Shown piece by piece: positions 1 through 64,000 of a stretch of 64,000 nucleotides of DNA (position 1 is the first letter of the stretch; each line of letters opens with the position of its first letter). The position numbers were made by a program, and so were the translations under genes. The stretch spans positions 1,152,001 to 1,216,000 of the forward strand of contig OZ245002.1 of NCBI GenBank assembly GCA_965223415.1, in the 5' to 3' direction. Source of the DNA: Myxococcota bacterium (GTDB lineage: Bacteria > Myxococcota_A > UBA9160 > UBA6930). Under the pieces are notes generated by a model, which made no database searches, was not told the DNA's origin, and saw only the letters and a program-made list of their open reading frames with translations.

Positions 1-1285
1 TCGTGAGCACCTGTCGGAGACGGACCGGGTCGGACTGGATCGCGGGGGGCACGTCTTCGCCGACGTGGACCGCGAGCTCGACGCCCTTGCGAAGGGCCGC
101 CTCCGTGACGACGTCGACCACCTCGTTCACCGCCTCGTTTACCTGGCAGGTGCTCTGCTGCAGCTCCAGCTTGCCGGCCTCGGCCTTCGAGAAGTCGAGG
201 ATGTCGTTGATGATGCCGAGCAGCTGTTCCGCCGAGCGGTGAACGGTCTTCATGTACCCGGTCTGCCGCCCGTCGAGGCTCGTCTCGAGCATGAGCTCGG
301 TCATCCCGAGCACGCCGTTCATCGGGGTCCGGATCTCGTGGCTCATGTTGGCGAGGAACTGCGACTTGGCGACACTCGCCTCCTCGGCCTGGCGGGCCAG
401 CTCGACGGCCTCGCTGGTGCGCGCCTCCAGCTGCGCAGTGCGCTCCTTGACCTGTCCTTCGAGATCGCGGCGGTGGCTCTCCACCTGCCCGCGGTAATCG
501 CGCAGGCGCTCGATCATGACGCCGAGGCCGTCGGCCAGCAGGCCCACCTCGTCTCCACCCCGGACGTCGACGCTGCGATCGAAGTTGCCCGCGGCGATGT
601 CCCGGGTGACTGCGGCGAGCTGACGCATCCGCGCCGTCGCGCTGCGGCTCGCGATCCAACCGAGCAGGGCGAGCCCCGCGGCCAGCAGGGCGAAGCCCGC
701 GAGCTCGTCGCGGGTCCAGCCCGGGCCCAGGTCCAGGGGAGTGGGGACCCGGATGGCGACCTGCACGAAGCCCAGCTCGCGAGGCAGCGGTCGTCCGACG
801 GGCTGGGAGGCGGCGAGCGCGGCGTCCGAGCGCACCGGAACGAACAGGTCGACGAGGTGCGCGTCGGATCCGTCCGTCCAGCGGACCGGCTCCGGGTGCT
901 GAGCCCGACGCGCGGTCGCCCGCACCGTCGCCGGCGGATCGCCGGCGGAGAGGAATACCTGCTTGGCCGCCTCCCCGAGCTCCGCGTCGAGGACCCGGAC
1001 GTACGCGATATCCCCTACCCGGCCGAGGGCGCCAAGGGCATCGGCCAACGCCTCCTCGCGGCCGGGGCCGGGCCCCCTGGCCAGCAGCGGCGCGAGCTGG
1101 CGGGCGATGCGGCTGCCGCGGGCCTCCACCTGCAGGTCGGCCTCGCGGGCGTCCCCCACCTGACCGAGCCAGGCGGTCCCCGCGACCGCCGTCGCGACGA
1201 GCAGAGCCGAGATCGCCGCGAGACGCGCCGCCAGTCCCCCGCGGAGCTGCGGTGCCGCGTCGGCCGGTTGCCAGCGCTCGCTCAT
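1..1285 (-). CDS. Membrane-bound sensor histidine kinase (TM, HAMP, HisKA), BarA/ArcB hybrid type; runs off the window edge
   Basis: Not in the ORF track (no stop in window). Manual translation from ATG 1285: MSERWQ...[15 protein letters not shown] (TM); H-box [24 protein letters not shown] near 290-360; [24 protein letters not shown]. Confidence 0.88.
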
Positions 1286-1411
1286 GCCGGCGTGGCCGAG
1301 ATGTCCCCCCGGGTCATCCCGCGCGGGGCGCGGGTAACGTGGGGGGGCGGGTCCGACGTGAGCATGGGATCTCCAGAGCACCGGGCCGTTGGGCACTTCG
1401 GCGCGACCGTC

Positions 1412-1438
1412 GCATCGGCCTCCCCGGTGCCCCGCTGA
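1412..1438 (-). promoter_or_regulatory. sigma28 (FliA/WhiG)-like promoter
   Basis: TCAG-N15-GCCGATGC upstream of the kinase; established consensus is TAAA/TCAA-N15-GCCGATAA. Confidence 0.55.
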
Positions 1439-1474
1439 AGCGGTTGCCGGAGGGCGAAAGCCCCGGGAAATGCG

Positions 1475-1502
1475 TCAGGTGCAGGCCCGGGACGGTCGAA
1501 AA
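1475..1502 (+). promoter_or_regulatory. sigma28-like promoter
   Basis: TCAG-N16-GTCGAAAA upstream of the MFP-DGC operon. Confidence 0.5.
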
Positions 1503-1533
1503 GGGGGGCTCGCGTACCTCGCTCGGAGACCTC

Positions 1534-2535
1534 GTGTCCGGATCGCCGCCCTCATGGATCGAATCGCCGCGGAAGATGATGGCGGCCGGAGCGCTGCTGG
1601 TGGTCCTCGTCGCGGCGGTGCCGGCGTTCATCGCGACCGAGCGAAGCCGCCCCGGCGAGCCGGCGATGGACACGGCCGGAGCGCCGCAACCGACCGCCGA
1701 GCCGATGCCCGCCGCGGACCCGCTCGCGCCCCCGCCGGACGATTGGCTGGCCCAGGAGGGCGAGCCGGCCCAGGCGCGAGTCAGCGAGGACCCGGACGGT
1801 GCCCTGGACTGCCTGGTCCAGCCTTCCCGGATCGTCGAGATCGGAAGCCAGACGATCGGGCTGATCGAGAAGATCCACGTGGAGCGCGGCGAGCGGGTCG
1901 AGGCCGACCAGGTCGTCGTGGAGCTCGAAGCCGGCGTCGAGGCCGAAGCGGTCCGGGTCGCGCGCATGCGCGCGTCCCTCGAGGGCTCCCTGCGCGCCCA
2001 CGAGGAGAGCGTCGCCCTCAGCAAGAAGCGCAAGCAGCGGGGCGCCAAGCTGTTCCGTCGGAACGCGGTCTCGGCCGACGCCCACGACGAGCTCGAATCC
2101 CAGGCCCGGCTCGCCCAGCACGAGCTGCTCCAGGCCCAGGAGGCGCGACGCCTTGCGGCGCTCGAGTTGCGGCAGGCGAAGGCCGTACTCGCGCGCCGCA
2201 CCCTGCACAGCCCGATCTCCGGCGTCGTCGTCGAACGCCTGCTCGAGGAAGGCGAGGTGGTGGACGAGGAGACGGTGCTGAGGATCGCCCGCATCGATCC
2301 CCTGCGCGTCGACGTGCTGCTCCCGGCGAGCCGCTACGGAACCGTGAAGGAAGGCATGCGGGCGACGATCTCGCCGGAGTTCCCGGTCGACGCGAGCGTG
2401 GTGGCCACGGTCGCCATCGTCGACCCGATCATCGACGCCGCGAGCGGCACCTTCAGCGTGCGGTTAGACCTTCCCAACGAGGACGGTCGGATCCCGGGTG
2501 GTCTCCACTGCACGGTGAAGTTCCTGGGCGAATAG
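1534..2535 (+). CDS. Periplasmic adaptor / membrane fusion protein (HlyD/RND MFP)
   Basis: N-terminal TM; lipoyl halves (IGSQTIGLIEKIHVERGERV; LHSPISGVVVERLLEEGE); coiled coil; VDPIIDAASGTFSVRLDLPN. Start is GTG 1534 after GGAG, or ATG 1576. Confidence 0.85.
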   Translation: MSGSPPSWIESPRKMMAAGALLVVLVAAVPAFIATERSRPGEPAMDTAGAPQPTAEPMPAADPLAPPPDDWLAQEGEPAQARVSEDPDGALDCLVQPSRIVEIGSQTIGLIEKIHVERGERVEADQVVVELEAGVEAEAVRVARMRASLEGSLRAHEESVALSKKRKQRGAKLFRRNAVSADAHDELESQARLAQHELLQAQEARRLAALELRQAKAVLARRTLHSPISGVVVERLLEEGEVVDEETVLRIARIDPLRVDVLLPASRYGTVKEGMRATISPEFPVDASVVATVAIVDPIIDAASGTFSVRLDLPNEDGRIPGGLHCTVKFLGE

Positions 2536-2541
2536 CCGCCG

Positions 2542-4026
2542 ATGGGCTCCTTCAGACCGATCGCACGGATCAGCTTCGGGCTGGTCCTGCTGACGAGCAC
2601 GATCCTGACAGGCCTCGACCTGGTCGGCTGGCTCCCTCGCCCCCAGGCGAGGGACGCGGAGCTTCGCGTCCACATCGCCGAATCGGTGGCGTCCCAGGCG
2701 ATGGCCGGAATCGACCGGGGCGACATGCGCGCCGTGCTTGGCTCCCTGAACATCGCCGTCGAGCGCAGCGAGGAGGTCGTGTCGGCGGGCGTTCGCTCGT
2801 CGAACGGGCGGCTGATCGCCCAGGCGGGCCCCCATGCCGAGGTCTGGAACCCTCCGGACGACGGCCGCTCGACCACCGAGCACATTCGCGTTCCCATCTT
2901 TCGCGACGGCGGCGAGTGGGGCGCGGTGGAGATCCGTTTCCAGGAGCCCCACGCGGACCTCGTCGGCAGCCTCTGGAACAACCCCCTGCTCCGGATCGTG
3001 GGCGTCGTCGGTCTGCTGGGCTTCGTGGCCTACGGGCTCTACATGCGCCGCACCCTCCGTTACCTCGACCCGTCGGCCGTCATTCCCACGCGGGTCCAGG
3101 CCACCCTCGACGTGATGACCGAAGGCGTCATCGTGATCGATCGCAGCGACGACGTCGTGATGGCCAACGAGGCCTTCGCCTCGAGGTTTTCCCTCCAGCC
3201 CGCGGACATGATGGGACGAAAGGCCTCTTCCTTCGGTTGGCGGGACCGGCGGGGCGAGGAGATCGTCGGCCAGCTGCCCTGGATGCGCGCCATGACCGAC
3301 GCCGAGCCCTTCGTGGGCGAGACGATCACCTTGAACCGCAGCGAGCAGGAACGCGTCGTGCTCACGGTCAACGGCGCGCCGGTCCTCGACGGTTGGGGCC
3401 GGCCCACCGGCGCGATCGTCACCTTCGACGACGTCACCGAGCTCGAACGCAACCGCGCGGAGCTGCAGCAGGCCCTCACCGAGCTCGAGAAGTCCCGCGA
3501 CGAGATCCGCCTCCAGAACGAGGAGCTCCAGCAGCTCGCCCGCAGCGACCCCCTGACCGGCGCCGCCAACCGGCGGAGCTTCATGGAGGACGTGGAGCCG
3601 CTCTTCTCACGCATCCAAGCCGACGGCGGCGAGCTCGCCTGCCTGATGGTGGACATCGACCACTTCAAGCGGGTCAACGACGAGCACGGCCACCTCACCG
3701 GCGACGAGGTGATCAAGCGCGTCGCCGAGGCCCTGATCTCCCAGCTCGGCGGAACCGGCATCGTGTGCCGGTACGGCGGCGAGGAGTTCTGCGTGGCCCT
3801 GCCGGACACCCTCCCGGAAGAAGCCGAAGCCCTGGGCGAGCGCGTGCGCCGCCAGATCGGGGCCCCGGGCTTCGCCAGCGTCCCGATCACCGCAAGCCTG
3901 GGGGTCGCTACGCTGCGAAGCGGCGCCTCCGACATCACCGCCCTGATCGACCAGGCGGACCAGGCGCTCTACTCCTCGAAGGAGAACGGGCGGAACCGGC
4001 TGACGCGGTTCGTCCGGACCTCCTGA
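2542..4026 (+). CDS. Membrane-anchored PAS diguanylate cyclase
   Basis: Two TMs, PAS, coiled coil, DPLTGAANRR, DIDHFKRVNDEHGHLTGD, RYGGEEF. Confidence 0.93.
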   Translation: MGSFRPIARISFGLVLLTSTILTGLDLVGWLPRPQARDAELRVHIAESVASQAMAGIDRGDMRAVLGSLNIAVERSEEVVSAGVRSSNGRLIAQAGPHAEVWNPPDDGRSTTEHIRVPIFRDGGEWGAVEIRFQEPHADLVGSLWNNPLLRIVGVVGLLGFVAYGLYMRRTLRYLDPSAVIPTRVQATLDVMTEGVIVIDRSDDVVMANEAFASRFSLQPADMMGRKASSFGWRDRRGEEIVGQLPWMRAMTDAEPFVGETITLNRSEQERVVLTVNGAPVLDGWGRPTGAIVTFDDVTELERNRAELQQALTELEKSRDEIRLQNEELQQLARSDPLTGAANRRSFMEDVEPLFSRIQADGGELACLMVDIDHFKRVNDEHGHLTGDEVIKRVAEALISQLGGTGIVCRYGGEEFCVALPDTLPEEAEALGERVRRQIGAPGFASVPITASLGVATLRSGASDITALIDQADQALYSSKENGRNRLTRFVRTS

Positions 4027-4067
4027 GGACGGGATCGGACGGTCGGGGCGGTGCGATCGACCTGCGC

Positions 4068-6056
4068 CTACTCCGCCGACCCCGCGAACGAAAGCGTCCG
4101 CTCCAACTCCGCCTCGCTCTTCATCAGCTGCGCCCGCTGCGCCGCATGGGCCCGCTCGAGTCGCCGCTGCACCCAGCCCACCCACGCGCGGGAGAGGCGC
4201 TCGCTGCCGGGCACGCTCCGGGCGACGAACGCGCGGAGGATGGCGATCGCCCAGGCCGGGCTGTGCTCCGCGAGCCAGGGGTCTTCGAGGGAGAGAATCT
4301 GCTCGAAGGAGCCGGCGTCGCCCTGGCGGCCGCAGCGGCCGAAGAGCTGGCGGTCGATGCGGCTGGCTTCGGCCCGTTCGACCGAGAGCACATGGAGGCC
4401 GCCGAGCTTCTCGACGTCGTCGGGGACGCGGATGTCCGAGCCGCGGCCGGCCATGTTCGTGGCCACGGTGACGCGCGCGCGCTCGCCGGCCTCACCGACG
4501 ATCTCGGCTTCGCCGGCGTCCTGGCGGGCGTTGAGGACGCGGTGGGGGAGGCGCGCGCGCTCCAGGATGGCGGCCAGCGCCTCCGAGGATCGGACGGAGT
4601 GGGTTCCCACCAGGACCGGACGACCGGAGGCGTGGAGACGACGCAGGCGCTGTACCACCGCGTTCGACTTCGCGGCGGCGGTCGGGAGGATCCGCACGCC
4701 CTGATCGATACGGCGGGAAGGGCGACGCGGCTCGACCCGGATCATCGGCAGGCCGTACACCTCGTCGATCTCGGGGCCGACCTCGCGGCCGGTGCCGGTC
4801 ATGCCGGCGAGCCGCAGGTAGCGACGGTAGAACTGCTGGTAGCTGATGCGCGCGATGGTCTCGCGCTCGCCGGAGACCTCGCAGCCTTCCTTGAGCTCGA
4901 TCATCTGCTGGAGGCCGCCCTCCCAGGAGCGATCGGGCATGGAGCGACCGGTCTGGGCGTCGACGATCTCGACCTTGCCATCGCGCACGATGTAGTCCTC
5001 GTCGCGCACGAAACCCCGCTGGGCGGTGAGGGCCACCCGGATCAGCTCGGCCCGACGCAGGGGCGCGTTCCAGACGCCGCCCTTGCCGGCCGAGAGGCCG
5101 GCGATCCTCTCGCGGCCGGAATCCGTGACGTCGGCACTGCGCCCGTCCCGCGAGAGCCGGAAGTCCCGGCCCTCCTCCAGGCCTTCGGCCACCTCCATGG
5201 CCTCGCGAACGATCTGCTCGAGTCCGGGAGCCGGCACGTTGCGGGAGAGGATGAGGGGCGTGCGGGCCTCGTCGATCAGCACGCTGTCCGCTTCGTCGAC
5301 GATCGCGAAGCACAGACCGCGCAGTAGGAGGCCCCTGCGGCCACCCTGCCCCGCCGCGCCGAGGCGCTTCACCTCGCCCCGCAGCAGCTCGCTGCGATTC
5401 GGGCGCTCGAGACGATCGCGCAGGTAGTCGAAGGCGACCTGCTTGTTCGTCACGTAGGTGACGTCGCAGGCGTAGGCCGCGCGTCGGATGTCGGGATCCG
5501 GGTCCGTGTCGATCACGGTTCCCACGCTCAGGCCGAGCGCCCGGTAGAGGGGCCCCATGATCTCGGCGTCGCGCTCGACCAGGTAGTCGTTCACGGTGAT
5601 CACGTGGACGGGCACGCCGGCCAGCGCCGCCACCGCGGCGGGGAGCGTGGCGGAGAGGGTCTTCCCCTCGCCGGTATCGAGCTCCACGAGCATGCCCTGG
5701 AGCATCGCCATGCCCGCCATGAGCTGGACCTCGAAGTGGGCCATCCCGAGCTCGCGACGCGCGTGCTCGCGCACCAGCGCGAGCGCCTCGTGGAGTGGAT
5801 CGCCCGCCAGCTCCCGCCGTAGGGCCGGCCGGACGTCGCCGAGGCGACGCACGAGCTCCTCGGCCGAGGCGTCTCGCAGCGCGTTGGAGCGGGCGACCAC
5901 TTCCCCGGCCCGCGCCGCCAGCTCCTCGGTGCCCAGGCGCTCGCCCCGCAGCCGCTCCCGGAGCCGGTTCACGCGGTGCTCGAGCTTCGGGGGACGAGGC
6001 TGCACGCGCTCCGGGTAGCCGCCGTGCAGCACGCCGGGCCGGAAGACCTCAGACAC
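4068..6056 (-). CDS. Accessory, C-terminally truncated SecA-like ATPase (~662 aa)
   Basis: ELDTGEGKT, VHVITVNDYLVERDA, FDYLRD, IVDEADSVLIDEARTPLILS, GMTGT, VATNMAGRGSDI, RIDRQLFGRCGRQGDAG. Ends soon after NBD2. GTG 6056 overlaps the upstream stop. Confidence 0.9.
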   Translation of the reverse strand: MSEVFRPGVLHGGYPERVQPRPPKLEHRVNRLRERLRGERLGTEELAARAGEVVARSNALRDASAEELVRRLGDVRPALRRELAGDPLHEALALVREHARRELGMAHFEVQLMAGMAMLQGMLVELDTGEGKTLSATLPAAVAALAGVPVHVITVNDYLVERDAEIMGPLYRALGLSVGTVIDTDPDPDIRRAAYACDVTYVTNKQVAFDYLRDRLERPNRSELLRGEVKRLGAAGQGGRRGLLLRGLCFAIVDEADSVLIDEARTPLILSRNVPAPGLEQIVREAMEVAEGLEEGRDFRLSRDGRSADVTDSGRERIAGLSAGKGGVWNAPLRRAELIRVALTAQRGFVRDEDYIVRDGKVEIVDAQTGRSMPDRSWEGGLQQMIELKEGCEVSGERETIARISYQQFYRRYLRLAGMTGTGREVGPEIDEVYGLPMIRVEPRRPSRRIDQGVRILPTAAAKSNAVVQRLRRLHASGRPVLVGTHSVRSSEALAAILERARLPHRVLNARQDAGEAEIVGEAGERARVTVATNMAGRGSDIRVPDDVEKLGGLHVLSVERAEASRIDRQLFGRCGRQGDAGSFEQILSLEDPWLAEHSPAWAIAILRAFVARSVPGSERLSRAWVGWVQRRLERAHAAQRAQLMKSEAELERTLSFAGSAE

Positions 6057-8196
6057 GGAGCTGGTCCATGAAGAGCCTGCGGACGCCGCGGGCGAGCCGG
6101 AAACCGATCGGCTCGGCGCCGTGCTCGAAGCGCACCCGCGCCAGTGCACCGAGGCCGGGAACGGACGCTCCGGGCTCGAGCCGCACGTCGAATTGGAAGA
6201 GCGACTCGAGGGCAGTCAGCCCCTGCTGGTCCCGGCTATCGACCGCGACCTCCCCACCGCCGGCGGCGCCGAGCGCCAGGCTCGGGAGGCGATCCGTGGC
6301 CTGGGGCACCTCGCGCTCCAGGCGGGCTTCACGTGTCGCGCTCGTACCCGGGAAGCGCACGCTCACGGCCCGCGTGGCCGCCCGGACCCAGGCGGCGTCT
6401 TCCTGCGGCACGACCACGCGCACAGTGGAGTCTCCGGCAATCTCCAGGTAGCCGATGACGGCCCCCTTCTCGAAGAAGCGGCCGGTCAAGTCCTCGGCGC
6501 GCGGCAGGACCAGACGTCCCGTGGCTTGTGCGCGGACGATCCCTTCCTCGAGCCGCTCGCGCGCGCGTCGCAGCTCTGCGCGAACCGAAGCCAGCTCGAC
6601 CCGCGCCACCTCGGCACCGACCCGGTCGCGGGGCTGCTTGGAATCGAGGCGCGCGCGTGCCTCCCGCTCGCGCGCCTCCAAGGCCCGCAGCTCCGCGGTG
6701 AGGAGGTCGTCGCGAATCTCGAGGAGAGGCGTGCCCGGCCCCACCTCGCTCCCGGGCTCGGCAAGGATCCGGTGCACCACGCCCCCCGCGCCGGCACGCA
6801 CCTGGGCCTGCTCCGGGAGCCAGACCACGCCCTCGGCGAGGGTCCACATCGGAAACGGCAGCACGAAGAGGAGCAGGGCCACGGCGACGACCGACGCCGC
6901 GGCACGGCCTGCCACCTGGAGCGGACGCTCTCCCACTCGCGGATCCCGGTGCAGTGCCAGCAGTCCCTTCGCGGCGGGGATTCCGACCTGCAGCACCAGG
7001 GACCAGATCGCGAGAGCGACGCCGACGCTGAAGAAGCGGCTGGCGACGAAGAGCGCGATCGAGGTGGTGAGGAAGATCCGATAGACGAAGGCCAGCACGC
7101 CGTAGCCGGCGAGCCAGACGCGTTCGTCAGGTGCGACCGCCTGGGGACGGCGCTCCGGAAGGCCCAGAATGCCCGTCTCGGCCAGGTAGCGCAGGTATTT
7201 GTTCGCGCGCGTCGCCAGATTCGGCATCTCGAGCGCGTCGGCCAGCACGTAGTAGCCGTCGAAGCGGATCAGCGGATTGCCGTTGAACAGCAGCGTGGAG
7301 ATGCCGCCGATCGCCATGACCTGGAACGCCGCCAGCTTGACGACTCCCGGTGAGACCGCGATCCAGAGGAACAGGGCGAGAGAGGCCAGGGCAAGCTCGA
7401 CGATCACCCCGGCAGCACCGACCACCATGCGCGGGCGCTTGCGCGGGAACACCCAGGTGCCGGAGGCATCGACGTAGGGCACGGGCATGCCGAGCAGCAG
7501 CATGATCCCGATCTCGTGGACCGGCGCGCCCCAGTGCTTCGCGGCGAAGGCGTGCCCCAGCTCGTGAAGCGTCTTCACGATGGGGTAGATCACGACGAGC
7601 ATCACCAGGCTCATCGGATCCCAGAGCATGTCCCGCGTGTAAGAGGCGAGCTCGCTTCCATGGGCCACCGCCGTCACACCGCCGGCGACGACGAGGAAGC
7701 ACCAGAGCCACCAGGCGATGCGCGTGAAGAGGGGCGCGACGCGGCCCCGATGGCGTTCGAGCCAGGCATCCGGGTCCCAGAGCGGGATGCGGACGTAGAG
7801 CGGGTTCTTGAAGCGGGTGGCGATCGACTGCTGGCGGGCGTGGTGGACATGGCGCGCAAAGAGCTGGCTCGTGTCGGGCGAGACGTCGCATAGCATCGCG
7901 TCCGCCGAGTTCAGCTGGGCGAGGAGCGCGATCATCTGGCCCTGGGTGGGTGCGTCGTCGCCCAGCCGGTCGAGGGCGGCGTCCCAGATCTCGGCGACCG
8001 TCCGCCGCCCGTCCATCTGGGAGACGACGAAGTGGGCCGAGGGCGGGAAGCGATGCTGCCGCCGCGCCGTCGCGTTCTCGAGGATGTACCAGCGCTGGCC
8101 CCGATAGACGTGCCGGTGGATGCGCACGTGGGCGCGGAGGCGCGGGCGCAGCTCGGCCACGCGGTACCAGAAGGGGCTGAACAGCCGCTCGCCCAC
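6049..8196 (-). CDS. PqqD-like + M50 (site-2 protease) + HlyD fusion protein
   Basis: N-terminal MDGRRTVAEIW...ALLAQL (PqqD-like); TMs with HELGH and NGNPLIRFDGYY; C-terminal lipoyl/coiled-coil adaptor. GTG overlaps the upstream TAG. Confidence 0.85.
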   Translation of the reverse strand: MGERLFSPFWYRVAELRPRLRAHVRIHRHVYRGQRWYILENATARRQHRFPPSAHFVVSQMDGRRTVAEIWDAALDRLGDDAPTQGQMIALLAQLNSADAMLCDVSPDTSQLFARHVHHARQQSIATRFKNPLYVRIPLWDPDAWLERHRGRVAPLFTRIAWWLWCFLVVAGGVTAVAHGSELASYTRDMLWDPMSLVMLVVIYPIVKTLHELGHAFAAKHWGAPVHEIGIMLLLGMPVPYVDASGTWVFPRKRPRMVVGAAGVIVELALASLALFLWIAVSPGVVKLAAFQVMAIGGISTLLFNGNPLIRFDGYYVLADALEMPNLATRANKYLRYLAETGILGLPERRPQAVAPDERVWLAGYGVLAFVYRIFLTTSIALFVASRFFSVGVALAIWSLVLQVGIPAAKGLLALHRDPRVGERPLQVAGRAAASVVAVALLLFVLPFPMWTLAEGVVWLPEQAQVRAGAGGVVHRILAEPGSEVGPGTPLLEIRDDLLTAELRALEAREREARARLDSKQPRDRVGAEVARVELASVRAELRRARERLEEGIVRAQATGRLVLPRAEDLTGRFFEKGAVIGYLEIAGDSTVRVVVPQEDAAWVRAATRAVSVRFPGTSATREARLEREVPQATDRLPSLALGAAGGGEVAVDSRDQQGLTALESLFQFDVRLEPGASVPGLGALARVRFEHGAEPIGFRLARGVRRLFMDQLRV

Positions 8197-9989
8197 TACG
8201 GCACCCAGGCCCACCAGGCCATGCGCAGCCAGTCCAAGGCGGAGTGGGTCCAGATCCACAGGAGACTGCGCCGCCCCACGTCGATCTTGGCAACTCCCTC
8301 CATGCCGGGACGGAGGCCCTCCCCCTTCCCTTCCAGGGCGGCTTCGACGCGAAAGAAGCTCCGGCCCTCCTCGGAGCTGGAGATGGGCGTCACCCGGCGC
8401 ACGGTGAAGGGCCGCGGCTCGCCCGGGTGCGCCTGGAGGGTGAGACGCCCCGAGTGGCCGGGCGCGACGAAGGCGATGTCTGCGCCGCCGACCTCGAGGA
8501 TCACCCGGTAGTCGTCGCGGGGCGCCACCTCGAACAGCACCTCTCCCCGCTCCACCGGCGAGCCCAGGGCCTGGGAGAGATCGCCGTGGGTGACCACGCC
8601 GTCGAAGGGCGCGACGAGGCGCGTGCGGCGGCCCTGCTCGCGGATCAGCGCCAGCTCCGCGTCGGCCTGCTCTACCTGGGCCTGGAGGATGCGCACCTGG
8701 GAGCGATCGGCCTCCGCCATCGCGGCGCGCAGCTCCTTGCGGCGCTGCTCCCGCTTCGCCTCCCATTTTCGCGCCTCGAGCCGCAGGTCCGCGTCTTCCA
8801 GGACGCCGAGCACGTCGCCCTTGCGCACGAGATCGCCCGCGCGGTGGCGGCTCTCGGCGACGAAGGCGGGCATGGGTGCGACGATGGCCCGTTGGACCGT
8901 GCCTTCGAGCTCGGCAGGTGCGGCGACCCGGTGGGTGGCGGGCAGGAGCGCCAGGGCGAGCAGCACGAAGACGAACAGCCCGATGCCGAGCCGCACGTTC
9001 AGGCGGTCGAGCCCCGCTGCCGTGGGCAGGTCTTCGGTGAGCAGGGTTCGCACCCTCGCTCCGAGGGGCGCCTGATCTCGCCGGGAGAGACCGAGCACCG
9101 GACCGAGCAGCGAAGCGAGCTGGCCGAGCCACGCGCGCACTGCCTCCGGTTGCTTCTTGCCCGGTGCGAACTCGACCAGGAGCGCTCCCGACAGCTCGTC
9201 GTCGTCGCGAAGGGGCAGCGTCCACACCGCCGAGAGGGCCTGCTCGTCGGCGAGCCGCCGATGGGCGGAGGCCGCCACGGGCGGCTCGCCTTCGGGCGGC
9301 GGATGCACGACCACCGCGTCCTGGTCGACGGCTTCCTGCATCGCCGCGACGAGGTCCTGGGCGAGACGAGAGCGCGGCTCGAGCTGAGCCGTGTGGGAGA
9401 CCGCCTCGAGCACGATCGCATCGCCCTCGATCCGTCCGAGGCTCACCCGCTCGGAGCCGAGCAGGCTCGCGAGCTCGGTGGCCAGGGCGAGGGAGGTCGC
9501 CTCCACCGGCCGCGGTTCCAGGGCGAGGGCCACCACGTCGAGGGTGCGCTCGGCACCGGGCGGTGCCAGGCCGGGCGGGCGCTCCTCCGCCTTGGGCGCG
9601 GGGCCCTGCCTGAGCGCCGGGGTTCGGACCGCCCATTCGAGCCACTCCACCGCCTGGACCAGCTCGCCGAGGGCGGCGGACTGTTCCCGCGGCGAGGAGG
9701 TGGGCTGCTCGACCACGGCCACGACGCGGAGCTCTCCCTGGCGACCCGGGGCGGCCAGCAGATCCGTCCCCTCGCGAGTGCGCACCAGCGAACGATCCGC
9801 GGCCAACGCCGATTGGGCGGCGGCGCGATGACCCTCCGGGTAGGGAGGACCGAGCGGGGCGTTCGGGGGATGCAGCGCGACGAGATCGGGAGGCCCGTCG
9901 GCGCTCTTCTGGAGCCACAGCGTACCGCGGGCCGATCGTTCGCCGGACTCGCAGTGGTGCATCAGCCACGCCTGGAGCAAGGGCTTCAT
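8196..9989 (-). CDS. GAF-domain HlyD-family membrane fusion protein
   Basis: GAF-like region (AAMQEAVDQDAVVVHP), one TM, then IVAPMPAFVAESRHRAGDLV and LVAPFDGVV...GSPVERGEVLFEVAP, LRPGMEGVAKI. Start is ATG 9989 or 10001. Confidence 0.85.
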   Translation of the reverse strand: MKPLLQAWLMHHCESGERSARGTLWLQKSADGPPDLVALHPPNAPLGPPYPEGHRAAAQSALAADRSLVRTREGTDLLAAPGRQGELRVVAVVEQPTSSPREQSAALGELVQAVEWLEWAVRTPALRQGPAPKAEERPPGLAPPGAERTLDVVALALEPRPVEATSLALATELASLLGSERVSLGRIEGDAIVLEAVSHTAQLEPRSRLAQDLVAAMQEAVDQDAVVVHPPPEGEPPVAASAHRRLADEQALSAVWTLPLRDDDELSGALLVEFAPGKKQPEAVRAWLGQLASLLGPVLGLSRRDQAPLGARVRTLLTEDLPTAAGLDRLNVRLGIGLFVFVLLALALLPATHRVAAPAELEGTVQRAIVAPMPAFVAESRHRAGDLVRKGDVLGVLEDADLRLEARKWEAKREQRRKELRAAMAEADRSQVRILQAQVEQADAELALIREQGRRTRLVAPFDGVVTHGDLSQALGSPVERGEVLFEVAPRDDYRVILEVGGADIAFVAPGHSGRLTLQAHPGEPRPFTVRRVTPISSSEEGRSFFRVEAALEGKGEGLRPGMEGVAKIDVGRRSLLWIWTHSALDWLRMAWWAWVP

Positions 9990-9997
9990 CCCCGGGA

Positions 9998-10025
9998 ACA
10001 TCGGCCTGCACGCCTGGTTTCCTGA
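9998..10025 (-). promoter_or_regulatory. sigma28-like promoter
   Basis: TCAG-N16-GCCGATGT, 8 nt before ATG 9989. Confidence 0.6.
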
Positions 10026-10131
10026 GGACTTCCAGCGGGTTGCCTCCCATCTCACCCCGGAATGAGGGTCTTCTGCCGCTTCGATGCGTCCTCTCGATCG
10101 ACTAAATTGTGTGATTTTCAACCCATTTTCT

Positions 10132-10159
10132 TCAAGCGAGGCTTCGGGCGCTCCGATGA
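10132..10159 (+). promoter_or_regulatory. sigma28-like promoter
   Basis: TCAA-N16-TCCGATGA upstream of the giant gene. Confidence 0.5.
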
Positions 10160-10239
10160 GTGCGGATACCGACCCCCGCGCACCGGCGCGAAGTGCCACG
10201 CCGGCGGGAGGGACACGAGCAGACAAGGAGAGCGCGCCT

Positions 10240-13200
10240 TTGGCCCGCCGGAGACGTCGTCAGCGCAAGAAGGCAGAGAGGAAGAAGGTCCTCCAGCAGC
10301 CGGGCCAGCCGGCCCTGGAGGCGCTGGAGCCGCGGGTCCTGCTCTCGACCTTCACCGTCGCCCCGGAGGCCGACTCGCTCGAGGAGGCGATGTCCGCCGC
10401 GGATCCCGCGACCGGCGCGATCGAGTTCACCCTGAATGCCGACCCCGCCGCCGCGGTCGACGAGGTCGCCGTCGAGAGCCGCTCCGAGCTTGTGTTCGTC
10501 GACACCGGCGTGGAGGACTATCAACGCCTCGTCGACGACCTGCGCGCCGCGAGCCCGGACGGCCGCACGGTGGAGGTCTTCCTGCTCGATACGGAGCGGG
10601 ACGGCGTCGAGCAGATCAGCGAGATCCTGAGCGACCACCAGGGCGTCGATGCGATCCACGTCGTCTCCCACGGCACCGACGGCGCCGTGCAGCTCGGAGA
10701 CACGTGGCTCTCGGGCGACACCCTCGCTCGCTACGAGACGGACCTCATGGGCTGGGCCGAAGCGCTCTCCGCGGAGGCCGACCTGCTCTTCTACGGCTGC
10801 GACCTGGCCGCGGGAGCGAGCGGCAATGCCCTGGTCCAGTCCATCGCGAAGCTGACGGGCGCCGACGTGGCGGCGAGCGAAGACCTCACCGGCGCGAAGG
10901 CGCTCGGAGGCGACTGGACCCTGGAGGTCGCCACCGGCGACGTGGAGACGAGCCTCGCCTTCAGCGAGACACTGCAGCGTTCGTGGAGCGCCACGCTCGA
11001 GACCGCGACCTTCCAGCAGGGGGTCGGCGGCTACACCGGAACCCTCGACACGGAGATCGACTCGGCGAACCCCGGGACGACACTCGGCAGCAGCGTCACC
11101 CTCGAAGCCGACACCGTCAATTCCAGCGGCGGGGTCTCTCAGGGGCTGCTCCAGTTCGGCGACTTGTTCGGAACGGGGCCGGGCCGCATCCCGCTCGGAT
11201 CGACGATCACGTCGGCGACCCTCGAGCTGAACGTCACGGATGCGACGGGGGCCAGTGCCAACGTCGCGCTCCACCGGATGCTCACGCCCTGGGACGAGTC
11301 CTCCACCTGGAACTCGCTCTCCGGCGGTGTTCAGTTCGACGACGTGGAGGCGATGATCGCGGCGGACGGTCAGGTGGCCACGCCCGCGGCGACCGGGCCG
11401 ATCACCGTCTCGGGGCTCGAGAGCGCGCTCCAATCCTGGTCCGACGGCGCCGGCAACCACGGCTGGGTGATCGACATCACCAGCTCCAACGCCTGGGTGG
11501 TGAGCACGTCGGAAGACGCCACGGCGAGCCTGCGGCCGAAACTGACCGTCGAGTACGTCGCCCCGAACAGCGTGGCCGTCGCGAGCGACGACTCCCTCAA
11601 CACCACCGAGGGCATCCCGGTCGTCTTCGACCCGACCAGCAACGATACGGACGCGGACTCCGAAGCCGTGAGCATCGTCGAGTTCACCCAGCCGGCCAAC
11701 GGGACCGTGGTCGACAACGGAGACGGCACGCTCACCTACACCCCGGACGGGGGCTTCTCGGGTGCCGACACCTTCGACTACCTGGCGATCGACGCCGGGA
11801 GCGGGCTGCAGCACCACTGGGGGCTTGCAGGGAATGCCACCGACTCGATCGGCGGCGCCGATGGCTCGCGGATCGGCACCACGACCGTGCCCGGGAACCT
11901 CGGCAGCGGCCTCTCCTTCGACGAGATCGACGACCACGTCCTGCTGCCGGACATCAGCTACGCCAGCGAGTTCACCGTCTCGTTCGACTTCAAGGTCGAC
12001 GAGAACAACGGCTCCCTCGTCCAGTACCTCTACAGCCACGGGGATGTCAACAGCACCAACAGCCTGAACGTCTTCCTCCTCGAAGGTGCTCACACGACCG
12101 ACCCCAATATGCTGCGCACGGTCATCCGCGACGGGAACGACACACTGGACAACAGCGCCCTCCAGGTGGACATCGCCTCGCTGGTCGGCGACAGCCAGTG
12201 GCACACCTACACCCTGACCGTCGGGGCAGCCGGGGCCGAGGTGTTCATCGACGGCGTGCTCTCCAACAGCGCTTCCTACGGCTCCGACGGCCTGGACCCG
12301 GCCGGAGACGTCCATCTCGGCGCGCGCCACGATCTCGACCCGGACAGATTCTTCGGGGGCTCCCTCGACTCCGTTCAGCTCTACTCCAGGGCGCTGAGCA
12401 GCACGGAGGTCTCGGATCTCGCCTCCAGGGCGAATCGGGCGACGGCCGTGGTCACGGTCGCTGCCGAACCGACGCCGACGGTCTCGGCCTCTGGGTCGTC
12501 CACGATCACCGCGGGAGCCGTCTACACCCTGAACCTGAGCAGTGCGAATCTCGGCACGATCAGCGGGTGGACCATCAACTGGGGAGACGGCACGATCGAT
12601 GCCGTGGCGGGCGATCCGGGATCCGTCGACCATGTCTACACCCAGGCGGGGATGACCCACGAGATCACGGTTTCCGCGACCGACGAGAATGGCACCTTCA
12701 CGAGCAGCCGGCTCTTGACGGCCAGTGACCACAACAGCACGGTCTACCTGCTCGACGGCAGCACCGGAGATATCGCGCAGAAGCTTCCCACCAGTCCAGA
12801 GCTGGCCCGAAGCACAGGCGCGACCATTGGCCCCGATGGGAACTTCTACGTAGCCTCGTTGGACACGGACAGCATCGTCCGCTTCGACGGCTCGACGGGG
12901 GCATTCCTAGGAACCTTCGTTTCCGCCGGTAGCGGAGGGCTGGACCAACCGATGGGCCTCGACTTCGGCGCGGACGGCAACCTCTACGTCGCTAGCTACG
13001 TCACGCACGAGGTCCTTCGCTACGACGCCGCAACGGGCGCCTTCATCGACGCCTTCGTCCCGTCCACAGCAGGCGTGAACGGTCCGACTTCTGTGGAGTT
13101 CGGCCCCGACGGCCACCTCTATGTCGCGAGCTGGTCCTCCGGCATGGTCCACCGCTTCGACGGAAGCACCGGCGCGTTCATCGACGACTTCGCCGATACC

Positions 13201-16200
13201 GGCGGTGCCGGCGCGACCGACGTGGCGTTCGGCCCAGACGGACACCTCTACGTCAGCAGTGCTCTCCAGAATCGCGTGTTCGAGTTCGACGGGGTGAACG
13301 GCGCCTCGCTCGACTCCTTCGCGGTCAGCTCCGCCTACTCCCTCGAGTTCGGGCCCGACGGGCACCTCTACGTCAGCCGCTGGGGCTACGACCTGATCGA
13401 GGAGTATGACCCCGACTCGAACACCCTGCTCGGCACTTTCGCCGACGCCGCTGACGGCATCGATGGGCCCTGGGGCATCGACTTCACGCCGAACCAGCAG
13501 GTCACCGTCCTGGCGAACCCCGCGCCGACGGCGGTGAACGACTTGGCCGCCGTGAACGAGGGTGGCAGCGTCATCATCGATGTGGCCGGGAACGACAGCG
13601 ATCCCAACAACGCCCTCGACCTCTCCTCCATCGCCGTCACCTCCGGGCCCGCCAACGGCTCCCTCGTCGACAACGGCGACGGCACCCTCACCTACACCCA
13701 TGACGGCTCCGAGACCGTCGGAGATTCCTTCTCCTACACCGTCGACGACGTCTTGGGCGCCAGCTCCAACGTCGCCAGTGTAACCCTCACGGTCACGCCG
13801 CAGAACGACTCTCCGTCGGTTGTCGGCCTCCACAACGACGAGCTGAACTACACGGAAGGAAGTGGCACCGTCATCCTCGAACAGGGGGGCGACGTCTTGG
13901 TCAGCGACGTGGACTCGGCGGACTTCGCCGGTGGGTCCCTGAATGTCGAGGTCGACAGCGGCCTGGTCGCCACCGAGGATGTCTTCGCGATCCGCAACCA
14001 GGGCTCGGGGGCCGGCCAGATCGGGATCGTGGGAAGCGATGTGACCTACGGCGGGGTGGTGATCGGCTCCTTCGTCGGTGGCACGGGCGTGACGCCCCTG
14101 ACGGTTTCGTTCAACTCGAATGCGACCGCCACCGCCGTGACGCACCTTGTCCGGAACATCACCTATGAGAATCTCGACCTCGAGGACCCGACCGAGGGTG
14201 CCCGCAGCGTGACGGTCGACATCACGGACGGTGATGGAGGGACGAGCGGCACCCAGAACCTGACCGTCAACGTCACGGCGGTGAACGATCAAGCCATTGC
14301 CGACCTCGATGGCGCGGACGGAGCGGGCCGCGATTTTTCGGCGACCTTTACTGAAGGGACGGGTCCCGTGGGCGTGACCGACGCCGACGCCACGGTATCC
14401 GATGTCGACGACTCCGACTTCGCGGGACTCGGAATCAACCTGTCTGACTTCCTGGACGGGACCAGCGAGAAGATCACGATCGCCGGCTACACCTTCGCGT
14501 TCGGTGTGCCTGAGGTCGTTATTCGGACGATCGGAAGCACTGATTTCGAGATCGACTTCGACGGCAGCGGCTTCACGATCTCGCGGGACATCAGCGGCAA
14601 CATGCCGCAGGCCGACCTCCAGACGCTCGTCCGGGGCATCACCTACGAGAACACCTCCTCGGATCCCACGACCGGCGACCGATCCTTCGACATCATCCCC
14701 CAGGACGGCGGCGGGCTGAACGGCCTCTCGTCGACGGCCACGATCTCGGTCGTCGCTACGAACACGGCGCCCACGGCCCTCGATGATGCAGCCTCGGTCG
14801 ATGAAGGCGCCTCGGTGGTGATCGATCTCTCGGGCAACGACTCCGATCCGGACAACGCACTGGACCTCGGCTCGATCGTCATCACGTCAGGCCCTGCCAA
14901 CGGCACGCTGGTCGACAACGGCGATGGGACCCTCACCTACACCCACGACGGCTCCGAGACGATGGGGGACGGCTTCTCGTACACCATCCAGGATGCCTCG
15001 GGGGCCACCAGCAACGTCGCCTCGGTCACCCTGACCGTGACTCCGGTGAACGAGGCACCCACGGACGTCGTCTTCGACTCCGAGTCCACGGCGGAGCGGA
15101 GCCTCAACACCTACGGCACCGGGGACCAGATGGACCCGGCGATCGCCGCCCTGCCCGACGGTGGGTTCGTCGCGGTCTGGGTCTCTCAGGGTCAGGACGG
15201 AGATGGCTACGGCATCTACGGCCGGCGCTTCGACGCCGCGAGCGTTGCCGTGGGGTCCGAGTTCCTCGTCACCTCCGAGATCTCCGATCACGAGACCAAT
15301 CCTTCGGTCACGGCCTTCGCCGACGGCGGCTTCGCCGTCGCGTGGCAAGACCAGGCCTCCGGGGTCAACGCCTGGACCGAAGCCCGGGTCTTCGCGGCAG
15401 ACGGGACGCCAGCCTCGGGGGAGTTCCGCCTCAGCCCGGGACTCGATGGCGACCACGAGGGTTACCAGCCGGCGGTCGTCGCCCTCAACGCTGACGAGTT
15501 CGTCGCGGTCTGGGCCAACGAGGTGGGCGGATCAACCTACGAGGTCGTGGGTCGCATCTACGACCGGGCCGGCAACGCCGTCAGTGGGCAGTTCTCGGTC
15601 GGGTCCCTGGCCTCCGGCTCGGGGCTCTTCGGGGCTCAGACCGAGGTCGCGAGGCTCGACGACGGCGGCTTTGCGGTCGTGTGGCGGACCCACGACGGTG
15701 CGAATCTGGGAACCCGGGTTCGCGTCATGAATGCGGACGGGACCCCGCGGTCTGCGGAGCTGGTCCTCGCGGGCGACGACATCGGCGACGTTGCCGCGCT
15801 GTCGAGCGGTGGCTTCGTCGTCACCTACGATGCGTCCGGGGACCTCCATGCCTCGATCTTCGATGCCAGCGGAGTCTCCGTGGCGGGGCCCGTCAAGGTC
15901 AACACCACTTCCTCCGCCGCCCGCTACGAGTCGAGCGTCGCGCGCTCGGATGACGGCTTCGTCGTCGCCTGGGAATCGAGTGCGGGAGACGGAAGCGGCT
16001 CTTCCGTCCTCGCACAGCGCTTCGACGCGAACGGAACCCGGATCGACGCCGAGATCCTCGTCAACGAGACGACGACCGGCAACCAGGTCAAGCCGGAGCT
16101 CGTCGAGACGAGCTCCGGACAAGTCGTCGCGGTCTGGCAGAGCGAGAACGTCGACGCCGACCTCAGCGGCATCGCCTCCCGGGTGGTTGCCACCGGCTCG

Positions 16201-19200
16201 GCTTCGGTCGCCGAGAACGCGATCGCTGGGGCTCGGGTGGCGGATGCCCTCGGCGTCGCGGATCCCGACGCTGACGATACCCACACCTTCTCGCTGATCG
16301 ACGACGCGGGAGGCCGCTTCGCGATCGATTCGGTCACCGGCGAGATCACCGTGGCGGATGGAAGCCTGCTCGACTACGAAACCGCGACGAGCCACACCGT
16401 CACGGTACGCGCGACGGACGCCGGGGGCCTGAGCTACGACGAGGCCCTGGTCATCTCCCTGCTCGACGTCGACGAGGCCCCCTCGGCGGTGGCCGACGCC
16501 GCGACCGTCGGCGAGGGCGCAAGCGTCACGATCGACCTGGCCGCCAACGACGCCGATCCGGAGGGTGCCCTCGACCTGACCTCGATCCAGATCATCTCCG
16601 GCCCCGCCAACGGCACCTTGGTGGACAATGGCGACGGTACCCTCACCTACACCCACGATGGCTCCGAGACCGTTGGCGACAGCTTCTCCTACACCATCGA
16701 TGACGTCTCGGGGGCTGCCTCCAACGTCGCCTCGGTCACCCTGACGGTCACGCCCCAGAACGACGCCCCGACTGCGGCGAACGATGCGGCCACGGTCGAC
16801 GAGGGCAGCTCCGTCGTCATCAATCTCACCGGAAACGACTCCGACCCCGACAACGCCCTCGACCTCTCCTCGATCACGATCACCTCGGGCCCCGCCAACG
16901 GCACGCTGGTCGACCACGGCGACGGCACCTTCACCTACACCCACGATGGCTCCGAGACCGTTGGCGACAGCTTCTCCTACACCATCGATGACGTCTCGGG
17001 GGCTGCCTCCAACGTCGCCTCGGTCACCCTGACGGTCACGCCGCAGAACGATGCCCCGACTGCCACCAACGATGCGGCCACGGTCGACGAGGGCAGCTCC
17101 GTCGTGATCAATCTCACCGGAAACGACTCCGACCCCGACAACGCCCTCGATCTCTCCTCGATCACGATCACCAGCGGTCCCGCCAACGGCACGCTCGTCG
17201 ACCACGGCGACGGCACCCTCACCTACACCCACGATGGCTCCGAGACCGTTGGCGACTCCTTCTCCTACACCATCGACGACGTCTCGGGCGCCACCTCGAA
17301 CGTCGCCTCGGTCACCCTGACGGTCACGCCGCAGAACGATGCCCCGACTGCCACCAACGATGCGGCCACGGTCGACGAGGGCAGCTCCGTCGTGATCAAC
17401 CTGGCTGGGAACGACTCGGACCCGGACAACGCCCTCGACCTCTCCTCGATCACGATCACCTCGGGCCCCGCCAACGGCACCCTGGTGGACAATGGCGATG
17501 GCACCCTCACCTACACCCACGATGGCTCCGAGACCGTTGGCGACTCCTTCTCCTACAGCATCGATGACGTCTCGGGCGCCACCTCGAACGTCGCCTCCGT
17601 CACCCTGACGGTCACGCCGCAGAACGATGCCCCGACTGCCACCAACGATGCGGCCACGGTCGACGAGGGCAGCTCCGTCGTGATCAACCTGGCTGGGAAC
17701 GACTCGGACCCGGACAACGCCCTCGACCTCTCCTCGATCACGATCACCTCGGGCCCCGCCAACGGCACCCTGGTGGACAATGGCGATGGCACCCTCACCT
17801 ACACCCACGATGGCTCCGAGACCGTTGGCGACTCCTTCTCCTACAGCATCGATGACGTCTCGGGCGCCACCTCCAACGTCGCCTCCGTCACCCTGACCGT
17901 CACGCCCCAGAACGACGCCCCGACCGCCGCCAACGATGCGGCCACGGTCGACGAGGGCAGCTCCGTCGTGATCAACCTGGCCGGGAACGACTCGGATCCG
18001 GACAACGCTCTCGACCTCTCCTCGATCACGATCACCTCGGGTCCGACCAACGGCACGCTGGTCGACCACGGCGACGGCACCTTCACCTACACCCACGATG
18101 GCTCCGAGACCGTCGGCGACAGCTTCTCCTACAGCATCGATGACGTCTCGGGCGCCACCTCGAACGTTGCCTCCGTCACCCTGACCGTCACGCCGCAGAA
18201 CGACGCCCCGACCGCCGCGAACGATGCGGCCACGGTCGACGAGGGGAGCTCCGTCGTCATCAACCTCACCGGGAACGACTCGGACCCGGACAACGCTCTC
18301 GACCTCTCCTCGATCACGATCACCTCGGGCCCCGCCAACGGCACCCTGGTGGACAATGGCGACGGCACCTTCACCTACACCCACGACGGCTCCGAGACCG
18401 TTGGCGACAGCTTCTCCTACACCATCGATGACGTCTCGGGGGCTGCCTCCAACGTCGCCTCGGTCACCCTGACGGTCACGCCCCAGAACGACGCCCCGAC
18501 TGCGGCGAACGATGCGGCCACGGTCGACGAGGGCAGCTCCGTCGTCATCAATCTCACCGGGAACGACTCGGATCCGGACAACGCTCTCGACCTCTCCTCG
18601 ATCACGATCACCAGCGGTCCCGCCAACGGCACGCTGGTCGACCACGGTGACGGCACCTTCACCTACACCCACGACGGCTCCGAGACCGTTGGCGACTCCT
18701 TCTCCTACACCATCGACGACGTCTCGGGCGCCACCTCCAACGTCGCCTCGGTCACCCTGACCGTCACGCCCCAGAACGACGCCCCGACTGCGGCGAACGA
18801 TGCGGCCACGGTCGACGAGGGCAGCTCCGTCGTCATCAATCTCACCGGGAACGACTCGGATCCGGACAACGCTCTCGACCTCTCCTCGATCACGATCACC
18901 AGCGGTCCCGCCAACGGCACGCTGGTCGACCACGGTGACGGCACCTTCACCTACACCCACGACGGCTCCGAGACCGTTGGCGACTCCTTCTCCTACACCA
19001 TCGACGACGTCTCGGGCGCCACCTCCAACGTCGCCTCGGTCACCCTGACCGTCACGCCCCAGAACGACGCCCCGACTGCGGCGAACGATGCGGCCACGGT
19101 CGACGAGGGCAGCTCCGTCGTCATCAACCTGGCCGGGAACGACTCGGACCCGGACAACGCCCTCGACCTCTCCTCGATCACGATCACCAGCGGTCCCGCC

Positions 19201-22200
19201 AACGGCACGCTCGTCGACCACGGCGACGGCACCCTCACCTACACCCACGATGGCTCCGAGACCGTTGGCGACTCCTTCTCCTACACCATCGACGACGTCT
19301 CGGGCGCCACCTCGAACGTCGCCTCGGTCACCCTGACCGTCACGCCCCAGAACGACGCCCCGACCGCCGCGAACGATGCGGCCACGGTCGACGAGGGCAG
19401 CTCCGTCGTGATCAACCTGGCCGGGAACGACTCGGACCCGGACAACGCTCTCGACCTCTCCTCGATCACGATCACCAGCGGTCCCGCCAACGGCACGCTC
19501 GTCGACCACGGCGACGGCACCTTCACCTACACCCACGATGGCTCCGAGACCGTTGGCGACTCCTTCTCCTACACCATCGATGACGTCTCGGGCGCCACCT
19601 CGAACGTTGCCTCCGTCACCCTGACCGTCACGCCCCAGAACGACGCCCCGACTGCGGCGAACGATGCGGCCACCGTCGACGAGGGCAGCTCCGTCGTGAT
19701 CAACCTGGCCGGGAACGACTCGGACCCGGACAACGCCCTCGACCTCTCCTCGATCACGATCACCTCGGGCCCCGCCAACGGCACCCTGGTGGACAATGGC
19801 GATGGCACCCTCACCTACACCCACGATGGCTCCGAGACCGTTGGCGACTCCTTCACCTACACCATCGATGACGTCTCGGGCGCCACCTCGAACGTCGCCT
19901 CGGTCACCCTGACGGTCACGCCCCAGAACGACGCCCCGACTGCGGCGAACGATGCGGCCACCGTCGACGAGGGCAGCTCCGTCGTCATCAACCTGGCCGG
20001 GAACGACTCGGATCCGGACAACGCTCTCGACCTCTCCTCGATCACGATCACCAGCGGTCCCGCCAACGGCACGCTCGTCGACCACGGCGACGGCACCTTC
20101 ACCTACACCCACGATGGCTCCGAGACCGTTGGCGACTCCTTCTCCTACACCATCGATGACGTCTCGGGCGCCACCTCGAACGTTGCCTCCGTCACCCTGA
20201 CCGTCACGCCCCAGAACGACGCCCCGACTGCGGCGAACGATGCGGCCACCGTCGACGAGGGCAGCTCCGTCGTGATCAACCTGGCCGGGAACGACTCGGA
20301 CCCGGACAACGCCCTCGACCTCTCCTCGATCACGATCACCTCGGGCCCCGCCAACGGCACCCTGGTGGACAATGGCGATGGCACCCTCACCTACACCCAC
20401 GATGGCTCCGAGACCGTTGGCGACTCCTTCACCTACACCATCGATGACGTCTCGGGCGCCACCTCGAACGTCGCCTCGGTCACCCTGACGGTCACGCCCC
20501 AGAACGACGCCCCGACTGCGGCGAACGATGCGGCCACCGTCGACGAGGGCAGCTCCGTCGTCATCAACCTGGCCGGGAACGACTCGGATCCGGACAACGC
20601 TCTCGACCTCTCCTCGATCACGATCACCAGCGGTCCCGCCAACGGCACGCTGGTCGACCACGGTGACGGCACCTTCACCTACACCCACGACGGCTCCGAG
20701 ACCGTTGGCGACTCCTTCTCCTACACCATCGACGACGTCTCGGGCGCCACCTCCAACGTCGCCTCGGTCACCCTGACCGTCACGCCCCAGAACGACGCCC
20801 CGACTGCGGCGAACGATGCGGCCACGGTCGACGAGGGCAGCTCCGTCGTCATCAACCTGGCCGGGAACGACTCGGACCCGGACAACGCCCTCGACCTCTC
20901 CTCGATCACGATCACCAGCGGTCCCGCCAACGGCACGCTCGTCGACCACGGCGACGGCACCCTCACCTACACCCACGATGGCTCCGAGACCGTTGGCGAC
21001 TCCTTCTCCTACACCATCGACGACGTCTCGGGCGCCACCTCGAACGTCGCCTCGGTCACCCTGACCGTCACGCCCCAGAACGACGCCCCGACCGCCGCGA
21101 ACGATGCGGCCACGGTCGACGAGGGCAGCTCCGTCGTGATCAACCTGGCCGGGAACGACTCGGACCCGGACAACGCTCTCGACCTCTCCTCGATCACGAT
21201 CACCAGCGGTCCCGCCAACGGCACGCTCGTCGACCACGGCGACGGCACCTTCACCTACACCCACGATGGCTCCGAGACCGTTGGCGACTCCTTCTCCTAC
21301 ACCATCGATGACGTCTCGGGCGCCACCTCGAACGTTGCCTCCGTCACCCTGACCGTCACGCCCCAGAACGACGCCCCGACTGCGGCGAACGATGCGGCCA
21401 CCGTCGACGAGGGCAGCTCCGTCGTGATCAACCTGGCCGGGAACGACTCGGACCCGGACAACGCCCTCGACCTCTCCTCGATCACGATCACCTCGGGCCC
21501 CGCCAACGGCACCCTGGTGGACAATGGCGATGGCACCCTCACCTACACCCACGATGGCTCCGAGACCGTTGGCGACTCCTTCACCTACACCATCGATGAC
21601 GTCTCGGGCGCCACCTCGAACGTCGCCTCGGTCACCCTGACGGTCACGCCCCAGAACGACGCCCCGACTGCGGCGAACGATGCGGCCACCGTCGACGAGG
21701 GCAGCTCCGTCGTCATCAACCTGGCCGGGAACGACTCGGATCCGGACAACGCTCTCGACCTCTCCTCGATCACGATCACCAGCGGTCCCGCCAACGGCAC
21801 GCTGGTCGACCACGGTGACGGCACCTTCACCTACACCCACGACGGCTCCGAGACCGTTGGCGACTCCTTCTCCTACACCATCGACGACGTCTCGGGCGCC
21901 ACCTCCAACGTCGCCTCGGTCACCCTGACCGTCACGCCCCAGAACGACGCCCCGACTGCGGCGAACGATGCGGCCACCGTCGACGAGGGCAGCTCCGTCG
22001 TCATCAACCTGGCCGGGAACGACTCGGACCCGGACAACGCCCTCGACCTCTCCTCGATCACGATCACCAGCGGTCCCGCCAACGGCACGCTCGTCGACCA
22101 CGGCGACGGCACCCTCACCTACACCCACGATGGCTCCGAGACCGTCGGCGACTCCTTCTCCTACACCATCGATGACGTCTCGGGCGCCACCTCCAACGTC

Positions 22201-23988
22201 GCCTCCGTCACCCTGACGGTCACGCCCCAGAACGACAGCCCGATCCTCGGCAACAACGCCCTCACGATCTCCGAGGGTGGCGCGGTCATCCTCTCCAGCA
22301 CGGATCTCTCGGCCACCGACGCCGAGACCGGCGCTGGCCTCCTTCAGTTCACCGTCTCCGGCGTGACCGGCGGCCGGTTCGAGCTGGTCGGCAGCCCGGG
22401 CGTCCCGATCACCTCCTTCACCCAGGCCCAGGTCGCCGCCGGCCAGGTCCAGTTCGTCCATGACGGCGGCGAGGCGGCACCGGCCTATTCCGTCACGGTC
22501 TCGGACAGCGCCCTTATCGACGGCCCGCTCGCCGCGACCATCACTTTCACGAATGTTAACGACGTCCCCACCATCATCGACCAGCCCATGAGCGTGGACG
22601 AGAACACGCCCGCCGGGGCGCTGGTGGGCGCGGTGGCGGCCGGCGACGCGGACGCGGGCGACGCTCTCGTCTTCTCCATCACCGGCGGCAACACCGGTGG
22701 TGCGTTCGCGATCGATCCCGCCAACGGCGACCTCTTCGTCGCGGATCCCGCGCCGATCGATTTCGAGGTCAACCCGACGATCGCCCTGACGGTAACGGTC
22801 GAGGACCTGGCGGGTGCCACGGACTCGGCGACGGTCACAGTGAGCGTCCTGAACCTGAACGAGCCGCTCTCGATCACGGGACCGGGCGGCCTGAGCCTCG
22901 CACCCGGAGCCAGCCTGGTCTTCTCCACCACCGGGGGCACGTCGATCGCGATCAGCGATCCCGACGGACCGACGGCGCCGTTGGAGCTCACCCTCTCCGC
23001 GACGGGCGGCACGATGACGCTGCCGACCACCGCCGGGCTGGCGATGCTGGCGGGGACCGGTGCGGGCGACGCGACGATGACCTTCCGGGGCACGGTGGCG
23101 GCGGTGCAGACGGCACTCGAAGGCCTGGCCTTCGACTCCGACGGCAGCGCGAGCGCGGGCGTTGCCCTCGCGGCCACCGATCTCGGCCCGGGCGGCACGG
23201 CGGCCAGCGCCAACTTCGGCATCGCGGTCCAGACCGTCACGACGCCGACGCCCACGACCCCGCCGCCGGTCGATCCACCGGTGGACCCGCCGATCTCGCT
23301 CCCGCCCACCGAGATCACCGACCCGGCCGACCCCGAGGCACCGACCACGCGGAGCGGTCCGGAGAGCAGCGCCCCGGAGCCCGCTTCGCCGGCCCCGGAG
23401 CCCGTCGCCACCCCGACCAGCCTGGGACCGGCCCCTGGCTTCTCGGTTCCGAACAGGTACCAGATCGAACACGTGGAGTTCCGGCAGATCGAAGCGAACG
23501 ACGCGGAGGCGGCCCTGGTGGAAGGCACACCGCTGACACCCAGGGAGGATCTCTCGCCGCGGGAACACCGCGCCGGTGAGGTGCCGTTCGACCTCGGCCT
23601 GCTCCGCGCGAGCTTTGTCCATCCCGACTTCCTGGCCTCCCTCGATCGCATGCGCCAGGACGTGCTGGAGTCCGATCGCGAGACGTCCGGCGAACGGGAC
23701 TGGTTCGTCCCGGCGATCGAGAGCATCGCCATGGTCGCGACCACGGGCCTGCTCGCCGGCGTGCTGCGGGCCAGCTCGCTGCTGGCGGCGGCGATCTCCG
23801 CGGTGCCGCTCTGGAAGCAGGCCGACCCGCTGATGATCCTCTCGCTCTCGAAGGACGAGCGGCGGGACCTCGAGGCGAGCCTTCGCCACGAGCAGGGCCG
23901 TGAACGCGCCCTGGACGCAGTCCTCGACCGCCGGCCCCGTGCCGACGAGGCCGGGGAAGCGGAAGACGAGGAGACCCCGGAGGAGTAG
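10240..23988 (+). CDS. Giant repetitive surface protein/adhesin (LEPRxLL leader, DUF4347, DNRLRE-like, LamG-like, PKD, beta-propellers, cadherin/Ig-like repeats, Pro-rich linker, hydrophobic C-terminal motif)
   Basis: Single 13.7-kb ORF. Likely start TTG 10240 after AAGGAG (alternative ATG 10156). ALEALEPRVLLS; ELVFVDTGVEDYQRL...IHVVSHG...LLFYGCDLA...GGDWTLE (DUF4347); FGPDGHLYV repeats; LDYET cadherin. Confidence 0.92.
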   Translation: MARRRRRQRKKAERKKVLQQPGQPALEALEPRVLLSTFTVAPEADSLEEAMSAADPATGAIEFTLNADPAAAVDEVAVESRSELVFVDTGVEDYQRLVDDLRAASPDGRTVEVFLLDTERDGVEQISEILSDHQGVDAIHVVSHGTDGAVQLGDTWLSGDTLARYETDLMGWAEALSAEADLLFYGCDLAAGASGNALVQSIAKLTGADVAASEDLTGAKALGGDWTLEVATGDVETSLAFSETLQRSWSATLETATFQQGVGGYTGTLDTEIDSANPGTTLGSSVTLEADTVNSSGGVSQGLLQFGDLFGTGPGRIPLGSTITSATLELNVTDATGASANVALHRMLTPWDESSTWNSLSGGVQFDDVEAMIAADGQVATPAATGPITVSGLESALQSWSDGAGNHGWVIDITSSNAWVVSTSEDATASLRPKLTVEYVAPNSVAVASDDSLNTTEGIPVVFDPTSNDTDADSEAVSIVEFTQPANGTVVDNGDGTLTYTPDGGFSGADTFDYLAIDAGSGLQHHWGLAGNATDSIGGADGSRIGTTTVPGNLGSGLSFDEIDDHVLLPDISYASEFTVSFDFKVDENNGSLVQYLYSHGDVNSTNSLNVFLLEGAHTTDPNMLRTVIRDGNDTLDNSALQVDIASLVGDSQWHTYTLTVGAAGAEVFIDGVLSNSASYGSDGLDPAGDVHLGARHDLDPDRFFGGSLDSVQLYSRALSSTEVSDLASRANRATAVVTVAAEPTPTVSASGSSTITAGAVYTLNLSSANLGTISGWTINWGDGTIDAVAGDPGSVDHVYTQAGMTHEITVSATDENGTFTSSRLLTASDHNSTVYLLDGSTGDIAQKLPTSPELARSTGATIGPDGNFYVASLDTDSIVRFDGSTGAFLGTFVSAGSGGLDQPMGLDFGADGNLYVASYVTHEVLRYDAATGAFIDAFVPSTAGVNGPTSVEFGPDGHLYVASWSSGMVHRFDGSTGAFIDDFADTGGAGATDVAFGPDGHLYVSSALQNRVFEFDGVNGASLDSFAVSSAYSLEFGPDGHLYVSRWGYDLIEEYDPDSNTLLGTFADAADGIDGPWGIDFTPNQQVTVLANPAPTAVNDLAAVNEGGSVIIDVAGNDSDPNNALDLSSIAVTSGPANGSLVDNGDGTLTYTHDGSETVGDSFSYTVDDVLGASSNVASVTLTVTPQNDSPSVVGLHNDELNYTEGSGTVILEQGGDVLVSDVDSADFAGGSLNVEVDSGLVATEDVFAIRNQGSGAGQIGIVGSDVTYGGVVIGSFVGGTGVTPLTVSFNSNATATAVTHLVRNITYENLDLEDPTEGARSVTVDITDGDGGTSGTQNLTVNVTAVNDQAIADLDGADGAGRDFSATFTEGTGPVGVTDADATVSDVDDSDFAGLGINLSDFLDGTSEKITIAGYTFAFGVPEVVIRTIGSTDFEIDFDGSGFTISRDISGNMPQADLQTLVRGITYENTSSDPTTGDRSFDIIPQDGGGLNGLSSTATISVVATNTAPTALDDAASVDEGASVVIDLSGNDSDPDNALDLGSIVITSGPANGTLVDNGDGTLTYTHDGSETMGDGFSYTIQDASGATSNVASVTLTVTPVNEAPTDVVFDSESTAERSLNTYGTGDQMDPAIAALPDGGFVAVWVSQGQDGDGYGIYGRRFDAASVAVGSEFLVTSEISDHETNPSVTAFADGGFAVAWQDQASGVNAWTEARVFAADGTPASGEFRLSPGLDGDHEGYQPAVVALNADEFVAVWANEVGGSTYEVVGRIYDRAGNAVSGQFSVGSLASGSGLFGAQTEVARLDDGGFAVVWRTHDGANLGTRVRVMNADGTPRSAELVLAGDDIGDVAALSSGGFVVTYDASGDLHASIFDASGVSVAGPVKVNTTSSAARYESSVARSDDGFVVAWESSAGDGSGSSVLAQRFDANGTRIDAEILVNETTTGNQVKPELVETSSGQVVAVWQSENVDADLSGIASRVVATGSASVAENAIAGARVADALGVADPDADDTHTFSLIDDAGGRFAIDSVTGEITVADGSLLDYETATSHTVTVRATDAGGLSYDEALVISLLDVDEAPSAVADAATVGEGASVTIDLAANDADPEGALDLTSIQIISGPANGTLVDNGDGTLTYTHDGSETVGDSFSYTIDDVSGAASNVASVTLTVTPQNDAPTAANDAATVDEGSSVVINLTGNDSDPDNALDLSSITITSGPANGTLVDHGDGTFTYTHDGSETVGDSFSYTIDDVSGAASNVASVTLTVTPQNDAPTATNDAATVDEGSSVVINLTGNDSDPDNALDLSSITITSGPANGTLVDHGDGTLTYTHDGSETVGDSFSYTIDDVSGATSNVASVTLTVTPQNDAPTATNDAATVDEGSSVVINLAGNDSDPDNALDLSSITITSGPANGTLVDNGDGTLTYTHDGSETVGDSFSYSIDDVSGATSNVASVTLTVTPQNDAPTATNDAATVDEGSSVVINLAGNDSDPDNALDLSSITITSGPANGTLVDNGDGTLTYTHDGSETVGDSFSYSIDDVSGATSNVASVTLTVTPQNDAPTAANDAATVDEGSSVVINLAGNDSDPDNALDLSSITITSGPTNGTLVDHGDGTFTYTHDGSETVGDSFSYSIDDVSGATSNVASVTLTVTPQNDAPTAANDAATVDEGSSVVINLTGNDSDPDNALDLSSITITSGPANGTLVDNGDGTFTYTHDGSETVGDSFSYTIDDVSGAASNVASVTLTVTPQNDAPTAANDAATVDEGSSVVINLTGNDSDPDNALDLSSITITSGPANGTLVDHGDGTFTYTHDGSETVGDSFSYTIDDVSGATSNVASVTLTVTPQNDAPTAANDAATVDEGSSVVINLTGNDSDPDNALDLSSITITSGPANGTLVDHGDGTFTYTHDGSETVGDSFSYTIDDVSGATSNVASVTLTVTPQNDAPTAANDAATVDEGSSVVINLAGNDSDPDNALDLSSITITSGPANGTLVDHGDGTLTYTHDGSETVGDSFSYTIDDVSGATSNVASVTLTVTPQNDAPTAANDAATVDEGSSVVINLAGNDSDPDNALDLSSITITSGPANGTLVDHGDGTFTYTHDGSETVGDSFSYTIDDVSGATSNVASVTLTVTPQNDAPTAANDAATVDEGSSVVINLAGNDSDPDNALDLSSITITSGPANGTLVDNGDGTLTYTHDGSETVGDSFTYTIDDVSGATSNVASVTLTVTPQNDAPTAANDAATVDEGSSVVINLAGNDSDPDNALDLSSITITSGPANGTLVDHGDGTFTYTHDGSETVGDSFSYTIDDVSGATSNVASVTLTVTPQNDAPTAANDAATVDEGSSVVINLAGNDSDPDNALDLSSITITSGPANGTLVDNGDGTLTYTHDGSETVGDSFTYTIDDVSGATSNVASVTLTVTPQNDAPTAANDAATVDEGSSVVINLAGNDSDPDNALDLSSITITSGPANGTLVDHGDGTFTYTHDGSETVGDSFSYTIDDVSGATSNVASVTLTVTPQNDAPTAANDAATVDEGSSVVINLAGNDSDPDNALDLSSITITSGPANGTLVDHGDGTLTYTHDGSETVGDSFSYTIDDVSGATSNVASVTLTVTPQNDAPTAANDAATVDEGSSVVINLAGNDSDPDNALDLSSITITSGPANGTLVDHGDGTFTYTHDGSETVGDSFSYTIDDVSGATSNVASVTLTVTPQNDAPTAANDAATVDEGSSVVINLAGNDSDPDNALDLSSITITSGPANGTLVDNGDGTLTYTHDGSETVGDSFTYTIDDVSGATSNVASVTLTVTPQNDAPTAANDAATVDEGSSVVINLAGNDSDPDNALDLSSITITSGPANGTLVDHGDGTFTYTHDGSETVGDSFSYTIDDVSGATSNVASVTLTVTPQNDAPTAANDAATVDEGSSVVINLAGNDSDPDNALDLSSITITSGPANGTLVDHGDGTLTYTHDGSETVGDSFSYTIDDVSGATSNVASVTLTVTPQNDSPILGNNALTISEGGAVILSSTDLSATDAETGAGLLQFTVSGVTGGRFELVGSPGVPITSFTQAQVAAGQVQFVHDGGEAAPAYSVTVSDSALIDGPLAATITFTNVNDVPTIIDQPMSVDENTPAGALVGAVAAGDADAGDALVFSITGGNTGGAFAIDPANGDLFVADPAPIDFEVNPTIALTVTVEDLAGATDSATVTVSVLNLNEPLSITGPGGLSLAPGASLVFSTTGGTSIAISDPDGPTAPLELTLSATGGTMTLPTTAGLAMLAGTGAGDATMTFRGTVAAVQTALEGLAFDSDGSASAGVALAATDLGPGGTAASANFGIAVQTVTTPTPTTPPPVDPPVDPPISLPPTEITDPADPEAPTTRSGPESSAPEPASPAPEPVATPTSLGPAPGFSVPNRYQIEHVEFRQIEANDAEAALVEGTPLTPREDLSPREHRAGEVPFDLGLLRASFVHPDFLASLDRMRQDVLESDRETSGERDWFVPAIESIAMVATTGLLAGVLRASSLLAAAISAVPLWKQADPLMILSLSKDERRDLEASLRHEQGRERALDAVLDRRPRADEAGEAEDEETPEE
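16468..22236 (+). repeat. Tandem array of 20 x 288-bp (96-aa) Ig/cadherin-like units
   Basis: QND codons recur every 288 bp from 16756 to 22228 (19 near-identical units), plus a more diverged first unit. Dispersed copies lie near 13520-13805 and 14760-15050. Confidence 0.97.
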
Positions 23989-24000
23989 CCGTCGCGGCCC

Positions 24001-24156
24001 CTAGCCCTCCGCGGCGTCGGCTCCGAACCCCACCGTGCAGCGCAGGCCCGCCGGGAGTTCCCGGTCCGGATTGGCGAGGCGCAGCTGCACGCGAAAGGTG
24101 CCGCTGGCGCGGTCGATGATGCGGTCGACGATGGTCACCCGGGCGGTGCGCGGCTC
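24001..24156 (-). pseudogene. C-terminal remnant of a HlyD/MFP paralogue
   Basis: EPRTARVTIVDRIIDRASGTFRVQLRLANPDRELPAGLRCTVGFG* aligns with the end of the 1534-2535 protein; an in-frame stop lies just upstream. Confidence 0.8.
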
Positions 24157-24204
24157 ATTGGGCCTGGCTCGCCTTCACGTCCACGTCGCGCTGGGGGCGC
24201 AGGC

Positions 24205-24578
24205 CTGCTCGACCTGATGATGCCGCACATCGTCGGCCTCGAGATCCTCCAGGCGTGCGAGCCGACGAGGCGCTCCAGCAGGTGCCCGTCATCATCCTCA
24301 CCTCTCCACCGAACCCGAGCTGTAGCTCCAGGCCCTCGAGCTCGGCGCCAACGACTTCCTCGCCGAGCCGGTGGACCGGAGTGAGCTGGCGCTCCGGGTG
24401 CGCAACACCCTCGCCGCGCAGAGTTGGTGAACGGTACCGATTCGGCTCCGGGCGCCGCCCGGGTGGCCCGCCGGCTGCTCCCCCTGGTCGCCGCGCCGAT
24501 CTCCCTCGCCGGCCAGGAGCTCTTCATCTCCTGCAGGATCGGAATCGCCCTGGCACCCAACGTTTCCGGAAGCAGTAG
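24205..24578 (+). pseudogene. Degraded response regulator / GGDEF remnant
   Basis: LLDLMMPHIVGLEILQ, frameshift, VRADEALQQVPVIILTS, frameshift and stop, LQALELGANDFLAEPVDRSELALRVRNTL; then GGDEF-tail-like ARVARRLL...ELFISCRIGIALAP. Confidence 0.75.
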
Positions 24579-24606
24579 GCCCGGGGCTCGATCGGAGCGA
24601 GCCGGC

Positions 24607-25743
24607 CTAGCCCCCGCTCGCCAGCCCGGGCAGCTCGATCGCGAAGCACGCGCCCCCGAGCTCGGACTTCTCGAGGCGGATGCGGCCGTGGTGCTGGTCG
24701 ATCACGAGCTTGACGATGGCGAGGCCGAGGCCGTTGCCGTTGGCCTTGCCCGCGGTGTAGAAGGGCTCGAAGATGCGCTCCCGGATCGCCGCGGCGATCC
24801 CCGGGCCCGAGTCGGCGAGGCGAAGGTGGAGGGTGGCGTCGGCGTCCTGCTGGCAGGAGAGATCGATGCGTCCGCCGTCGGGCATCGCCTCGATGGCGTT
24901 CTGCACGAGATTGCGCAGGGCGCGGGTGAGGCGATCGGTGTTTCCGCGGAAGGAGGCGCCGGTCGGAGCGGGGAGGTCCAGCTGGACGCCGCTGCGGGAG
25001 GCCAGCTCGAGGTAGGGAGCCACCGCGGCCTGCACCAGCTCGTCCAGGTCCACCTCGGCGAGCTCCCCCTCCTGGCCGGACACCCGGGAGATCTCGAGGA
25101 GCTCTTCGCACATCCCGTTCAGGTGCCGCGCTTCCTGGAGGATGCTCTCGCGAAGGGCGGCGACGTCGTCGGGTGGTGCCTGGGCCAGGCCTTCGATGAC
25201 CGAGAGCGGGCCGCGAATGTCGTGGACGACGGTGGCGATGGCCTTGCCGATCGCCGCGAGGCAGCGGGCCTGCTCGAGCTGCTCCTGGGAGACCTGGAGC
25301 TCGTCGCGGACGGTCTCGAGCTCGTGGTTCTGTTCGACGGTCACGGACACGAGCCGCCGGTTCTCTCGGGCCAGGTTGACCCGATCCAGCACGCCGCGCA
25401 CCGAGGCCTCGAGGTCCGGCGGCGCGCAGGGCTTGTGGAGATAGGCATGGACGCGGCCGTGGTTGATGGCGTCCACGGTGGCGTCCATGTCGGAGTAGCC
25501 GGTCAACAGGATGCGGCCGACGTTCTCGTCCTGGCAGGCGATCTTGCCCAGCAGCTCGACCCCGGACATGCCGGGCATGCGCTGGTCGGAAACCACCAGC
25601 TCGAAGGCCGCCGGCGCGAACCTCTGCCAGGCCTCGTCGCCGCTGGCCGCGGTCTCGATCCGGCCGATGCGGCGGAGAGAACGCACCAGCAACTCGACGG
25701 CCCGGGGCTCGTCGTCGACGACCAGGATGCGGGGCTTGTCCAC
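24607..25743 (-). CDS. Hybrid response regulator-histidine kinase (REC-HisKA-HATPase)
   Basis: ILVVDDE, SDQRMPGMSG, VHDIRGPL, NLVQNAIEAM, DSGPGI, GNGLGL. Confidence 0.92.
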   Translation of the reverse strand: MDKPRILVVDDEPRAVELLVRSLRRIGRIETAASGDEAWQRFAPAAFELVVSDQRMPGMSGVELLGKIACQDENVGRILLTGYSDMDATVDAINHGRVHAYLHKPCAPPDLEASVRGVLDRVNLARENRRLVSVTVEQNHELETVRDELQVSQEQLEQARCLAAIGKAIATVVHDIRGPLSVIEGLAQAPPDDVAALRESILQEARHLNGMCEELLEISRVSGQEGELAEVDLDELVQAAVAPYLELASRSGVQLDLPAPTGASFRGNTDRLTRALRNLVQNAIEAMPDGGRIDLSCQQDADATLHLRLADSGPGIAAAIRERIFEPFYTAGKANGNGLGLAIVKLVIDQHHGRIRLEKSELGGACFAIELPGLASGG

Positions 25744-25750
25744 GATCCGT

Positions 25751-25778
25751 CCATCGGCCGACCCGAGAGGCGACCTGA
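25751..25778 (-). promoter_or_regulatory. sigma28-like promoter
   Basis: TCAG-N16-GCCGATGG, 7 nt before GTG 25743. Confidence 0.55.
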
Positions 25779-25814
25779 GACCGGGGAGCTCCGCGACGGC
25801 TCACCTTGTACCTC

Positions 25815-26000
25815 TGAGCAGGCTCTTCGGGCCTGAGTGAGACTCCGAGATGGGTTCCCGGGAAAGGCCGTCGCTGCCTGAAGCCAGAGAGCTTGTCCGT
25901 TAGATGGGCCTCCCGCCCTCGTCACCCATGCCGTGGAGTATCCGAGGCCCGAGAGCCTGCGTCTACAAGGTCCGTAGGTGAATGTGCAGGGTCGGGAGAC
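25815..26000 (+). ncRNA. Bridge RNA in the IS110 left non-coding end (boundaries approximate)
   Basis: 5' hairpin, then two internal-loop stems. GGAGTATC (25935-42) and TACAAG (25964-69) match the donor; CCGTTAG (25897-903) is the reverse complement of the right target flank. Confidence 0.85.
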
Positions 26001-26033
26001 CCGGGTCCCAGCTTATCACGGGGAGGAGAGACC

Positions 26034-27029
26034 TTGAAGAAGTGTCATTACGTGGGCGTGGACGTCGGGGCGAAGGAGCTCGTCGTCGCCATCGACCGGA
26101 ACGGAACTCGCGAGGGCGGGCTGGTCTTTGCGAACGATCCCAAGGGCCACCAGAGGCTGATTCGGTGGGCCACGAAGGGGAATGCGACGGCGCGCGTCGT
26201 CCTGGAATCGACCGGGGTGTACGGCCTCGACCTCGCGTTCGCGCTTCACCGTGCGAAGGCGTCCCAGGTGATGGTGGCGAACCCGCGGGCCATTGCCGCG
26301 TTCGCCAAGGCATCGCTTCAACGCTCCAAGACGGATGCGCTCGATGCGGAAACGATTCTCGAGTTCGGAATGCGCATGGAGTTTTCCGCCTGGACTCCGC
26401 CGGACCCCCGAATTCTGGAGGTACGGGCCCTCTCCCGCCGCGTGGAGGCTCTGAGCAAGACCGTGACGCAGGAGAAGAACCGGCTCCATGCCAACGACCA
26501 GAGCGAGGAGCTCAGTGAGTTCGTGAAGCAAGACATCCGCGAACTGATCGAGCTCCTGGAGGGGCGAATCGATCGGCTGCGCAAGCAAGCGTTGAAGGTG
26601 ATCGAGCAGAGCCCCGAGCTCGCCAGAGACTTCGGCCACATCACATCGATCAAGGGTATCGCCGACGCAGCCGGCATCCAGTTGCTCGCCGAGCTAGGCA
26701 CCTTGCCCAAGGACATGACGACCCGGCAATGGGTCGCGCATGCGGGCCTCGACCCCCGACAGTTTCAATCGGGCACCTCTGTGCACAAGCCAGCTCGCAT
26801 CAGCAAGACCGGCAACGCCCACCTTCGCCGCGCACTCTTTCTTCCTGCGATGGTCGCTGCACGCTGGGAACCGAACGTGAAGGCCTTCTACGAGAAGCTG
26901 CTCTCCAAGGGCAAAACCAAGATGCAAGCACTCGTCGCCGTCATGCGGAAGCTGCTCCACGCCATCTACGGCATGCTCCGCCACGACCAGGACTTCCTTG
27001 GCGAGAAATTCTTCGCCACGAAGGGTTGA
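26034..27029 (+). CDS. IS110-family DEDD recombinase/transposase (~331 aa)
   Basis: VGVDVG, VLESTG, SKTDALDAE (DEDD); FQSGTS catalytic Ser; ISKTGNAHLRRAL; VAVMRKL. TTG start after GGAGG. Confidence 0.95.
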   Translation: MKKCHYVGVDVGAKELVVAIDRNGTREGGLVFANDPKGHQRLIRWATKGNATARVVLESTGVYGLDLAFALHRAKASQVMVANPRAIAAFAKASLQRSKTDALDAETILEFGMRMEFSAWTPPDPRILEVRALSRRVEALSKTVTQEKNRLHANDQSEELSEFVKQDIRELIELLEGRIDRLRKQALKVIEQSPELARDFGHITSIKGIADAAGIQLLAELGTLPKDMTTRQWVAHAGLDPRQFQSGTSVHKPARISKTGNAHLRRALFLPAMVAARWEPNVKAFYEKLLSKGKTKMQALVAVMRKLLHAIYGMLRHDQDFLGEKFFATKG

Positions 27030-27044
27030 CGACGAAGGGAGTAT

Positions 27045-27737
27045 CTAACGGGAGCCGTCGATCCAATCCCGGAGCCGCCGGGCGGCCCCCTCGCCGACGT
27101 CGTCGAAGACCACGTCGAGACCGCCGGAGCGGCCCCAGGTGGGCTCCACGACGCTCTCGACGTGCGCGGTGATCGGCAGCCGCTGGCGATTCACCACCAG
27201 CGTGAGCACGAGCTCCGTGCCTGCGGCGACGGGGCCCTCTGCCCGCAGGAAGGCCCCATCGGGTCGGAGCGACTCGATCTCCCAGGCCACGGTGGGTGCC
27301 ATGGGCTCCTCCGGGTCGACGAGCAGCGCGTGCCCGATCGGGGTGGTGACGCGTTGGGTGGACGGCACGGAGAAGCGCTCCGGGCTGTGGCGCTCCCACA
27401 CCTCGATCACGTCGCGCAGCGTGAGGGGCTTCGGCAGGTAGTCGAGGGCGCCGAGGCGATGGGCCAGGGTGGCACCGCCGGGCGTCGGCTTGGACGTGAC
27501 CAGGATCGACGGAAGCTCCGGGCGCTCGTCGCGCAACAGGTCGAAGCCGGTTCCGTCCGGGAGTACGACGTCGCTGATGAGCAGATCGACGTCGTCCCGC
27601 CTCTGGAGCTGCTCGGCGGCCTCGGCGCAGGTGCGAGCGGCGATCACCTCGTCGCAGCAGGTGTCGAGCATGCGGTGCAGGGCGTCGGAGAACACGGCCG
27701 AGTCGTCGACCAGCAGCACGGTTCCGAGCGAAGTCAT
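27045..27737 (-). CDS. Response regulator with a possible PilZ-like C-terminal domain
   Basis: VLLVDDS, SDVVLPDGTG, DYLPKP; C-terminal ESLRPDGAFL...GLDVVF beta-barrel pattern. Confidence 0.8.
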   Translation of the reverse strand: MTSLGTVLLVDDSAVFSDALHRMLDTCCDEVIAARTCAEAAEQLQRRDDVDLLISDVVLPDGTGFDLLRDERPELPSILVTSKPTPGGATLAHRLGALDYLPKPLTLRDVIEVWERHSPERFSVPSTQRVTTPIGHALLVDPEEPMAPTVAWEIESLRPDGAFLRAEGPVAAGTELVLTLVVNRQRLPITAHVESVVEPTWGRSGGLDVVFDDVGEGAARRLRDWIDGSR

Positions 27738-27768
27738 CGGGGGGAGGACCTTTCTCTTCCCGCGTCCG

Positions 27769-28773
27769 TCAAGGAGACGCGGGCTCGGGATAGCTCTCGT
27801 TGCGTACGGCGTAGGCCAGCGAGAGGGGAAGGATGAAGCCGGTCAACGCGATCGCGTTCTGGGGCGAGCGGCCGCCGGTGACGAACTCGAAGACCGTGAT
27901 CAGCACCGGCAGGGCCAGGGCGGCGGCGCAGCCGAGGGCCACGGTGCGCAGCCGCTCGCGGACCTCCGCGCCGAGAGGACGGCGGTAGCGCTCGATCTCC
28001 GAGACGAGGAGCATCGCCATCGCAGCGCCGAGCGCGCTCACCGCGAGCAGGTGGGTCGTGGTGTAGACCGCCGGTGTCCCGAGGCCCCACTGGCAGGCCA
28101 GGGCGAGACCCCCACAGAGCACGTAGGGAAGCGTGACCAGCCAGGGATGTCGGCGCACCGACCGCAGCCGCGTGGGGAAGCCCATCGCCATGTGGAGCGC
28201 GCAAGCGGGAAGCAGGGTCTCCGCCAGGGCGTGCAGGCGGAACAGCTTGTAGGGACCGTAGAGGTCCATCGCCGTGAGGGCCCACACCGAGGCCACGATG
28301 AGCGCCGGTGCCACCGCCAGCGCGGAGCCGTTGCGGTGACGCGCTCCGAGGGCGACCAGGGCGGCGATGCCGAGGGCGATTCCGTTCAGCAGGTACAGGC
28401 CGTGGAGGAGCGTCGCATCCCGCCAGCCGAAGGCCCGCGTGGCGACGCTGCGCTCGAAGACGCCTTCGCTGCCCCGGAAGGTGTAGGTGAGCTCGGTGCC
28501 GACCGGCAGGGCGGAAACGATCTCCATCACGTCGTCGACGTGGCCGACGCGCTCGCCGCCGACCGCCCGGATGTCGTGCTGGTAGATCTCGCCGCCGTGG
28601 GTCGCCGGCCAGATCGAGAGCCCGACGGAGGCCACGACGCGGTTCTCGAGCACCAGGAAGCCCGGGAAGGGCTTCCCGACCTGGGAGAGGGCGCCGGACC
28701 CGCCGACCCATCCCACCAGGAGCAGCAGGACGGCGACGGCGAGTCGCAGCGGATCGTGGAAGAAGGAGCGCAT
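27769..28773 (-). CDS. Integral membrane protein; sensor-only paralogue of the 30399-32924 kinase input region
   Basis: Shares LENRVVAS.GL..WPA..GGEI.QH, TAMDLYG.Y.LFRLHA and PL...YAV with the kinase but has no signalling domain. Confidence 0.8.
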   Translation of the reverse strand: MRSFFHDPLRLAVAVLLLLVGWVGGSGALSQVGKPFPGFLVLENRVVASVGLSIWPATHGGEIYQHDIRAVGGERVGHVDDVMEIVSALPVGTELTYTFRGSEGVFERSVATRAFGWRDATLLHGLYLLNGIALGIAALVALGARHRNGSALAVAPALIVASVWALTAMDLYGPYKLFRLHALAETLLPACALHMAMGFPTRLRSVRRHPWLVTLPYVLCGGLALACQWGLGTPAVYTTTHLLAVSALGAAMAMLLVSEIERYRRPLGAEVRERLRTVALGCAAALALPVLITVFEFVTGGRSPQNAIALTGFILPLSLAYAVRNESYPEPASP

Positions 28774-28783
28774 GCAGGGGCCG

Positions 28784-30148
28784 CTACTGGAGGATGGCCG
28801 TCGCGGTGGCACCATCACCTGCGGTGACGGTGACCTGGAGACCGTTCAGGTCGTCCTGGCTCGGGTGTTTGAACTCGAAGCGGCTCTTCCTGGCGTTCCA
28901 GGTCATGACGGATTCGGGGAGGCCCTCACCGCTCGCCACGAGCTTCGCCGAAGGATCGGAGGCGGTAGCGTGGACGACGACCCTCTCCTTGCGGTCCTGG
29001 TACACGGCCTTGATGATGGCGATCTCGGTGGTCGGAGCCGCCGCCGTCTCCTCGGTCACGGTCGTCTCCGCGGCGCGGAGCACCACCTCGTCCTCTCCGG
29101 CAACGATGGTCTTCATGGCGTCGACCGTGGCGTTTTCGGTGTGGTAGAGCGTCGCGCCGAAGGTGACGGCCGCCATCTCCTCGGGCTCGATCGGCGTCTG
29201 GCTCACCTCCGAGGTGGCGGCGAGATCGACCACCCGCGGTCCCGGAGTCACCTGATCGGGTACGGAGATCGCCACGACCAGCAGGTCGTGATCGACGTGG
29301 AACGAGCCGTCCGGATGGAAGCCTTCGCTCACCTCGTGGCTGCCGCCGATCTCGTGGGCCGCCGCGTAGGTGTGGAACTCGTGGCGCCAGTAGGTGAGCA
29401 GATCGCTCTCCTTGGCCGGATCCCAGGCCTGGGCGACCTGGGAGTTGTAGACCTCGCCGCTCAGGCCCGCATCGTCCTCGACGGTCCAGCCGTAGTAGCT
29501 GCCCCACTCGCGGGCGGTCGAGTCGTCCACGGTGAGGGTGAACAGCGTGAGGTCGACACCGTCCCGGTTGTAGAAGACCACGTCCCCCGCGCCGAAGCGG
29601 AGCGGCCAGTCGGCGAAGCTCATGGCGAACTGGGTCGGGTCGAGGACGTTCCGAAGGTCGAAGGGCACGAGGATCGTGCCGCCGGCGCTCACCGCGACCA
29701 CCAGGTTCTCCATGAGCATCACGGAATCACCGGCGGGGATCACCCGGGGCAGGGCCATGGCGGTGAAGAGGCTGCGGTCGTAGACCACCGATCCGCCCCG
29801 CTCGCTGCCCTCGACCTCGGTGACGTGCACCTCGACCGGGCCCACCGGCACCATCGACGGCATCTCGACCCGGAGCTGCGTCTTGCTGTCCGCGACGACG
29901 TTCGCGCGGGGTGTGAGCCAGCCTGGCGTGCCGAAGGATACCTCGTAGGTCGCGCCGACGCCGAACTCGTCCTTCTGGGCATTGATCAGCAGTGTCTGTC
30001 CCGCCGAGGCGAAGGGGGGCATGATCGGCGCCCAGGCCGGCGGGGGGTGATCGCAGCCACAGCCGGCCTGGACCGGCGTGGGACTCGGCACCAGCGTCAG
30101 CAGGGCGAATGCGGCCGTGAGAGCGAGGAAGCGGGTGACAGCGGTCAT
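28784..30148 (-). CDS. Secreted hypothetical protein with N-terminal GCGCDHPPP motif
   Basis: Signal peptide MTAVTRFLALTAAFALLTLVPSPTPVQA; beta-rich sequence; His-rich YWRHEFHTYAAAH...HPDGSFHVDHD; strong codon bias. Confidence 0.82.
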   Translation of the reverse strand: MTAVTRFLALTAAFALLTLVPSPTPVQAGCGCDHPPPAWAPIMPPFASAGQTLLINAQKDEFGVGATYEVSFGTPGWLTPRANVVADSKTQLRVEMPSMVPVGPVEVHVTEVEGSERGGSVVYDRSLFTAMALPRVIPAGDSVMLMENLVVAVSAGGTILVPFDLRNVLDPTQFAMSFADWPLRFGAGDVVFYNRDGVDLTLFTLTVDDSTAREWGSYYGWTVEDDAGLSGEVYNSQVAQAWDPAKESDLLTYWRHEFHTYAAAHEIGGSHEVSEGFHPDGSFHVDHDLLVVAISVPDQVTPGPRVVDLAATSEVSQTPIEPEEMAAVTFGATLYHTENATVDAMKTIVAGEDEVVLRAAETTVTEETAAAPTTEIAIIKAVYQDRKERVVVHATASDPSAKLVASGEGLPESVMTWNARKSRFEFKHPSQDDLNGLQVTVTAGDGATATAILQ

Positions 30149-30195
30149 GGGGGTCCCTTCGATCGAAGAGGCGTTTCCGATCCGGCCCCGGATAG

Positions 30196-30211
30196 AGCAA
30201 GCGCCATGCCA
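30196..30211 (-). promoter_or_regulatory. sigma54 -24/-12 promoter
   Basis: TGGCATGGCGCTTGCT fits TGGCAY-N5-TTGCW; about 48 nt upstream of ATG 30148. Confidence 0.8.
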
Positions 30212-30351
30212 TGGGCAGGAGCGGTCGCAAGGCCGCGGGATCCGGCGCTTCGTGGCGAGGAGCCGGCAGCGGCTCCAGTGACGCCGCCAGTCTCCTGCGC
30301 GCGCTCGGGCACGCAGCTTCGCTGGAAAGGGCGGACGCGCGCAGGGCATTC

Positions 30352-30394
30352 GCGAGCGACAACGACGTTGGCGGCTGCGAACGACAACGACGTT
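30352..30394. repeat. 18-bp direct repeat, probable enhancer (UAS) for a sigma54 activator
   Basis: GCGAGCGACAACGACGTT (30352-69) and GCGAACGACAACGACGTT (30377-94), 25-bp period. Confidence 0.65.
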
Positions 30395-30398
30395 TTCG

Positions 30399-32924
30399 CT
30401 AGGCGTCCCCGTTCGCGAGCTGGGAGCGCACCGGCAGCTCCACGCGGAAGCAGCTGCCCTCGCCGGGCGTGCTGGCCACCTCCAGGCGCCCGCCGTGGCG
30501 GCTCACCACCCCGTAGGAGATGGAGAGCCCCAGGCCGGTGCCCTTGCCCACTTCCTTGGTGGTAAAGAAGGGCTCGTAGATGCGCTCCACCACCTCGTCG
30601 GGGATGCCGCAGCCGTCGTCCTCCACCTCCACGAAGACGCGTTCGCCGTCCGCCGGGCCGATCCGCACGGTGATGCGGCCGGCTTCGCCGACCGCATCGG
30701 CGGCGTTGGCGAGGAGGTTCATCAGCACCTGCCCGATCTGGCCCTCGAGGCACTCGACGGGCGGCACGTCAGCGTACTTGCGCACCACCTCGATGCCCGT
30801 GAGCCGGCCGCGCAGCAGGTTCAGGGTGGCGTCCAAGGCCTCCGCCAGGTCGACGTCGGAGAGCTCACCGGCGTCGGTGCGCGAGAAGCTGCGAAGATCG
30901 CGCACGATGCGGGTGGCGCGTTCGACGCCCTCGTCGCAGCCCTCGAAGACCGAGCCCAGGTCTTCCAGTACGAAGTCGAGATCGTGGTGCTCTCGAATCT
31001 CCCGGACGCGGGTCTGCAGCTCCGGCCGCTCCTCCTTCACCGCCTCCTGCACGTCCTGGAAGGCGCCGCGCAGCTCCTCGGCGTAGCCGCGCAGGTGATG
31101 GAGGTTGCCCTCGATGAAGTTCAGCGGGTTGTTGATCTCGTGGGCGACGCCGGCCACCAGCTCGCCGACCGAGGCCATCTTCTCCTGGTGGACCATCTGC
31201 CGCTGGGTCTCCTGGAGCTCCTCCAGGGTGCGGGCCAGCTCGGCGGTGCGCTCGTCCACCTTGGCCTCGAGGTTGCGGTTCAGGTCCTGCAGGGCGTCGA
31301 GCGCGAGGGCGTTCTCGAAGGCGATCGCGCCCTGGTTGGCGAGCACGTGGAGCAGCCGCCGATCCTCGCCGCCGTAGAAAGCGCCGGAGCCGCGTCGGCC
31401 AAGCACCATCAGCGCGACCGGCCGGCCCTCCACGGCGAAGGCCACCGCCAGCCCGCCGCCGGGGAGATCGAAGACCTCCTCCAGACGCCCGGCCTCGATC
31501 TCCCGGGCGACGTCTTCGGGCACCGCAGAGCGCAGCAGCTCGGGAGCGAAGGACCGGGCCTGGGCCCCGCGAATCACGAAGCCGACCTGCTCGGGCTGGA
31601 GGGCCGCCACGACGGCCTCGCGGATGCGGCGCTCGATCTGGTCGAGATCCGTCACGGACGCCAGCTCGCTGCTCGTCGCCTCGACCAGGCGGCGGAAGTC
31701 GTAGGTGCTGCGGAAGAACACTCGGTCGATGCCGGACTGGACGCGATCGCGCAGCGGAAGGAGCAGGAGCACCGACACGCCGGCGAAGAGCCCGCTCCGG
31801 GCTCCCAGAGCGGAGGCGTCAGTGGAGGCGAAGAGCGATTCCATGGCGATGGCGGTGAGCGAGTAGATCCCCGCCAGGGCGACGGTGAGCGCGGCGTAGC
31901 CGAAGGTGCGCCGGACGAGGATGTCGACATCGAGCAGGTTCTGGCGGAGCACCGCGTAGCCGATCGCCAGCGGGTAGAGGAATACCGTGAGAGCCGCGGC
32001 GCTCTCCGAAGCCTGGCCGCCGCTCGCCGCCGATCCCAGGTTGAGGAGCACCGGCGGCCCGAGCGCGGCGAAAGTGCCGATGGCGAGCACCTTCACCCGC
32101 TGGCGGGCCTCGAAGCTCACCGGGCGAACCCAGGCGTGCACCTGGGCCACGAGCATGGCGACGAGACCGGCGCCGAAGCCGGCTACCGCCGCCCGGTGCG
32201 TGAGCGTGTAGACGGGCGGATCGTGCAGGCCGATCTGGTTCGCCACCGCGAGGAGACCCGACGTGGCGTACACCGCTGGCAGGACCCACCGCCGCTTCAG
32301 GATCGAGCGCGGATTCGGGAAGACCAGGGCGGCGTGCACGGTGGCGGCGAACAGGAAGCACTCGAAGACTGCGTGAAGCCGAAAGAGGTGATAGTCGCCG
32401 TAGAGATCCATCGCCGTCGTGGCGAACATGCCGCTGATCCACAGGGGCCAGGCGATGCCGCCGGCGGCCCGGGCCTCGCCTCCGCGCAGCCAGCGGATCG
32501 TGAGGGCGACGCCGCCCAGGCTCAGCCCGCACAGCAGGAACGCGCCGAAGAGCAGCACGTAGTCGGTGCGGGTGAACAGGCGCGTCTCGACGATACGTCC
32601 ATGCACCGGGCCCTCGCCGGAGCGGAAGCGCATGGGCACCGGAGAGCCCACCGGCAGCCCGCGGACGTGGCGGCGGAGCCGCCGGGCCTCGAGGAGCGGC
32701 TCTCCGTCCACGGCGACCAGCTCGTGCTGGAAGATCTCGCCGCCGGCGATGGCCGGCCAGTGGGCGAGCCCGGCCGAGGCGACGACCCGGTTCTCCAGGA
32801 GCAGGAGCCCCGAGAACGGCCGGTCCACGAATTCGAGGGACGAGCGGATTCCGACGACCGTCGCGAGAAGCCACAGGGCCGCTCCGACCCACAGGACCCC
32901 GTCCCTCGCCCCACGCGCCGCCAT
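30399..32924 (-). CDS. Sensor histidine kinase (PDZ-like periplasmic domain, multi-TM, GAF, NtrB-type HisKA/HATPase)
   Basis: EKMASVGELVAGVAHEINNPLNF, QVLMNLLANAADA, DDGCGI, EPFFTTKEVGKGTGLGLS. Confidence 0.92.
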   Translation of the reverse strand: MAARGARDGVLWVGAALWLLATVVGIRSSLEFVDRPFSGLLLLENRVVASAGLAHWPAIAGGEIFQHELVAVDGEPLLEARRLRRHVRGLPVGSPVPMRFRSGEGPVHGRIVETRLFTRTDYVLLFGAFLLCGLSLGGVALTIRWLRGGEARAAGGIAWPLWISGMFATTAMDLYGDYHLFRLHAVFECFLFAATVHAALVFPNPRSILKRRWVLPAVYATSGLLAVANQIGLHDPPVYTLTHRAAVAGFGAGLVAMLVAQVHAWVRPVSFEARQRVKVLAIGTFAALGPPVLLNLGSAASGGQASESAAALTVFLYPLAIGYAVLRQNLLDVDILVRRTFGYAALTVALAGIYSLTAIAMESLFASTDASALGARSGLFAGVSVLLLLPLRDRVQSGIDRVFFRSTYDFRRLVEATSSELASVTDLDQIERRIREAVVAALQPEQVGFVIRGAQARSFAPELLRSAVPEDVAREIEAGRLEEVFDLPGGGLAVAFAVEGRPVALMVLGRRGSGAFYGGEDRRLLHVLANQGAIAFENALALDALQDLNRNLEAKVDERTAELARTLEELQETQRQMVHQEKMASVGELVAGVAHEINNPLNFIEGNLHHLRGYAEELRGAFQDVQEAVKEERPELQTRVREIREHHDLDFVLEDLGSVFEGCDEGVERATRIVRDLRSFSRTDAGELSDVDLAEALDATLNLLRGRLTGIEVVRKYADVPPVECLEGQIGQVLMNLLANAADAVGEAGRITVRIGPADGERVFVEVEDDGCGIPDEVVERIYEPFFTTKEVGKGTGLGLSISYGVVSRHGGRLEVASTPGEGSCFRVELPVRSQLANGDA

Positions 32925-32991
32925 CGTTAGCGGTTTCGGACGATTGCGCCCCCGACTCAAGCCACACCTGCACACGGACGATGGGCCCCCG

Positions 32992-34527
32992 GTGGGTCGC
33001 TTGACCGCCGTCTTCGCCTCGGCCCTGGCCTACGGCGCGCTGTGCTTTCCGCCGTGGTCCTTCGACGGGCTGGCGTGGGTCGTACTCGTGCCCCTGCTCC
33101 TGGTGCTGCGCGGGCTCGAGCCGCGGAAGGCCTTCGTGTGGGCCGCGGGTTGGGGCTATCTCGCGACGGTCTCCGTAATCGCATGGCTGATGCCCACCCT
33201 CACGGGCCACTTCGAGTGGTCCGAGCCGCGGGGCCTGGGCTTCCTGGTGGCCTTCGCCGTGGTCGCTGCCGCTCCCTTCTACGGCGCGGGGGGCGCACTC
33301 TACGCGGCCGGCGCACGGGGCCGGGGCCCCCTGCTGGGCGCCCTCCTGTTCGCGGCCTGCTGGGTGGCGGGCGAGCTGGCGCGCACGCACCTGGGCTTCC
33401 GCACGCCCTGGGCGTTGCTAGGCGACACCCAGGCGGAGGCGGTGCGCATCCGCCAGCTGGCGGACCTCGGGGGCGTCTACGCGGTGACGGCGCTGGTGGC
33501 CTTCGCCAACGGGTGTGTGGCCGAGATCGTTCTCGCCGCCTGGCGCCTCCTGCGCCGCGACCGATCCCAGCTCGTTCACGCGCGGCGCGCGCTGGTGGGT
33601 CTCGCCGTCGTGCTGCTCGCCGCGACCGTCTACGGCGAGGTGCAGCGGCGGCGCTTCGCGCCTCGCGAAGGCCAGTTCGTCGTCGCCATCGTCCAGGGAA
33701 ACGTGCCGCCCCAGCTGCGCTGGCGAAGCGGAATGGCCGGCCACGTGGTCCGCCGCTACGGCAGCCTCACCCGCGATCTCCTCCTCGGCCGCGTGAAGCA
33801 GGACCCGCAGCTCATCCTCTGGCCGGAGAACGCGATCCAGACGCCCCTCGACCACCCGACCTACGGCGCCGCCGTGCGACGGGTCGCGGCCCGAACGCCG
33901 GTCCTGCTGGGCGCTCCGCGCAACGAGGAGCGGGACGGCCGCCGGATCGCCTACAACAGCGCGCTGCTGGTCGACGGCCACGGCCTCGTCGGCGCCTACG
34001 ACAAGCGCCGGCTGCTTCCCTTCAGCGAGACGCGCCCGCTCGGCGGCTGGCTCCAGCTCGGCGAGCGGGGCGACCTGGATGCCGGCGAGTACGCGCCCGG
34101 TTCCTCGGCGGGCGTCTTCCAGGTCGGCGCCGAGACCGTGGGCGTGCTCATCTGCATGGAGGGTCTCTACCCGGAGCTCTCGCGCGAGGCGGTGCGCGCC
34201 GGCGCCAGCGTGCTCGTGAACCTGTCGAACGATGGCTGGTACCGCGGGCTCGGAGGGGCCGAGCAGCACCTGCACCAGGTGGTGTTCCGCGCCATCGAGA
34301 ACAGGCGTCCGCTCCTGCGGGCGACGACCACCGGCATCTCTGCGGTCGTGGGCCCGGACGGGACCATCGTGGCGAGCCTTCCCGAGGACCGGACGGCCGT
34401 GCTCGAGCAGGCCGTGCCCGAGGCGCCGAACGAGCTCTCGCCCTACGGGCGGGTGGGCGACCTGTTCGCCTGGTCCTGTGTGGCGTGGGCAGCGCTGTGC
34501 GTGCGAGGGGGAAGCGGCCGCAACTGA
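32992..34527 (+). CDS. lnt: Apolipoprotein N-acyltransferase family protein
   Basis: N-terminal TMs; IVQGNV, LWPEN, YNSA, YDKRRLLPFSE, LICME, NLSNDGWY, FRAIENRRPLLRATTTGIS (E-K-C triad). Confidence 0.88.
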   Translation: MGRLTAVFASALAYGALCFPPWSFDGLAWVVLVPLLLVLRGLEPRKAFVWAAGWGYLATVSVIAWLMPTLTGHFEWSEPRGLGFLVAFAVVAAAPFYGAGGALYAAGARGRGPLLGALLFAACWVAGELARTHLGFRTPWALLGDTQAEAVRIRQLADLGGVYAVTALVAFANGCVAEIVLAAWRLLRRDRSQLVHARRALVGLAVVLLAATVYGEVQRRRFAPREGQFVVAIVQGNVPPQLRWRSGMAGHVVRRYGSLTRDLLLGRVKQDPQLILWPENAIQTPLDHPTYGAAVRRVAARTPVLLGAPRNEERDGRRIAYNSALLVDGHGLVGAYDKRRLLPFSETRPLGGWLQLGERGDLDAGEYAPGSSAGVFQVGAETVGVLICMEGLYPELSREAVRAGASVLVNLSNDGWYRGLGGAEQHLHQVVFRAIENRRPLLRATTTGISAVVGPDGTIVASLPEDRTAVLEQAVPEAPNELSPYGRVGDLFAWSCVAWAALCVRGGSGRN

Positions 34528-34592
34528 GCCCGCGGTACCCTCGACGCGCCGGGCGCGCCTTCGCGCGGCCGCCGAAGGAGAGAGGCCGCGCT

Positions 34593-35786
34593 TTGACTTC
34601 CTGGCTGGCCGAGGACCCCTCGCGCATCGATCTCGGGCAGGCGATCCGCACCCTCTCCTTCGAGAGCCCGACGGGCGCGCCTGGCGCCGCCGGCGAGGCC
34701 TTCGGCGGACGCAAGGGCGCACCGAACAAGCTGCTCGCCCCCGGCGAGCGGGTGGTGCTGGGCGACGTGGAAGGCCCGGGCACGATCCGCCACGTCTGGA
34801 TGACCTTTCCGCCGATGCCGCCGGAGGACATGCGCGCCCTCTGGATGGAGATCACCTGGGACGAGGCGCCGGGGCCGAGCGTCTCGGTCCCGTGCCTGGA
34901 CTTCTTCGGCCTGCCCCACGGACGGCCGGCGCCCCTCGCCTCGGCCCTGGTCGCCGCCCAGGAGGGGCGCGGCTTCAACGCCTGGATCCCGATGCCGTTC
35001 CGGCGCCGCGCGCGCATCGAGCTCACCAACGGCTCGAAGCGCCGCTTCCCGCTCTACTACCAGATCGCCTACACGCTCGGTGCGGTGGCCGAGGACGCAG
35101 GCCTGCTGCACGCGACCTTCCGGCGCGAGAACCCGACCCGGCTGGCCCGCGACTTCAGCATCGCCGAAGGCCTGGAAGGGCCGGGCCGCTTCCTCGGCTG
35201 CAACATCGGCCTGCGCATCCTGCACGAGGAGGGCTTCTCCTGGTACGGAGAGGGTGAGGTGAAGATGTACGTCGACGGCGACGACGCGCTCCCCACCTGG
35301 TGCGGAACCGGCCTCGAGGACTACGTGGGCACCGCCTGGGGCATGGGCGAGCACCAGGTGCCGCTGCAGGGCGTGCCCCTGAGCCTCTCGGACCCGACGG
35401 CCGGCCGTCCCATGCCCGACTTCGTGAGCTTCTACCGCTGGCACCTGCCGGACCCGATCGTGTTCCGCGAGCGGCTGCGCGTGACCCTCCAGCAGATCGG
35501 CGCGGTCCCGGTCCCCCGCGGCCAGAGCGCGCTCCGCGAACGCCTCGACGCGGCGGGCCGCATCGCCGGCAGCGGCTGGCTCGAGCTCGGCCCGGACGGC
35601 CCCCTGGAGGCCTTCGGCATCTGCGAGCGCCAGGACGACGTCTGCGCCACCGCCTACCTCTACGCCCGCACGCCCCAGCCCGTCCCCAGGCTCGACCTCC
35701 CCGGCGCCCTCGCCGACATCCAGCGCCGCCCCTACGAGCACCCCAGCGACTTCGAACGCGCCCTCGCCCCCGTCGTATCCCGCTAG
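34593..35786 (+). CDS. DUF2961 / glycoside hydrolase family 172-like protein
   Basis: SFESPTG, GPGTIRHVWMT, PMPFRRRARI, WYGEGEVKMYVDGD, CGTGLEDY, FYRWHLPDPI. TTG start after AGGAG. Confidence 0.85.
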   Translation: MTSWLAEDPSRIDLGQAIRTLSFESPTGAPGAAGEAFGGRKGAPNKLLAPGERVVLGDVEGPGTIRHVWMTFPPMPPEDMRALWMEITWDEAPGPSVSVPCLDFFGLPHGRPAPLASALVAAQEGRGFNAWIPMPFRRRARIELTNGSKRRFPLYYQIAYTLGAVAEDAGLLHATFRRENPTRLARDFSIAEGLEGPGRFLGCNIGLRILHEEGFSWYGEGEVKMYVDGDDALPTWCGTGLEDYVGTAWGMGEHQVPLQGVPLSLSDPTAGRPMPDFVSFYRWHLPDPIVFRERLRVTLQQIGAVPVPRGQSALRERLDAAGRIAGSGWLELGPDGPLEAFGICERQDDVCATAYLYARTPQPVPRLDLPGALADIQRRPYEHPSDFERALAPVVSR

Positions 35787-35841
35787 CCGTTAAGAGAGGG
35801 GCCGGTTCCGTTTGTTGAGTTCCCCACGGGGCCCAGCCCGG

Positions 35842-36615
35842 TCAGGCCATGATGAGGCCGCCGTTGGGCGAGATCCACTGGCCGGTGATGAAGCTGCTCT
35901 CGTCGCTGGCGAGAAAGACGGCCGTGTTCGCAATGTCCTCGGGCTCGCCCAGGCGCTGGAGCGGGGCCGCCGCAGCGAGGTTCTTGCGGATCGGCTCGGC
36001 GAGCTGCTGGGTCATCGGCGTGTCGATCGCCCCGGGGCAGATGGCGTTCACCCGGATCCCCCTGGGGCCAAGCTCTCGGGCACAGGAGCGGGTCAGCCCG
36101 ATCACGGCGGACTTCGAGGCGGCGTAGTGGGGCCCACCTTGTTGCGAAATCCCCGCGATACTCGACATGTTGATGATCGAACCGCCGCGCTCCTCCCGGA
36201 GCATTCGGTTCGCGGCCTCGCGAGAGCACAGGAACACGCCGGTCACGTTGATGGCCATCACCCGCTCGAAGGCCTCTGCGCTCATGTGTACGAGCTGCTG
36301 GCCCGTCTTCATGAGCTGGTCGAAGCCGTCTCCGGGCCAGCGATCGACGCCCGCGTTGTTCACGAGGACGTCGAGCCGGCCGTGGGCGCGGTCCGCCTCC
36401 TCGAAGAGGGCGACGACGCTGCCCTCGTCGGCCACGTCCCCCTCCACGGCCCGGTGGCCGCCGCCCGAGAGGCTCTTCACGGTCTCCTCGGCGGTCTCCC
36501 CCCGAAGGTCACTGACCACCAGGTGAGCGCCCTCCGCGGCGTAGGCGCGGGCGATCGCCCGGCCCAGGCCCGACCCCCCACCGGTGACCAGCGCGACGCG
36601 ACCTTCCAATCTCAT
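35842..36615 (-). CDS. SDR family oxidoreductase
   Basis: TGGGSGLG, NNAG, YAASK, RVNAICPG. Confidence 0.95.
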   Translation of the reverse strand: MRLEGRVALVTGGGSGLGRAIARAYAAEGAHLVVSDLRGETAEETVKSLSGGGHRAVEGDVADEGSVVALFEEADRAHGRLDVLVNNAGVDRWPGDGFDQLMKTGQQLVHMSAEAFERVMAINVTGVFLCSREAANRMLREERGGSIINMSSIAGISQQGGPHYAASKSAVIGLTRSCARELGPRGIRVNAICPGAIDTPMTQQLAEPIRKNLAAAAPLQRLGEPEDIANTAVFLASDESSFITGQWISPNGGLIMA

Positions 36616-36745
36616 GTCATCTCCCTGCCTGGGCCCCCGCCCCGTGGTAGCATGAGCCGCCGCTGAAACGCATCGGGCTCGACCGGCATCTTCCCATTGC
36701 GTTTCCCGTGCTGCTCCACATCCATTCATCCACGAGGAGGATGCA

Positions 36746-38050
36746 ATGACCCGCCTTCTGATCACCCTGTTCGCGCTCCTGGCCCTGGCCCTTCCGGCCA
36801 CTGCCCAGGAAGACGCGGGCGCCGCGCCCTCCTTCTCGGAAGGCGACGTCATCACGATGGACCAGATCGACAAGCTGAAGCCCTTCCTGCCGGAAGAGTT
36901 CTGGGCCAACCGGGACTTCTTCTTCTACGAGGGCATGCAGCTCGAGATCGGCCCGTCCTTCTTCGACTACAGCCCGCCGCAGGTCTACAAGGACGCCACG
37001 CAGAAGTACGCGGGCCAGGTGAAGCTCGGCCCCGAGAACAGCCTGGTCGGTTTCCGCGCCGGCCAGCCCTTCCCGATGGAAGAGGTCGACTGCAAGGGTG
37101 ACCCGCAGGCTGGCGCCAAGATCGCCTGGAACTTCGTGCAGCGCTGGGAGGGTGCCGGCGGCTCGGCGCGCTTCTACTACAGCTACTGGGATCGCGGCGA
37201 GGAGCTGCCCCTCTACTACGAGGGCAACAGCTCCGGCGTGAGCCTCGCGTTCCGGCCCGAGCCCCAGTACGAGGAGACCGAGGGCGATCTCTTCCGCGGC
37301 GAGAAGCGGTACACGGCCGGCGGCCCGAACGTCGAGGCGCCCTTCGACGCCCGCGGCATCATGCTGCTGACCTACCGCTACAAGGACTCCTACAAGCCCG
37401 AGGCCGAGGCCAAGAACGACGACACCTGGGTGTACGTCCCGACCCTCCGCCGGGTGCGCCGCATCTCGACCGCTCAGCGGACGGACGCGGTGTCCGGCAC
37501 GGACTTCACCTTCGACGACCTGTTCAGCTTCAACGGCATCGTCCCGCAGTACGACTGGGAGTGCCTGGGCGAGATGGACCTGATCGCACCGATCAACACC
37601 AAGCAGATGGCCTTCCCGTTCAACCGGGACCACAACTTCGGCCCCTACGGCCTCTCCTTCGCGGACGACCGCTGGGAGATGCGCAAGGCCATCAAGTTCC
37701 GCTTCGTCCCCACCAACGCGGATCATCCCTACAAGTACAAGGACATCTACATCGACATCAACTCGATGGAGCCCCTGTACTCCTTCGCCTACGACCGCAA
37801 GGGCGAGCTGTGGAAGATCCTCTGGCACAACCACCGCTGGAGCGAGAACGATGACTTCGTCGAGTACACCGGCTGGGAGGGCGTCGGCGACCAGGCGCGT
37901 GACAACACGGTGGTGGCCGACATCATCGTGAACGTGCAGACCGGTACCGGCAACCGGATCGAGTTCTGGGATCGCAACGGCGTTCCGATGAAGAGCAAGG
38001 GCAAGATCCGGCGCTACATCGACGTGGGCCGCCTGACCAAGGGCCGCTAG
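36746..38050 (+). CDS. Secreted DUF1329-family protein
   Basis: Signal peptide; PFP...DPQAGAKIAWN; DDTWVYVPTLRRVRRIS; YDRKGELWK. Confidence 0.82.
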   Translation: MTRLLITLFALLALALPATAQEDAGAAPSFSEGDVITMDQIDKLKPFLPEEFWANRDFFFYEGMQLEIGPSFFDYSPPQVYKDATQKYAGQVKLGPENSLVGFRAGQPFPMEEVDCKGDPQAGAKIAWNFVQRWEGAGGSARFYYSYWDRGEELPLYYEGNSSGVSLAFRPEPQYEETEGDLFRGEKRYTAGGPNVEAPFDARGIMLLTYRYKDSYKPEAEAKNDDTWVYVPTLRRVRRISTAQRTDAVSGTDFTFDDLFSFNGIVPQYDWECLGEMDLIAPINTKQMAFPFNRDHNFGPYGLSFADDRWEMRKAIKFRFVPTNADHPYKYKDIYIDINSMEPLYSFAYDRKGELWKILWHNHRWSENDDFVEYTGWEGVGDQARDNTVVADIIVNVQTGTGNRIEFWDRNGVPMKSKGKIRRYIDVGRLTKGR

Positions 38051-38072
38051 GCGGATCCGAGGTCGTCTGATG

Positions 38073-38101
38073 ACGGGCCGGGGCCTCGCGCCCCGGCCCG
38101 T
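38073..38101. terminator. GC-rich hairpin between convergent genes
   Basis: ACGGGCCGGGGC-ctcgc-GCCCCGGCCCGT, 12-bp stem. Confidence 0.75.
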
Positions 38102-38107
38102 TCTCAT

Positions 38108-38935
38108 TCAGGCCCCGGGGCCGAGCCTGTAGACCCGGCCCGCGTTGGCGCCGAAGATCAGCGCCCGCTCGGCCGCGCTGCAGCCGGCGGTGACGGCGCG
38201 GCCCGCGTCGAGCAGCTCGGCGTAGCCCCGGCCGCGCAGGGACACGGGCCAGTTCGTCGCCCAGATCATGCGCGAGGGGCCGAAGTGCTCCAGGGCGTGG
38301 TCGACGTAGCGCTGCCAGCGGGCGGGATCGGCCGCTCCGATGGTCATGTCGAGGCCCGAGATCTTCACGTGGGCCCGCGGGTTGGCGGCGGCCGCGGCGA
38401 AGGCGCTGGCCCAGGGCTCCCACTGCTCCTCGTTCAGCCGCGGGACGCCCAGGTGGCAGATCACCACGTCGAGCTCGGACAGCTCCTCGGCGAAGGTGCG
38501 GACGTGCTCCAGGTGCCGGGGCTCGAAGGCCGAGAGGTCGAAGGGCATGCCGCGCCGTGCGAGCTCGCCCAGGGATTCGAGCACCGGGCGCTGCACGACC
38601 CAGTCCGGGTCCGGCTCGTCGTGGATCAGGTGGCGGACGCCGGAGAGCCCGCGGTGCCGATCGAGGGCGCGCACGGCGGCCTCCGGCTCCGCCAGCGGCA
38701 CCCAGCCCACCACCCCCGCCACCCAGCCCGTGCGCGCCGCCGCTTGGAGCAGGAAGACCGTCTCCTCCTCGCAGTCCGCGGCCTGCACGGCCACGGTGGC
38801 GTCGACGCCGGCCGCCTCCCGCAGTGGCGCCAGCTCCTCCGGGCCGGTGAAGCGATCCAGCTCGGGGAGGAAGCGCAGGAACGGGTAGTCGATGCGCTTC
38901 GGATCCAGGAAGTGGTGATGGGCATCGACGATCAC
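38108..38935 (-). CDS. Amidohydrolase_2 family protein (sugar-lactonase-like)
   Basis: IVDAHHHF, VAGVVGWV, GVRHLIHDE, VICHLGVP, VKISGL, WATNWPV. Confidence 0.88.
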   Translation of the reverse strand: MIVDAHHHFLDPKRIDYPFLRFLPELDRFTGPEELAPLREAAGVDATVAVQAADCEEETVFLLQAAARTGWVAGVVGWVPLAEPEAAVRALDRHRGLSGVRHLIHDEPDPDWVVQRPVLESLGELARRGMPFDLSAFEPRHLEHVRTFAEELSELDVVICHLGVPRLNEEQWEPWASAFAAAAANPRAHVKISGLDMTIGAADPARWQRYVDHALEHFGPSRMIWATNWPVSLRGRGYAELLDAGRAVTAGCSAAERALIFGANAGRVYRLGPGA

Positions 38936-38969
38936 GGCCCCAGCGTGGCGCGTGATACGATCCCCCGCC

Positions 38970-40460
38970 ATGCCCGAAGTGCCGATCCACGTCGTCCCCC
39001 ATGCCGACGTCCCCGCCTGGGGACACCGCTTCGCGCGGGCCCTGGACGACGCGGGCGTACCCCAGCGCGGCGTCGTCGCGGTGCTCCTCACCAACACGCC
39101 GGAGTTCCCGTTCGTCGATCGGGGCGTCGCCTGGAGCGGACGCCGACTCGTCCCGATGAGCTGGCGCTGGACGCCGGAGGAGGCGGCCTACGTGCTGGAG
39201 AACTGTGGCGCGGACGTGCTGGTGGCGGACGCGCGCTTCGCCGAGGCCGCCGTGCAGGCGGCGGAGACCGCGAGGCCTGCGCTGCGTTTCGCCGTGGGAG
39301 GCGACCTGCCGGGCTTCCGGCCCTTCGAGGAGGTGGCCGCCTGCTCCCCGGACGAGCTCGCCGAGCCGATCGCCGGCGACGTCATGATGTACACCTCCGG
39401 CACCACCGGCCGGCCCAAGGGCGTGAAGCGGCCCGAGCGGCCGCCGGGCCCGCCGCCCAACGAGGTCGGCGGACCGGGAGCCGCGATGCTCCAGGCGTTC
39501 GTGCCCGATGCCGGCGACGGCGCGCACCTCGTCACCGCCCCCCTGTACCACGCAGGCCCGATGACCTACAGCCAGGGCGCGGTGCTGCTCGGTGCCGACC
39601 TGGTGCTCATGGAGCGCTTCGACCCGGAGGAGGCGTTGCGCCTGATCGAGGCCCACCGCGTGCGCTCCACGTTCATGGTACCGACCCACTTCGTGCGCCT
39701 GCTCCAACTTCCCGAGGAGACGCGCCGGCGCTACGACCTCTCCTCCCTGCAGCTCGTCGCCCACGGGGCGGCGCCGGTCGCCCCGGACGTGAAGCGGCGC
39801 ATGATCGAATGGCTCGGCCCGATCCTCTTCGAGTTCTACGGCGGCAGCGAAGGCGGGGGCTGCATGATCAGCTCCGAGGAATGGCTGCGGAAGCCCGGCT
39901 CCGTCGGCCGAGCGCGGCCGGGCGTCGACGTGTGCATCCTGGACGAGGACGGCAACCGGGTGCCCGCCGGCACCGAGGGCGGCGTCTACTTCAACCTCGA
40001 GGCCACGCCCTTCGAGTACAAGGACGACACGGAGAAGACCGAAGCCAGCCGCCGCGGCGGTCTCTTCACCATCGGCGACGTCGGCTACCTGGACGAGGAC
40101 AGCTACCTCTTCCTCTGCGACCGCAGCGCCGACGTGATCGTGAGCGGCGGGGTGAACCTCTACCCCGCCCAGATCGAAGCCGTGCTGCTGGAGCTGCCCT
40201 TCGTCGTCGACTGCTGCGTGGTCGGCACGCCCGATGACGAGTGGGGCGAGCGGGTGACGGCGGTGCTGCAGGTGGCCGAGGACGCGACGCCCGCGAACCT
40301 AGAGGACGCCGTCCTCGACCACTGCCGCAAGCGCCTCTCCGGCCACCAGGTTCCCCGCGCCGTCGTTCTCCACCCGGACCTGCCGCGCACCGAGACGGGC
40401 AAGCTCGCCCGCCGCACGATCCGCGCACCCTACTGGGAGGGGCGGAAGCGCCGGATCTGA
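38970..40460 (+). CDS. Acyl-CoA synthetase (AMP-binding)
   Basis: YTSGTTGRPKG, EFYGGSEG, GDVGYLDED, SGGVNLYP, LPRTETGKL. Confidence 0.95.
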   Translation: MPEVPIHVVPHADVPAWGHRFARALDDAGVPQRGVVAVLLTNTPEFPFVDRGVAWSGRRLVPMSWRWTPEEAAYVLENCGADVLVADARFAEAAVQAAETARPALRFAVGGDLPGFRPFEEVAACSPDELAEPIAGDVMMYTSGTTGRPKGVKRPERPPGPPPNEVGGPGAAMLQAFVPDAGDGAHLVTAPLYHAGPMTYSQGAVLLGADLVLMERFDPEEALRLIEAHRVRSTFMVPTHFVRLLQLPEETRRRYDLSSLQLVAHGAAPVAPDVKRRMIEWLGPILFEFYGGSEGGGCMISSEEWLRKPGSVGRARPGVDVCILDEDGNRVPAGTEGGVYFNLEATPFEYKDDTEKTEASRRGGLFTIGDVGYLDEDSYLFLCDRSADVIVSGGVNLYPAQIEAVLLELPFVVDCCVVGTPDDEWGERVTAVLQVAEDATPANLEDAVLDHCRKRLSGHQVPRAVVLHPDLPRTETGKLARRTIRAPYWEGRKRRI

Positions 40461-40467
40461 CGCCGAC

Positions 40468-40551
40468 GTGAAGAAACGGGGCCAGAGTTAAGAATTCAGT
40501 TACGCCCCTTGGGGCGTAACTGAATTCTTAACTCTGGCCCCGTTTCTTCAC
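40468..40551. repeat. Perfect 84-bp palindrome (41-bp arms, TT spacer)
   Basis: GTGAAGAAACGGGGCCAGAGTTAAGAATTCAGTTACGCCCC-TT-exact reverse complement. Confidence 0.97.
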
Positions 40552-41772
40552 TCAGAGGGGGAGGCGGCCGGTGGCGGCTTTGACGTTGCCGTCGCGCAGG
40601 TAGGCCTGGATCGAGCGCTCGGCGATGCGCCACTGGTGCACCTCGTCGGCACCGTCGGCGAAGCGGGCCCAGCGGGCCTGGGTGGCCATCTTGGCCAGCG
40701 GCGTGTCGGTGGAGTAGCCGAGGGCGCCGTGCACCTGAATGGCGCGGTCGATGATCCGGTTCAGCGCGTTCGCGACGAAGTGTTTGGCCATCGACACCTC
40801 GGTGCGGAAGTCGACGCCCTTGTCGATCAGGTAGGCCGCGTGTAGCACCATCAGCTTCGCCTGGTAGAGCTCCATCGAGCTGTCGGCGATCATCCACTGG
40901 ATGCCCTGCTTCTCCGAGAGGAGCGAGCCGTGGGCGAAGCGCTTGGTGGCGCGGTCGATCATCATCTCGAGCGCCGTCTCCGCCTGGCCGAGCCAACGCA
41001 TGCAGTGGGCGAGGCGCGCCGGCCCGAGCCGCGCCTGGCCGAGCAGGTGCCCCTGGCCCGGACCGCCCAGCATTTGGCTGTCGGGGACGCGCAGGTTCGT
41101 GATGCGGATCTCGCAGTGGTTGTGCGCACCGCTCATGGTGTGGACGTCGCGGACGGTCTCCCAGCCCTCGGAGGGCAGGTCCACGAGGAACGCGCTGTTC
41201 GCAGCCTGGGGCGTCTCGGGCCCGTCCTCGGTGCGCGCGATCAGGATCGCGAACTTCGCGCCGCTCGCGCCGGAGATGAACCACTTGTGGCCGTTGATCA
41301 CCCAGTCGTCGCCGTCGCGCACGGCCTTCGTCTGGATCAGTGTCGGGTCGGAGCCCGCGACCTCCGGCTCGGTCATGGCGAAGCACGAGCGCATCGTGCC
41401 GTCGCACAGGCCGCGCAGGTACCTGGCGTTCTGCTCTTTCGTGCCCCAGTGAAGGAGGGTGTGCATGTTGCCTTCGTCGGGCGCCTGGCAGTTCATGGCG
41501 AAGGGACCGAAGCGCGACTTCGCGGCCTCGGCCGACACCGCCGCCATGGCGACGTGCCCCAGCCCCATCCCGCCCCACTCCTCGGGCATGTGCGGCAGCC
41601 ACAAGCCTCGCTGGTGGGCCTCCTTGCGCATCTTGATGACGCCGGCGACGAGGGAATCGCGATCCTCCTCGTCCATCTCGTCCTCGGTGGGCTTCACCAC
41701 CTCGGCGATGAAGCTGCGCACGCGGCCGAGCAGGTCTTCGAGCTCAGGAGGGAAGCTGAAGTCGATGGGCAT
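40552..41772 (-). CDS. Acyl-CoA dehydrogenase
   Basis: NCQAPDEGNM, CFAMTEPEVAGSD, INGHKWFISGA, RAIQVHGALG, FADGADEVH. Confidence 0.95.
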   Translation of the reverse strand: MPIDFSFPPELEDLLGRVRSFIAEVVKPTEDEMDEEDRDSLVAGVIKMRKEAHQRGLWLPHMPEEWGGMGLGHVAMAAVSAEAAKSRFGPFAMNCQAPDEGNMHTLLHWGTKEQNARYLRGLCDGTMRSCFAMTEPEVAGSDPTLIQTKAVRDGDDWVINGHKWFISGASGAKFAILIARTEDGPETPQAANSAFLVDLPSEGWETVRDVHTMSGAHNHCEIRITNLRVPDSQMLGGPGQGHLLGQARLGPARLAHCMRWLGQAETALEMMIDRATKRFAHGSLLSEKQGIQWMIADSSMELYQAKLMVLHAAYLIDKGVDFRTEVSMAKHFVANALNRIIDRAIQVHGALGYSTDTPLAKMATQARWARFADGADEVHQWRIAERSIQAYLRDGNVKAATGRLPL

Positions 41773-41836
41773 GGGGCGTTTCTCCTCTCCACGGGAAGCA
41801 GGCGGAAGCGCGCAGGGTAGGACGAGGCACGAGGGA

Positions 41837-43141
41837 ATGCCTACCTTCTCGCGCCTCATGGACGTCTTCGAGCTCCTCGGTCGTGTTCCCCTCCCCTTCC
41901 TCGCTCGCTGCCGGGTGCCGTCGGACCCGGGCACCGTCGCCTCTCGCGGCGAGGAGGTGAGCCCCTGGGATACCGGCGCCGACCCGAAGGCGCTGGACCG
42001 GGTCTGGGAGGCCGCCGAGGCCCTCTACCGCACGGGCGTGACGCCGGCGCTCCAGCTCTGCATCCGTCACCGGGGCGAGGTCGTGCTCGACCGCACCCTC
42101 GGCCACGTGAGCGGGAACGCGCCCCACGTGGACCCGCGCGCGCCGAAGATCCTCGCTACGCCGGACACCCCCTTCTGCCTGTTCTCGTCGTCGAAGCTCG
42201 TCACCGCCATGATGATCCACAAGCTCGACGAGCGCGGGCTGGTCCACCTGGAGGACCGGGTCGCCGACTACGTGCCGGGCTTCGAGCGCCACGGCAAGCA
42301 GTGGATCACGCTGCGGCACCTGCTCGCCCACACGGCCGGCATCCCGAACCTCCCCTCGGACGCGATGGACCTCGATCTCCTCGCCCACCCGGAACACGTG
42401 GCCGAGCTGATCTGCGACATGCGGCCGTCGACCCGTGCGGGACGCCTCGTCGCCTATCACGCGATCAGCGGCGGGTTCGTGCTCGGCGAGGTCGTTCGCC
42501 AGGTGACCGGCAAGACGATCCGCGAGTTCCTGGCGGCGGAGGTCTGCGAGCCCCTGGGCCTGCGCTGGATGAACTACGGCGTGTCCGAGGACGACCTGGA
42601 CAAGGTCGCCGAGAATGCCTTCACCGGGCCGCCGGTGCCCCCGCCGGGCGGCACCCTCCTGCGCCGAGCGCTCGGCAAGGACCTCGACGAGATCATCGAG
42701 CTCTCCAACGACCCGCGCTTCCTCCGCGGCATCATCCCCTCCGGCAACGTGGTCTCGAACGCGCGGGAGCTCTCGCTCTTCCTCCAGTGCCTGGCCGACG
42801 GGGGCAGCGTGGGCGACGTTCGCATCTTCGAGCCGCGCACCGTGCGCCACGCCCTCGCCGAGCAGAGCTACCGGGAGATCGACCTCACCCTGTTCATGCC
42901 CCTCCGCTACGGCCTGGGCCCGATGCTGGGCGACGACCCGGTCGGCATCTTCGGCCTCTCCAGCGGGCGGGCCTTCGGACACCTGGGCTTCACGAACGTC
43001 TTCCCCTGGGCCGACCCCGCCCGGGAGATCTCCGTGGCGCTGCTCACCAGCGGCAAGCCGGTGCTGAGCGCGCACGTCGTCCGGCTCTTCCAGCTCCTGG
43101 GGGCGATCGGCAACGCCTTCCCGCGCCAAGATCGCCCCTGA
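41837..43141 (+). CDS. Serine hydrolase (beta-lactamase-fold esterase)
   Basis: FSSSK (SxxK), LLAHTAG, AYHA, FGHLG. Confidence 0.88.
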   Translation: MPTFSRLMDVFELLGRVPLPFLARCRVPSDPGTVASRGEEVSPWDTGADPKALDRVWEAAEALYRTGVTPALQLCIRHRGEVVLDRTLGHVSGNAPHVDPRAPKILATPDTPFCLFSSSKLVTAMMIHKLDERGLVHLEDRVADYVPGFERHGKQWITLRHLLAHTAGIPNLPSDAMDLDLLAHPEHVAELICDMRPSTRAGRLVAYHAISGGFVLGEVVRQVTGKTIREFLAAEVCEPLGLRWMNYGVSEDDLDKVAENAFTGPPVPPPGGTLLRRALGKDLDEIIELSNDPRFLRGIIPSGNVVSNARELSLFLQCLADGGSVGDVRIFEPRTVRHALAEQSYREIDLTLFMPLRYGLGPMLGDDPVGIFGLSSGRAFGHLGFTNVFPWADPAREISVALLTSGKPVLSAHVVRLFQLLGAIGNAFPRQDRP

Positions 43142-43212
43142 TGGTGATTTCCCTCACTGTTTGAGGCACTCTCGGTCCCGATGGTTCTGTTGCACCTCAC
43201 CGGGAGACCTCC

Positions 43213-43863
43213 ATGCTGCGTCTGATCGTCCTGCTCCTCAGCCTCGGCCTCGTGTGGGCCGGTCCGGCCACCGAGGCGGAAGCCAAGAAGCGACGCCGCC
43301 GGGTCGTCCACCAGCAGTACGTGATTCCCTTCACCTGCGGGAACAACGCGGCGGATACCAGCGGAGCGCTCCCGGGCGACTACGCCATCGCCATCGACGT
43401 GCTGAACGGCGGCGCCACGGACGTCACCCTGGACGAGCAGGTCCACCTGACCTTCCCGCCCGGCGGCCAGATGCCGGGCTACGTCTCCGACGTCTTGACC
43501 CAGACCCTGGCCGGCGAGACGGCCCTCCAGATCAGCTGCGACGACCTGACCGGCGCCGCTTTCGTCTACCCGAACCCCCCGCCGGCGACGACCTACGTGC
43601 AGGGCCTGCTGCTCATCACCGCCAGCAGCCCGGTCCACGTCTCCGCGACCCGCACCAGCCAGGGCGCGGCGGGCGATCTCTCGGTGGAGACCGAGAAGGT
43701 CGAGCCGATGCCGGTGGCGCCCGTGGCCGACGACCCCGCCGGCCAGATGACGATCTGCCACGTCCCCCCGGGCAATCCGGCTGCCGCCCACACGATCACC
43801 GTGGGCGTGCCCTCCTGGCCGGCCCACCAGGGCCACGGCGATACCCAGGGCGTCTGCCCGTAG
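43213..43863 (+). CDS. Secreted hypothetical protein with a C-terminal His/Cys mini-domain
   Basis: Signal peptide; QYVIPFTCG; C-terminus TICHVPPGNP..AH...PAHQGHGDTQGVCP; GGAG RBS. Confidence 0.78.
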   Translation: MLRLIVLLLSLGLVWAGPATEAEAKKRRRRVVHQQYVIPFTCGNNAADTSGALPGDYAIAIDVLNGGATDVTLDEQVHLTFPPGGQMPGYVSDVLTQTLAGETALQISCDDLTGAAFVYPNPPPATTYVQGLLLITASSPVHVSATRTSQGAAGDLSVETEKVEPMPVAPVADDPAGQMTICHVPPGNPAAAHTITVGVPSWPAHQGHGDTQGVCP

Positions 43864-43873
43864 CCGCGTAGGG

Positions 43874-44422
43874 CTAGCGGAACGAGCGCTCGAAGAGCTC
43901 GTCGATGGCGCGCTGGCCGCTCGCCTCGAGCAGTCGTGTGCCGGTGCCGGCGAAGCGCGTATGCGTGATGACCGGCTCGCCGGCGGGCTCGAAGCTCTCT
44001 CCGTTCCAGTGGTGCCAGGCGCCGCCGGGCTGGTCGAAGACGAAGAGGAGCTTGTTGCAGAGCTTCGCGAACTCGGCGCCCCAGCCGGTACCGCCCTTCA
44101 CCGTGCCGTCGTCCTTGATCTGCCCGACGACGTAGATCTCCTGGCCGCTGTTCACCTGGTGCCAGATGCTCTGGAGCACCTTGCGAAAGAGCGGCGTGTC
44201 CCGGTACTCGCGGTGCATGAGCTTGCCCACGTAGGCCAGGCTCACGTCGCCCTGCTGGAGCTCCGCCGGGGTGAGCACACGGATGCCGCGGGTGCGGGCG
44301 TCGTTGTGGCCCTCGAAGGTGAAGTTCACCTCCGCCACGCCGTGGCGCTCGGCGGCCGCGCCGAACGCGGCCTCGGCGCCGTTCGCCGCTCCGCTGTACA
44401 GGACGCACTCTTCGGGCTTCAT
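43874..44422 (-). CDS. Conserved hypothetical protein, possibly SLOG superfamily
   Basis: LYSGAANGAEAAF and VKGGTGWG motifs; GAGGAGG RBS. Confidence 0.7.
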   Translation of the reverse strand: MKPEECVLYSGAANGAEAAFGAAAERHGVAEVNFTFEGHNDARTRGIRVLTPAELQQGDVSLAYVGKLMHREYRDTPLFRKVLQSIWHQVNSGQEIYVVGQIKDDGTVKGGTGWGAEFAKLCNKLLFVFDQPGGAWHHWNGESFEPAGEPVITHTRFAGTGTRLLEASGQRAIDELFERSFR

Positions 44423-44574
44423 CCCACTTCCTCCTCGCGAGCGGGCACAGCATGACAGCCCGGGCCGGGGTTGCCAGCGCCGACCGGTGGAACCTCCCAC
44501 GCGACCTCAGGCCTCTCCCCGAGCCCCTCGGGTGAAGCGTCAAGCCGCCGCCCGCGGGCGTCGAAAGAGGGAGC

Positions 44575-45102
44575 ATGCATCGCCCCACCGCCCTCCTCCT
44601 CGGCGTCCTGGCCCTGCTCGCGATGGCGCTGACCCCTTCCACCGCCTTCGCCAAGAAGAAGAAGGTCTTCTGGTACCAGTACGCCGTGCCCTTCACCTGT
44701 GGCACCAACGCCACCGACCCGGGCCGCACCCTGATGGGCGACCACGCCACGGTCATCCACGCCGTGAACGGGAACCCGGTGGACGCGACCCTCCACGTGG
44801 GCCTGTCGCTCACCTTCCCGGGCGGGAACCTCAGCGAGGGCTGGAGGTCGGAGCGGGCCGAAGTCACGCTCTCGGCCGGCGCGGCGACCCAGGCGAGCTG
44901 CCAGGACGCCCTCGACCTGGCCAGCCTCATGGTCCCGCCGCCCTTCCCGATCCCGCCCTACGTGCAGGGCTACGCGGTGATCCAGAGCAGCCGGCCCCTC
45001 GACGTCCAGCGCAGTCACGCGGTGGAGATGGCCGGCGGCCAGGTCGCCCTGACCAGCCAGGCGATCGCCGGCCGGCCGATCGTTCCGCCGCCGGCTCCCT
45101 AG
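44575..45102 (+). CDS. Secreted hypothetical protein, paralogue of 43213-43863
   Basis: Signal peptide; YQYAVPFTCG, LTFPGG, QASCQD, YVQG shared with the paralogue. Confidence 0.78.
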   Translation: MHRPTALLLGVLALLAMALTPSTAFAKKKKVFWYQYAVPFTCGTNATDPGRTLMGDHATVIHAVNGNPVDATLHVGLSLTFPGGNLSEGWRSERAEVTLSAGAATQASCQDALDLASLMVPPPFPIPPYVQGYAVIQSSRPLDVQRSHAVEMAGGQVALTSQAIAGRPIVPPPAP

Positions 45103-45108
45103 GCCAGG

Positions 45109-46824
<1,716 letters not shown>

Positions 46825-46909
46825 GGGAGAGCCTCCTGGAGTTGAAACGTGTTCCAATTCTACCCGAGGCGGGCTGATTTCTGCCGGCCCCCCGAGGGGG
46901 GCAACTCCC

Positions 46910-46938
46910 TGAAACGGGGGGTGCGCCGCTCGTGTCAT
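46910..46938 (+). promoter_or_regulatory. Possible ECF-sigma autoregulatory promoter
   Basis: TGAAAC-N15-CGTGTCAT, 37 nt upstream of the ECF gene; AAC and CGT/GTC elements are typical of ECF promoters. Confidence 0.4.
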
Positions 46939-46975
46939 AGTGAGGTGGCGGAAGGCGTTTCTGGGGGAGCGCAGC

Positions 46976-47590
46976 ATGAGCAGCACGACGACGAGCCCGA
47001 TGACCGGACGCATCAGCACCGCCGGCCCGGCCGATGCCGAGCTGGAGCAGCGCTGGCTGGCAGGGGACGAGGGGGCCCTGGCGGAGGTCCACGGCCGCTA
47101 CCGAAGGCGGCTCGAGGGCGTCGCCTACCGGATCGTCGGCAACCGGGCCGATGCCGAGGACGTGGTCCAGCGCGTCTTCGTGGCCCTGCCGCGGGCGGCC
47201 TACGCGGGGACCGCGAGCCTCTGGTCGTACCTCTACCGGGCCGCCGTGAACGGCTCCGTCAACCTGCTGCGCTCGCGCCGGCGCCGGGCCGGCCTGGAGC
47301 GGGAGGTGCTCGCCCAGTCGCGGATGAACGGCCAGACCGCCTCCAGCCCCGAGGCCCAGGTGCTGGAGGGGGAGATCCTCGCCGTCGTCGCGAAAGCCCT
47401 GCTGCAGGTGAAGCACCAGCACCGGCGGGCGCTGGTCCTACGGATCCACCACGGCCTCTCGAACGTGGAGATCGCCGAGCGCGAGGGCGTGCCGCCGGCC
47501 ACCGTCGGTACCTGGCTGCGGCGGGGCCGGGAAGAGCTCCGCCACGCGCTCGAACCGATGCTGCGGGACATGGGGAGGGGAACGTCGTGA
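46976..47590 (+). CDS. ECF RNA polymerase sigma factor
   Basis: ADAEDVVQRVF, WSYLYRAAVN, GLSNVEIAEREGVPPATVGTWLRRGR. Confidence 0.92.
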   Translation: MSSTTTSPMTGRISTAGPADAELEQRWLAGDEGALAEVHGRYRRRLEGVAYRIVGNRADAEDVVQRVFVALPRAAYAGTASLWSYLYRAAVNGSVNLLRSRRRRAGLEREVLAQSRMNGQTASSPEAQVLEGEILAVVAKALLQVKHQHRRALVLRIHHGLSNVEIAEREGVPPATVGTWLRRGREELRHALEPMLRDMGRGTS

Positions 47591-48015
47591 TCCACTGGAA
47601 CGCCCGGCGTCTGCTGCCCCAGGTGCTGGACGGCACCCTCCCGCCCCTGGAAGAAGGTCTCGTCCGCGAGCACGCCGGCGGCTGCCGCCGCTGCGGGCGG
47701 GTGCTGGCGGAGCTCGAGGCCTGTGAGCGGCTGCTCCAACAGCTGCCGGTCTCCCTCGTCCCCCTGGAAGAGCCCGCAGGCCGGGTCGACCGCCTGATGG
47801 CGCTCTCGCGCTGGATCCTCGACCCGGAGCCGAGCTGGGGAGAGCGCCTCGGCATGTCCGCCCTGGGTGCTTTCGCGGCCGCCGCCGTGCTGGCCGTCGC
47901 GCTCACCGGCGGGAGCTTGCCGCCGCCTCACCAGGCGCCGGAGAGCCCCCTCGCCCTGGCCAGCGTGGTGGCCTTCCCGGACTCGGAGCTGGTCATGATG
48001 GGCCGCTGGCGCTGA
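47587..48015 (+). CDS. Zinc-finger (ZAS) anti-sigma factor
   Basis: HAGGCRRC (HxxxCxxC) plus one TM; GTGA overlap with the sigma gene. Confidence 0.85.
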   Translation: MIHWNARRLLPQVLDGTLPPLEEGLVREHAGGCRRCGRVLAELEACERLLQQLPVSLVPLEEPAGRVDRLMALSRWILDPEPSWGERLGMSALGAFAAAAVLAVALTGGSLPPPHQAPESPLALASVVAFPDSELVMMGRWR

Positions 48016-48221
48016 CCCGCCGGTCGAGTCGGCGGCCGAATCGGGTGACATTCCACCCACCCGGCGACACGACCCCAGCTACCCCTCAACCGGTTGTTTT
48101 CGCAGCGGAATCTCCGCCCCCCCGGGCTCTGTGGGGTTCTGCGGACTTCGCCGGGGCGGCCTTCGGCCGCTACCATCGCCGGATCGCCCGGCCGGGCGAG
48201 CACGTCGAGGCACCCCCCGCC

Positions 48222-48467
48222 ATGAACCGCATTCGCGCTGCGCGACAGGCACGCGGCTGGACACAGGCCGAGCTGGCCGAGCGCGCGCAGGTTTCCCCGC
48301 GCACGATTCATGCGATCGAGAAGGGACAGGCGTGTCGCCAGGCGACGAAGCGCAAGATCCTTACCGCGCTGGGTGTGCCGTGGGAGATGCGCGAGGACTA
48401 CTTCCCGCGGCCCGTGCGCGTGCCGGTGCGGCAGCCCGCCGTCAGTGTCGTCGGCGAGAGCGCCTGA
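48222..48467 (+). CDS. XRE-family HTH regulator
   Basis: NRIRAARQARGWTQAELAERAQVSPRTIHAIEKG. Confidence 0.88.
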   Translation: MNRIRAARQARGWTQAELAERAQVSPRTIHAIEKGQACRQATKRKILTALGVPWEMREDYFPRPVRVPVRQPAVSVVGESA

Positions 48468-49290
48468 GAAGGCGACGCTCCTCGCCGCCCTGGCGGCGTT
48501 CCTGCTCGGTTGCGGCGAGTCCGACCACGGCCTCGACGCTGGCGTGTGGCTGGGACGCGGCGTTCCGCCGATCGAACGGGCGTGGAACCTCGCAGCCACG
48601 GAACGGGCGCTCGTGGTCGTCGCTCGAGCGGCGCCGAACGAGCTGCCGCGGCTCGGCCCCGACGCGCATTCGGACCTCCTCCCGAAGCTGCGCGACGCGC
48701 TCCGCGGCAACGGGTGGATGGACGCCTGCGGCGACCCACCGGATCTCGAGTGCTTCGAGCGCTTCGTCGTGGCGTCGGGCCGCCTGGCGCGCACCTACGG
48801 CCGCGCGGTGGAAGCGGGCGCACCCCGTGAGCGGGAGCTCGTGGCGCTTCTGGGCGATTTCTTCCGCGCCAACGGGGCGAGCTACCGCTGGGCCCAGGCC
48901 GCCGCGAGCCACGACGTGCGCGCCGCCCTGCTCGCCGAGCTGGTCCAGCCGGAGCACGCCGCGCCGAGCATGCGCGCCCAGGTGGAGCGGCTGCGCACCA
49001 CCGGTGCGCGGGCAGAGCCGGCCCACGCACGAATCGCTTCGCGACTGGCCGGAAACCACGCCGCCCTGCTCGAGGAGCTGTGCCTGTGGATCGGACAGGG
49101 CGTGCTCGCGCCGGAGCACGAACGGACGCTGGCCTCGGAGGTGGAACGAGAGGTCCTCGCCACGCTGAGCGAGCTGGGCCGCTTCCCCGGTGCTGCACCC
49201 GCCGCCGCGGTGGATGAAGCGCGGAAGCGCCTGAAGGATCCGGACGCGCGCTCGGCCCTCGAACGGACCCTGCAGCGGCTGGACGGCTAG
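48445..49290 (+). CDS. Hypothetical lipoprotein
   Basis: LLAALAAFLLG-C lipobox; start uncertain. Confidence 0.55.
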   Translation: MSSARAPEKATLLAALAAFLLGCGESDHGLDAGVWLGRGVPPIERAWNLAATERALVVVARAAPNELPRLGPDAHSDLLPKLRDALRGNGWMDACGDPPDLECFERFVVASGRLARTYGRAVEAGAPRERELVALLGDFFRANGASYRWAQAAASHDVRAALLAELVQPEHAAPSMRAQVERLRTTGARAEPAHARIASRLAGNHAALLEELCLWIGQGVLAPEHERTLASEVEREVLATLSELGRFPGAAPAAAVDEARKRLKDPDARSALERTLQRLDG

Positions 49291-50840
49291 GAGCCCGACT
49301 CAAGCGCGAGCGCGTCGGCCAGGCGGCGGACGAGCTCGTCCAGGGCGTTCGCCTCGTCTACCACGCCGAACACGTAGCGATCGGGCCGTACGATCGCCGC
49401 CGGATGCCGCTCGAACAGGTGGTCGAGCTTGCCCTCCACGATCTCCAGCTCGCCCACCGGGACGCAGGGGGCCTCCAGGGCCTCCAGGATGCGTCGGCTC
49501 CCTTCGGAGACGGCGAGGGCCGCCTCGTCCCAGCCGTAGACGGCAAAGCCCGGACCGCCGAGCTCGTCGAGGCGCCGCGCGTCACCGCGCCCGGTTCGCA
49601 CCGTGGGCTGACTGAAGAGGAAGCCCGTGAAGCCGTCGGGCGAGACCTGCTCGCGGATCAACGCGCCGCCTCGCAGGGGCGGAACGGTGCGGCCCTGGCC
49701 GTAGCCCGAGCGCTGCTGCTCTTCGGACGGCCCCTCCGGTGTCTCGCCCGCCTCCGCCGCCGCGAGCGCCTCCATCAGCTTGCCGATCGTCACGGCCCAC
49801 TCGACGAGATCCCGCGCGTGGCCGTCGCGCTCCGCGGCGTAGGTCTCGAGGAGCGCCGGCGCGCAGCGCCCCTGGATCACGAGCGGCAGCTTCCAGCCCA
49901 GGTTGATGGCATCGCGGAACCCGGCGTTCAGCCCCTGGCCGAGGAAGGGCGGCGTCTGGTGGGCCGCGTCGCCGGCCAGGAAGACGCGGCGGTCCCGCCA
50001 GCGCGAGGCCGTCGCCGCGTGGAATTGGTAGACGGCGGCCCGGCGGATCTCGTAGTGCTCGCGGGGAAGCCAGTCGTCGAGGAGGGCCTGCACGCGCTCG
50101 GGGCGCGTCATCTCCTCGCGGGTCTCGCCGGGGCGGAGCTGGAATTCCCAGCGTCGGTTCGGGTCCCGTACGCAGACGTAGGTCGTCAGGCGGGCGGGAT
50201 CGCAGACCTGCATCGACACGAGGGGAAGATCGGCCTCCGGCCCGATCACGATGTCGACGACGAGCCAGTCCTGGTCGTAGCCGAGGCTCTCCCAGGCGAT
50301 GCCCAGGGAATCGCGCACGAAGCTCGAGGCGCCGTCACAGCCGATCACGTAGGAGGCGCTCAGCTCCCGGGTCTCGCCGCTGGCCAGCTCCTGGGCGCGG
50401 AGCCGGACATGGTCGTCCGCCTGGACCAGGGCCTGCACCTCGTGGCCGAGGCGCAGGTCGACCTTGCCGTCCGCGACGATCATCTCCCGGACCACCGCTT
50501 CGAGCTCCGGCTGATCGAAGAAGGCGATGTCCCGCCAGCCGTTCACACCGACGGGCGGGAAGTCCGCGCCGAACAGGGGCTCGCGCTTGGAGTTGGTGAA
50601 GCGAATGGAGTCCGGGTTCCGGTACGGCTGCAGGATCTCCGCGACCGGGTCGGCGCGGCGGATGCGCTGGAACGCGCGCACCACCTCGCCGTCGAGGCCG
50701 ACGGCCCGGGGGATGTCGACGATCTCGGTGGTGCGCTCGAGCACCGCCACCCGCAGACCGGCGTCCGAGAGGAGCAGGGCTGCACCGGCGCCGACCGGCC
50801 CGTAGCCCACGATCGCCACGTCGAAGTCCGGTCGGGTCAT
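49287..50840 (-). CDS. MhpA-like FAD-dependent aromatic hydroxylase
   Basis: IVGYGPVG, IGCDGASS, LAGDAAHQTPPFLGQGLNAGFRDAINLGWKL, IVRPDRYV. Confidence 0.9.
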   Translation of the reverse strand: MTRPDFDVAIVGYGPVGAGAALLLSDAGLRVAVLERTTEIVDIPRAVGLDGEVVRAFQRIRRADPVAEILQPYRNPDSIRFTNSKREPLFGADFPPVGVNGWRDIAFFDQPELEAVVREMIVADGKVDLRLGHEVQALVQADDHVRLRAQELASGETRELSASYVIGCDGASSFVRDSLGIAWESLGYDQDWLVVDIVIGPEADLPLVSMQVCDPARLTTYVCVRDPNRRWEFQLRPGETREEMTRPERVQALLDDWLPREHYEIRRAAVYQFHAATASRWRDRRVFLAGDAAHQTPPFLGQGLNAGFRDAINLGWKLPLVIQGRCAPALLETYAAERDGHARDLVEWAVTIGKLMEALAAAEAGETPEGPSEEQQRSGYGQGRTVPPLRGGALIREQVSPDGFTGFLFSQPTVRTGRGDARRLDELGGPGFAVYGWDEAALAVSEGSRRILEALEAPCVPVGELEIVEGKLDHLFERHPAAIVRPDRYVFGVVDEANALDELVRRLADALALESGS

Positions 50841-51541
50841 GGGGCGGGCGTCCTCGCGAAGGTGAGCCAGTGGGTCTCGTCCTCGCCGATGACGGCGTTG
50901 TGGAAGGTGAGCGGCTCGGGCCAGACCTCGGCGAAGACGTCGCGGAGGAGCGCCTCGAAGTGCGGGCTCTCGGCGTAGGACCAGAAGCCGAAGACCCCGC
51001 CGAGAGCCAGGTGACGACTCATGCGGCGCAGGCCCTCGCGGGTGTAGAACCCATCGCTCGAACGCCCGAGGCGCTCGTCGGGCGAGTGGTCCACGTCGAT
51101 CAGGAGCAGGTCGAACCTCTCCCCGGGCGCCGCCGCGAGGCGCCGGAACACGTCGTCCTGCTCCACCTCGAAGCGCGGATCGGCCCGCAGCTCACCGGCC
51201 TGGGGCAGGAGCCCGCGCTCCAGCCAGTCGATCAGGGGGGCGAGCAGCTCGACCACCGCCAGCCGGGCGACCCGCCGCGAGCGCAGGAGCTCCCGTGCGG
51301 TGATCCCGAGCCCCAAGCCCCCCACGAGCGCCCGAAGGCCGTCGCCACCGTGCCGGGCGAGGCCCCGCTCGGCCAGGGCCCGCTCCGAGGCGCTGCTGTG
51401 GCTGCTCATCAGGAATTGGTGGTCGAGGGTGAGCTCGGTGACGCGGGTGGCCGGATCTCCCGCCATGCCGCGCTGCTGGAGGCAGATCCCCCCGAGCGGC
51501 GTGGGTTCGAAAGCCAGTACTTCGAGATCGTCGACGTCCAT
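50837..51541 (-). CDS. Spermidine-synthase-like SAM-binding protein
   Basis: FLMSS...SERALA, LVGGLGLGIT, LLIDVDHSP. Confidence 0.8.
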   Translation of the reverse strand: MDVDDLEVLAFEPTPLGGICLQQRGMAGDPATRVTELTLDHQFLMSSHSSASERALAERGLARHGGDGLRALVGGLGLGITARELLRSRRVARLAVVELLAPLIDWLERGLLPQAGELRADPRFEVEQDDVFRRLAAAPGERFDLLLIDVDHSPDERLGRSSDGFYTREGLRRMSRHLALGGVFGFWSYAESPHFEALLRDVFAEVWPEPLTFHNAVIGEDETHWLTFARTPAP

Positions 51542-51675
51542 GGGCTGCGGAGGGTTCCGTGCTGAAGAGCGGTGTGCAAGGCGGCGCAGCGGCCCAGTTG
51601 ACCCCACGAGGCAGTGGGGTGGGGAGCTGCGCCCCAGTTGGACTCCGCGTCAGGCCAGCCTCGGCTCGCCGCACC

Positions 51676-51691
51676 CGGAATGCCCCTTGCA
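51676..51691 (+). promoter_or_regulatory. Probable sigma54 promoter of the nos operon
   Basis: CGGAATGCCCCTTGCA: GG-N10-GC with TTGCA, about 47 nt before nosZ. Confidence 0.55.
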
Positions 51692-51737
51692 GTCCGCATG
51701 ACGAGCCATGGCCGTGATCGCCATGCGGAGGGAGACG

Positions 51738-54041
51738 ATGTCGAACCGGACGACGACGAATTGGATCCAGGGACTGGGCCTCGCCCTGCTGGGCGCGGCC
51801 TTCCTGGTCGGGGCGAGCCCGGCCGCCAGCGAGACACTCCAGCAGGTGATGAAGGACCGCGGCCTCACCCAGCAGAATCTGTTGGCGGCAGCCAAGACCT
51901 ACGTTCCCACGGGAAAGCGGGACGAGTTCATCGCCTTCTCGTCCGGCGGCCAGAGCGGCCACGTGATCGTGTACGGGATCCCCTCCATGCGGATCCTCAA
52001 GTACATCGCGGTCTTCACCCCCGAGCCCTGGCAGGGCTACGGCTACGAGGACGAGTCGAAGGAGGTGCTGAATCAGGGCCGCATCAACGGGCGGGACATC
52101 ACGTGGGGAGATACCCACCATCCCGCCCCGTCGGAGACGAACGGGGACTACGACGGTGAGTTCCTGTTCATCAACGACAAGGCCAACCCGCGCATCGCGG
52201 TGATCGACCTCAAGGACTTCGAGACGAAGCAGATCGTCGTGAACCCGGTCTTCCAGAGCGAGCATGGCGGGGCGTTCGTCAGCGAGAACACGGAATGGCT
52301 GCTGGAGCCCGCCCAGTACGCGGCGCCCCTGGGCGGCGAGTACGCGCCCCTCGAGCTCTTCAACGAGAAGTACCGGGGCGGCCTCACCTACTGGAAGTTC
52401 AACCGGGAGAAGGGCCTGATCGAGCCGGAGAATTCCTTCTCGATCGAGCTGCCGCCCTACAGCCAGGACCTCTCGGACTTCGGCAAGGGCGCGAGCTCGG
52501 GCTGGAGCTTCATCAACTCCTTCTGCTCCGAGCGCTACGTCGGCGGGATCGAGCGGGATCGCCCGCCCTTCGAGGCCGGCTGCTCGGCGAAGGACACCGA
52601 CTACCTGCACGTCGTCAACTGGAAGAAGGCGGCGCAGGTGGCGGCGGCGGGCAAGGTGAAGAAGATCAACGGCCACTCGGTGATCACGCTCGAGACCGTC
52701 GTCGCCGAGGGCCTGGTCCACCTGATCCCGGAGCCCAAGAGCCCCCACGGCATCGACGTGAGCCCGGACGGTGAGTACCTGGTGGTGTCGGGCAAGCTCG
52801 ACACGCACACCTCCGTCTTCAAGTGGTCGAAGGTGAAGGCCCTGATCGACGCCAAGGACTACGCGGGAACGGATCCCTACGGCCTGCCGATCCTGGACAT
52901 GAAGAAGAGCCTGCACACCCAGGTGCAGCTGGGCCTCGGGCCGCTCCACACCCAATACGACGCGAAGAAGGGCGTGGCCTACACCTCGCTCTACGTCGAC
53001 TCGATGGTGGCCCGCTGGAACTACATCGAAGGCAAGCTGCTGAGCCGGATCCCGATCCACTACAACATCGGTCACCTGATGACGATGCACGGCGACACCG
53101 TGAACCCGCGCGGGAAGTACCTGGTGTCGTTGAACAAGCTGGCCATCGACCGCTTCAACCCGGTCGGCCCGCTGCATCCGCAGAACCACCAGCTGATCGA
53201 CATCGGCGGCGACGAGATGTCGCTCCTGGCGGACATGCCGCTGCCCCTGGGCGAGCCGCACTACGCGACCGCCATCGACGCGTCGATCCTGAAGCCGAAG
53301 ATCCGCTACAAGAGCGGCACCAACACCCGCACGGGTGAGATCTCGCCGCACAAGACACGGGCCGGCGAGGAGCGCACGGTCAAAACGGGCAACAAGGTCG
53401 AGGTCTGGGGCACGCTCATCCGATCCCACATCACCCCGGAGATCATCGAGGTCGACGAGGGTGACGAGGTGGTCGTCCACCTCACGAACCTGGAGCGGGC
53501 CGAGGACGAGACCCACGGCTTCACCATCGGCAAGTACAACGTGCATGGGTCGTTCGAGCCCGGTGAGACCGCGAGCGTGAGCTTCGTGGCCGACACCCCC
53601 GGCGTGTACCCCTACTACTGCACCGAGTTTTGCTCGGCGCTCCACCTGGAGATGCAGGGGTACCTGCTGGTCAAGCCGAAGGGATACAAGGAGCAGGTCG
53701 GCGAGCTGATGCCGAAGGACGAGTACAGCAAGGCCGACTACGACAAGCAGGTCGCCACGAACGTGGCGACCCAGGCGACCATCGACGAGGTCGTGGGCTT
53801 CATCACCAGCCACAACTACAAGGACTTCCCGGACGTGGTGGCGCTGGTGGAGGACGCGACGGATCAGCTCGGTCGGGCCGGAGAGGCGAAGAAGCGGGCC
53901 GAAGAGGAGGCCGCCAAGGAGGCCTGGAACAGCGCCACGCTCTGGGCGGGTCAGTGGTGGCAGTACCAGGTGAAGGCGGCCGACATCGGGCTTCGCGCCA
54001 AGACCTACCTGGAGCAGCACGGCGCGAAGAAGGTGGAGTAG
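51738..54041 (+). CDS. nosZ: Clade II (Sec-dependent) nitrous-oxide reductase
   Basis: Sec signal without RR; CuZ His motifs DTHH, EHG, PHG, GPLH, GHL, EPH; CuA ETHG...CTEFCSALHLEM; ~120-aa C-terminal extension. Confidence 0.97.
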   Translation: MSNRTTTNWIQGLGLALLGAAFLVGASPAASETLQQVMKDRGLTQQNLLAAAKTYVPTGKRDEFIAFSSGGQSGHVIVYGIPSMRILKYIAVFTPEPWQGYGYEDESKEVLNQGRINGRDITWGDTHHPAPSETNGDYDGEFLFINDKANPRIAVIDLKDFETKQIVVNPVFQSEHGGAFVSENTEWLLEPAQYAAPLGGEYAPLELFNEKYRGGLTYWKFNREKGLIEPENSFSIELPPYSQDLSDFGKGASSGWSFINSFCSERYVGGIERDRPPFEAGCSAKDTDYLHVVNWKKAAQVAAAGKVKKINGHSVITLETVVAEGLVHLIPEPKSPHGIDVSPDGEYLVVSGKLDTHTSVFKWSKVKALIDAKDYAGTDPYGLPILDMKKSLHTQVQLGLGPLHTQYDAKKGVAYTSLYVDSMVARWNYIEGKLLSRIPIHYNIGHLMTMHGDTVNPRGKYLVSLNKLAIDRFNPVGPLHPQNHQLIDIGGDEMSLLADMPLPLGEPHYATAIDASILKPKIRYKSGTNTRTGEISPHKTRAGEERTVKTGNKVEVWGTLIRSHITPEIIEVDEGDEVVVHLTNLERAEDETHGFTIGKYNVHGSFEPGETASVSFVADTPGVYPYYCTEFCSALHLEMQGYLLVKPKGYKEQVGELMPKDEYSKADYDKQVATNVATQATIDEVVGFITSHNYKDFPDVVALVEDATDQLGRAGEAKKRAEEEAAKEAWNSATLWAGQWWQYQVKAADIGLRAKTYLEQHGAKKVE

Positions 54042-54066
54042 CCCCCCGCGCGCCTCGGCCCGATCC

Positions 54067-54106
54067 GGGTGAGGGGGAGGGCCAACTCCCCCTCACCCCC
54101 CTTTTT
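54067..54106 (+). terminator. Intrinsic terminator-like hairpin after nosZ
   Basis: GGGTGAGGGGGAG-ggccaa-CTCCCCCTCACCC, then CCC and TTTTT. Confidence 0.7.
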
Positions 54107-54132
54107 CACGCCTCGAGACGGAGGAACGGGAG

Positions 54133-54459
54133 ATGACCATCCGAAGCTCGATCCTGGCCCTGGGGGCCCTGGTACTGCTGGTCCCTGCCCTCCCGGCGGC
54201 GGCCGAAGAGCTGGACGGGGCTACACTCTGGGCCCAGCGCACCTGCATCGCCTGTCACGGTGCGGATGCCAAGACCACGATCCTGCCCGATTACCCCAAG
54301 CTCGCGGGCCAGAACGCCGCCTATGCTCTCCAGCAGATGAAGGACATCAAGAGCGGTGCGCGGGCCAACGGACAGACCGCGGCCATGAAGGGCGTCATGC
54401 ATCTCGTCACGGACGAGGAGATGCAGGTGCTCGCCGATTGGCTCTCGACCCTGGAGTAG
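54133..54459 (+). CDS. Monoheme cytochrome c (NosC-type)
   Basis: Signal peptide, CIACH, YPKLAGQ. Confidence 0.92.
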   Translation: MTIRSSILALGALVLLVPALPAAAEELDGATLWAQRTCIACHGADAKTTILPDYPKLAGQNAAYALQQMKDIKSGARANGQTAAMKGVMHLVTDEEMQVLADWLSTLE

Positions 54460-54464
54460 GAGGA

Positions 54465-55169
54465 ATGCCGATGCGATTCGCGATCATTCTCGCCCTGGCG
54501 GCCCTGTTGCCGGCCGCGGCGTGGACCCAGCCCCAGCCCAAGGAAGAGGGCATCGAGGCCGAGGGATACGTGTGGAACGAGGCCAAGGGCGAGAAGATCG
54601 AAGCCCTGGAGCTCGTCGGGGACCCGGAGAACGGAGAGGAAATCTACGAGATCTGCTCCGCTTGCCACCTGCCCAGCGGAGCCGGGCGTCCGGACGGCAC
54701 CTTTCCCCAGCTCGCCGGACAGCACAGCACGGTGCTGATCAAGCAGATGGCCGACATCCGCCTGGGGCTGCGGGACAACCCGATCATGTATCCCTTCGCG
54801 AAGACCATGACCGACTCCCGAGAGCTAGCGGACGTCTCCGCCTACATCCAGACGCTGCCGATCCCCGGTGACAACGGTCGCGGCCCTGGGACGAACCTGG
54901 AGCGCGGCAAGGAGCTCTACGACGCGAATTGCGTCTCCTGCCATGGCGACTACGGTGAGGGCGCCGAGAAGGAGTTCTACCCGGTCCTCGCCGGCCAGCA
55001 CTACAAGTACATGCTGCGCCAGATCACGGACATCCGGGACGGCCGCCGGCGCAACGCCAACCCCGACATGGTCGAGGTCGTGAAGAAGTACTCGGACGAG
55101 GATCTGGATGCCGTCGTCGACTACATGTCGCGCCTCGAGTGGCCCGAGCGGCAGGCAAAGAGCGAGTAG
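54465..55169 (+). CDS. Diheme c4-type cytochrome (NosC-type)
   Basis: Signal peptide, CSACH and CVSCH. Confidence 0.92.
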   Translation: MPMRFAIILALAALLPAAAWTQPQPKEEGIEAEGYVWNEAKGEKIEALELVGDPENGEEIYEICSACHLPSGAGRPDGTFPQLAGQHSTVLIKQMADIRLGLRDNPIMYPFAKTMTDSRELADVSAYIQTLPIPGDNGRGPGTNLERGKELYDANCVSCHGDYGEGAEKEFYPVLAGQHYKYMLRQITDIRDGRRRNANPDMVEVVKKYSDEDLDAVVDYMSRLEWPERQAKSE

Positions 55170-55172
55170 ACC

Positions 55173-55796
55173 GTGGCATTCCGGGGACTCACGGTTCTGG
55201 GCCTGCTGCTGATGGCGTGGGCGTACTTCGCGCCCATGTGGTGGGTCTCGCTCACGGCGCCGAACTACCCGGAGCACACCTTCCCGGACGGCGTGCGCAT
55301 CCACATGCACTGGGACTCCGTCAAGAACGGCTGCAAGCTGGTCGTTCGCGAGGAGGTCGAGGAGGACGAACCCCTCGACTGCGTCCACGAGATGAACACG
55401 ATCAACCACTACATCGGGATGCATCCGATCGAGAAGGGGGCCCAGCTGGAGTTCGCTGCGGCCCCTTACCTGTTCCTGGCTTTCGGCGTGGCCCTGATCG
55501 TGATGCTCTTCTATCGCGGGCCGTTCTGGTGGTTGTTGGCCCTGCCGGCCATCCTGGCGCCCGTCGCGTTCCTGGTCGACTTCACCGCCTGGCTCTGGTG
55601 GTTCGGCCACAACCTGCACGACTGGGCGGCGTTCACCGTGAAGCCCTTCATGCCGACGGTGCTCGGGGAGGGCAAGGTCGCCCAGTTCAGCACCTACGCC
55701 TATCCCCACTACGGCTTCGCGCTCTCGGTCCTGTCCTCGCTGACGCTGATCGTGGCCGTCCTGCTGCGGCGGAAAGAGCTCCGGGCGGGCTCGTGA
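55173..55796 (+). CDS. nosB: Clade II nos membrane protein NosB
   Basis: PMWWVSLTAPNYP, NTINHYIGM, WFGHNL, KVAQFST; four TMs; operon position. Confidence 0.85.
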   Translation: MAFRGLTVLGLLLMAWAYFAPMWWVSLTAPNYPEHTFPDGVRIHMHWDSVKNGCKLVVREEVEEDEPLDCVHEMNTINHYIGMHPIEKGAQLEFAAAPYLFLAFGVALIVMLFYRGPFWWLLALPAILAPVAFLVDFTAWLWWFGHNLHDWAAFTVKPFMPTVLGEGKVAQFSTYAYPHYGFALSVLSSLTLIVAVLLRRKELRAGS

Positions 55797-57022
55797 GGGC
55801 CTGGGGGGCGGCCATCGCCTTCCTACTGGCGGCCCTCGCGGCGGGCGCCGAGACGCCAAGGAGCCTGCAGGCGCGGGTCGACGCCACGCCCGCCGGCGGC
55901 GAGCTCCGCCTCGAGCCGGGTACCTACGCGGGGCCGGTCGTCGTCCGGAGGCCCATCACGATCGACGGCGGTGGCGAAGCCGTGGTCGATGCCGGCGGCA
56001 AGGGCTCCGTCTTCGTGCTCGAGACCGACGGCGCCACCCTGCGCGGCCTTTTGATCCGCGGCTCCGGCGAGAACCACGACGGGCTGGACGCCGGCGTGCA
56101 GGTCCGGGGCGATCGCAATGTCGTCGAGGACAACGTGGTCGAGGACTGCCTGTTCGGCATCGACCTGGCCCAGGCCGATGACAACGTTGTGGGGAACAAC
56201 CACATCCGCTCGAAAGAGCTCGATCTGGGAGTCCGCGGCGATGCGATCCGCCTGTGGTACAGCCAGCGCAACGAGATCGTCGGCAACCGGATCGAGAACG
56301 CCCGCGACACCGTGGTCTGGTACTCCGGAGACAACCGAATCGCTCGCAACCGGGTCCGCGGCAGCCGCTACGCCCTCCATTTCATGTATGCCAAGCGCAA
56401 CGAAGTGGAGGAGAACGACTTCGCCGACAACATGGTCGGCATCTTTCTGATGTACAGCGACGGCGTCCAGATCCGCCGCAACCGGATCGCCGGCGCCCAG
56501 GGCGCTACCGGCATGGGGGTGGGCTTCAAGGAAAGCAGCGGCGTGGTCCTCGAGGACAACGAGATCTTCTACTGCGCGAAGGGGATCTACCTCGACATCT
56601 CGCCCTACGAGACCGATCGGGAGAACCTCTTCCGGCGCAATCTCCTCGCCTACAACGGCGTGGGCGTCCTCTTCCACAGCCAATGGCGGGGCAACGTCTT
56701 CGAGGAGAACGACTTCACCGGCAACTTCACCCAGGTGGCCGTGCGCGGTGGCGGCCACGCGATGGCCCATCGCTGGAAGGGAAACCACTGGGACGACTAC
56801 CAGGGCTTCGATCGCGACGGCGACGGCATCGGCGACCGCCCCCACCAGGCATTCGCCTACGCCGATCGGATGTGGATGCAGACCCCGGAGGCCGCCTTCT
56901 TCCGTGCCTCGCCGGTCTTCGAGACGTTGGACTTCCTGGACCGGCTGGCGCCCTTCACGAACCCGCTGCAGGTGCTCGAGGATCCGTCTCCCCGCTACGA
57001 GCCGTGGAGCCGAAGGCCGTGA
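55793..57022 (+). CDS. nosD: Nitrous-oxide reductase maturation protein NosD
   Basis: Beta-helix repeats, RGDAIRLW, RYALHFMY, GNHWDDYQGFDRDGDGIGD. Confidence 0.95.
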   Translation: MRAWGAAIAFLLAALAAGAETPRSLQARVDATPAGGELRLEPGTYAGPVVVRRPITIDGGGEAVVDAGGKGSVFVLETDGATLRGLLIRGSGENHDGLDAGVQVRGDRNVVEDNVVEDCLFGIDLAQADDNVVGNNHIRSKELDLGVRGDAIRLWYSQRNEIVGNRIENARDTVVWYSGDNRIARNRVRGSRYALHFMYAKRNEVEENDFADNMVGIFLMYSDGVQIRRNRIAGAQGATGMGVGFKESSGVVLEDNEIFYCAKGIYLDISPYETDRENLFRRNLLAYNGVGVLFHSQWRGNVFEENDFTGNFTQVAVRGGGHAMAHRWKGNHWDDYQGFDRDGDGIGDRPHQAFAYADRMWMQTPEAAFFRASPVFETLDFLDRLAPFTNPLQVLEDPSPRYEPWSRRP

Positions 57023-57777
57023 GCGAGCCGTCCCGGAGGAAGCGGCCGAGGCGCCGCCTCAGTCGCAAGGAGGAGAGCCGCCGGCGCTTCCTGCGGGCCG
57101 GCATCGTGACGGGCGCGGTCCTCGCACTCCAGCCCATCGCGCTGTGGGTGGGCCGCAAGCTCGGCATCGCCCGCATGCGCCCGCCGGGGGCGCTGGAGGA
57201 AGAGACCTTCCTCGGCGCCTGCATCAAGTGCGGCCAGTGCGTGCAGGTGTGCCCGGTCGAGGCCATTCGCCTGGCCGACCTCGACGACGGCTTGGGACAC
57301 GGCGCCCCCTACATCGCGCCTCGGGACCAGGCCTGCGACTTCTCCTGCGACGCCCTGTCCTGCATCCTCGCCTGCCCGACCGGCGCGCTCAGCCACGAGC
57401 TTGGCGCCAAGGAGGAGGTGGCGATCGGCGTCGCGGAGCTGGTGCGCCCGAATGCCTGCTTGGCCCGCCGGGGCGAGGGCTTCCGGGGGCGCTCCCGCGG
57501 CCCGCGCTTCCGCGGACGCCTGCGCTACGAGGAGGTGGACCGCTGGAACCCCCAGCCCGTCCGCGAGCACGAGTACGACGCACCTCTGTGCGACCTGTGC
57601 GTCCGGGAGTGCCCGATCGGAGCGACGGCCCTGAAGCTCGAGCCGCGGGGAAGGGGTCGGGGAAGCACCCCGGTCGTCGGCGAAGCCTGTGTCGGCTGCG
57701 GTGTGTGCGAGATGATCTGCCCCGTCGAGCCGGCCTGCATCGAGATCGTCCCGGCCGTGGAAGGCCGCACGGCATGA
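57019..57777 (+). CDS. nosG: NapG/NosG-type polyferredoxin (Tat signal)
   Basis: SRRRFLR, RPPGA, CIKCGQCVQVCP, CDLCVRECP, CVGCGVCEMICP. Confidence 0.88.
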   Translation: MSEPSRRKRPRRRLSRKEESRRRFLRAGIVTGAVLALQPIALWVGRKLGIARMRPPGALEEETFLGACIKCGQCVQVCPVEAIRLADLDDGLGHGAPYIAPRDQACDFSCDALSCILACPTGALSHELGAKEEVAIGVAELVRPNACLARRGEGFRGRSRGPRFRGRLRYEEVDRWNPQPVREHEYDAPLCDLCVRECPIGATALKLEPRGRGRGSTPVVGEACVGCGVCEMICPVEPACIEIVPAVEGRTA

Positions 57778-58736
57778 GCTTGCTGGGCGACATGGGCGTG
57801 ATGCTGGGGCACGCTCCCCAGAAGCCGAAGCACAAGACCGACGCCGCGGAGATCCTCCATGCCCGCAAGCGCGGCAAGGGTGGGGTGAACATCGCGCGGC
57901 TGATCGAGGAGATCGCCGGGGCGAAGAGCGTCCACACCTGGCGCAACCGGCGTTGGGCTGTGCTCGTCTCGGTGAACCTACTCTTCACCCTCTCCTTCAT
58001 CCTCGACATCCAGATCCTCGAGGGCTCGCTCACAGCGTCGCGCTTCCTGGGGTTCCACATGGCGGACATCTACTCGTCCATCCTCGTGATGCTGGCCGAG
58101 AAGCACGTCGCCGTGAACCTGGTGATCGGAATGGTCACGGTGCTCCTACTCTGGGCGCTCATCGGCGGCCGCGCCTTCTGCTCCTGGGTGTGCCCCTACC
58201 ACCTGGTCGCCGAGTGGGCCGAGATGCTGCACGTCCGGCTGGCGGAGATGGGGGTCGTGCAGGACCACGCCCTCCACCGCGGCGTGCGTGTGGTCTTCTG
58301 GATCGCCTTCGCGCTGCTGGCCTTCGCCACCGGCCAGGCGCTCTTCCTCACCCTGAACCCGATCGGCGTGCTGAGCCGGGCACTGGTCTACGGACCCAGC
58401 CTGGCCCTGGGCTGGGTCGTGCTCCTGCTGGCCTTCGAGGTCACGTACTCGCGGCGCGCCTGGTGCCGCTACGTCTGTCCGATCGGCCTCACCTACGGCG
58501 TGCTCGGCGCGGCGGCCCCCGTTCGCGTCCGTTATCACCTGGAGGCCTGTGCCCACGAGGGCGAGTGCCGGAAGGTGTGCGAGGTTCCCCACGTGCTCGA
58601 CCTAACGATCAAGGGCCGCGCGGCGAAGCCCCACCTGGACGTGGGGCCGGATTGCACGCGCTGCGGCCTGTGCGTGGACATCTGCCCGACGAGTTCATTG
58701 CGCTTCAACGTGAAGGGATTGGACAGGATCCTGTGA
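57774..58736 (+). CDS. nosH: NapH/NosH-type membrane ferredoxin
   Basis: GGRAFCSWVCP, WCRYVCPIG, CTRCGLCVDICP, several TMs. Confidence 0.88.
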   Translation: MSLLGDMGVMLGHAPQKPKHKTDAAEILHARKRGKGGVNIARLIEEIAGAKSVHTWRNRRWAVLVSVNLLFTLSFILDIQILEGSLTASRFLGFHMADIYSSILVMLAEKHVAVNLVIGMVTVLLLWALIGGRAFCSWVCPYHLVAEWAEMLHVRLAEMGVVQDHALHRGVRVVFWIAFALLAFATGQALFLTLNPIGVLSRALVYGPSLALGWVVLLLAFEVTYSRRAWCRYVCPIGLTYGVLGAAAPVRVRYHLEACAHEGECRKVCEVPHVLDLTIKGRAAKPHLDVGPDCTRCGLCVDICPTSSLRFNVKGLDRIL

Positions 58737-59596
58737 TGATCGAAGCCCGCAACGTGACGAAGCGGTTCGACGGCACACCGGTGCTGGACGACCTCAGCCT
58801 CGATGTCGCCGCAGGCGAGCGGATCGCGCTGGTCGGCGCCAACGGGGCCGGGAAGACGACCCTGGTGCGCTGCCTGCTGGGCGAGTACCGCCACGAGGGC
58901 CGGGTCAGGGTCGACGGCCTCGAGCCGCGGGAGGCGCGGCGCCAGGTGCTGCAGCAGATCGGCTTCGTCCCCCAGCTCCCCCCTCCCCTGCGGATGACGG
59001 CCCGCCACCTGATCGACTTCACCGCGCGGCTCGCGGGCTGCGAGGCCGAGCGCATCGACGAGACCGCGGGCCGGCTGGGCCTCGACGTGGGCAGCCTCTC
59101 CCGGCGGCCCTTCGTGAAGCTCTCCGGGGGCCAGAAACAGAAGCTGCTGATCGCCTGCGCGCTGGGCCGGCCCTGCAGCCTCCTCTTCCTCGACGAGCCG
59201 GCGGCGAATCTCGACCCGGAGGCGCGCGGCGCCTTCTTCGAGCTGCTCGACGAGCGGGTGGGCCGGGCGACGATGCTCCTCTCGAGCCACCGGCTGGACG
59301 AGGTCGCGCCGCTGGTCGGCCGCGTGGTCGAGCTCGATCTCGGCAAGGTCGTCCTCGACGATCGCGTCGCGGACGCTGGCGCCGTGGGCGGCCGCTTCCG
59401 CTGCACCGTCGAGCTGGTCCGCCCGGACGAGGCCTGCCGCGCCGCGCTCCTCGAGTGGCACCTCACCGGCGACGAGAGCGGCCTGCGCTACGAAGGCGAG
59501 ATCGCGTCCCCGGACCGGCTCCGCTTCCTCGGCACGGCGGCCCGCTACTCCGGCGCGATCCGGCGCCTGGAGCTCGACGCGAAGGAGTCCTCGTGA
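58736..59596 (+). CDS. nosF: ABC transporter ATPase NosF
   Basis: GANGAGKTT, LSGGQKQK, LDEP, SSH. Confidence 0.9.
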   Translation: MIEARNVTKRFDGTPVLDDLSLDVAAGERIALVGANGAGKTTLVRCLLGEYRHEGRVRVDGLEPREARRQVLQQIGFVPQLPPPLRMTARHLIDFTARLAGCEAERIDETAGRLGLDVGSLSRRPFVKLSGGQKQKLLIACALGRPCSLLFLDEPAANLDPEARGAFFELLDERVGRATMLLSSHRLDEVAPLVGRVVELDLGKVVLDDRVADAGAVGGRFRCTVELVRPDEACRAALLEWHLTGDESGLRYEGEIASPDRLRFLGTAARYSGAIRRLELDAKESS

Positions 59597-60021
59597 TGCT
59601 GACGCGCGGTGCGCTCCTCGCGCTGCTCGCCCTCCTCCTCATTTCCTGCGGCGGAGTACCGGAGACCGGGCCCGTCGAGCCGGTCTGGGACCGAGACACC
59701 TGCGAGCACTGCCGCATGACGGTGAGCGACCGGCACTTCGCAGCCCAGGTGCGCTCCGCCGCCGACGGCAGGATTCGCCACTTCGACGACGCGGGTTGCG
59801 CCGTCCTCTTCGGCCCCGGAGCGGAGGACGAGATCTGGGTGCGCAGCCGCGACGGCGCGGATTGGCTCGACGCGAGGACCGCGCGCTTCTCCCACGGGCA
59901 CAAGACGCCGATGGGCTACGGCTTCGGGGCGGGGCGGAGCGGCGAGGGTCTCGACTGGGATGCCATGGTTGCACGAATCCACGAGCGGGAAGATGAGCGA
60001 AGAGAGCACACTGGGCACTGA
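59596..60021 (+). CDS. nosL: Copper chaperone lipoprotein NosL
   Basis: Lipobox LIS-C, CEHCRM, FDDAGC, TPMGYG. Confidence 0.88.
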   Translation: MLTRGALLALLALLLISCGGVPETGPVEPVWDRDTCEHCRMTVSDRHFAAQVRSAADGRIRHFDDAGCAVLFGPGAEDEIWVRSRDGADWLDARTARFSHGHKTPMGYGFGAGRSGEGLDWDAMVARIHEREDERREHTGH

Positions 60022-60895
60022 GGTCGCCGCGCTGGCCGGGGAGAGCGAGCCGGTGCCGCCGGCTCCGAACGGCCAGCTGCGCCACGTGATCGGCCTCGAG
60101 CTGGCCGAGAGCCTGCGCGCACGCTGGTTCTGGATCTACGCCCTGCTCTTCCCGGGCCTCGTCGCCCTGCTCTTCGGCTTCGCCCTCACGGAATCGCGGA
60201 TCCTCGGCTTCATGGGCCTCTCGCGGCTCCTCGTCACCTACATCCAGGTGTGCATGGCGATCCTGCCGATCTTCGTCCTCGTCACCACCGTGCGCTCCGT
60301 CGCCGGCGATCGGGAGGCGGGCATTTTCGAGTACCTGCTGGCGTTGCCCGTCGGCCTCGGCGCCTGGTACTGGGGGCGCGTGCTGGCGCGCTTCGGCCTG
60401 GTCTTCCTGCCTGTCTTCCTCGCGCTCCTCGGTGCCACGGCCTGGGGCTGGCTCCGGGAGATCCCCTTCGAGGTGTCCACCCTGGCGCTCTACTCGGCGC
60501 TGCTCCTCGCCCTGACCGCCTGCTTCCTCGGCATCGGCATGCTGATCTCCGTCCTCGCCCGCTCCGTCGACGCGGCCCAAGGCGCCGCCTTCGCCCTGTG
60601 GCTCGCGCTCGTGCTGTTCCTCGACCTGATCCTGCTCGGCACCCTGATCGAGGAGCGCGTCGCCGCGGAGACCGCCGTCACGATCGCCCTGGCCAACCCG
60701 CTCCAGGTGTTCCGCACGGCCGCCATGGCGCTCTTCGACCCGGACCTCGTGCTCCTCGGCCCCGCCGCCTTCGTGATCCTCGACCTCTTCGGCGCAAAGG
60801 GCTTCCTCGCCTGGGCGGTGGGCTACCCGACCGCCCTCGGCGCAGTATGCGCCTGGATCGGCTACTGGCGCTTCGCCCGCTCGGATCTTCCCTAG
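59993..60895 (+). CDS. nosY: ABC transporter permease NosY
   Basis: Multi-TM; GDREAGIFEYLLALP; LANPLQVFR. Confidence 0.88.
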   Translation: MSEESTLGTEVAALAGESEPVPPAPNGQLRHVIGLELAESLRARWFWIYALLFPGLVALLFGFALTESRILGFMGLSRLLVTYIQVCMAILPIFVLVTTVRSVAGDREAGIFEYLLALPVGLGAWYWGRVLARFGLVFLPVFLALLGATAWGWLREIPFEVSTLALYSALLLALTACFLGIGMLISVLARSVDAAQGAAFALWLALVLFLDLILLGTLIEERVAAETAVTIALANPLQVFRTAAMALFDPDLVLLGPAAFVILDLFGAKGFLAWAVGYPTALGAVCAWIGYWRFARSDLP

Positions 60896-61728
60896 ATCAC
60901 GTAGCCGTCACCGGACGCCCGTACCGTCAGATCGCTGATCGAGACGCCCCAGGGCTGGTCGATCGCGAACACGATCTGGTCCGCCAGGATCTCGGGAGCG
61001 AGGCTGAAGTAGCCGATGCGCTCCGGCGAGGTCAGCTCCTCCGGCGGGCTCTCGCCGAGCACGACGCCCATGGTCTGCATGAAGCTCGCCGCGCCCGCGC
61101 CGAGGATGCCGACGATCGCCCCCTGGTTCACGACGCCCTCGCCCAGGGAGGTGCCGGGCACGCCGGTCGGCCGGATCGTGGTCACCTTGATCTTTCCCTG
61201 GGATTCCTGGCGCAGCGCTTCCGAGAGAAAGTTCACCGCGGCCTTCGTCGCTCCGTACACGCCCGCCCCGGCGACCGGCTGGTTGCCGTAGATCGAGGAG
61301 AGGTTGACCACGTGACCACGCCCCTGGCGGATCATCGGGTCGTGCACGGCGGCGATGCCATTCAACACGCCCTTGAAGTTGATGTCGATGCAGCGTTCCC
61401 AGGCGTCCGAGGCCTCGGCATGATCGGCGTAGAAGGCCAGCGGCATCACGCCCGCATTGTTGACCATCACGTCGATGGCGCCGAAGCGCTCCAGGGCGAA
61501 GGCGGCGAGGGCGTGCATCCGGGAGCGGTCCGTGACGTCGGCAATGAAGCCTTCGGCCACGCCGCCGGTCGCCCCGATCGAAGCGACCGTCTCCTCCAGG
61601 CCGGCTTCGTCGACGTCGGATCCGACCACCCGAGCGCCCCGCGCCGCGGTCTTCTGCGCGACCAGCCGGCCGAAGCCCCCGGCCGCACCGGTGATGATGA
61701 TGACTCTTCCGTCGACGTGGCTCGGCAC
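60892..61728 (-). CDS. SDR family oxidoreductase
   Basis: ITGAAGGFG, NNAGVMPL, YGATK; GTG start after AGGAGG. Confidence 0.92.
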   Translation of the reverse strand: MPSHVDGRVIIITGAAGGFGRLVAQKTAARGARVVGSDVDEAGLEETVASIGATGGVAEGFIADVTDRSRMHALAAFALERFGAIDVMVNNAGVMPLAFYADHAEASDAWERCIDINFKGVLNGIAAVHDPMIRQGRGHVVNLSSIYGNQPVAGAGVYGATKAAVNFLSEALRQESQGKIKVTTIRPTGVPGTSLGEGVVNQGAIVGILGAGAASFMQTMGVVLGESPPEELTSPERIGYFSLAPEILADQIVFAIDQPWGVSISDLTVRASGDGYVI

Positions 61729-61868
61729 AGCCCACCTCCTCCCTGGCGTGAGGTGGGGTGGTAGCTCAGATGTCGCAGGACGTGATATTCGAGGGCTAAG
61801 AGGACACGTAGATTTGCGCACCTCCTGTTGAGCCGCTGCGCGGCACGTTCCCCGTGAGGGAGGGGGGC

Positions 61869-63140
61869 GTGGGGCAGCGGCGACTGAGGCAGGAGGAAGT
61901 GATGACGATCGAAGTGCTGCACGAGCGGGGGTGCTCGAACCGGGAGATCGCCCGCCAGCTGGGGATCCGGGAGAGCGCGGTGCGCTACCGGCTGAAGCGG
62001 CTGGCGGAGGGGGCGCGAGACGGCCGGAGCGGGAAGCCCTTCCTGGCCGAGGCGGTCCACGAGGTGATCGCGGAGTGGCTGGAGGCGAGCTCGGGAGGCC
62101 GTGGCGTGAACCTGCAGGAGCTTCACGAGTTCCTGGTGGAGGAGCACGGGTACACGGGGAGCTCCAAGAGCGTGCAGCGGTACGTGCGGGCCCGGTTCCC
62201 GAGACCGAAGGTGCGGAGCCGGCGTCGGGTGGAGACACCGCCCGGGGCGCAGGGTCAGGTGGACTGGGGCGAGTTTCCGGGCGTGCGGATCGGGGGCCAG
62301 GAGGTGGACCTGCATGCCTTCCACCTGGTGCTCTCGCACTCGCGGCGAGAAGCGGTGGTGTGGTCGGAGCGGGCGGACACGCTGGCGTGGCTGGACGTGC
62401 ACAACCGGGCCTTCGAGCGGCTGGGCGGGGTGCCGGCGGTGCTGCGGGTCGACAACGTGAAGACAGCGGTGGCGAAGGGGGCGGGGCCATGGGGGACGGT
62501 GAACCCGGCTTACGCGAGCTATGCCGGGGCCCTTCGCTTCCACGTGGACGCCACCCGTCCCCGCCAGCCGCAGGAGAAGGGGAAGGTGGAGCGTCGGATC
62601 CTGGGGCACCGGCGGGGCTTCGATCCGCGTCGGCGGGAGCACGAGAGCCTGGAGTCGCTGCAAGCGTGGACGGACGGCCAGGTGGCGCGCTCGAGCCACC
62701 GGCGGCAGTGCCCGGCGACGGGCACGACGGTCTTCCAGGCGTGGGAGGCGGAGAAGCCCCATCTCGGGGCCCTGCCCGAGCGGCTTCCCGAGCCCTTCGA
62801 CCTGGCCGTGATGCGACGTGTCGGGCGCGACGCCACGGTGCGCTTCGAGGGGCGTACCTACAGCGTCCCCTTCCGCTTCGTCGAGCAGAGCGTCGAGGTG
62901 CGCGGCTGCGCCCGGCAGGTGCAGGTCTGGGCCGAGGGCTCGGTGGTGGCCGCGCACCCGCGCCACACGCGAAGCCGCCTGCTGCTGGACCCGAGCCACT
63001 ACGAGGGGCCGAGCACGGAGGGGGTGGAGGCGCCCGTACCGCTCGGGCGCATGGGTCGACGCCTCCAGGAGCTGTGGGCGATGGAGCCGGAGCAGCGGCC
63101 GATCGACCTCTATGCCGATCTGGCGGAGGTGGCGCGATGA
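61869..63140 (+). CDS. istA: IS21 transposase IstA
   Basis: N-terminal HTH, ETPPGAQGQVDWG, VDNVKTAV, PQEKGKVE, YSVP; start uncertain (61854-61902). Confidence 0.93.
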   Translation: MGQRRLRQEEVMTIEVLHERGCSNREIARQLGIRESAVRYRLKRLAEGARDGRSGKPFLAEAVHEVIAEWLEASSGGRGVNLQELHEFLVEEHGYTGSSKSVQRYVRARFPRPKVRSRRRVETPPGAQGQVDWGEFPGVRIGGQEVDLHAFHLVLSHSRREAVVWSERADTLAWLDVHNRAFERLGGVPAVLRVDNVKTAVAKGAGPWGTVNPAYASYAGALRFHVDATRPRQPQEKGKVERRILGHRRGFDPRRREHESLESLQAWTDGQVARSSHRRQCPATGTTVFQAWEAEKPHLGALPERLPEPFDLAVMRRVGRDATVRFEGRTYSVPFRFVEQSVEVRGCARQVQVWAEGSVVAAHPRHTRSRLLLDPSHYEGPSTEGVEAPVPLGRMGRRLQELWAMEPEQRPIDLYADLAEVAR

Positions 63141-63937
63141 CGGCGGGAAACCCGGTGCCCAAGAAGGGCGGCAAGGTGGATCTCGACCCGACCCGCGAGC
63201 GGCTCGTGCGCCTCGGCCTCCATCACGCGGCCGAGCACATCGGCGAGGAGCTGGCCCGAGCGACCAAGGACGACCTCGTGCCCCACCGCTTCCTCGACCT
63301 GCTGCTCGAGGCCGAGCTGCAGCACCGCGAGGAGCGGAGGATGAAGACCTCGCTCCGTCTCTCGGGCCTTCCCACGGGGCAGACCCTCGGCAACTTCGAC
63401 TTCGCCTTCCAGCCGAGTGTGGAGCGGAGCCGGATCGAGACGCTGGGCACCTGCGCGTGGATCCGGGCCAAGGAGAGTCTGCTGATCCAGGGTCCGCCGG
63501 GAGTGGGCAAGACCCACCTGGCGGTGGCCCTGGGGGTGCGGGCCGTGGAGAACGGCTTCTCCGTGGCCTTCCATCGCCTCGAGGACCTGCTGGCGGCCCT
63601 CAAGCGCGACGCCGAGATCAGCCCGCAACGGCTGCGGCGGCGCAAGCACATGAACGTGGCGCTCCTCGTCATCGACGAGGTCGGCTTCGAGCCCATGACG
63701 CGCCAGGAGGCGAGCCTCTTCTTCCGGCTCGTCTCCTACCGCTATGGGAGGGGCTCGATCCTGATCACCACGAACAAGGGCATCGCCGACTGGCCCGAGG
63801 TGCTGGCGGGCGACGAGGTGCTGGCCACCGCCATCCTCGATCGCCTCCTCCACCACAGCCAGGTGCTCAACATCTCGGGGCGGAGCTACCGGCTCCGCGA
63901 GCTCGAGCAGGCCGCGGGGCAAAGCGCCCAGCGTTGA
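63137..63937 (+). CDS. istB: IS21 helper ATPase IstB
   Basis: GPPGVGKTHLA, LLVIDEVG, ILDRLLHH, GRSYR; ATGA overlap with istA. Confidence 0.95.
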   Translation: MTAGNPVPKKGGKVDLDPTRERLVRLGLHHAAEHIGEELARATKDDLVPHRFLDLLLEAELQHREERRMKTSLRLSGLPTGQTLGNFDFAFQPSVERSRIETLGTCAWIRAKESLLIQGPPGVGKTHLAVALGVRAVENGFSVAFHRLEDLLAALKRDAEISPQRLRRRKHMNVALLVIDEVGFEPMTRQEASLFFRLVSYRYGRGSILITTNKGIADWPEVLAGDEVLATAILDRLLHHSQVLNISGRSYRLRELEQAAGQSAQR

Positions 63938-64000
63938 GGCCCCAGAGGGCGGCCTGACGGCCGTGCTCTCCTTCGGAGAGCGGAAGAGAAGAAGGAAGAA

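Follow-up and report, generated by a model that had tools for sequence, protein, structure and literature searches.

A widespread, secretion-like gene cassette without an ABC transporter lies beside the gene of a giant adhesin-like protein in a Myxococcota genome, and this giant is the probable substrate of the cassette. The cassette is a member of the locus that was described from genomes by Kamneva, Poudel and Ward in 2015 (PMC4452313), so this is not its first description. The reading that we prefer, and to which we give about an even chance, is that giants with an N-terminal LEPR-XLL leader are exported in one step without an ABC transporter. The leader would be bound by an RRE domain and cut by an M50 peptidase, and the chain would leave N-terminus first through a ring of MFP domains and a shared TolC, with a short SecA as ratchet. 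The wider claim is held only tentatively: that this is a distinct class of bacterial secretion, in which a cleavable LEPR-XLL signal is read by an RRE and a protease-adaptor, a three-MFP ring and a fingerless SecA thread giants through TolC without ABC or SecY, the cargo being anchored by its C-tail and carrying its own caspase-fold domain. If that were true, the very largest proteins of bacteria, which reach tens of thousands of residues, would be exported N-terminus first by a route assembled from RiPP, Sec and efflux parts, and DUF4347 would receive its first functional assignment. For the question how LEPR-XLL giants exit the cell, the data point to a candidate signal (the motif of 12 residues), a candidate reader (the RRE), a candidate cutting enzyme and a candidate motor, all of which could be point-mutated in culturable hosts that have the cassette.

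The locus and its place among known systems

The window, as the whole analysed stretch of 64,000 nucleotides is called here, is part of a single-contig genome of 5.83 Mb that is 97% complete. ORF and family checks found every cassette gene where the initial annotation had placed it (Table 1). Its description of a coupled operon of GAF-MFP, PqqD-M50-MFP and truncated SecA, divergent from a giant of about 4,580 aa and with a third MFP nearby, was borne out. The minus-strand trio overlaps by 1 nt and 8 nt: the GAF-MFP stop and the M50 start have one nucleotide in common (TAGTG), the M50 stop overlaps the short-SecA start by 8 nt, and the giant of 4,582 aa starts 238 nt from the GAF-MFP gene in divergent orientation. 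The stand-alone MFP (MFP_A) and a PAS-GGDEF cyclase on the plus strand converge on this trio; for MFP_A the start is GTG 1534, with ATG 1576 as the alternative. Cassette, leader, DUF4347 and tail are each present in a single copy in the genome, and the single cassette is matched by a single leader-bearing protein. A promoter search at the locus gave no sigma-70 candidate, and no terminator there was convincing. Long opposite-strand or off-frame ORFs (e.g., 1389..5327 on the plus strand) were discarded on the basis of codon-position GC and absence of homologues. A public-run contig spans window positions 1300-13400 with 0 differences, but is possibly the assembly's own source and thus not independent support. 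Just beyond the stop codon of the giant, the remnant of a second MFP_A suggests that the cassette was once duplicated or rearranged. Past the giant, signalling genes for a receiver-histidine kinase, a receiver protein and a membrane histidine kinase occupy window positions 24607-32975 on the minus strand, and two ORFs in this run (27769-28818 and 28784-30349) have no Pfam match.

Table 1. Features of the locus; positions are those of the window.
Feature	Position	Strand	Evidence
MFP_A, stand-alone MFP with N-terminal hydrophobic anchor, 333 aa	1534..2535	+	TIGR01730 (114 bits, cut-off 94.9); PF16576, PF13437; hydropathy
PAS-GGDEF diguanylate cyclase, membrane-anchored, GGEEF intact	2542..4026	+	PF00990, PAS; operon with MFP_A
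Short SecA paralogue, 662 aa	4068..6056	-	PF07517, PF01043, PF21090; no wing/scaffold family match
RRE(PqqD)-M50-MFP fusion, 715 aa	6049..8196	-	HELGH, NGNPLIRFDG; NF041824; structure model
GAF-MFP fusion, 601 aa: cytoplasmic GAF, helix 338-356, periplasmic MFP	8196..10001	-	PF01590 over cut-off, PF13437, PF16576; hydropathy
Giant adhesin-like protein, 4,582 aa	10240..23988	+	TTG start behind AAGGAG
Basic N-terminus and LEPR-XLL leader motif ALEALEPRVLLS, candidate export signal	10240..10347	+	NF012209; 34-locus alignment
DUF4347	10489..10998	+	PF14252 (E 3.5e-60)
Laminin-G, PKD, beta-propeller; likely ligand-binding head	11929..13320	+	PF13385, PF18911, PF08450
19 tandem 96-aa Ig-like (tandem-95) repeats, mean identity 97%	16759..22230	+	NF012211, 24 stretches
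Pro-rich linker, then hydrophobic helical C-tail; candidate anchor or stop-transfer	23230..23922	+	Tail profile; no Pfam
Remnant of second MFP_A copy, C-terminal 41 aa, stop-bounded	24025..24147	-	61% aa and 74% nt identity to MFP_A

Profile searches of the window found no OEP/TolC, RND or ABC_membrane genes, in agreement with the earlier statement that no ABC or RND pump or TolC is adjacent, and the closest ABC ATPase to the cassette lies at about window position 58,700. No HlyD- or LssB-type T1SS gene scored over cut-off anywhere in the genome with the models TIGR03375 and TIGR01843, and no cognate ABC transporter lies at the locus. The MFP of a canonical type I system is represented by three MFP domains, the giant has 0 RTX nonapeptides, and an uncleaved C-terminal signal is not seen, the C-termini of the family being different from each other. 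In the surveyed loci no ABC exporter closer than about 14 kb to the cassette was seen (BLAST classes). A genome search for the cognate TolC, which had been proposed as a check, yielded an unlinked candidate and none at the locus: the genome holds two OEP genes, one of them CusC-like, versus about ten RND pumps. The other is an orphan TolC-family gene near secDF, rpoN and uvrC (G000:C1:5179255-5181036), the only non-metal-efflux one of the genome, which must serve about ten RND pumps. Of 121 surveyed loci, 13 have a TolC within the cassette; the TolC candidate of this genome is an unlinked orphan, which bears hardly any resemblance to the cassette-linked TolCs of relatives.

Several known systems share parts with this locus. 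Peptidase-containing ABC transporters (PCATs) read and cut an N-terminal leader. Giant-adhesin type I secretion (LapBCE-LapA, HlyBD-TolC) shares with the locus the MFP-TolC tunnel, an Ig-repeat cargo and a c-di-GMP gene nearby. In contrast to all of these, the cassette of the window combines three different MFPs with a zinc instead of a C39 peptidase, and it has neither an ABC domain nor a cargo with RTX repeats. Its giant, with a candidate N-terminal signal and a possible C-terminal anchor, is the mirror image of LapA. The accessory SecA2/SecY2 and SecA2-only systems of Gram-positive bacteria likewise have a second SecA beside a giant surface protein. However, the short SecA scores under all SecA2 cut-offs, is about 110-120 aa shorter than the models and has MFP partners, and no secY or Asp genes were found in the annotated loci.

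The closest relative is the four-gene locus that Kamneva, Poudel and Ward reported in five phyla, with OEP and SapC genes in some cases. In the accessible parts of their paper the missing ABC transporter is noted, SecA is proposed as the ATPase and M50 as the pore, and META1p2399-2402 of Methylobacterium extorquens AM1 and SPO2714-2718 of R. pomeroyi are given as examples; in M. extorquens only the GAF gene was expressed (PMC4452313). The locus of the window has the same four genes in the same order, with M50/HlyD, GAF/HlyD and HlyD genes adjacent, no ABC transporter, and a second SecA_DEAD protein that is without most of SecA_SW, the wing-scaffold, next to a separate canonical SecA elsewhere. 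It differs from the published locus in having a giant with DUF4347 and the tail, as well as a diguanylate cyclase, and in lacking SapC, DUF3467 and a linked OEP; neither SapC nor DUF3467 turned up anywhere in this 97%-complete genome. The main text of PMC4452313, and its supplements as far as they were searched, contain no giant, adhesin, PqqD/RRE, leader or substrate. The initial annotation had called the locus the best candidate for an uncharacterised system. The locus and the SecA and M50 roles had in fact been proposed in 2015, but no experimental study of the cassette was found in the mostly open-access literature searched. The same literature yielded no account of the substrate link, the leader/RRE logic, the fingerless or accessory SecA, or the DUF4347-tail-cyclase subtype.

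LEPR-XLL giants have been reported from other bacteria. According to the available portion of a preprint, Cag_663 and Cag_665 of Chlorobium chlorochromatii (20,000-36,000 aa) lack known transport signals, carry an N-terminal LEPRxLL and lie beside TolC and SapC, and a recently acquired secA (Cag_1676) is co-expressed. These giants reportedly pause in the periplasm before they are exported, and SapC/TolC/HlyD is the route proposed (10.64898/2026.03.19.712371). The likeness to the present system consists of LEPRxLL giants near TolC/SapC and the co-expressed secA, the difference of the proposed SapC/TolC/HlyD route; M50 is not mentioned in the main text as far as it was available. In the portions available, wingless SecA domains are described inside Omnitrophota giants (West-Roberts, 2023), and a Vibrio paper mentions a LEPR-XLL giant.

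Recurrence of the cassette with LEPR-XLL giants

The recurrence of the gene set in genomes, metagenomes and plasmids indicates that the locus is more than a chance arrangement. A gene-neighbourhood survey, which had been suggested as a check, showed that the genes co-occur. It scored 191 genomes of the class for M50-MFP (present in 48), the LEPR-XLL leader (38) and the short SecA (41). M50-MFP was present in 36 of the 38 leader genomes, the leader in 2 of the 143 genomes without M50-MFP, and the short SecA was always accompanied by M50-MFP (41/41); these genomes are related, and the counts overstate their independence. A match to NF012209 is absent from 12 of the 48 M50 genomes, three of which carry a leader variant beside the cassette, and most of the other M50 genomes without a leader match are fragmented. 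Outside the class, only four partial, distant matches were found among 301 genomes of the phylum sample. In G253, G309, G343 and G349, from other classes of the phylum, the RRE-M50 matches have an open frame of 407-485 aa that stops before the MFP part.

A wider set of 121 loci comprised the window, 30 of 71 genome matches (those on long contigs), the best 80 of 568 metagenome matches and 10 of 23 plasmid records. An alignment query performed better than a search with a single M50 protein, which returned one locus only. A giant-like ORF was present in 26/31 genome loci, 9/10 plasmid loci and 20/24 metagenome loci of at least 12 kb, the call being compositional and including at least one unrelated protein (M038); the 3,472-aa giant G164c showed no leader motif in the scan. 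Most cassettes have an MFP_A homologue, and GAF-MFP was seen in 76 of the 80 metagenome loci, the remaining 4 having fewer than 210 bases upstream. In annotated plasmids a LEPR-XLL or other giant directly precedes the cassette, some with TolC inside. The best 12 short-SecA plasmid records are the same as the best 12 M50 plasmid records, and alphaproteobacterial plasmid copies that are arranged in the same way show 44-51% identity. Across 61 loci, the three coupled proteins have correlated pairwise distances (rho 0.76-0.85), which shared ancestry alone would also produce.

Two or three cassettes per genome occur in G168, G098, G100, G156 and G164, and two LEPR-XLL giants flank one cassette in L116/L117 (G162) and L132/L133 (G164). 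The giants of L122 (G092), L121 (G168) and L157 (G140) are broken by frame changes or N runs, and the M50 gene of G151 (L162/L163) is split across three frames, in each case by assembly error or decay.

Part of the loci form a subtype with a DUF4347 giant. A full-length orthologue of the cyclase lies beside the cassette in 14 of the 120 other loci, and 12 of these 14 show a DUF4347 giant. Tail and cyclase are confined to the DUF4347 subtype, while the leader spans the subtypes. DUF4347 giants (26 loci) and DUF3467/SapC genes (21 loci) had 0 co-occurrences among the 121 loci, many of which are short; DUF3467 or SapC may be the chaperone of the non-DUF4347 subtype.

Domains of the cassette proteins and the giant

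The structure model of the M50 fusion (pLDDT 80.5) contains three parts. Residues 16-103, with three strands and three helices in a PqqD-like fold, match the RREs of lasso peptides (6jx3, Z 8.8, rmsd 2.7, 84/85 residues; 5v1u, Z 8.7, 83/84), although a Z of 8.8 barely exceeds the chance range of the structure-search tool and PF05402 stays below cut-off. Residues 143-330 match the site-2 proteases RseP (7w6z, Z 9.3, over residues 192-324) and SpoIVFB (Z 8.9) in the model, with HExxH and NxxPxxxxDG in membrane helices and PF02163 below cut-off, and residues 449-693 match MexA (Z 13.1). A Foldseek search with the full model gave only MFPs among the matches listed. The predicted protein would have about seven membrane helices, which would place the HExxH/NP..DG site at the cytoplasmic face beside the RRE and leave the MFP in the periplasm. 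The best family match over RRE and M50 (residues 18-403) is the daptide protease NF041824 (E 1.7e-43), at 149 bits versus a cut-off of 300. In the available text of a preprint, the daptide protease MpaP/DapP is described as an RRE-fused intramembrane site-2 protease that removes the leader, and the L and M of the leader motif ELExMEAP are needed for RRE-dependent processing by MpaB/C (10.1101/2023.03.08.531785). Both proteins have an RRE N-terminal to a site-2 protease, and ELExMEAP resembles, by eye, the LExLEP or phi-E-x-L-E-P-R of the giants. In contrast, the protein of the window is fused to an MFP, its partner has 4,582 aa, and there are no daptide enzymes among the neighbours.

The initial annotation had proposed the M50 membrane domain as either channel or protease. 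The zinc ligands (HExxH, NP..D) are kept in 41/41 genome and plasmid loci, none of which was chosen on those motifs; metagenome loci, chosen by NGNP/DGYY motifs, were left out of this count. A full zinc site in every unselected locus argues for the predicted protease role, with or without a channel role, and the channel idea was already put forward by Kamneva et al. (2015). A supposed loss of the third zinc ligand in 7 loci was rejected, as the sequences read DA, DS or NLSP..DG.

The short SecA keeps the DEAD motor, Walker A, the DE-x-D motif and the PPXD, and its alignment to SecA of Bacillus subtilis stops at residue 601 of 778-841, so that the short protein has neither a wing nor a two-helix finger nor a C-tail. 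The two-helix finger is the element that pushes chains in canonical SecA. Walker A reads TGEGKT in 73/73 complete copies, and the protein terminates in a conserved LAFxGxxE, 72-80 aa past motif VI in the 69 copies with motif VI located (80 aa here). A single housekeeping SecA is encoded elsewhere in the genome. The short SecA directly follows the M50 gene in 83 of the 92 loci with enough sequence and is missing from 9/92. Among the latter is the single-contig, 95%-complete genome G089, which has an otherwise full cassette and the housekeeping SecA only. SecA-less cassettes are also found on plasmids of Thalassospira, Variovorax and Azospirillum (as seen in the plasmid sequences). The short SecA thus looks accessory: it is tied to the cassette, yet the cassette does not always need it. 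Of the earlier proposal that it is the motor, the intact motor motifs remain in favor; the missing two-helix finger and wing and its absence from nine cassettes speak against it.

The giant is the only ORF of the genome that matches the leader, DUF4347 or tail profiles, and it has no Sec signal and no RTX nonapeptides. Its NF012209 match (window 10312-10347, 22.3 bits versus a cut-off of 17) is the sole one in the genome. The consensus among giants is a basic stretch followed by phi-phi-E-x-L-E-P-R-x-L-L-S. The stretch upstream of the motif is net positive in 31/34 loci, and an E two residues before the motif, outside the selecting pattern, is present in 32/34; the invariance of E and R in this alignment is built into that pattern. 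No hydrophobic core is present in the leader, whose motif region is acidic. The leader recurs in different subtypes, and the C-termini vary.

DUF4347 is a predicted protease-fold domain (model pLDDT 86.5). The H, G, G and C of His144-Gly and Gly-Cys187 are invariant in 23/23 aligned copies. A comparison of the model with PDB folds gave Tce1 of Pseudomonas aeruginosa (9qpe, Z 13.9) and SAVED-CHAT (8tl0, Z 9.5), followed by middling scores for clostripain-like C11, legumain and caspases (Z 7-7.7); a sequence match in the PDB was not found. As in Tce1 and the clan CD proteases (caspase, CHAT, clostripain, legumain), the modeled fold is caspase-like with a His-Gly/Gly-Cys dyad at the strand ends, in contrast to an identity of at most 20%. 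The model points to a predicted cysteine protease of the caspase/CHAT clan (CD), which may process the giant that carries it. For P. aeruginosa PA0256 the accessible text says only that it holds an uncharacterised DUF4347.

The tail family has 4,927 cluster representatives at E<=0.001, and only unnamed Atlas clusters, no Pfam family, were matched. Among the best 150 tail matches, 19 have at least 1000 aa, of which 15 start with the leader and 4 inside repeats; the clusters of the seeds themselves account for three of the 19. Proline makes up 15% of the stretch ahead of the tail versus 4.5% further up (median, n=28). Many non-DUF4347 giants (e.g., L008, L019, L028, L037, L074 and L173) have a shorter hydrophobic helix with basic residues at the C-terminus, perhaps a simpler form of the anchor. 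The initial annotation did not mention a pairing of leader and RRE, the protease fold of DUF4347, the giant's hydrophobic tail or the conserved cyclase.

Possible routes for the giant across the envelope

An ABC-less export module serving the giant, as had been proposed, is supported by the co-occurrence and the domain anatomy. The preferred one-step route would resemble a peptidase-containing type I exporter with parts swapped. The cytoplasmic RRE would bind the basic phi-phi-E-x-L-E-P-R-x-L-L-S leader, in analogy to daptide RREs and ELExMEAP, and the M50 site would cut at or near it. The membrane helices of M50-MFP and GAF-MFP and a mixed ring of the three MFP domains would form the passage to a shared TolC, here possibly the orphan at G000 5179255, and on such a passage the chain would exit N-terminus first. 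Among the least certain steps, the short SecA might dock on this complex instead of SecYEG and act as a clamp or ratchet, of use for very long chains but not always required. Equally uncertain, the Pro-rich linker and hydrophobic tail of this subtype might keep the giant anchored in the envelope, where it would act as a surface adhesin; M50 or the predicted cysteine protease DUF4347 might release or mature it, and the adjacent cyclase might exert c-di-GMP control. Counting against this export model, cassettes without SecA (9/92) would need another source of energy; the locus also lacks a TolC of its own, and the genome as a whole has just two OEP genes next to about ten RND pumps.

Other readings fit part of the data. 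The cassette could be a regulatory trans-envelope apparatus, in which the giant is sensed or held by MFP and TolC, c-di-GMP signals pass through GAF and cyclase, and cleavage of the tail by the site-2 protease releases the giant, with export by another route. Membrane helices are the usual substrates of site-2 proteases, the tail forms a hydrophobic segment with a kink, and the cyclase is kept in 14 other loci; in addition, only the GAF gene was seen expressed in M. extorquens (PMC4452313, as far as available). Nevertheless, we regard this as very improbable, given that tail and cyclase are limited to the DUF4347 subtype whereas the leader occurs across subtypes, and that no canonical T1SS to do the export was found in the genome with TIGR03375 and TIGR01843. 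That the cassette exports a small RiPP-like peptide, the giant being a passenger of the island, would agree with a RiPP maturation protease as the nearest named family. This seems extremely improbable, because the annotated loci show no conserved small precursor or modifying enzyme, the giant is a conserved neighbor, and leader and cassette track each other across genomes.

Closer to the preferred one-step route, the short SecA could be the obligate motor and the M50 membrane domain mainly an inner-membrane pore, together replacing the ABC transporter, with proteolysis incidental, as proposed in the initial annotation and by Kamneva et al. (2015). The position of the gene directly after M50 in 83/92 loci, its absence, among the 191 genomes, from every one without M50, the invariant ATPase motifs and the lack of any other ATPase or membrane transporter in the cassette are all consistent with this. 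However, cassettes without SecA exist, including that of the closed genome G089, which has the housekeeping SecA only, the two-helix finger is missing from the short SecA, and the zinc ligands are universally kept, which makes this alternative unlikely. A two-step route, distinctly unlikely in our view, would lead through SecYEG by means of the short or the housekeeping SecA, the leader serving as an unusual signal that is removed by M50, and then from the MFP ring to TolC or a type II system. The basic N-region of the leader (31/34), the paralogy of SecA and the retention of housekeeping SecA in SecA-less genomes agree with it, and the periplasmic wait of the Chlorobium giants, as reported in the available part of the preprint (10.64898/2026.03.19.712371), fits two steps better than one. 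On the other hand, the leader is acidic at its motif and lacks a hydrophobic core, the short SecA is without the elements that insert into SecY, and there is no copy of secY in the annotated loci. The two-step route is also favored by a SecA-less Variovorax cassette (L180; plasmid CP063167, 1-25753), which consists of giant, TolC, MFP, MFP and M50 and lies directly upstream of the type II secretion operon gspG-K-L-M-D-E-F; the T2SS ATPase may stand in for SecA there or serve a second step.

Follow-up and report, generated by a model that had tools for sequence, protein, structure and literature searches.

An IS110-group element with a predicted bridge RNA set for integron attC sites, probably inserted at a half-matching site outside attC

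Organization of the element and its boundaries

The window (the whole stretch of DNA analysed, 64 kb) contained an IS110-group element of 1,240 bp flanked by CT copies at 25805-06 and 27045-46, and no second copy of it was found elsewhere in the 64 kb. The element and its flanks were divided as follows:

25795..25802, plus strand: left arm of a split hairpin, GACGGCTC, the perfect complement of 27052-59
25798..25804, plus strand: left target (LT) GGCTCAC; with the core it matches the left target guide at 3/9
25805..25806, plus strand: CT core dinucleotide, left copy
25807..26033, plus strand: left end (LE), non-coding, 227 nt, encoding the predicted bridge RNA
26034..27029, plus strand: IS110-family recombinase gene with a TTG start and a ribosome-binding site GGAGGAG at 26022-28
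27030-44: right end, 15 nt 3' of the stop codon
27038..27044, plus strand: left donor (LD) GGAGTAT, the final bases of the right end
27045..27046, plus strand: CT core, right copy; joined to A27047 it gives TAG, the stop of a minus-strand gene (27045-27737)
27047..27051, plus strand: right target (RT) AACGG
27052..27059, plus strand: right arm of the split hairpin, GAGCCGTC, pairing with 25795-802

The left junction read GGCTCAC(25798-804)-CT(25805-06)-TGTAC and the right junction GGAGTAT(27038-44)-CT(27045-46)-AACGG(27047-51), with the core dinucleotide CT at both, as in the IS621 type. The rejoined ends GGAGTAT-CT-TGTAC and the empty site GGCTCAC-CT-AACGG that a preliminary description of this DNA had proposed were both present where it had placed them. 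A left end that is long, non-coding and placed upstream of the gene, together with a short right end, is the layout given for IS110-group bridge-RNA elements in the legend to Extended Data Fig. 10; both were found in the window element and, together with the CT core, are shared with IS621.

The flanks formed a perfect 8-bp inverted repeat, a bracket that surrounded only 12 of the 3,647 CT dinucleotides of the element-free window, which supports the element boundaries internally. When rejoined, the flanks folded at -30.8 kcal/mol, an energy reached by 3 of 500 shuffles, which placed the insertion site in the loop of a hairpin with an 8-bp stem, where a response-regulator gene has its stop codon, between that gene and a histidine-kinase gene. 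Uninterrupted, this pre-insertion hairpin would carry ACCTAACGG in its loop; no empty allele was encountered.

The recombinase ORF was intact (stop codon TGA at 27027-29), and profile matches detected both the RuvC-like DEDD domain and the IS110-specific Tnp domain (DEDD_Tnp_IS110 PF01548, 92.2 bits; Transposase_20 PF02371, 73.8 bits). The recombinase also scored 218 bits with the NCBIfam model NF033542, 'IS110 family RNA-guided transposase', whose cutoff is 140. Among solved structures the best match was the ISCro4 transposase (PDB 9t56; E = 4e-49, residues 3-320), compared by alignment alone, and residues 3-320 also aligned with IS621 (PDB 8wt6; E = 2e-46). IS621 shares the domain pair and the catalytic residues and is about 36% identical to the window protein. 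After a chain numbering offset of 2 had been applied to 8wt6, D10, E58, D101, D104, S246 and G247 of the recombinase corresponded to IS621 D11, E60, D102, D105, S241 and G242, respectively, so that all five residues described as catalytic in IS621 (D11, E60, D102, D105 and S241) were kept.

Structure and promoter of the predicted bridge RNA

The predicted RNA and the sequences of a possible circle-junction promoter were placed as follows:

25809-14, plus strand: TACCTC, candidate -10 of the circle-junction promoter
25819..25835, plus strand: predicted 5' stem-loop CAGGC/GCCTG, read from the sequence, in a region that is variable in relatives
25866..25910, plus strand: target-binding loop (TBL) module, outer stem GGCC/GGCC, inner hairpin AAGC(25881-84)/GCTT(25891-94)
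25911..25997, plus strand: donor-binding loop (DBL) module, helices 3-5, with a long outer stem including TCACC/GGTGA
25945-48 and 25955-58, plus strand: inner hairpin of the donor module, AGGC/GCCT
27026..27031, plus strand: -35 TTGACG of the right end; it overlaps the recombinase stop codon (TGA)

A set of 16 left ends was used to build a covariance model (R1), which was searched against the window and 79 loci. It produced 42 matches, every one on the recombinase strand, of which one was the window's own and two were tandem copies in locus L024, leaving 40 related loci; the match lay upstream of the recombinase gene in the 28 loci for which upstream sequence was printed or the left-end start mapped. 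The window RNA obtained the second-highest score (186 bits). In an alignment that was fitted to R1 itself, which favours the structure, 95.1% of cells in five helices were paired, compared to 33-49% in controls with partners slid by 1-3 columns. Compensatory changes on both sides were seen in 23 of 30 base pairs, a number reached by none of 500 shuffles, and the two helices of the target module (helices 1 and 2) were 100% paired with double-sided changes in 7 of 8 pairs. The covariation points to a conserved structure of two internal loops, each with a stem-loop, as in the IS621-type non-coding RNA. It also backed, in the relatives, the loop-closing stems and inner hairpins read earlier from the window alone (GGCC/GGCC, AAGC/GCTT, TCACC/GGTGA and AGGC/GCCT).

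The two-loop architecture did not emerge when the left end was folded as a single sequence (MFE z-scores -0.91 and -1.28), and a consensus-constrained fold lay 5.4 kcal/mol above the MFE. The comparative structure was relied on because the single-sequence folds lacked the two-loop form and were no better than shuffles. An Rfam 15 scan of 25300-27500 returned no relevant family and chance-level matches only. R1 gave no match to the natural IS621-family left end at locus L080, and a broader model (R2) reached 11.2 bits at the L080 donor loop (E = 0.24, not significant), so that by covariance model the similarity between the IS621 RNA and the RNA of the window clade was not significant.

At the level of layout the likeness to IS621 was close, with a two-loop RNA, the target guides (left, LTG, and right, RTG) preceding the donor guides (LDG and RDG), and handshake dinucleotides 3' of RTG and RDG. 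The architecture ascribed earlier to this element, an IS621-like bridge RNA with a CT core, therefore held, given the two-loop RNA, the IS621-like recombinase and the CT at both junctions. The window RNA differed from that of IS621 in an RTG of 7 nt rather than 4 nt, in the long outer stem of the donor module and in a further CCCGGG/CCCGGG helix that may enclose both modules. This possible helix appeared in folds, was inconsistently aligned and was omitted from the models.

On the rejoined ends the -35 TTGACG was separated from TACCTC by a spacer of 17 nt. The -35 proposed earlier was located at 27026-31, and its position was conserved: of 22 printed relatives that retain the right end, 20 had TTGAC equally far from the terminus (the exceptions being L010, with TTGGC, and L019, which differs). 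The candidate -10 was as weak as first described, agreeing with TATAAT at 2/6 positions and lacking the final T, compared to TATATC in most relatives and TATTAT at the L080 junction. For the integrated state, no sigma-70-like promoter was found.

Guides in the window and in related elements

The four guides were located at the following positions:

25871..25879, plus strand: left target guide (LTG) TCGCTGCCT, set for ..GCTGC-CT targets and not for the window site
25897..25905, plus strand: right target guide (RTG) CCGTTAG with handshake AT, reverse complement AT-CT-AACGG of the right junction, matching at 7/7 plus 2
25935..25942, plus strand: left donor guide (LDG) GGAGTATC, corresponding to LD GGAGTAT plus the core C, 8/9
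25964..25971, plus strand: right donor guide (RDG) TACAAG with handshake GT, reverse complement AC-CT-TGTA of the left junction

The donor loop was complementary to the junction of right end (RE) and LE, through GGAGTATC at 8/9 and through TACAAG, six contiguous bases, followed by GT, in line with the earlier statement that the donor guides match the element's own junction. The IS621-family donor at L080 is nearly alike (ACAGTAT-CT-TGTAT, with guides ACAGTATC and GCAAGGT, against GGAGTAT-CT-TGTAC in the window). Both handshakes paired with non-cognate DNA at positions 6-7, AT of the TBL being the reverse complement of LD positions 6-7 and GT of the DBL that of LT positions 6-7 (AC). The DBL handshake GT is conserved in the clade and is therefore not an adaptation to the window site. 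When the 227-nt left end was simulated 200,000 times under a first-order Markov model, the guide words arose singly at 1.3%, 0.6% and 0.8%, and all three together in no simulation, so the matches exceed chance.

The target guides gave a divided result. CCGTTAG is, as noted before, the exact 7-nt complement of CTAACGG and matched the right flank at 7/7; CTAACGG had only two occurrences in the 64-kb window, one being the right junction and the other the guide's own complement. LTG TCGCTGCCT, on the other hand, matched the left flank GGCTCACCT at 3/9 only. The preliminary claim that the guides match the insertion site was accordingly upheld for the right half and not for the left, and because of the 3/9 match the window copy is probably not at a cognate site. 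A bulged LTG-LT pairing (8/10, two bulges of one base each) was discounted, since in GC-rich sequence such a match is likely to arise by chance.

Across the relatives, the guides tracked the flanks. Over 19 distinct guide pairs, non-core guide-flank matches summed to 85 for LT (permuted 50.0 +/- 5.5) and 81 for RT (permuted mean 41.8), and neither sum was reached by any of 20,000 permutations. At the level of the family the target loop is thus complementary to both halves of the site. For 32 distinct LT sites, with left-end starts in about a dozen loci assigned by inspection, LTG-LT scores were 9/9 (1 site), 8/9 (13), 7/9 (8), 6/9 (5), 5/9 (1), 4/9 (1) and 3/9 (3), a typical relative scoring 7-8/9 and the window being among the three lowest. 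The other two do not provide clean precedents, since L009 abuts another IS and L014 has a duplicated left-end start; the only clean precedent for a poor left-arm match was L029 (LT 4/9, RT 5/7).

These data bear on whether the left end could be a mere 5' leader or a transposase-binding end, with word matches owed to terminal repeats and not to a guide RNA. Such a view would fit the weak -10, the non-significant single-sequence fold and the fact that expression of an RNA from the left end is itself deduced from sequence. It is nevertheless the most improbable of the alternatives considered, given that lineages differ in their target-loop words in parallel with host flanks outside the element, that the helices carry the compensatory pairs described above, and that the protein is a homologue of that of IS621, an element with a validated bridge RNA in its left end.

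Target class in relatives and nature of the window site

The same or nearly the same LTG TCGCTGCCT was found in L001, L005, L012, L016 and L045, and relatives sharing the target loop sit in attC sites, in GCCTAAC...GTTAGGC palindromes within cassette arrays. By a strict regular expression, 8 of 13 rejoined sites of relatives were hairpins of 64-180 bp bounded by RYYYAAC and GTTRRRY. Further co-oriented arm motifs, scored by a position-weight matrix of the attC arm, recurred every 0.45-1 kb in 10 of the 13 loci, with scores of 17-33 where the null reached at most 15. L010 encoded an integron integrase about 1 kb away (TIGR02249; 427 bits, cutoff 265), and L006 contained candidate ORFs on the opposite strand starting 16-27 nt left of arm motifs at 1010, 4177 and 4650. 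Judged from these sequences, the target loop is set for ..GCTGC-CT-AACGG.., a core site of attC in the relatives, and the orientation of the cassette genes makes the R' side (GTTAGGC) the most likely core site. The earlier description of a natural orthologue with its own specificity can be kept for the IS110-group, IS621-type assignment; the target loop itself is common to relatives sited in attC. Elements of this apparently attC-aimed IS110-type clade were seen in Myxococcota, Gemmatimonadota and Spirochaete-type genomes. The target class also distinguishes it from L080, whose site is of the ATCGGG(C/T)-CT-AC type.

The window site, by contrast, is on sequence grounds not an attC: ACCTAAC was present with no GTTRRRY partner within 190 nt, and no attC arm motif in the whole 64 kb exceeded the null. 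About two occurrences of CTAACGG are expected per 64 kb, which for a 5.8-Mb genome amounts to the order of a hundred half-sites, so that the right arm alone does not explain the choice of site.

The poor left-arm match could be a result of flank change after insertion if the element were an immobile relic, arrived by another route or decayed later. An identical protein was found on one contig only and the -10 is weak, as might be expected of a relic; the ORF, however, is intact with all catalytic residues, the RNA ranks second against R1 (186 bits), the ends and the core copies are intact on both sides, and the flanks still pair as a perfect 8-bp inverted repeat, evidence against the left junction having undergone deletion or rearrangement. 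A relic is accordingly improbable, if slightly less so than a left end without guide function.

Alternatively, the window site could be cognate, with specificity set by the 7-nt RTG, the core and the handshake, perhaps on a hairpin strand, and with a left arm that is dispensable or tolerant of bulges. The RTG of 7 nt, compared to 4 nt in IS621, would suit this, as would the contrast between RT matches of 6-7/7 or 5-6/6 at nearly all sites and LT matches of 3-9/9, and the mismatch at LTG position 1 in most relatives. Hairpins can form at the attC sites as well as at the window site, and a preprint describes a target stem-loop as a second layer of specificity for ISPpu10. Against a cognate site stands the LTG-LT matching far above permutation (85 vs 50.0 +/- 5.5), which indicates that the left arm is under selection. 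Furthermore, the LTG of the window copy, common to L001 and L005, represents the ancestral guide of attC type and not one adapted to GGCTCAC, and the target is in the stem for attC sites and in the loop for the window site. Of the alternatives this is the one to be taken most seriously, and we still regard it as unlikely.

Discussion

The reading we prefer is that the window element is an intact insertion sequence of the IS110 group, operating in the manner of IS621, and that the window copy is a natural off-target insertion by an attC-directed bridge-RNA element through a half-match of the right arm only; for the two together we estimate a probability of about 0.7. Excision would rejoin RE and LE and place the right-end -35 beside the left end, and the resulting junction promoter would drive a bridge RNA of roughly 185 nt. 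Its donor-binding loop (GGAGTATC/TACAAG) would recognise the element's own junction GGAGTAT-CT-TGTAC, while the target loop (LTG TCGCTGCCT, RTG CCGTTAG) would seek ..GCTGC-CT-AACGG... The window copy would have integrated at GGCTCAC-CT-AACGG, in a hairpin loop outside attC, a site that could pair with the core, the 7-nt RTG and both handshake guides and not with LTG. Transcription of the RNA, formation of the circle and activity of the element are presumed from its sequence, and half-matching, perhaps helped by the hairpin, would be the route of insertion.

For IS621, a preprint describes half-sites at which complementarity across the core and one arm suffices for insertion, from in vitro work and a re-analysis of engineered E. 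coli data (bioRxiv 10.64898/2026.08.31.748434). The window shows the same one-arm pattern and would be a natural RT-only case, as judged from one insertion. In the in vivo classes as that preprint presents them, RT-only events were excluded because the RTG of IS621 is 4 nt.

The attC target class has a counterpart in the IS1111-attC group (ISKpn4, ISPst6 and ISPa25), described as RNA-guided DEDD transposases that insert at one attC end (PMC11187229); as these elements are described, their target class is that of the relatives of the window element. They are reported to carry the seekRNA guide downstream of the transposase gene and to have subterminal inverted repeats, whereas the window element has its guide upstream of the gene and a right end of 15 nt, which sets it apart from this group. 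In print, such a target class is described for IS1111-type elements only, and no published report of attC-targeting IS110-type bridge RNAs was found in a search that covered subscription journals thinly. It is possible, at somewhat less than even odds, that the guide-upstream IS110-type clade targets attC core sites as a second, independent lineage of RNA-guided cassette-array parasites alongside IS1111-attC, the window copy being a natural chromosomal escape by way of the 7-nt right guide, core and handshake on a hairpin-presented site.

Bridge RNAs are an established class with thousands of predicted orthologues, so that the window element is in itself ordinary. What may set the case apart is a probable natural half-match of the right arm only, which would bear on the off-target rules of bridge recombinases in genome engineering, and the indication of an IS110-type clade aimed at attC. 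If the escape reading is true, a 7-nt right guide with core and handshake, on a hairpin-presented site, suffices for escape from the integron into the chromosome.

Element boundaries and recombinase

The junctions and guide words read in the preliminary description were all reproduced exactly in the sequence, and the element is laid out as follows.

Features of the insertion sequence (junctions read from the sequence)
25798-804 GGCTCAC, 25805-06 CT, then TGTAC: left junction
25807-26033: left end, 227 nt, non-coding
TTG at 26034 to TGA at 27027-29 (+): ORF, between the left and right ends
27026-31 (+): -35 TTGACG, overlapping the ORF stop codon
15 nt 3' of the ORF: right end
27038-44 GGAGTAT, 27045-46 CT, 27047-51 AACGG: right junction

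Positions 25795-802 and 27052-59 of the flanks make up a perfect 8-bp inverted repeat, which turns the empty site into a hairpin whose loop is ACCTAACGG; among the 3,647 CT dinucleotides of the window outside the element, only 12 have a comparable bracket. The boundaries are sound, and the flank hairpin speaks against deletion or wrongly placed ends. No further copy of the element was found on searching the 64-kb window. Elsewhere in it, a 4,634-aa ORF (10084-23988 (+)) contains bacterial repeats of cadherin-like and Ig-like type, about 25 in all (Cadherin_4, Big_9, Cadherin_5), and a tandem array of 288-nt units (16472-22243).

The element's ORF carries the Pfam domains DEDD_Tnp_IS110 and Transposase_20 and scores 218 bits (cutoff 140) against NCBIfam NF033542 ('IS110 family RNA-guided transposase'). 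Residues 3-320 align with the solved recombinases of ISCro4 (9t56, E = 4e-49) and IS621 (8wt6, E = 2e-46), and D10, E58, D101, D104, S246 and G247 align with IS621 D11, E60, D102, D105, S241 and G242, described as essential in the available text of the structural paper. The identical protein was found on one contig (5.83 Mb), while relatives at 64-87% identity are numerous, chiefly on short contigs.

Bridge RNA structure and guides

An Rfam scan gave no matching family for the left-end RNA. One scan of a genome collection yielded 79 related loci (numbered with L, such as L001), of which 16 well-aligned left ends were used; RNAalifold gave two modules, and the resulting covariance model (R1) had 161 positions and 30 pairs. 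R1 matched 42 times in the window and the 79 loci, every time on the recombinase strand, and the match lay upstream of the recombinase gene in 28 loci (those with upstream sequence printed or the left-end start mapped). In the alignment of R1 matches, which was fitted to R1 and hence biased towards structure, 95.1% of cells were paired, still a large margin over controls with partners slid by 1-3 columns (33-49%); both sides changed in 23 of the 30 pairs, a number reached by 0 of 500 shuffles. The folding and covariance check proposed in the preliminary description came out in two ways, with covariation among relatives in favour and single-sequence folding of the left end uninformative. Under the consensus constraint the window RNA folds 5.4 kcal/mol above the minimum free energy. 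The comparative analysis gives a clear answer on structure, a predicted target module and donor module.

Guides were defined as in Durrant et al. (2024) and Hiraizumi et al. (2024). The left target (LTG) and left donor (LDG) guides correspond to the top strand of the left target (LT) or left donor (LD) plus core, and the right guides (RTG, RDG) to the reverse complement of core plus right target (RT) or right donor. The handshakes of the target- and donor-binding loops are the 2 nt 3' of RTG, pairing LD positions 6-7, and the 2 nt 3' of RDG, pairing LT positions 6-7, respectively.

Predicted bridge RNA modules, guides and matches
5' hairpin: variable, predicted
25866-25910: target module, outer stem GGCC/GGCC, inner hairpin AAGC/GCTT
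25871-79: LTG TCGCTGCCT against flank GGCTCACCT, 3/9 match
25897-903: RTG CCGTTAG, 7/7 match
Target-loop handshake: AT, complementary to LD 'AT'
25911-25997: donor module, long outer stem including TCACC/GGTGA, inner hairpin AGGC/GCCT
LDG GGAGTATCC against GGAGTATCT, 8/9 match
25964-69: RDG TACAAG, 6 contiguous matches
Donor-loop handshake: GT, complementary to LT 'AC'

The claim that the guides match the element's own donor junction and insertion site was upheld for the donor guides and RTG, and failed for LTG, which had not been considered earlier. According to the available text, the LDG of IS621 likewise pairs over only 8 nt. The left end contains CCGTTAG (25897-903), GGAGTATC (25935-42) and TACAAG (25964-69) once each; singly they appeared in 1.3%, 0.6% and 0.8%, respectively, of 200,000 Markov-simulated left ends, and together in none. 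CTAACGG has only two sites in the 64-kb window, the right junction and the complement of the guide.

In other copies the guides follow the flanks. For 19 distinct guide pairs together, matches outside the core came to 85 (LT) and 81 (RT) versus permuted means of 50.0 and 41.8, and the observed sums were reached by 0 of 20,000 permutations; judged from these comparisons, the guide rule holds in the relatives. The same reading is obeyed by a natural IS621-family copy (L080), with LTG ATCGGGCCT against flank ATCGGGTCT and RTG GTAG against CTAC. LTG scored at least 7/9 at 22 of 32 distinct LT sites and 3/9 at three, the window site among them. Of the other two, L009 adjoins another IS110-family gene, and in L014 the left-end start is duplicated, with the matching LT on the outer copy; the only other clean poor match is L029 (LT 4/9, RT 5/7).

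Partial duplicates of the left-end start lie directly upstream of the full element at L014:1931-2124 (194 nt) and L015:2086-2125 (40 nt), the outer copy carrying the LTG-matching flank. In L009, other IS110-family transposase genes on both sides of the element (L009:1021-2268 (-) and L009:5118-5990 (-)) suggest that several IS110-family elements inserted repeatedly into one array.

Comparison with known systems

By its sequence the element would work like IS621, agreeing with IS621-type elements in all checkable features save three: the left-arm target match of the window copy (3/9), the weak -10, and an RNA likeness to IS621 that is not significant by covariance models (a broader model, R2, found the L080 RNA at the right place with 11.2 bits, E = 0.24). 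When the ends are rejoined, a 17-nt spacer separates TTGACG and TACCTC; the latter agrees with TATAAT at 2 of 6 positions, as weak a -10 as previously described. Of the 22 relatives printed with the right end kept, 20 have TTGAC equally far from the end (TTGGC in L010; L019 differs), and the -10 position reads TATATC in most relatives and TATTAT in L080. The -10 is weak and a search of the integrated state gave no sigma-70-like site; expression of the bridge RNA is therefore putative.

The IS1111-attC group, as portrayed in the available sources, shares its target class, the integron recombination site attC, with the relatives of the window element; membership was rejected because the window guide lies upstream of the gene and a long right end is lacking. 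In the literature searched, outside the primary IS1111-attC papers, attC targeting was found described for IS1111-type elements only.

Integron attC sites as targets of the relatives

LTG and RTG of the window element are identical or near-identical in L001, L005, L012, L016 and L045, and the right flanks of these and related loci are alike across phyla. Rejoined flanks form imperfect palindromes of 64-180 bp bounded by RYYYAAC/GTTRRRY in 8 of 13 relatives (strict regex); by inspection, near-consensus partners were seen in the strings of L006, L007 and L012, and none in those of L005 and L022. In 10 of 13 loci an arm weight matrix detected more copies in the same orientation, spaced 0.45-1 kb apart (scores 17-33, null maximum 15), and in the window no motif above the null. 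For three arm motifs of L006 (at 1010, 4177 and 4650), opposite-strand candidate ORFs start 16-27 nt to the left. L010 encodes an integron integrase (2830-3756 (-); TIGR02249, 427 bits, cutoff 265), which shares the orientation of the neighbouring cassette-like ORF and lies about 1 kb from the 64-bp site that the IS interrupts. These features identify the relatives' sites as integron attC sites within cassette arrays, where the insertions split one attC core site at GTT-AG-GC, most likely the R' side, judged from ORF orientation. Lineages elsewhere in this RNA family have different target loops and different, non-attC sites, as expected of a programmable guide.

Four relatives (L004, L006, L007 and L013) have AT at the left and CT at the right junction (for example, L006:2276-77 and 3512-13), an LTG ending in AT and an RTG ending in AG, and neighbouring attC arms of L006 read ATAACGG, making AT the core of the target and CT that of the donor. 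Each junction keeps the top-strand core, an instance of natural recombination across a core mismatch. In a Salinibacter ruber plasmid, an RNA match (L081:1231-1432 (+), 50.8 bits) lies directly upstream of the gene, whose protein is 50% identical; the RNA family thus reaches Rhodothermota.

The insertion site in the window

On our reading, the window copy belongs to an attC-directed element and probably went in outside any integron, where the DNA has C-CT-AACGG alone in common with the cognate target. This site, the hairpin loop, falls exactly on the TAG stop (27047-45, minus strand) of a response-regulator gene (27045-27737 (-)), and a hybrid response-regulator/histidine-kinase gene (24607-25743 (-)) lies 61 nt downstream; the stop codon is kept because the core is duplicated. 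In the available text of a preprint on IS621 (bioRxiv 10.64898/2026.08.31.748434), the core plus one arm is enough for 'half-match' recombination, and the window insertion fits such an event with right arm and core. With an RTG of only 4 nt in IS621, RT-only events were beyond what that work could score in vivo; RTG of the window element has 7 nt. As about two CTAACGG sites are expected in every 64 kb, the right arm alone is insufficient to explain site choice; the hairpin may contribute, a speculation by analogy with the available text of a preprint on ISPpu10.

The insertion parts the response-regulator gene from the downstream hybrid receiver/histidine-kinase gene on the same strand and splits the hairpin between the two, so it may be polar on the kinase gene. 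Two points are of modest interest, the half-matched insertion and the clade directed at attC.
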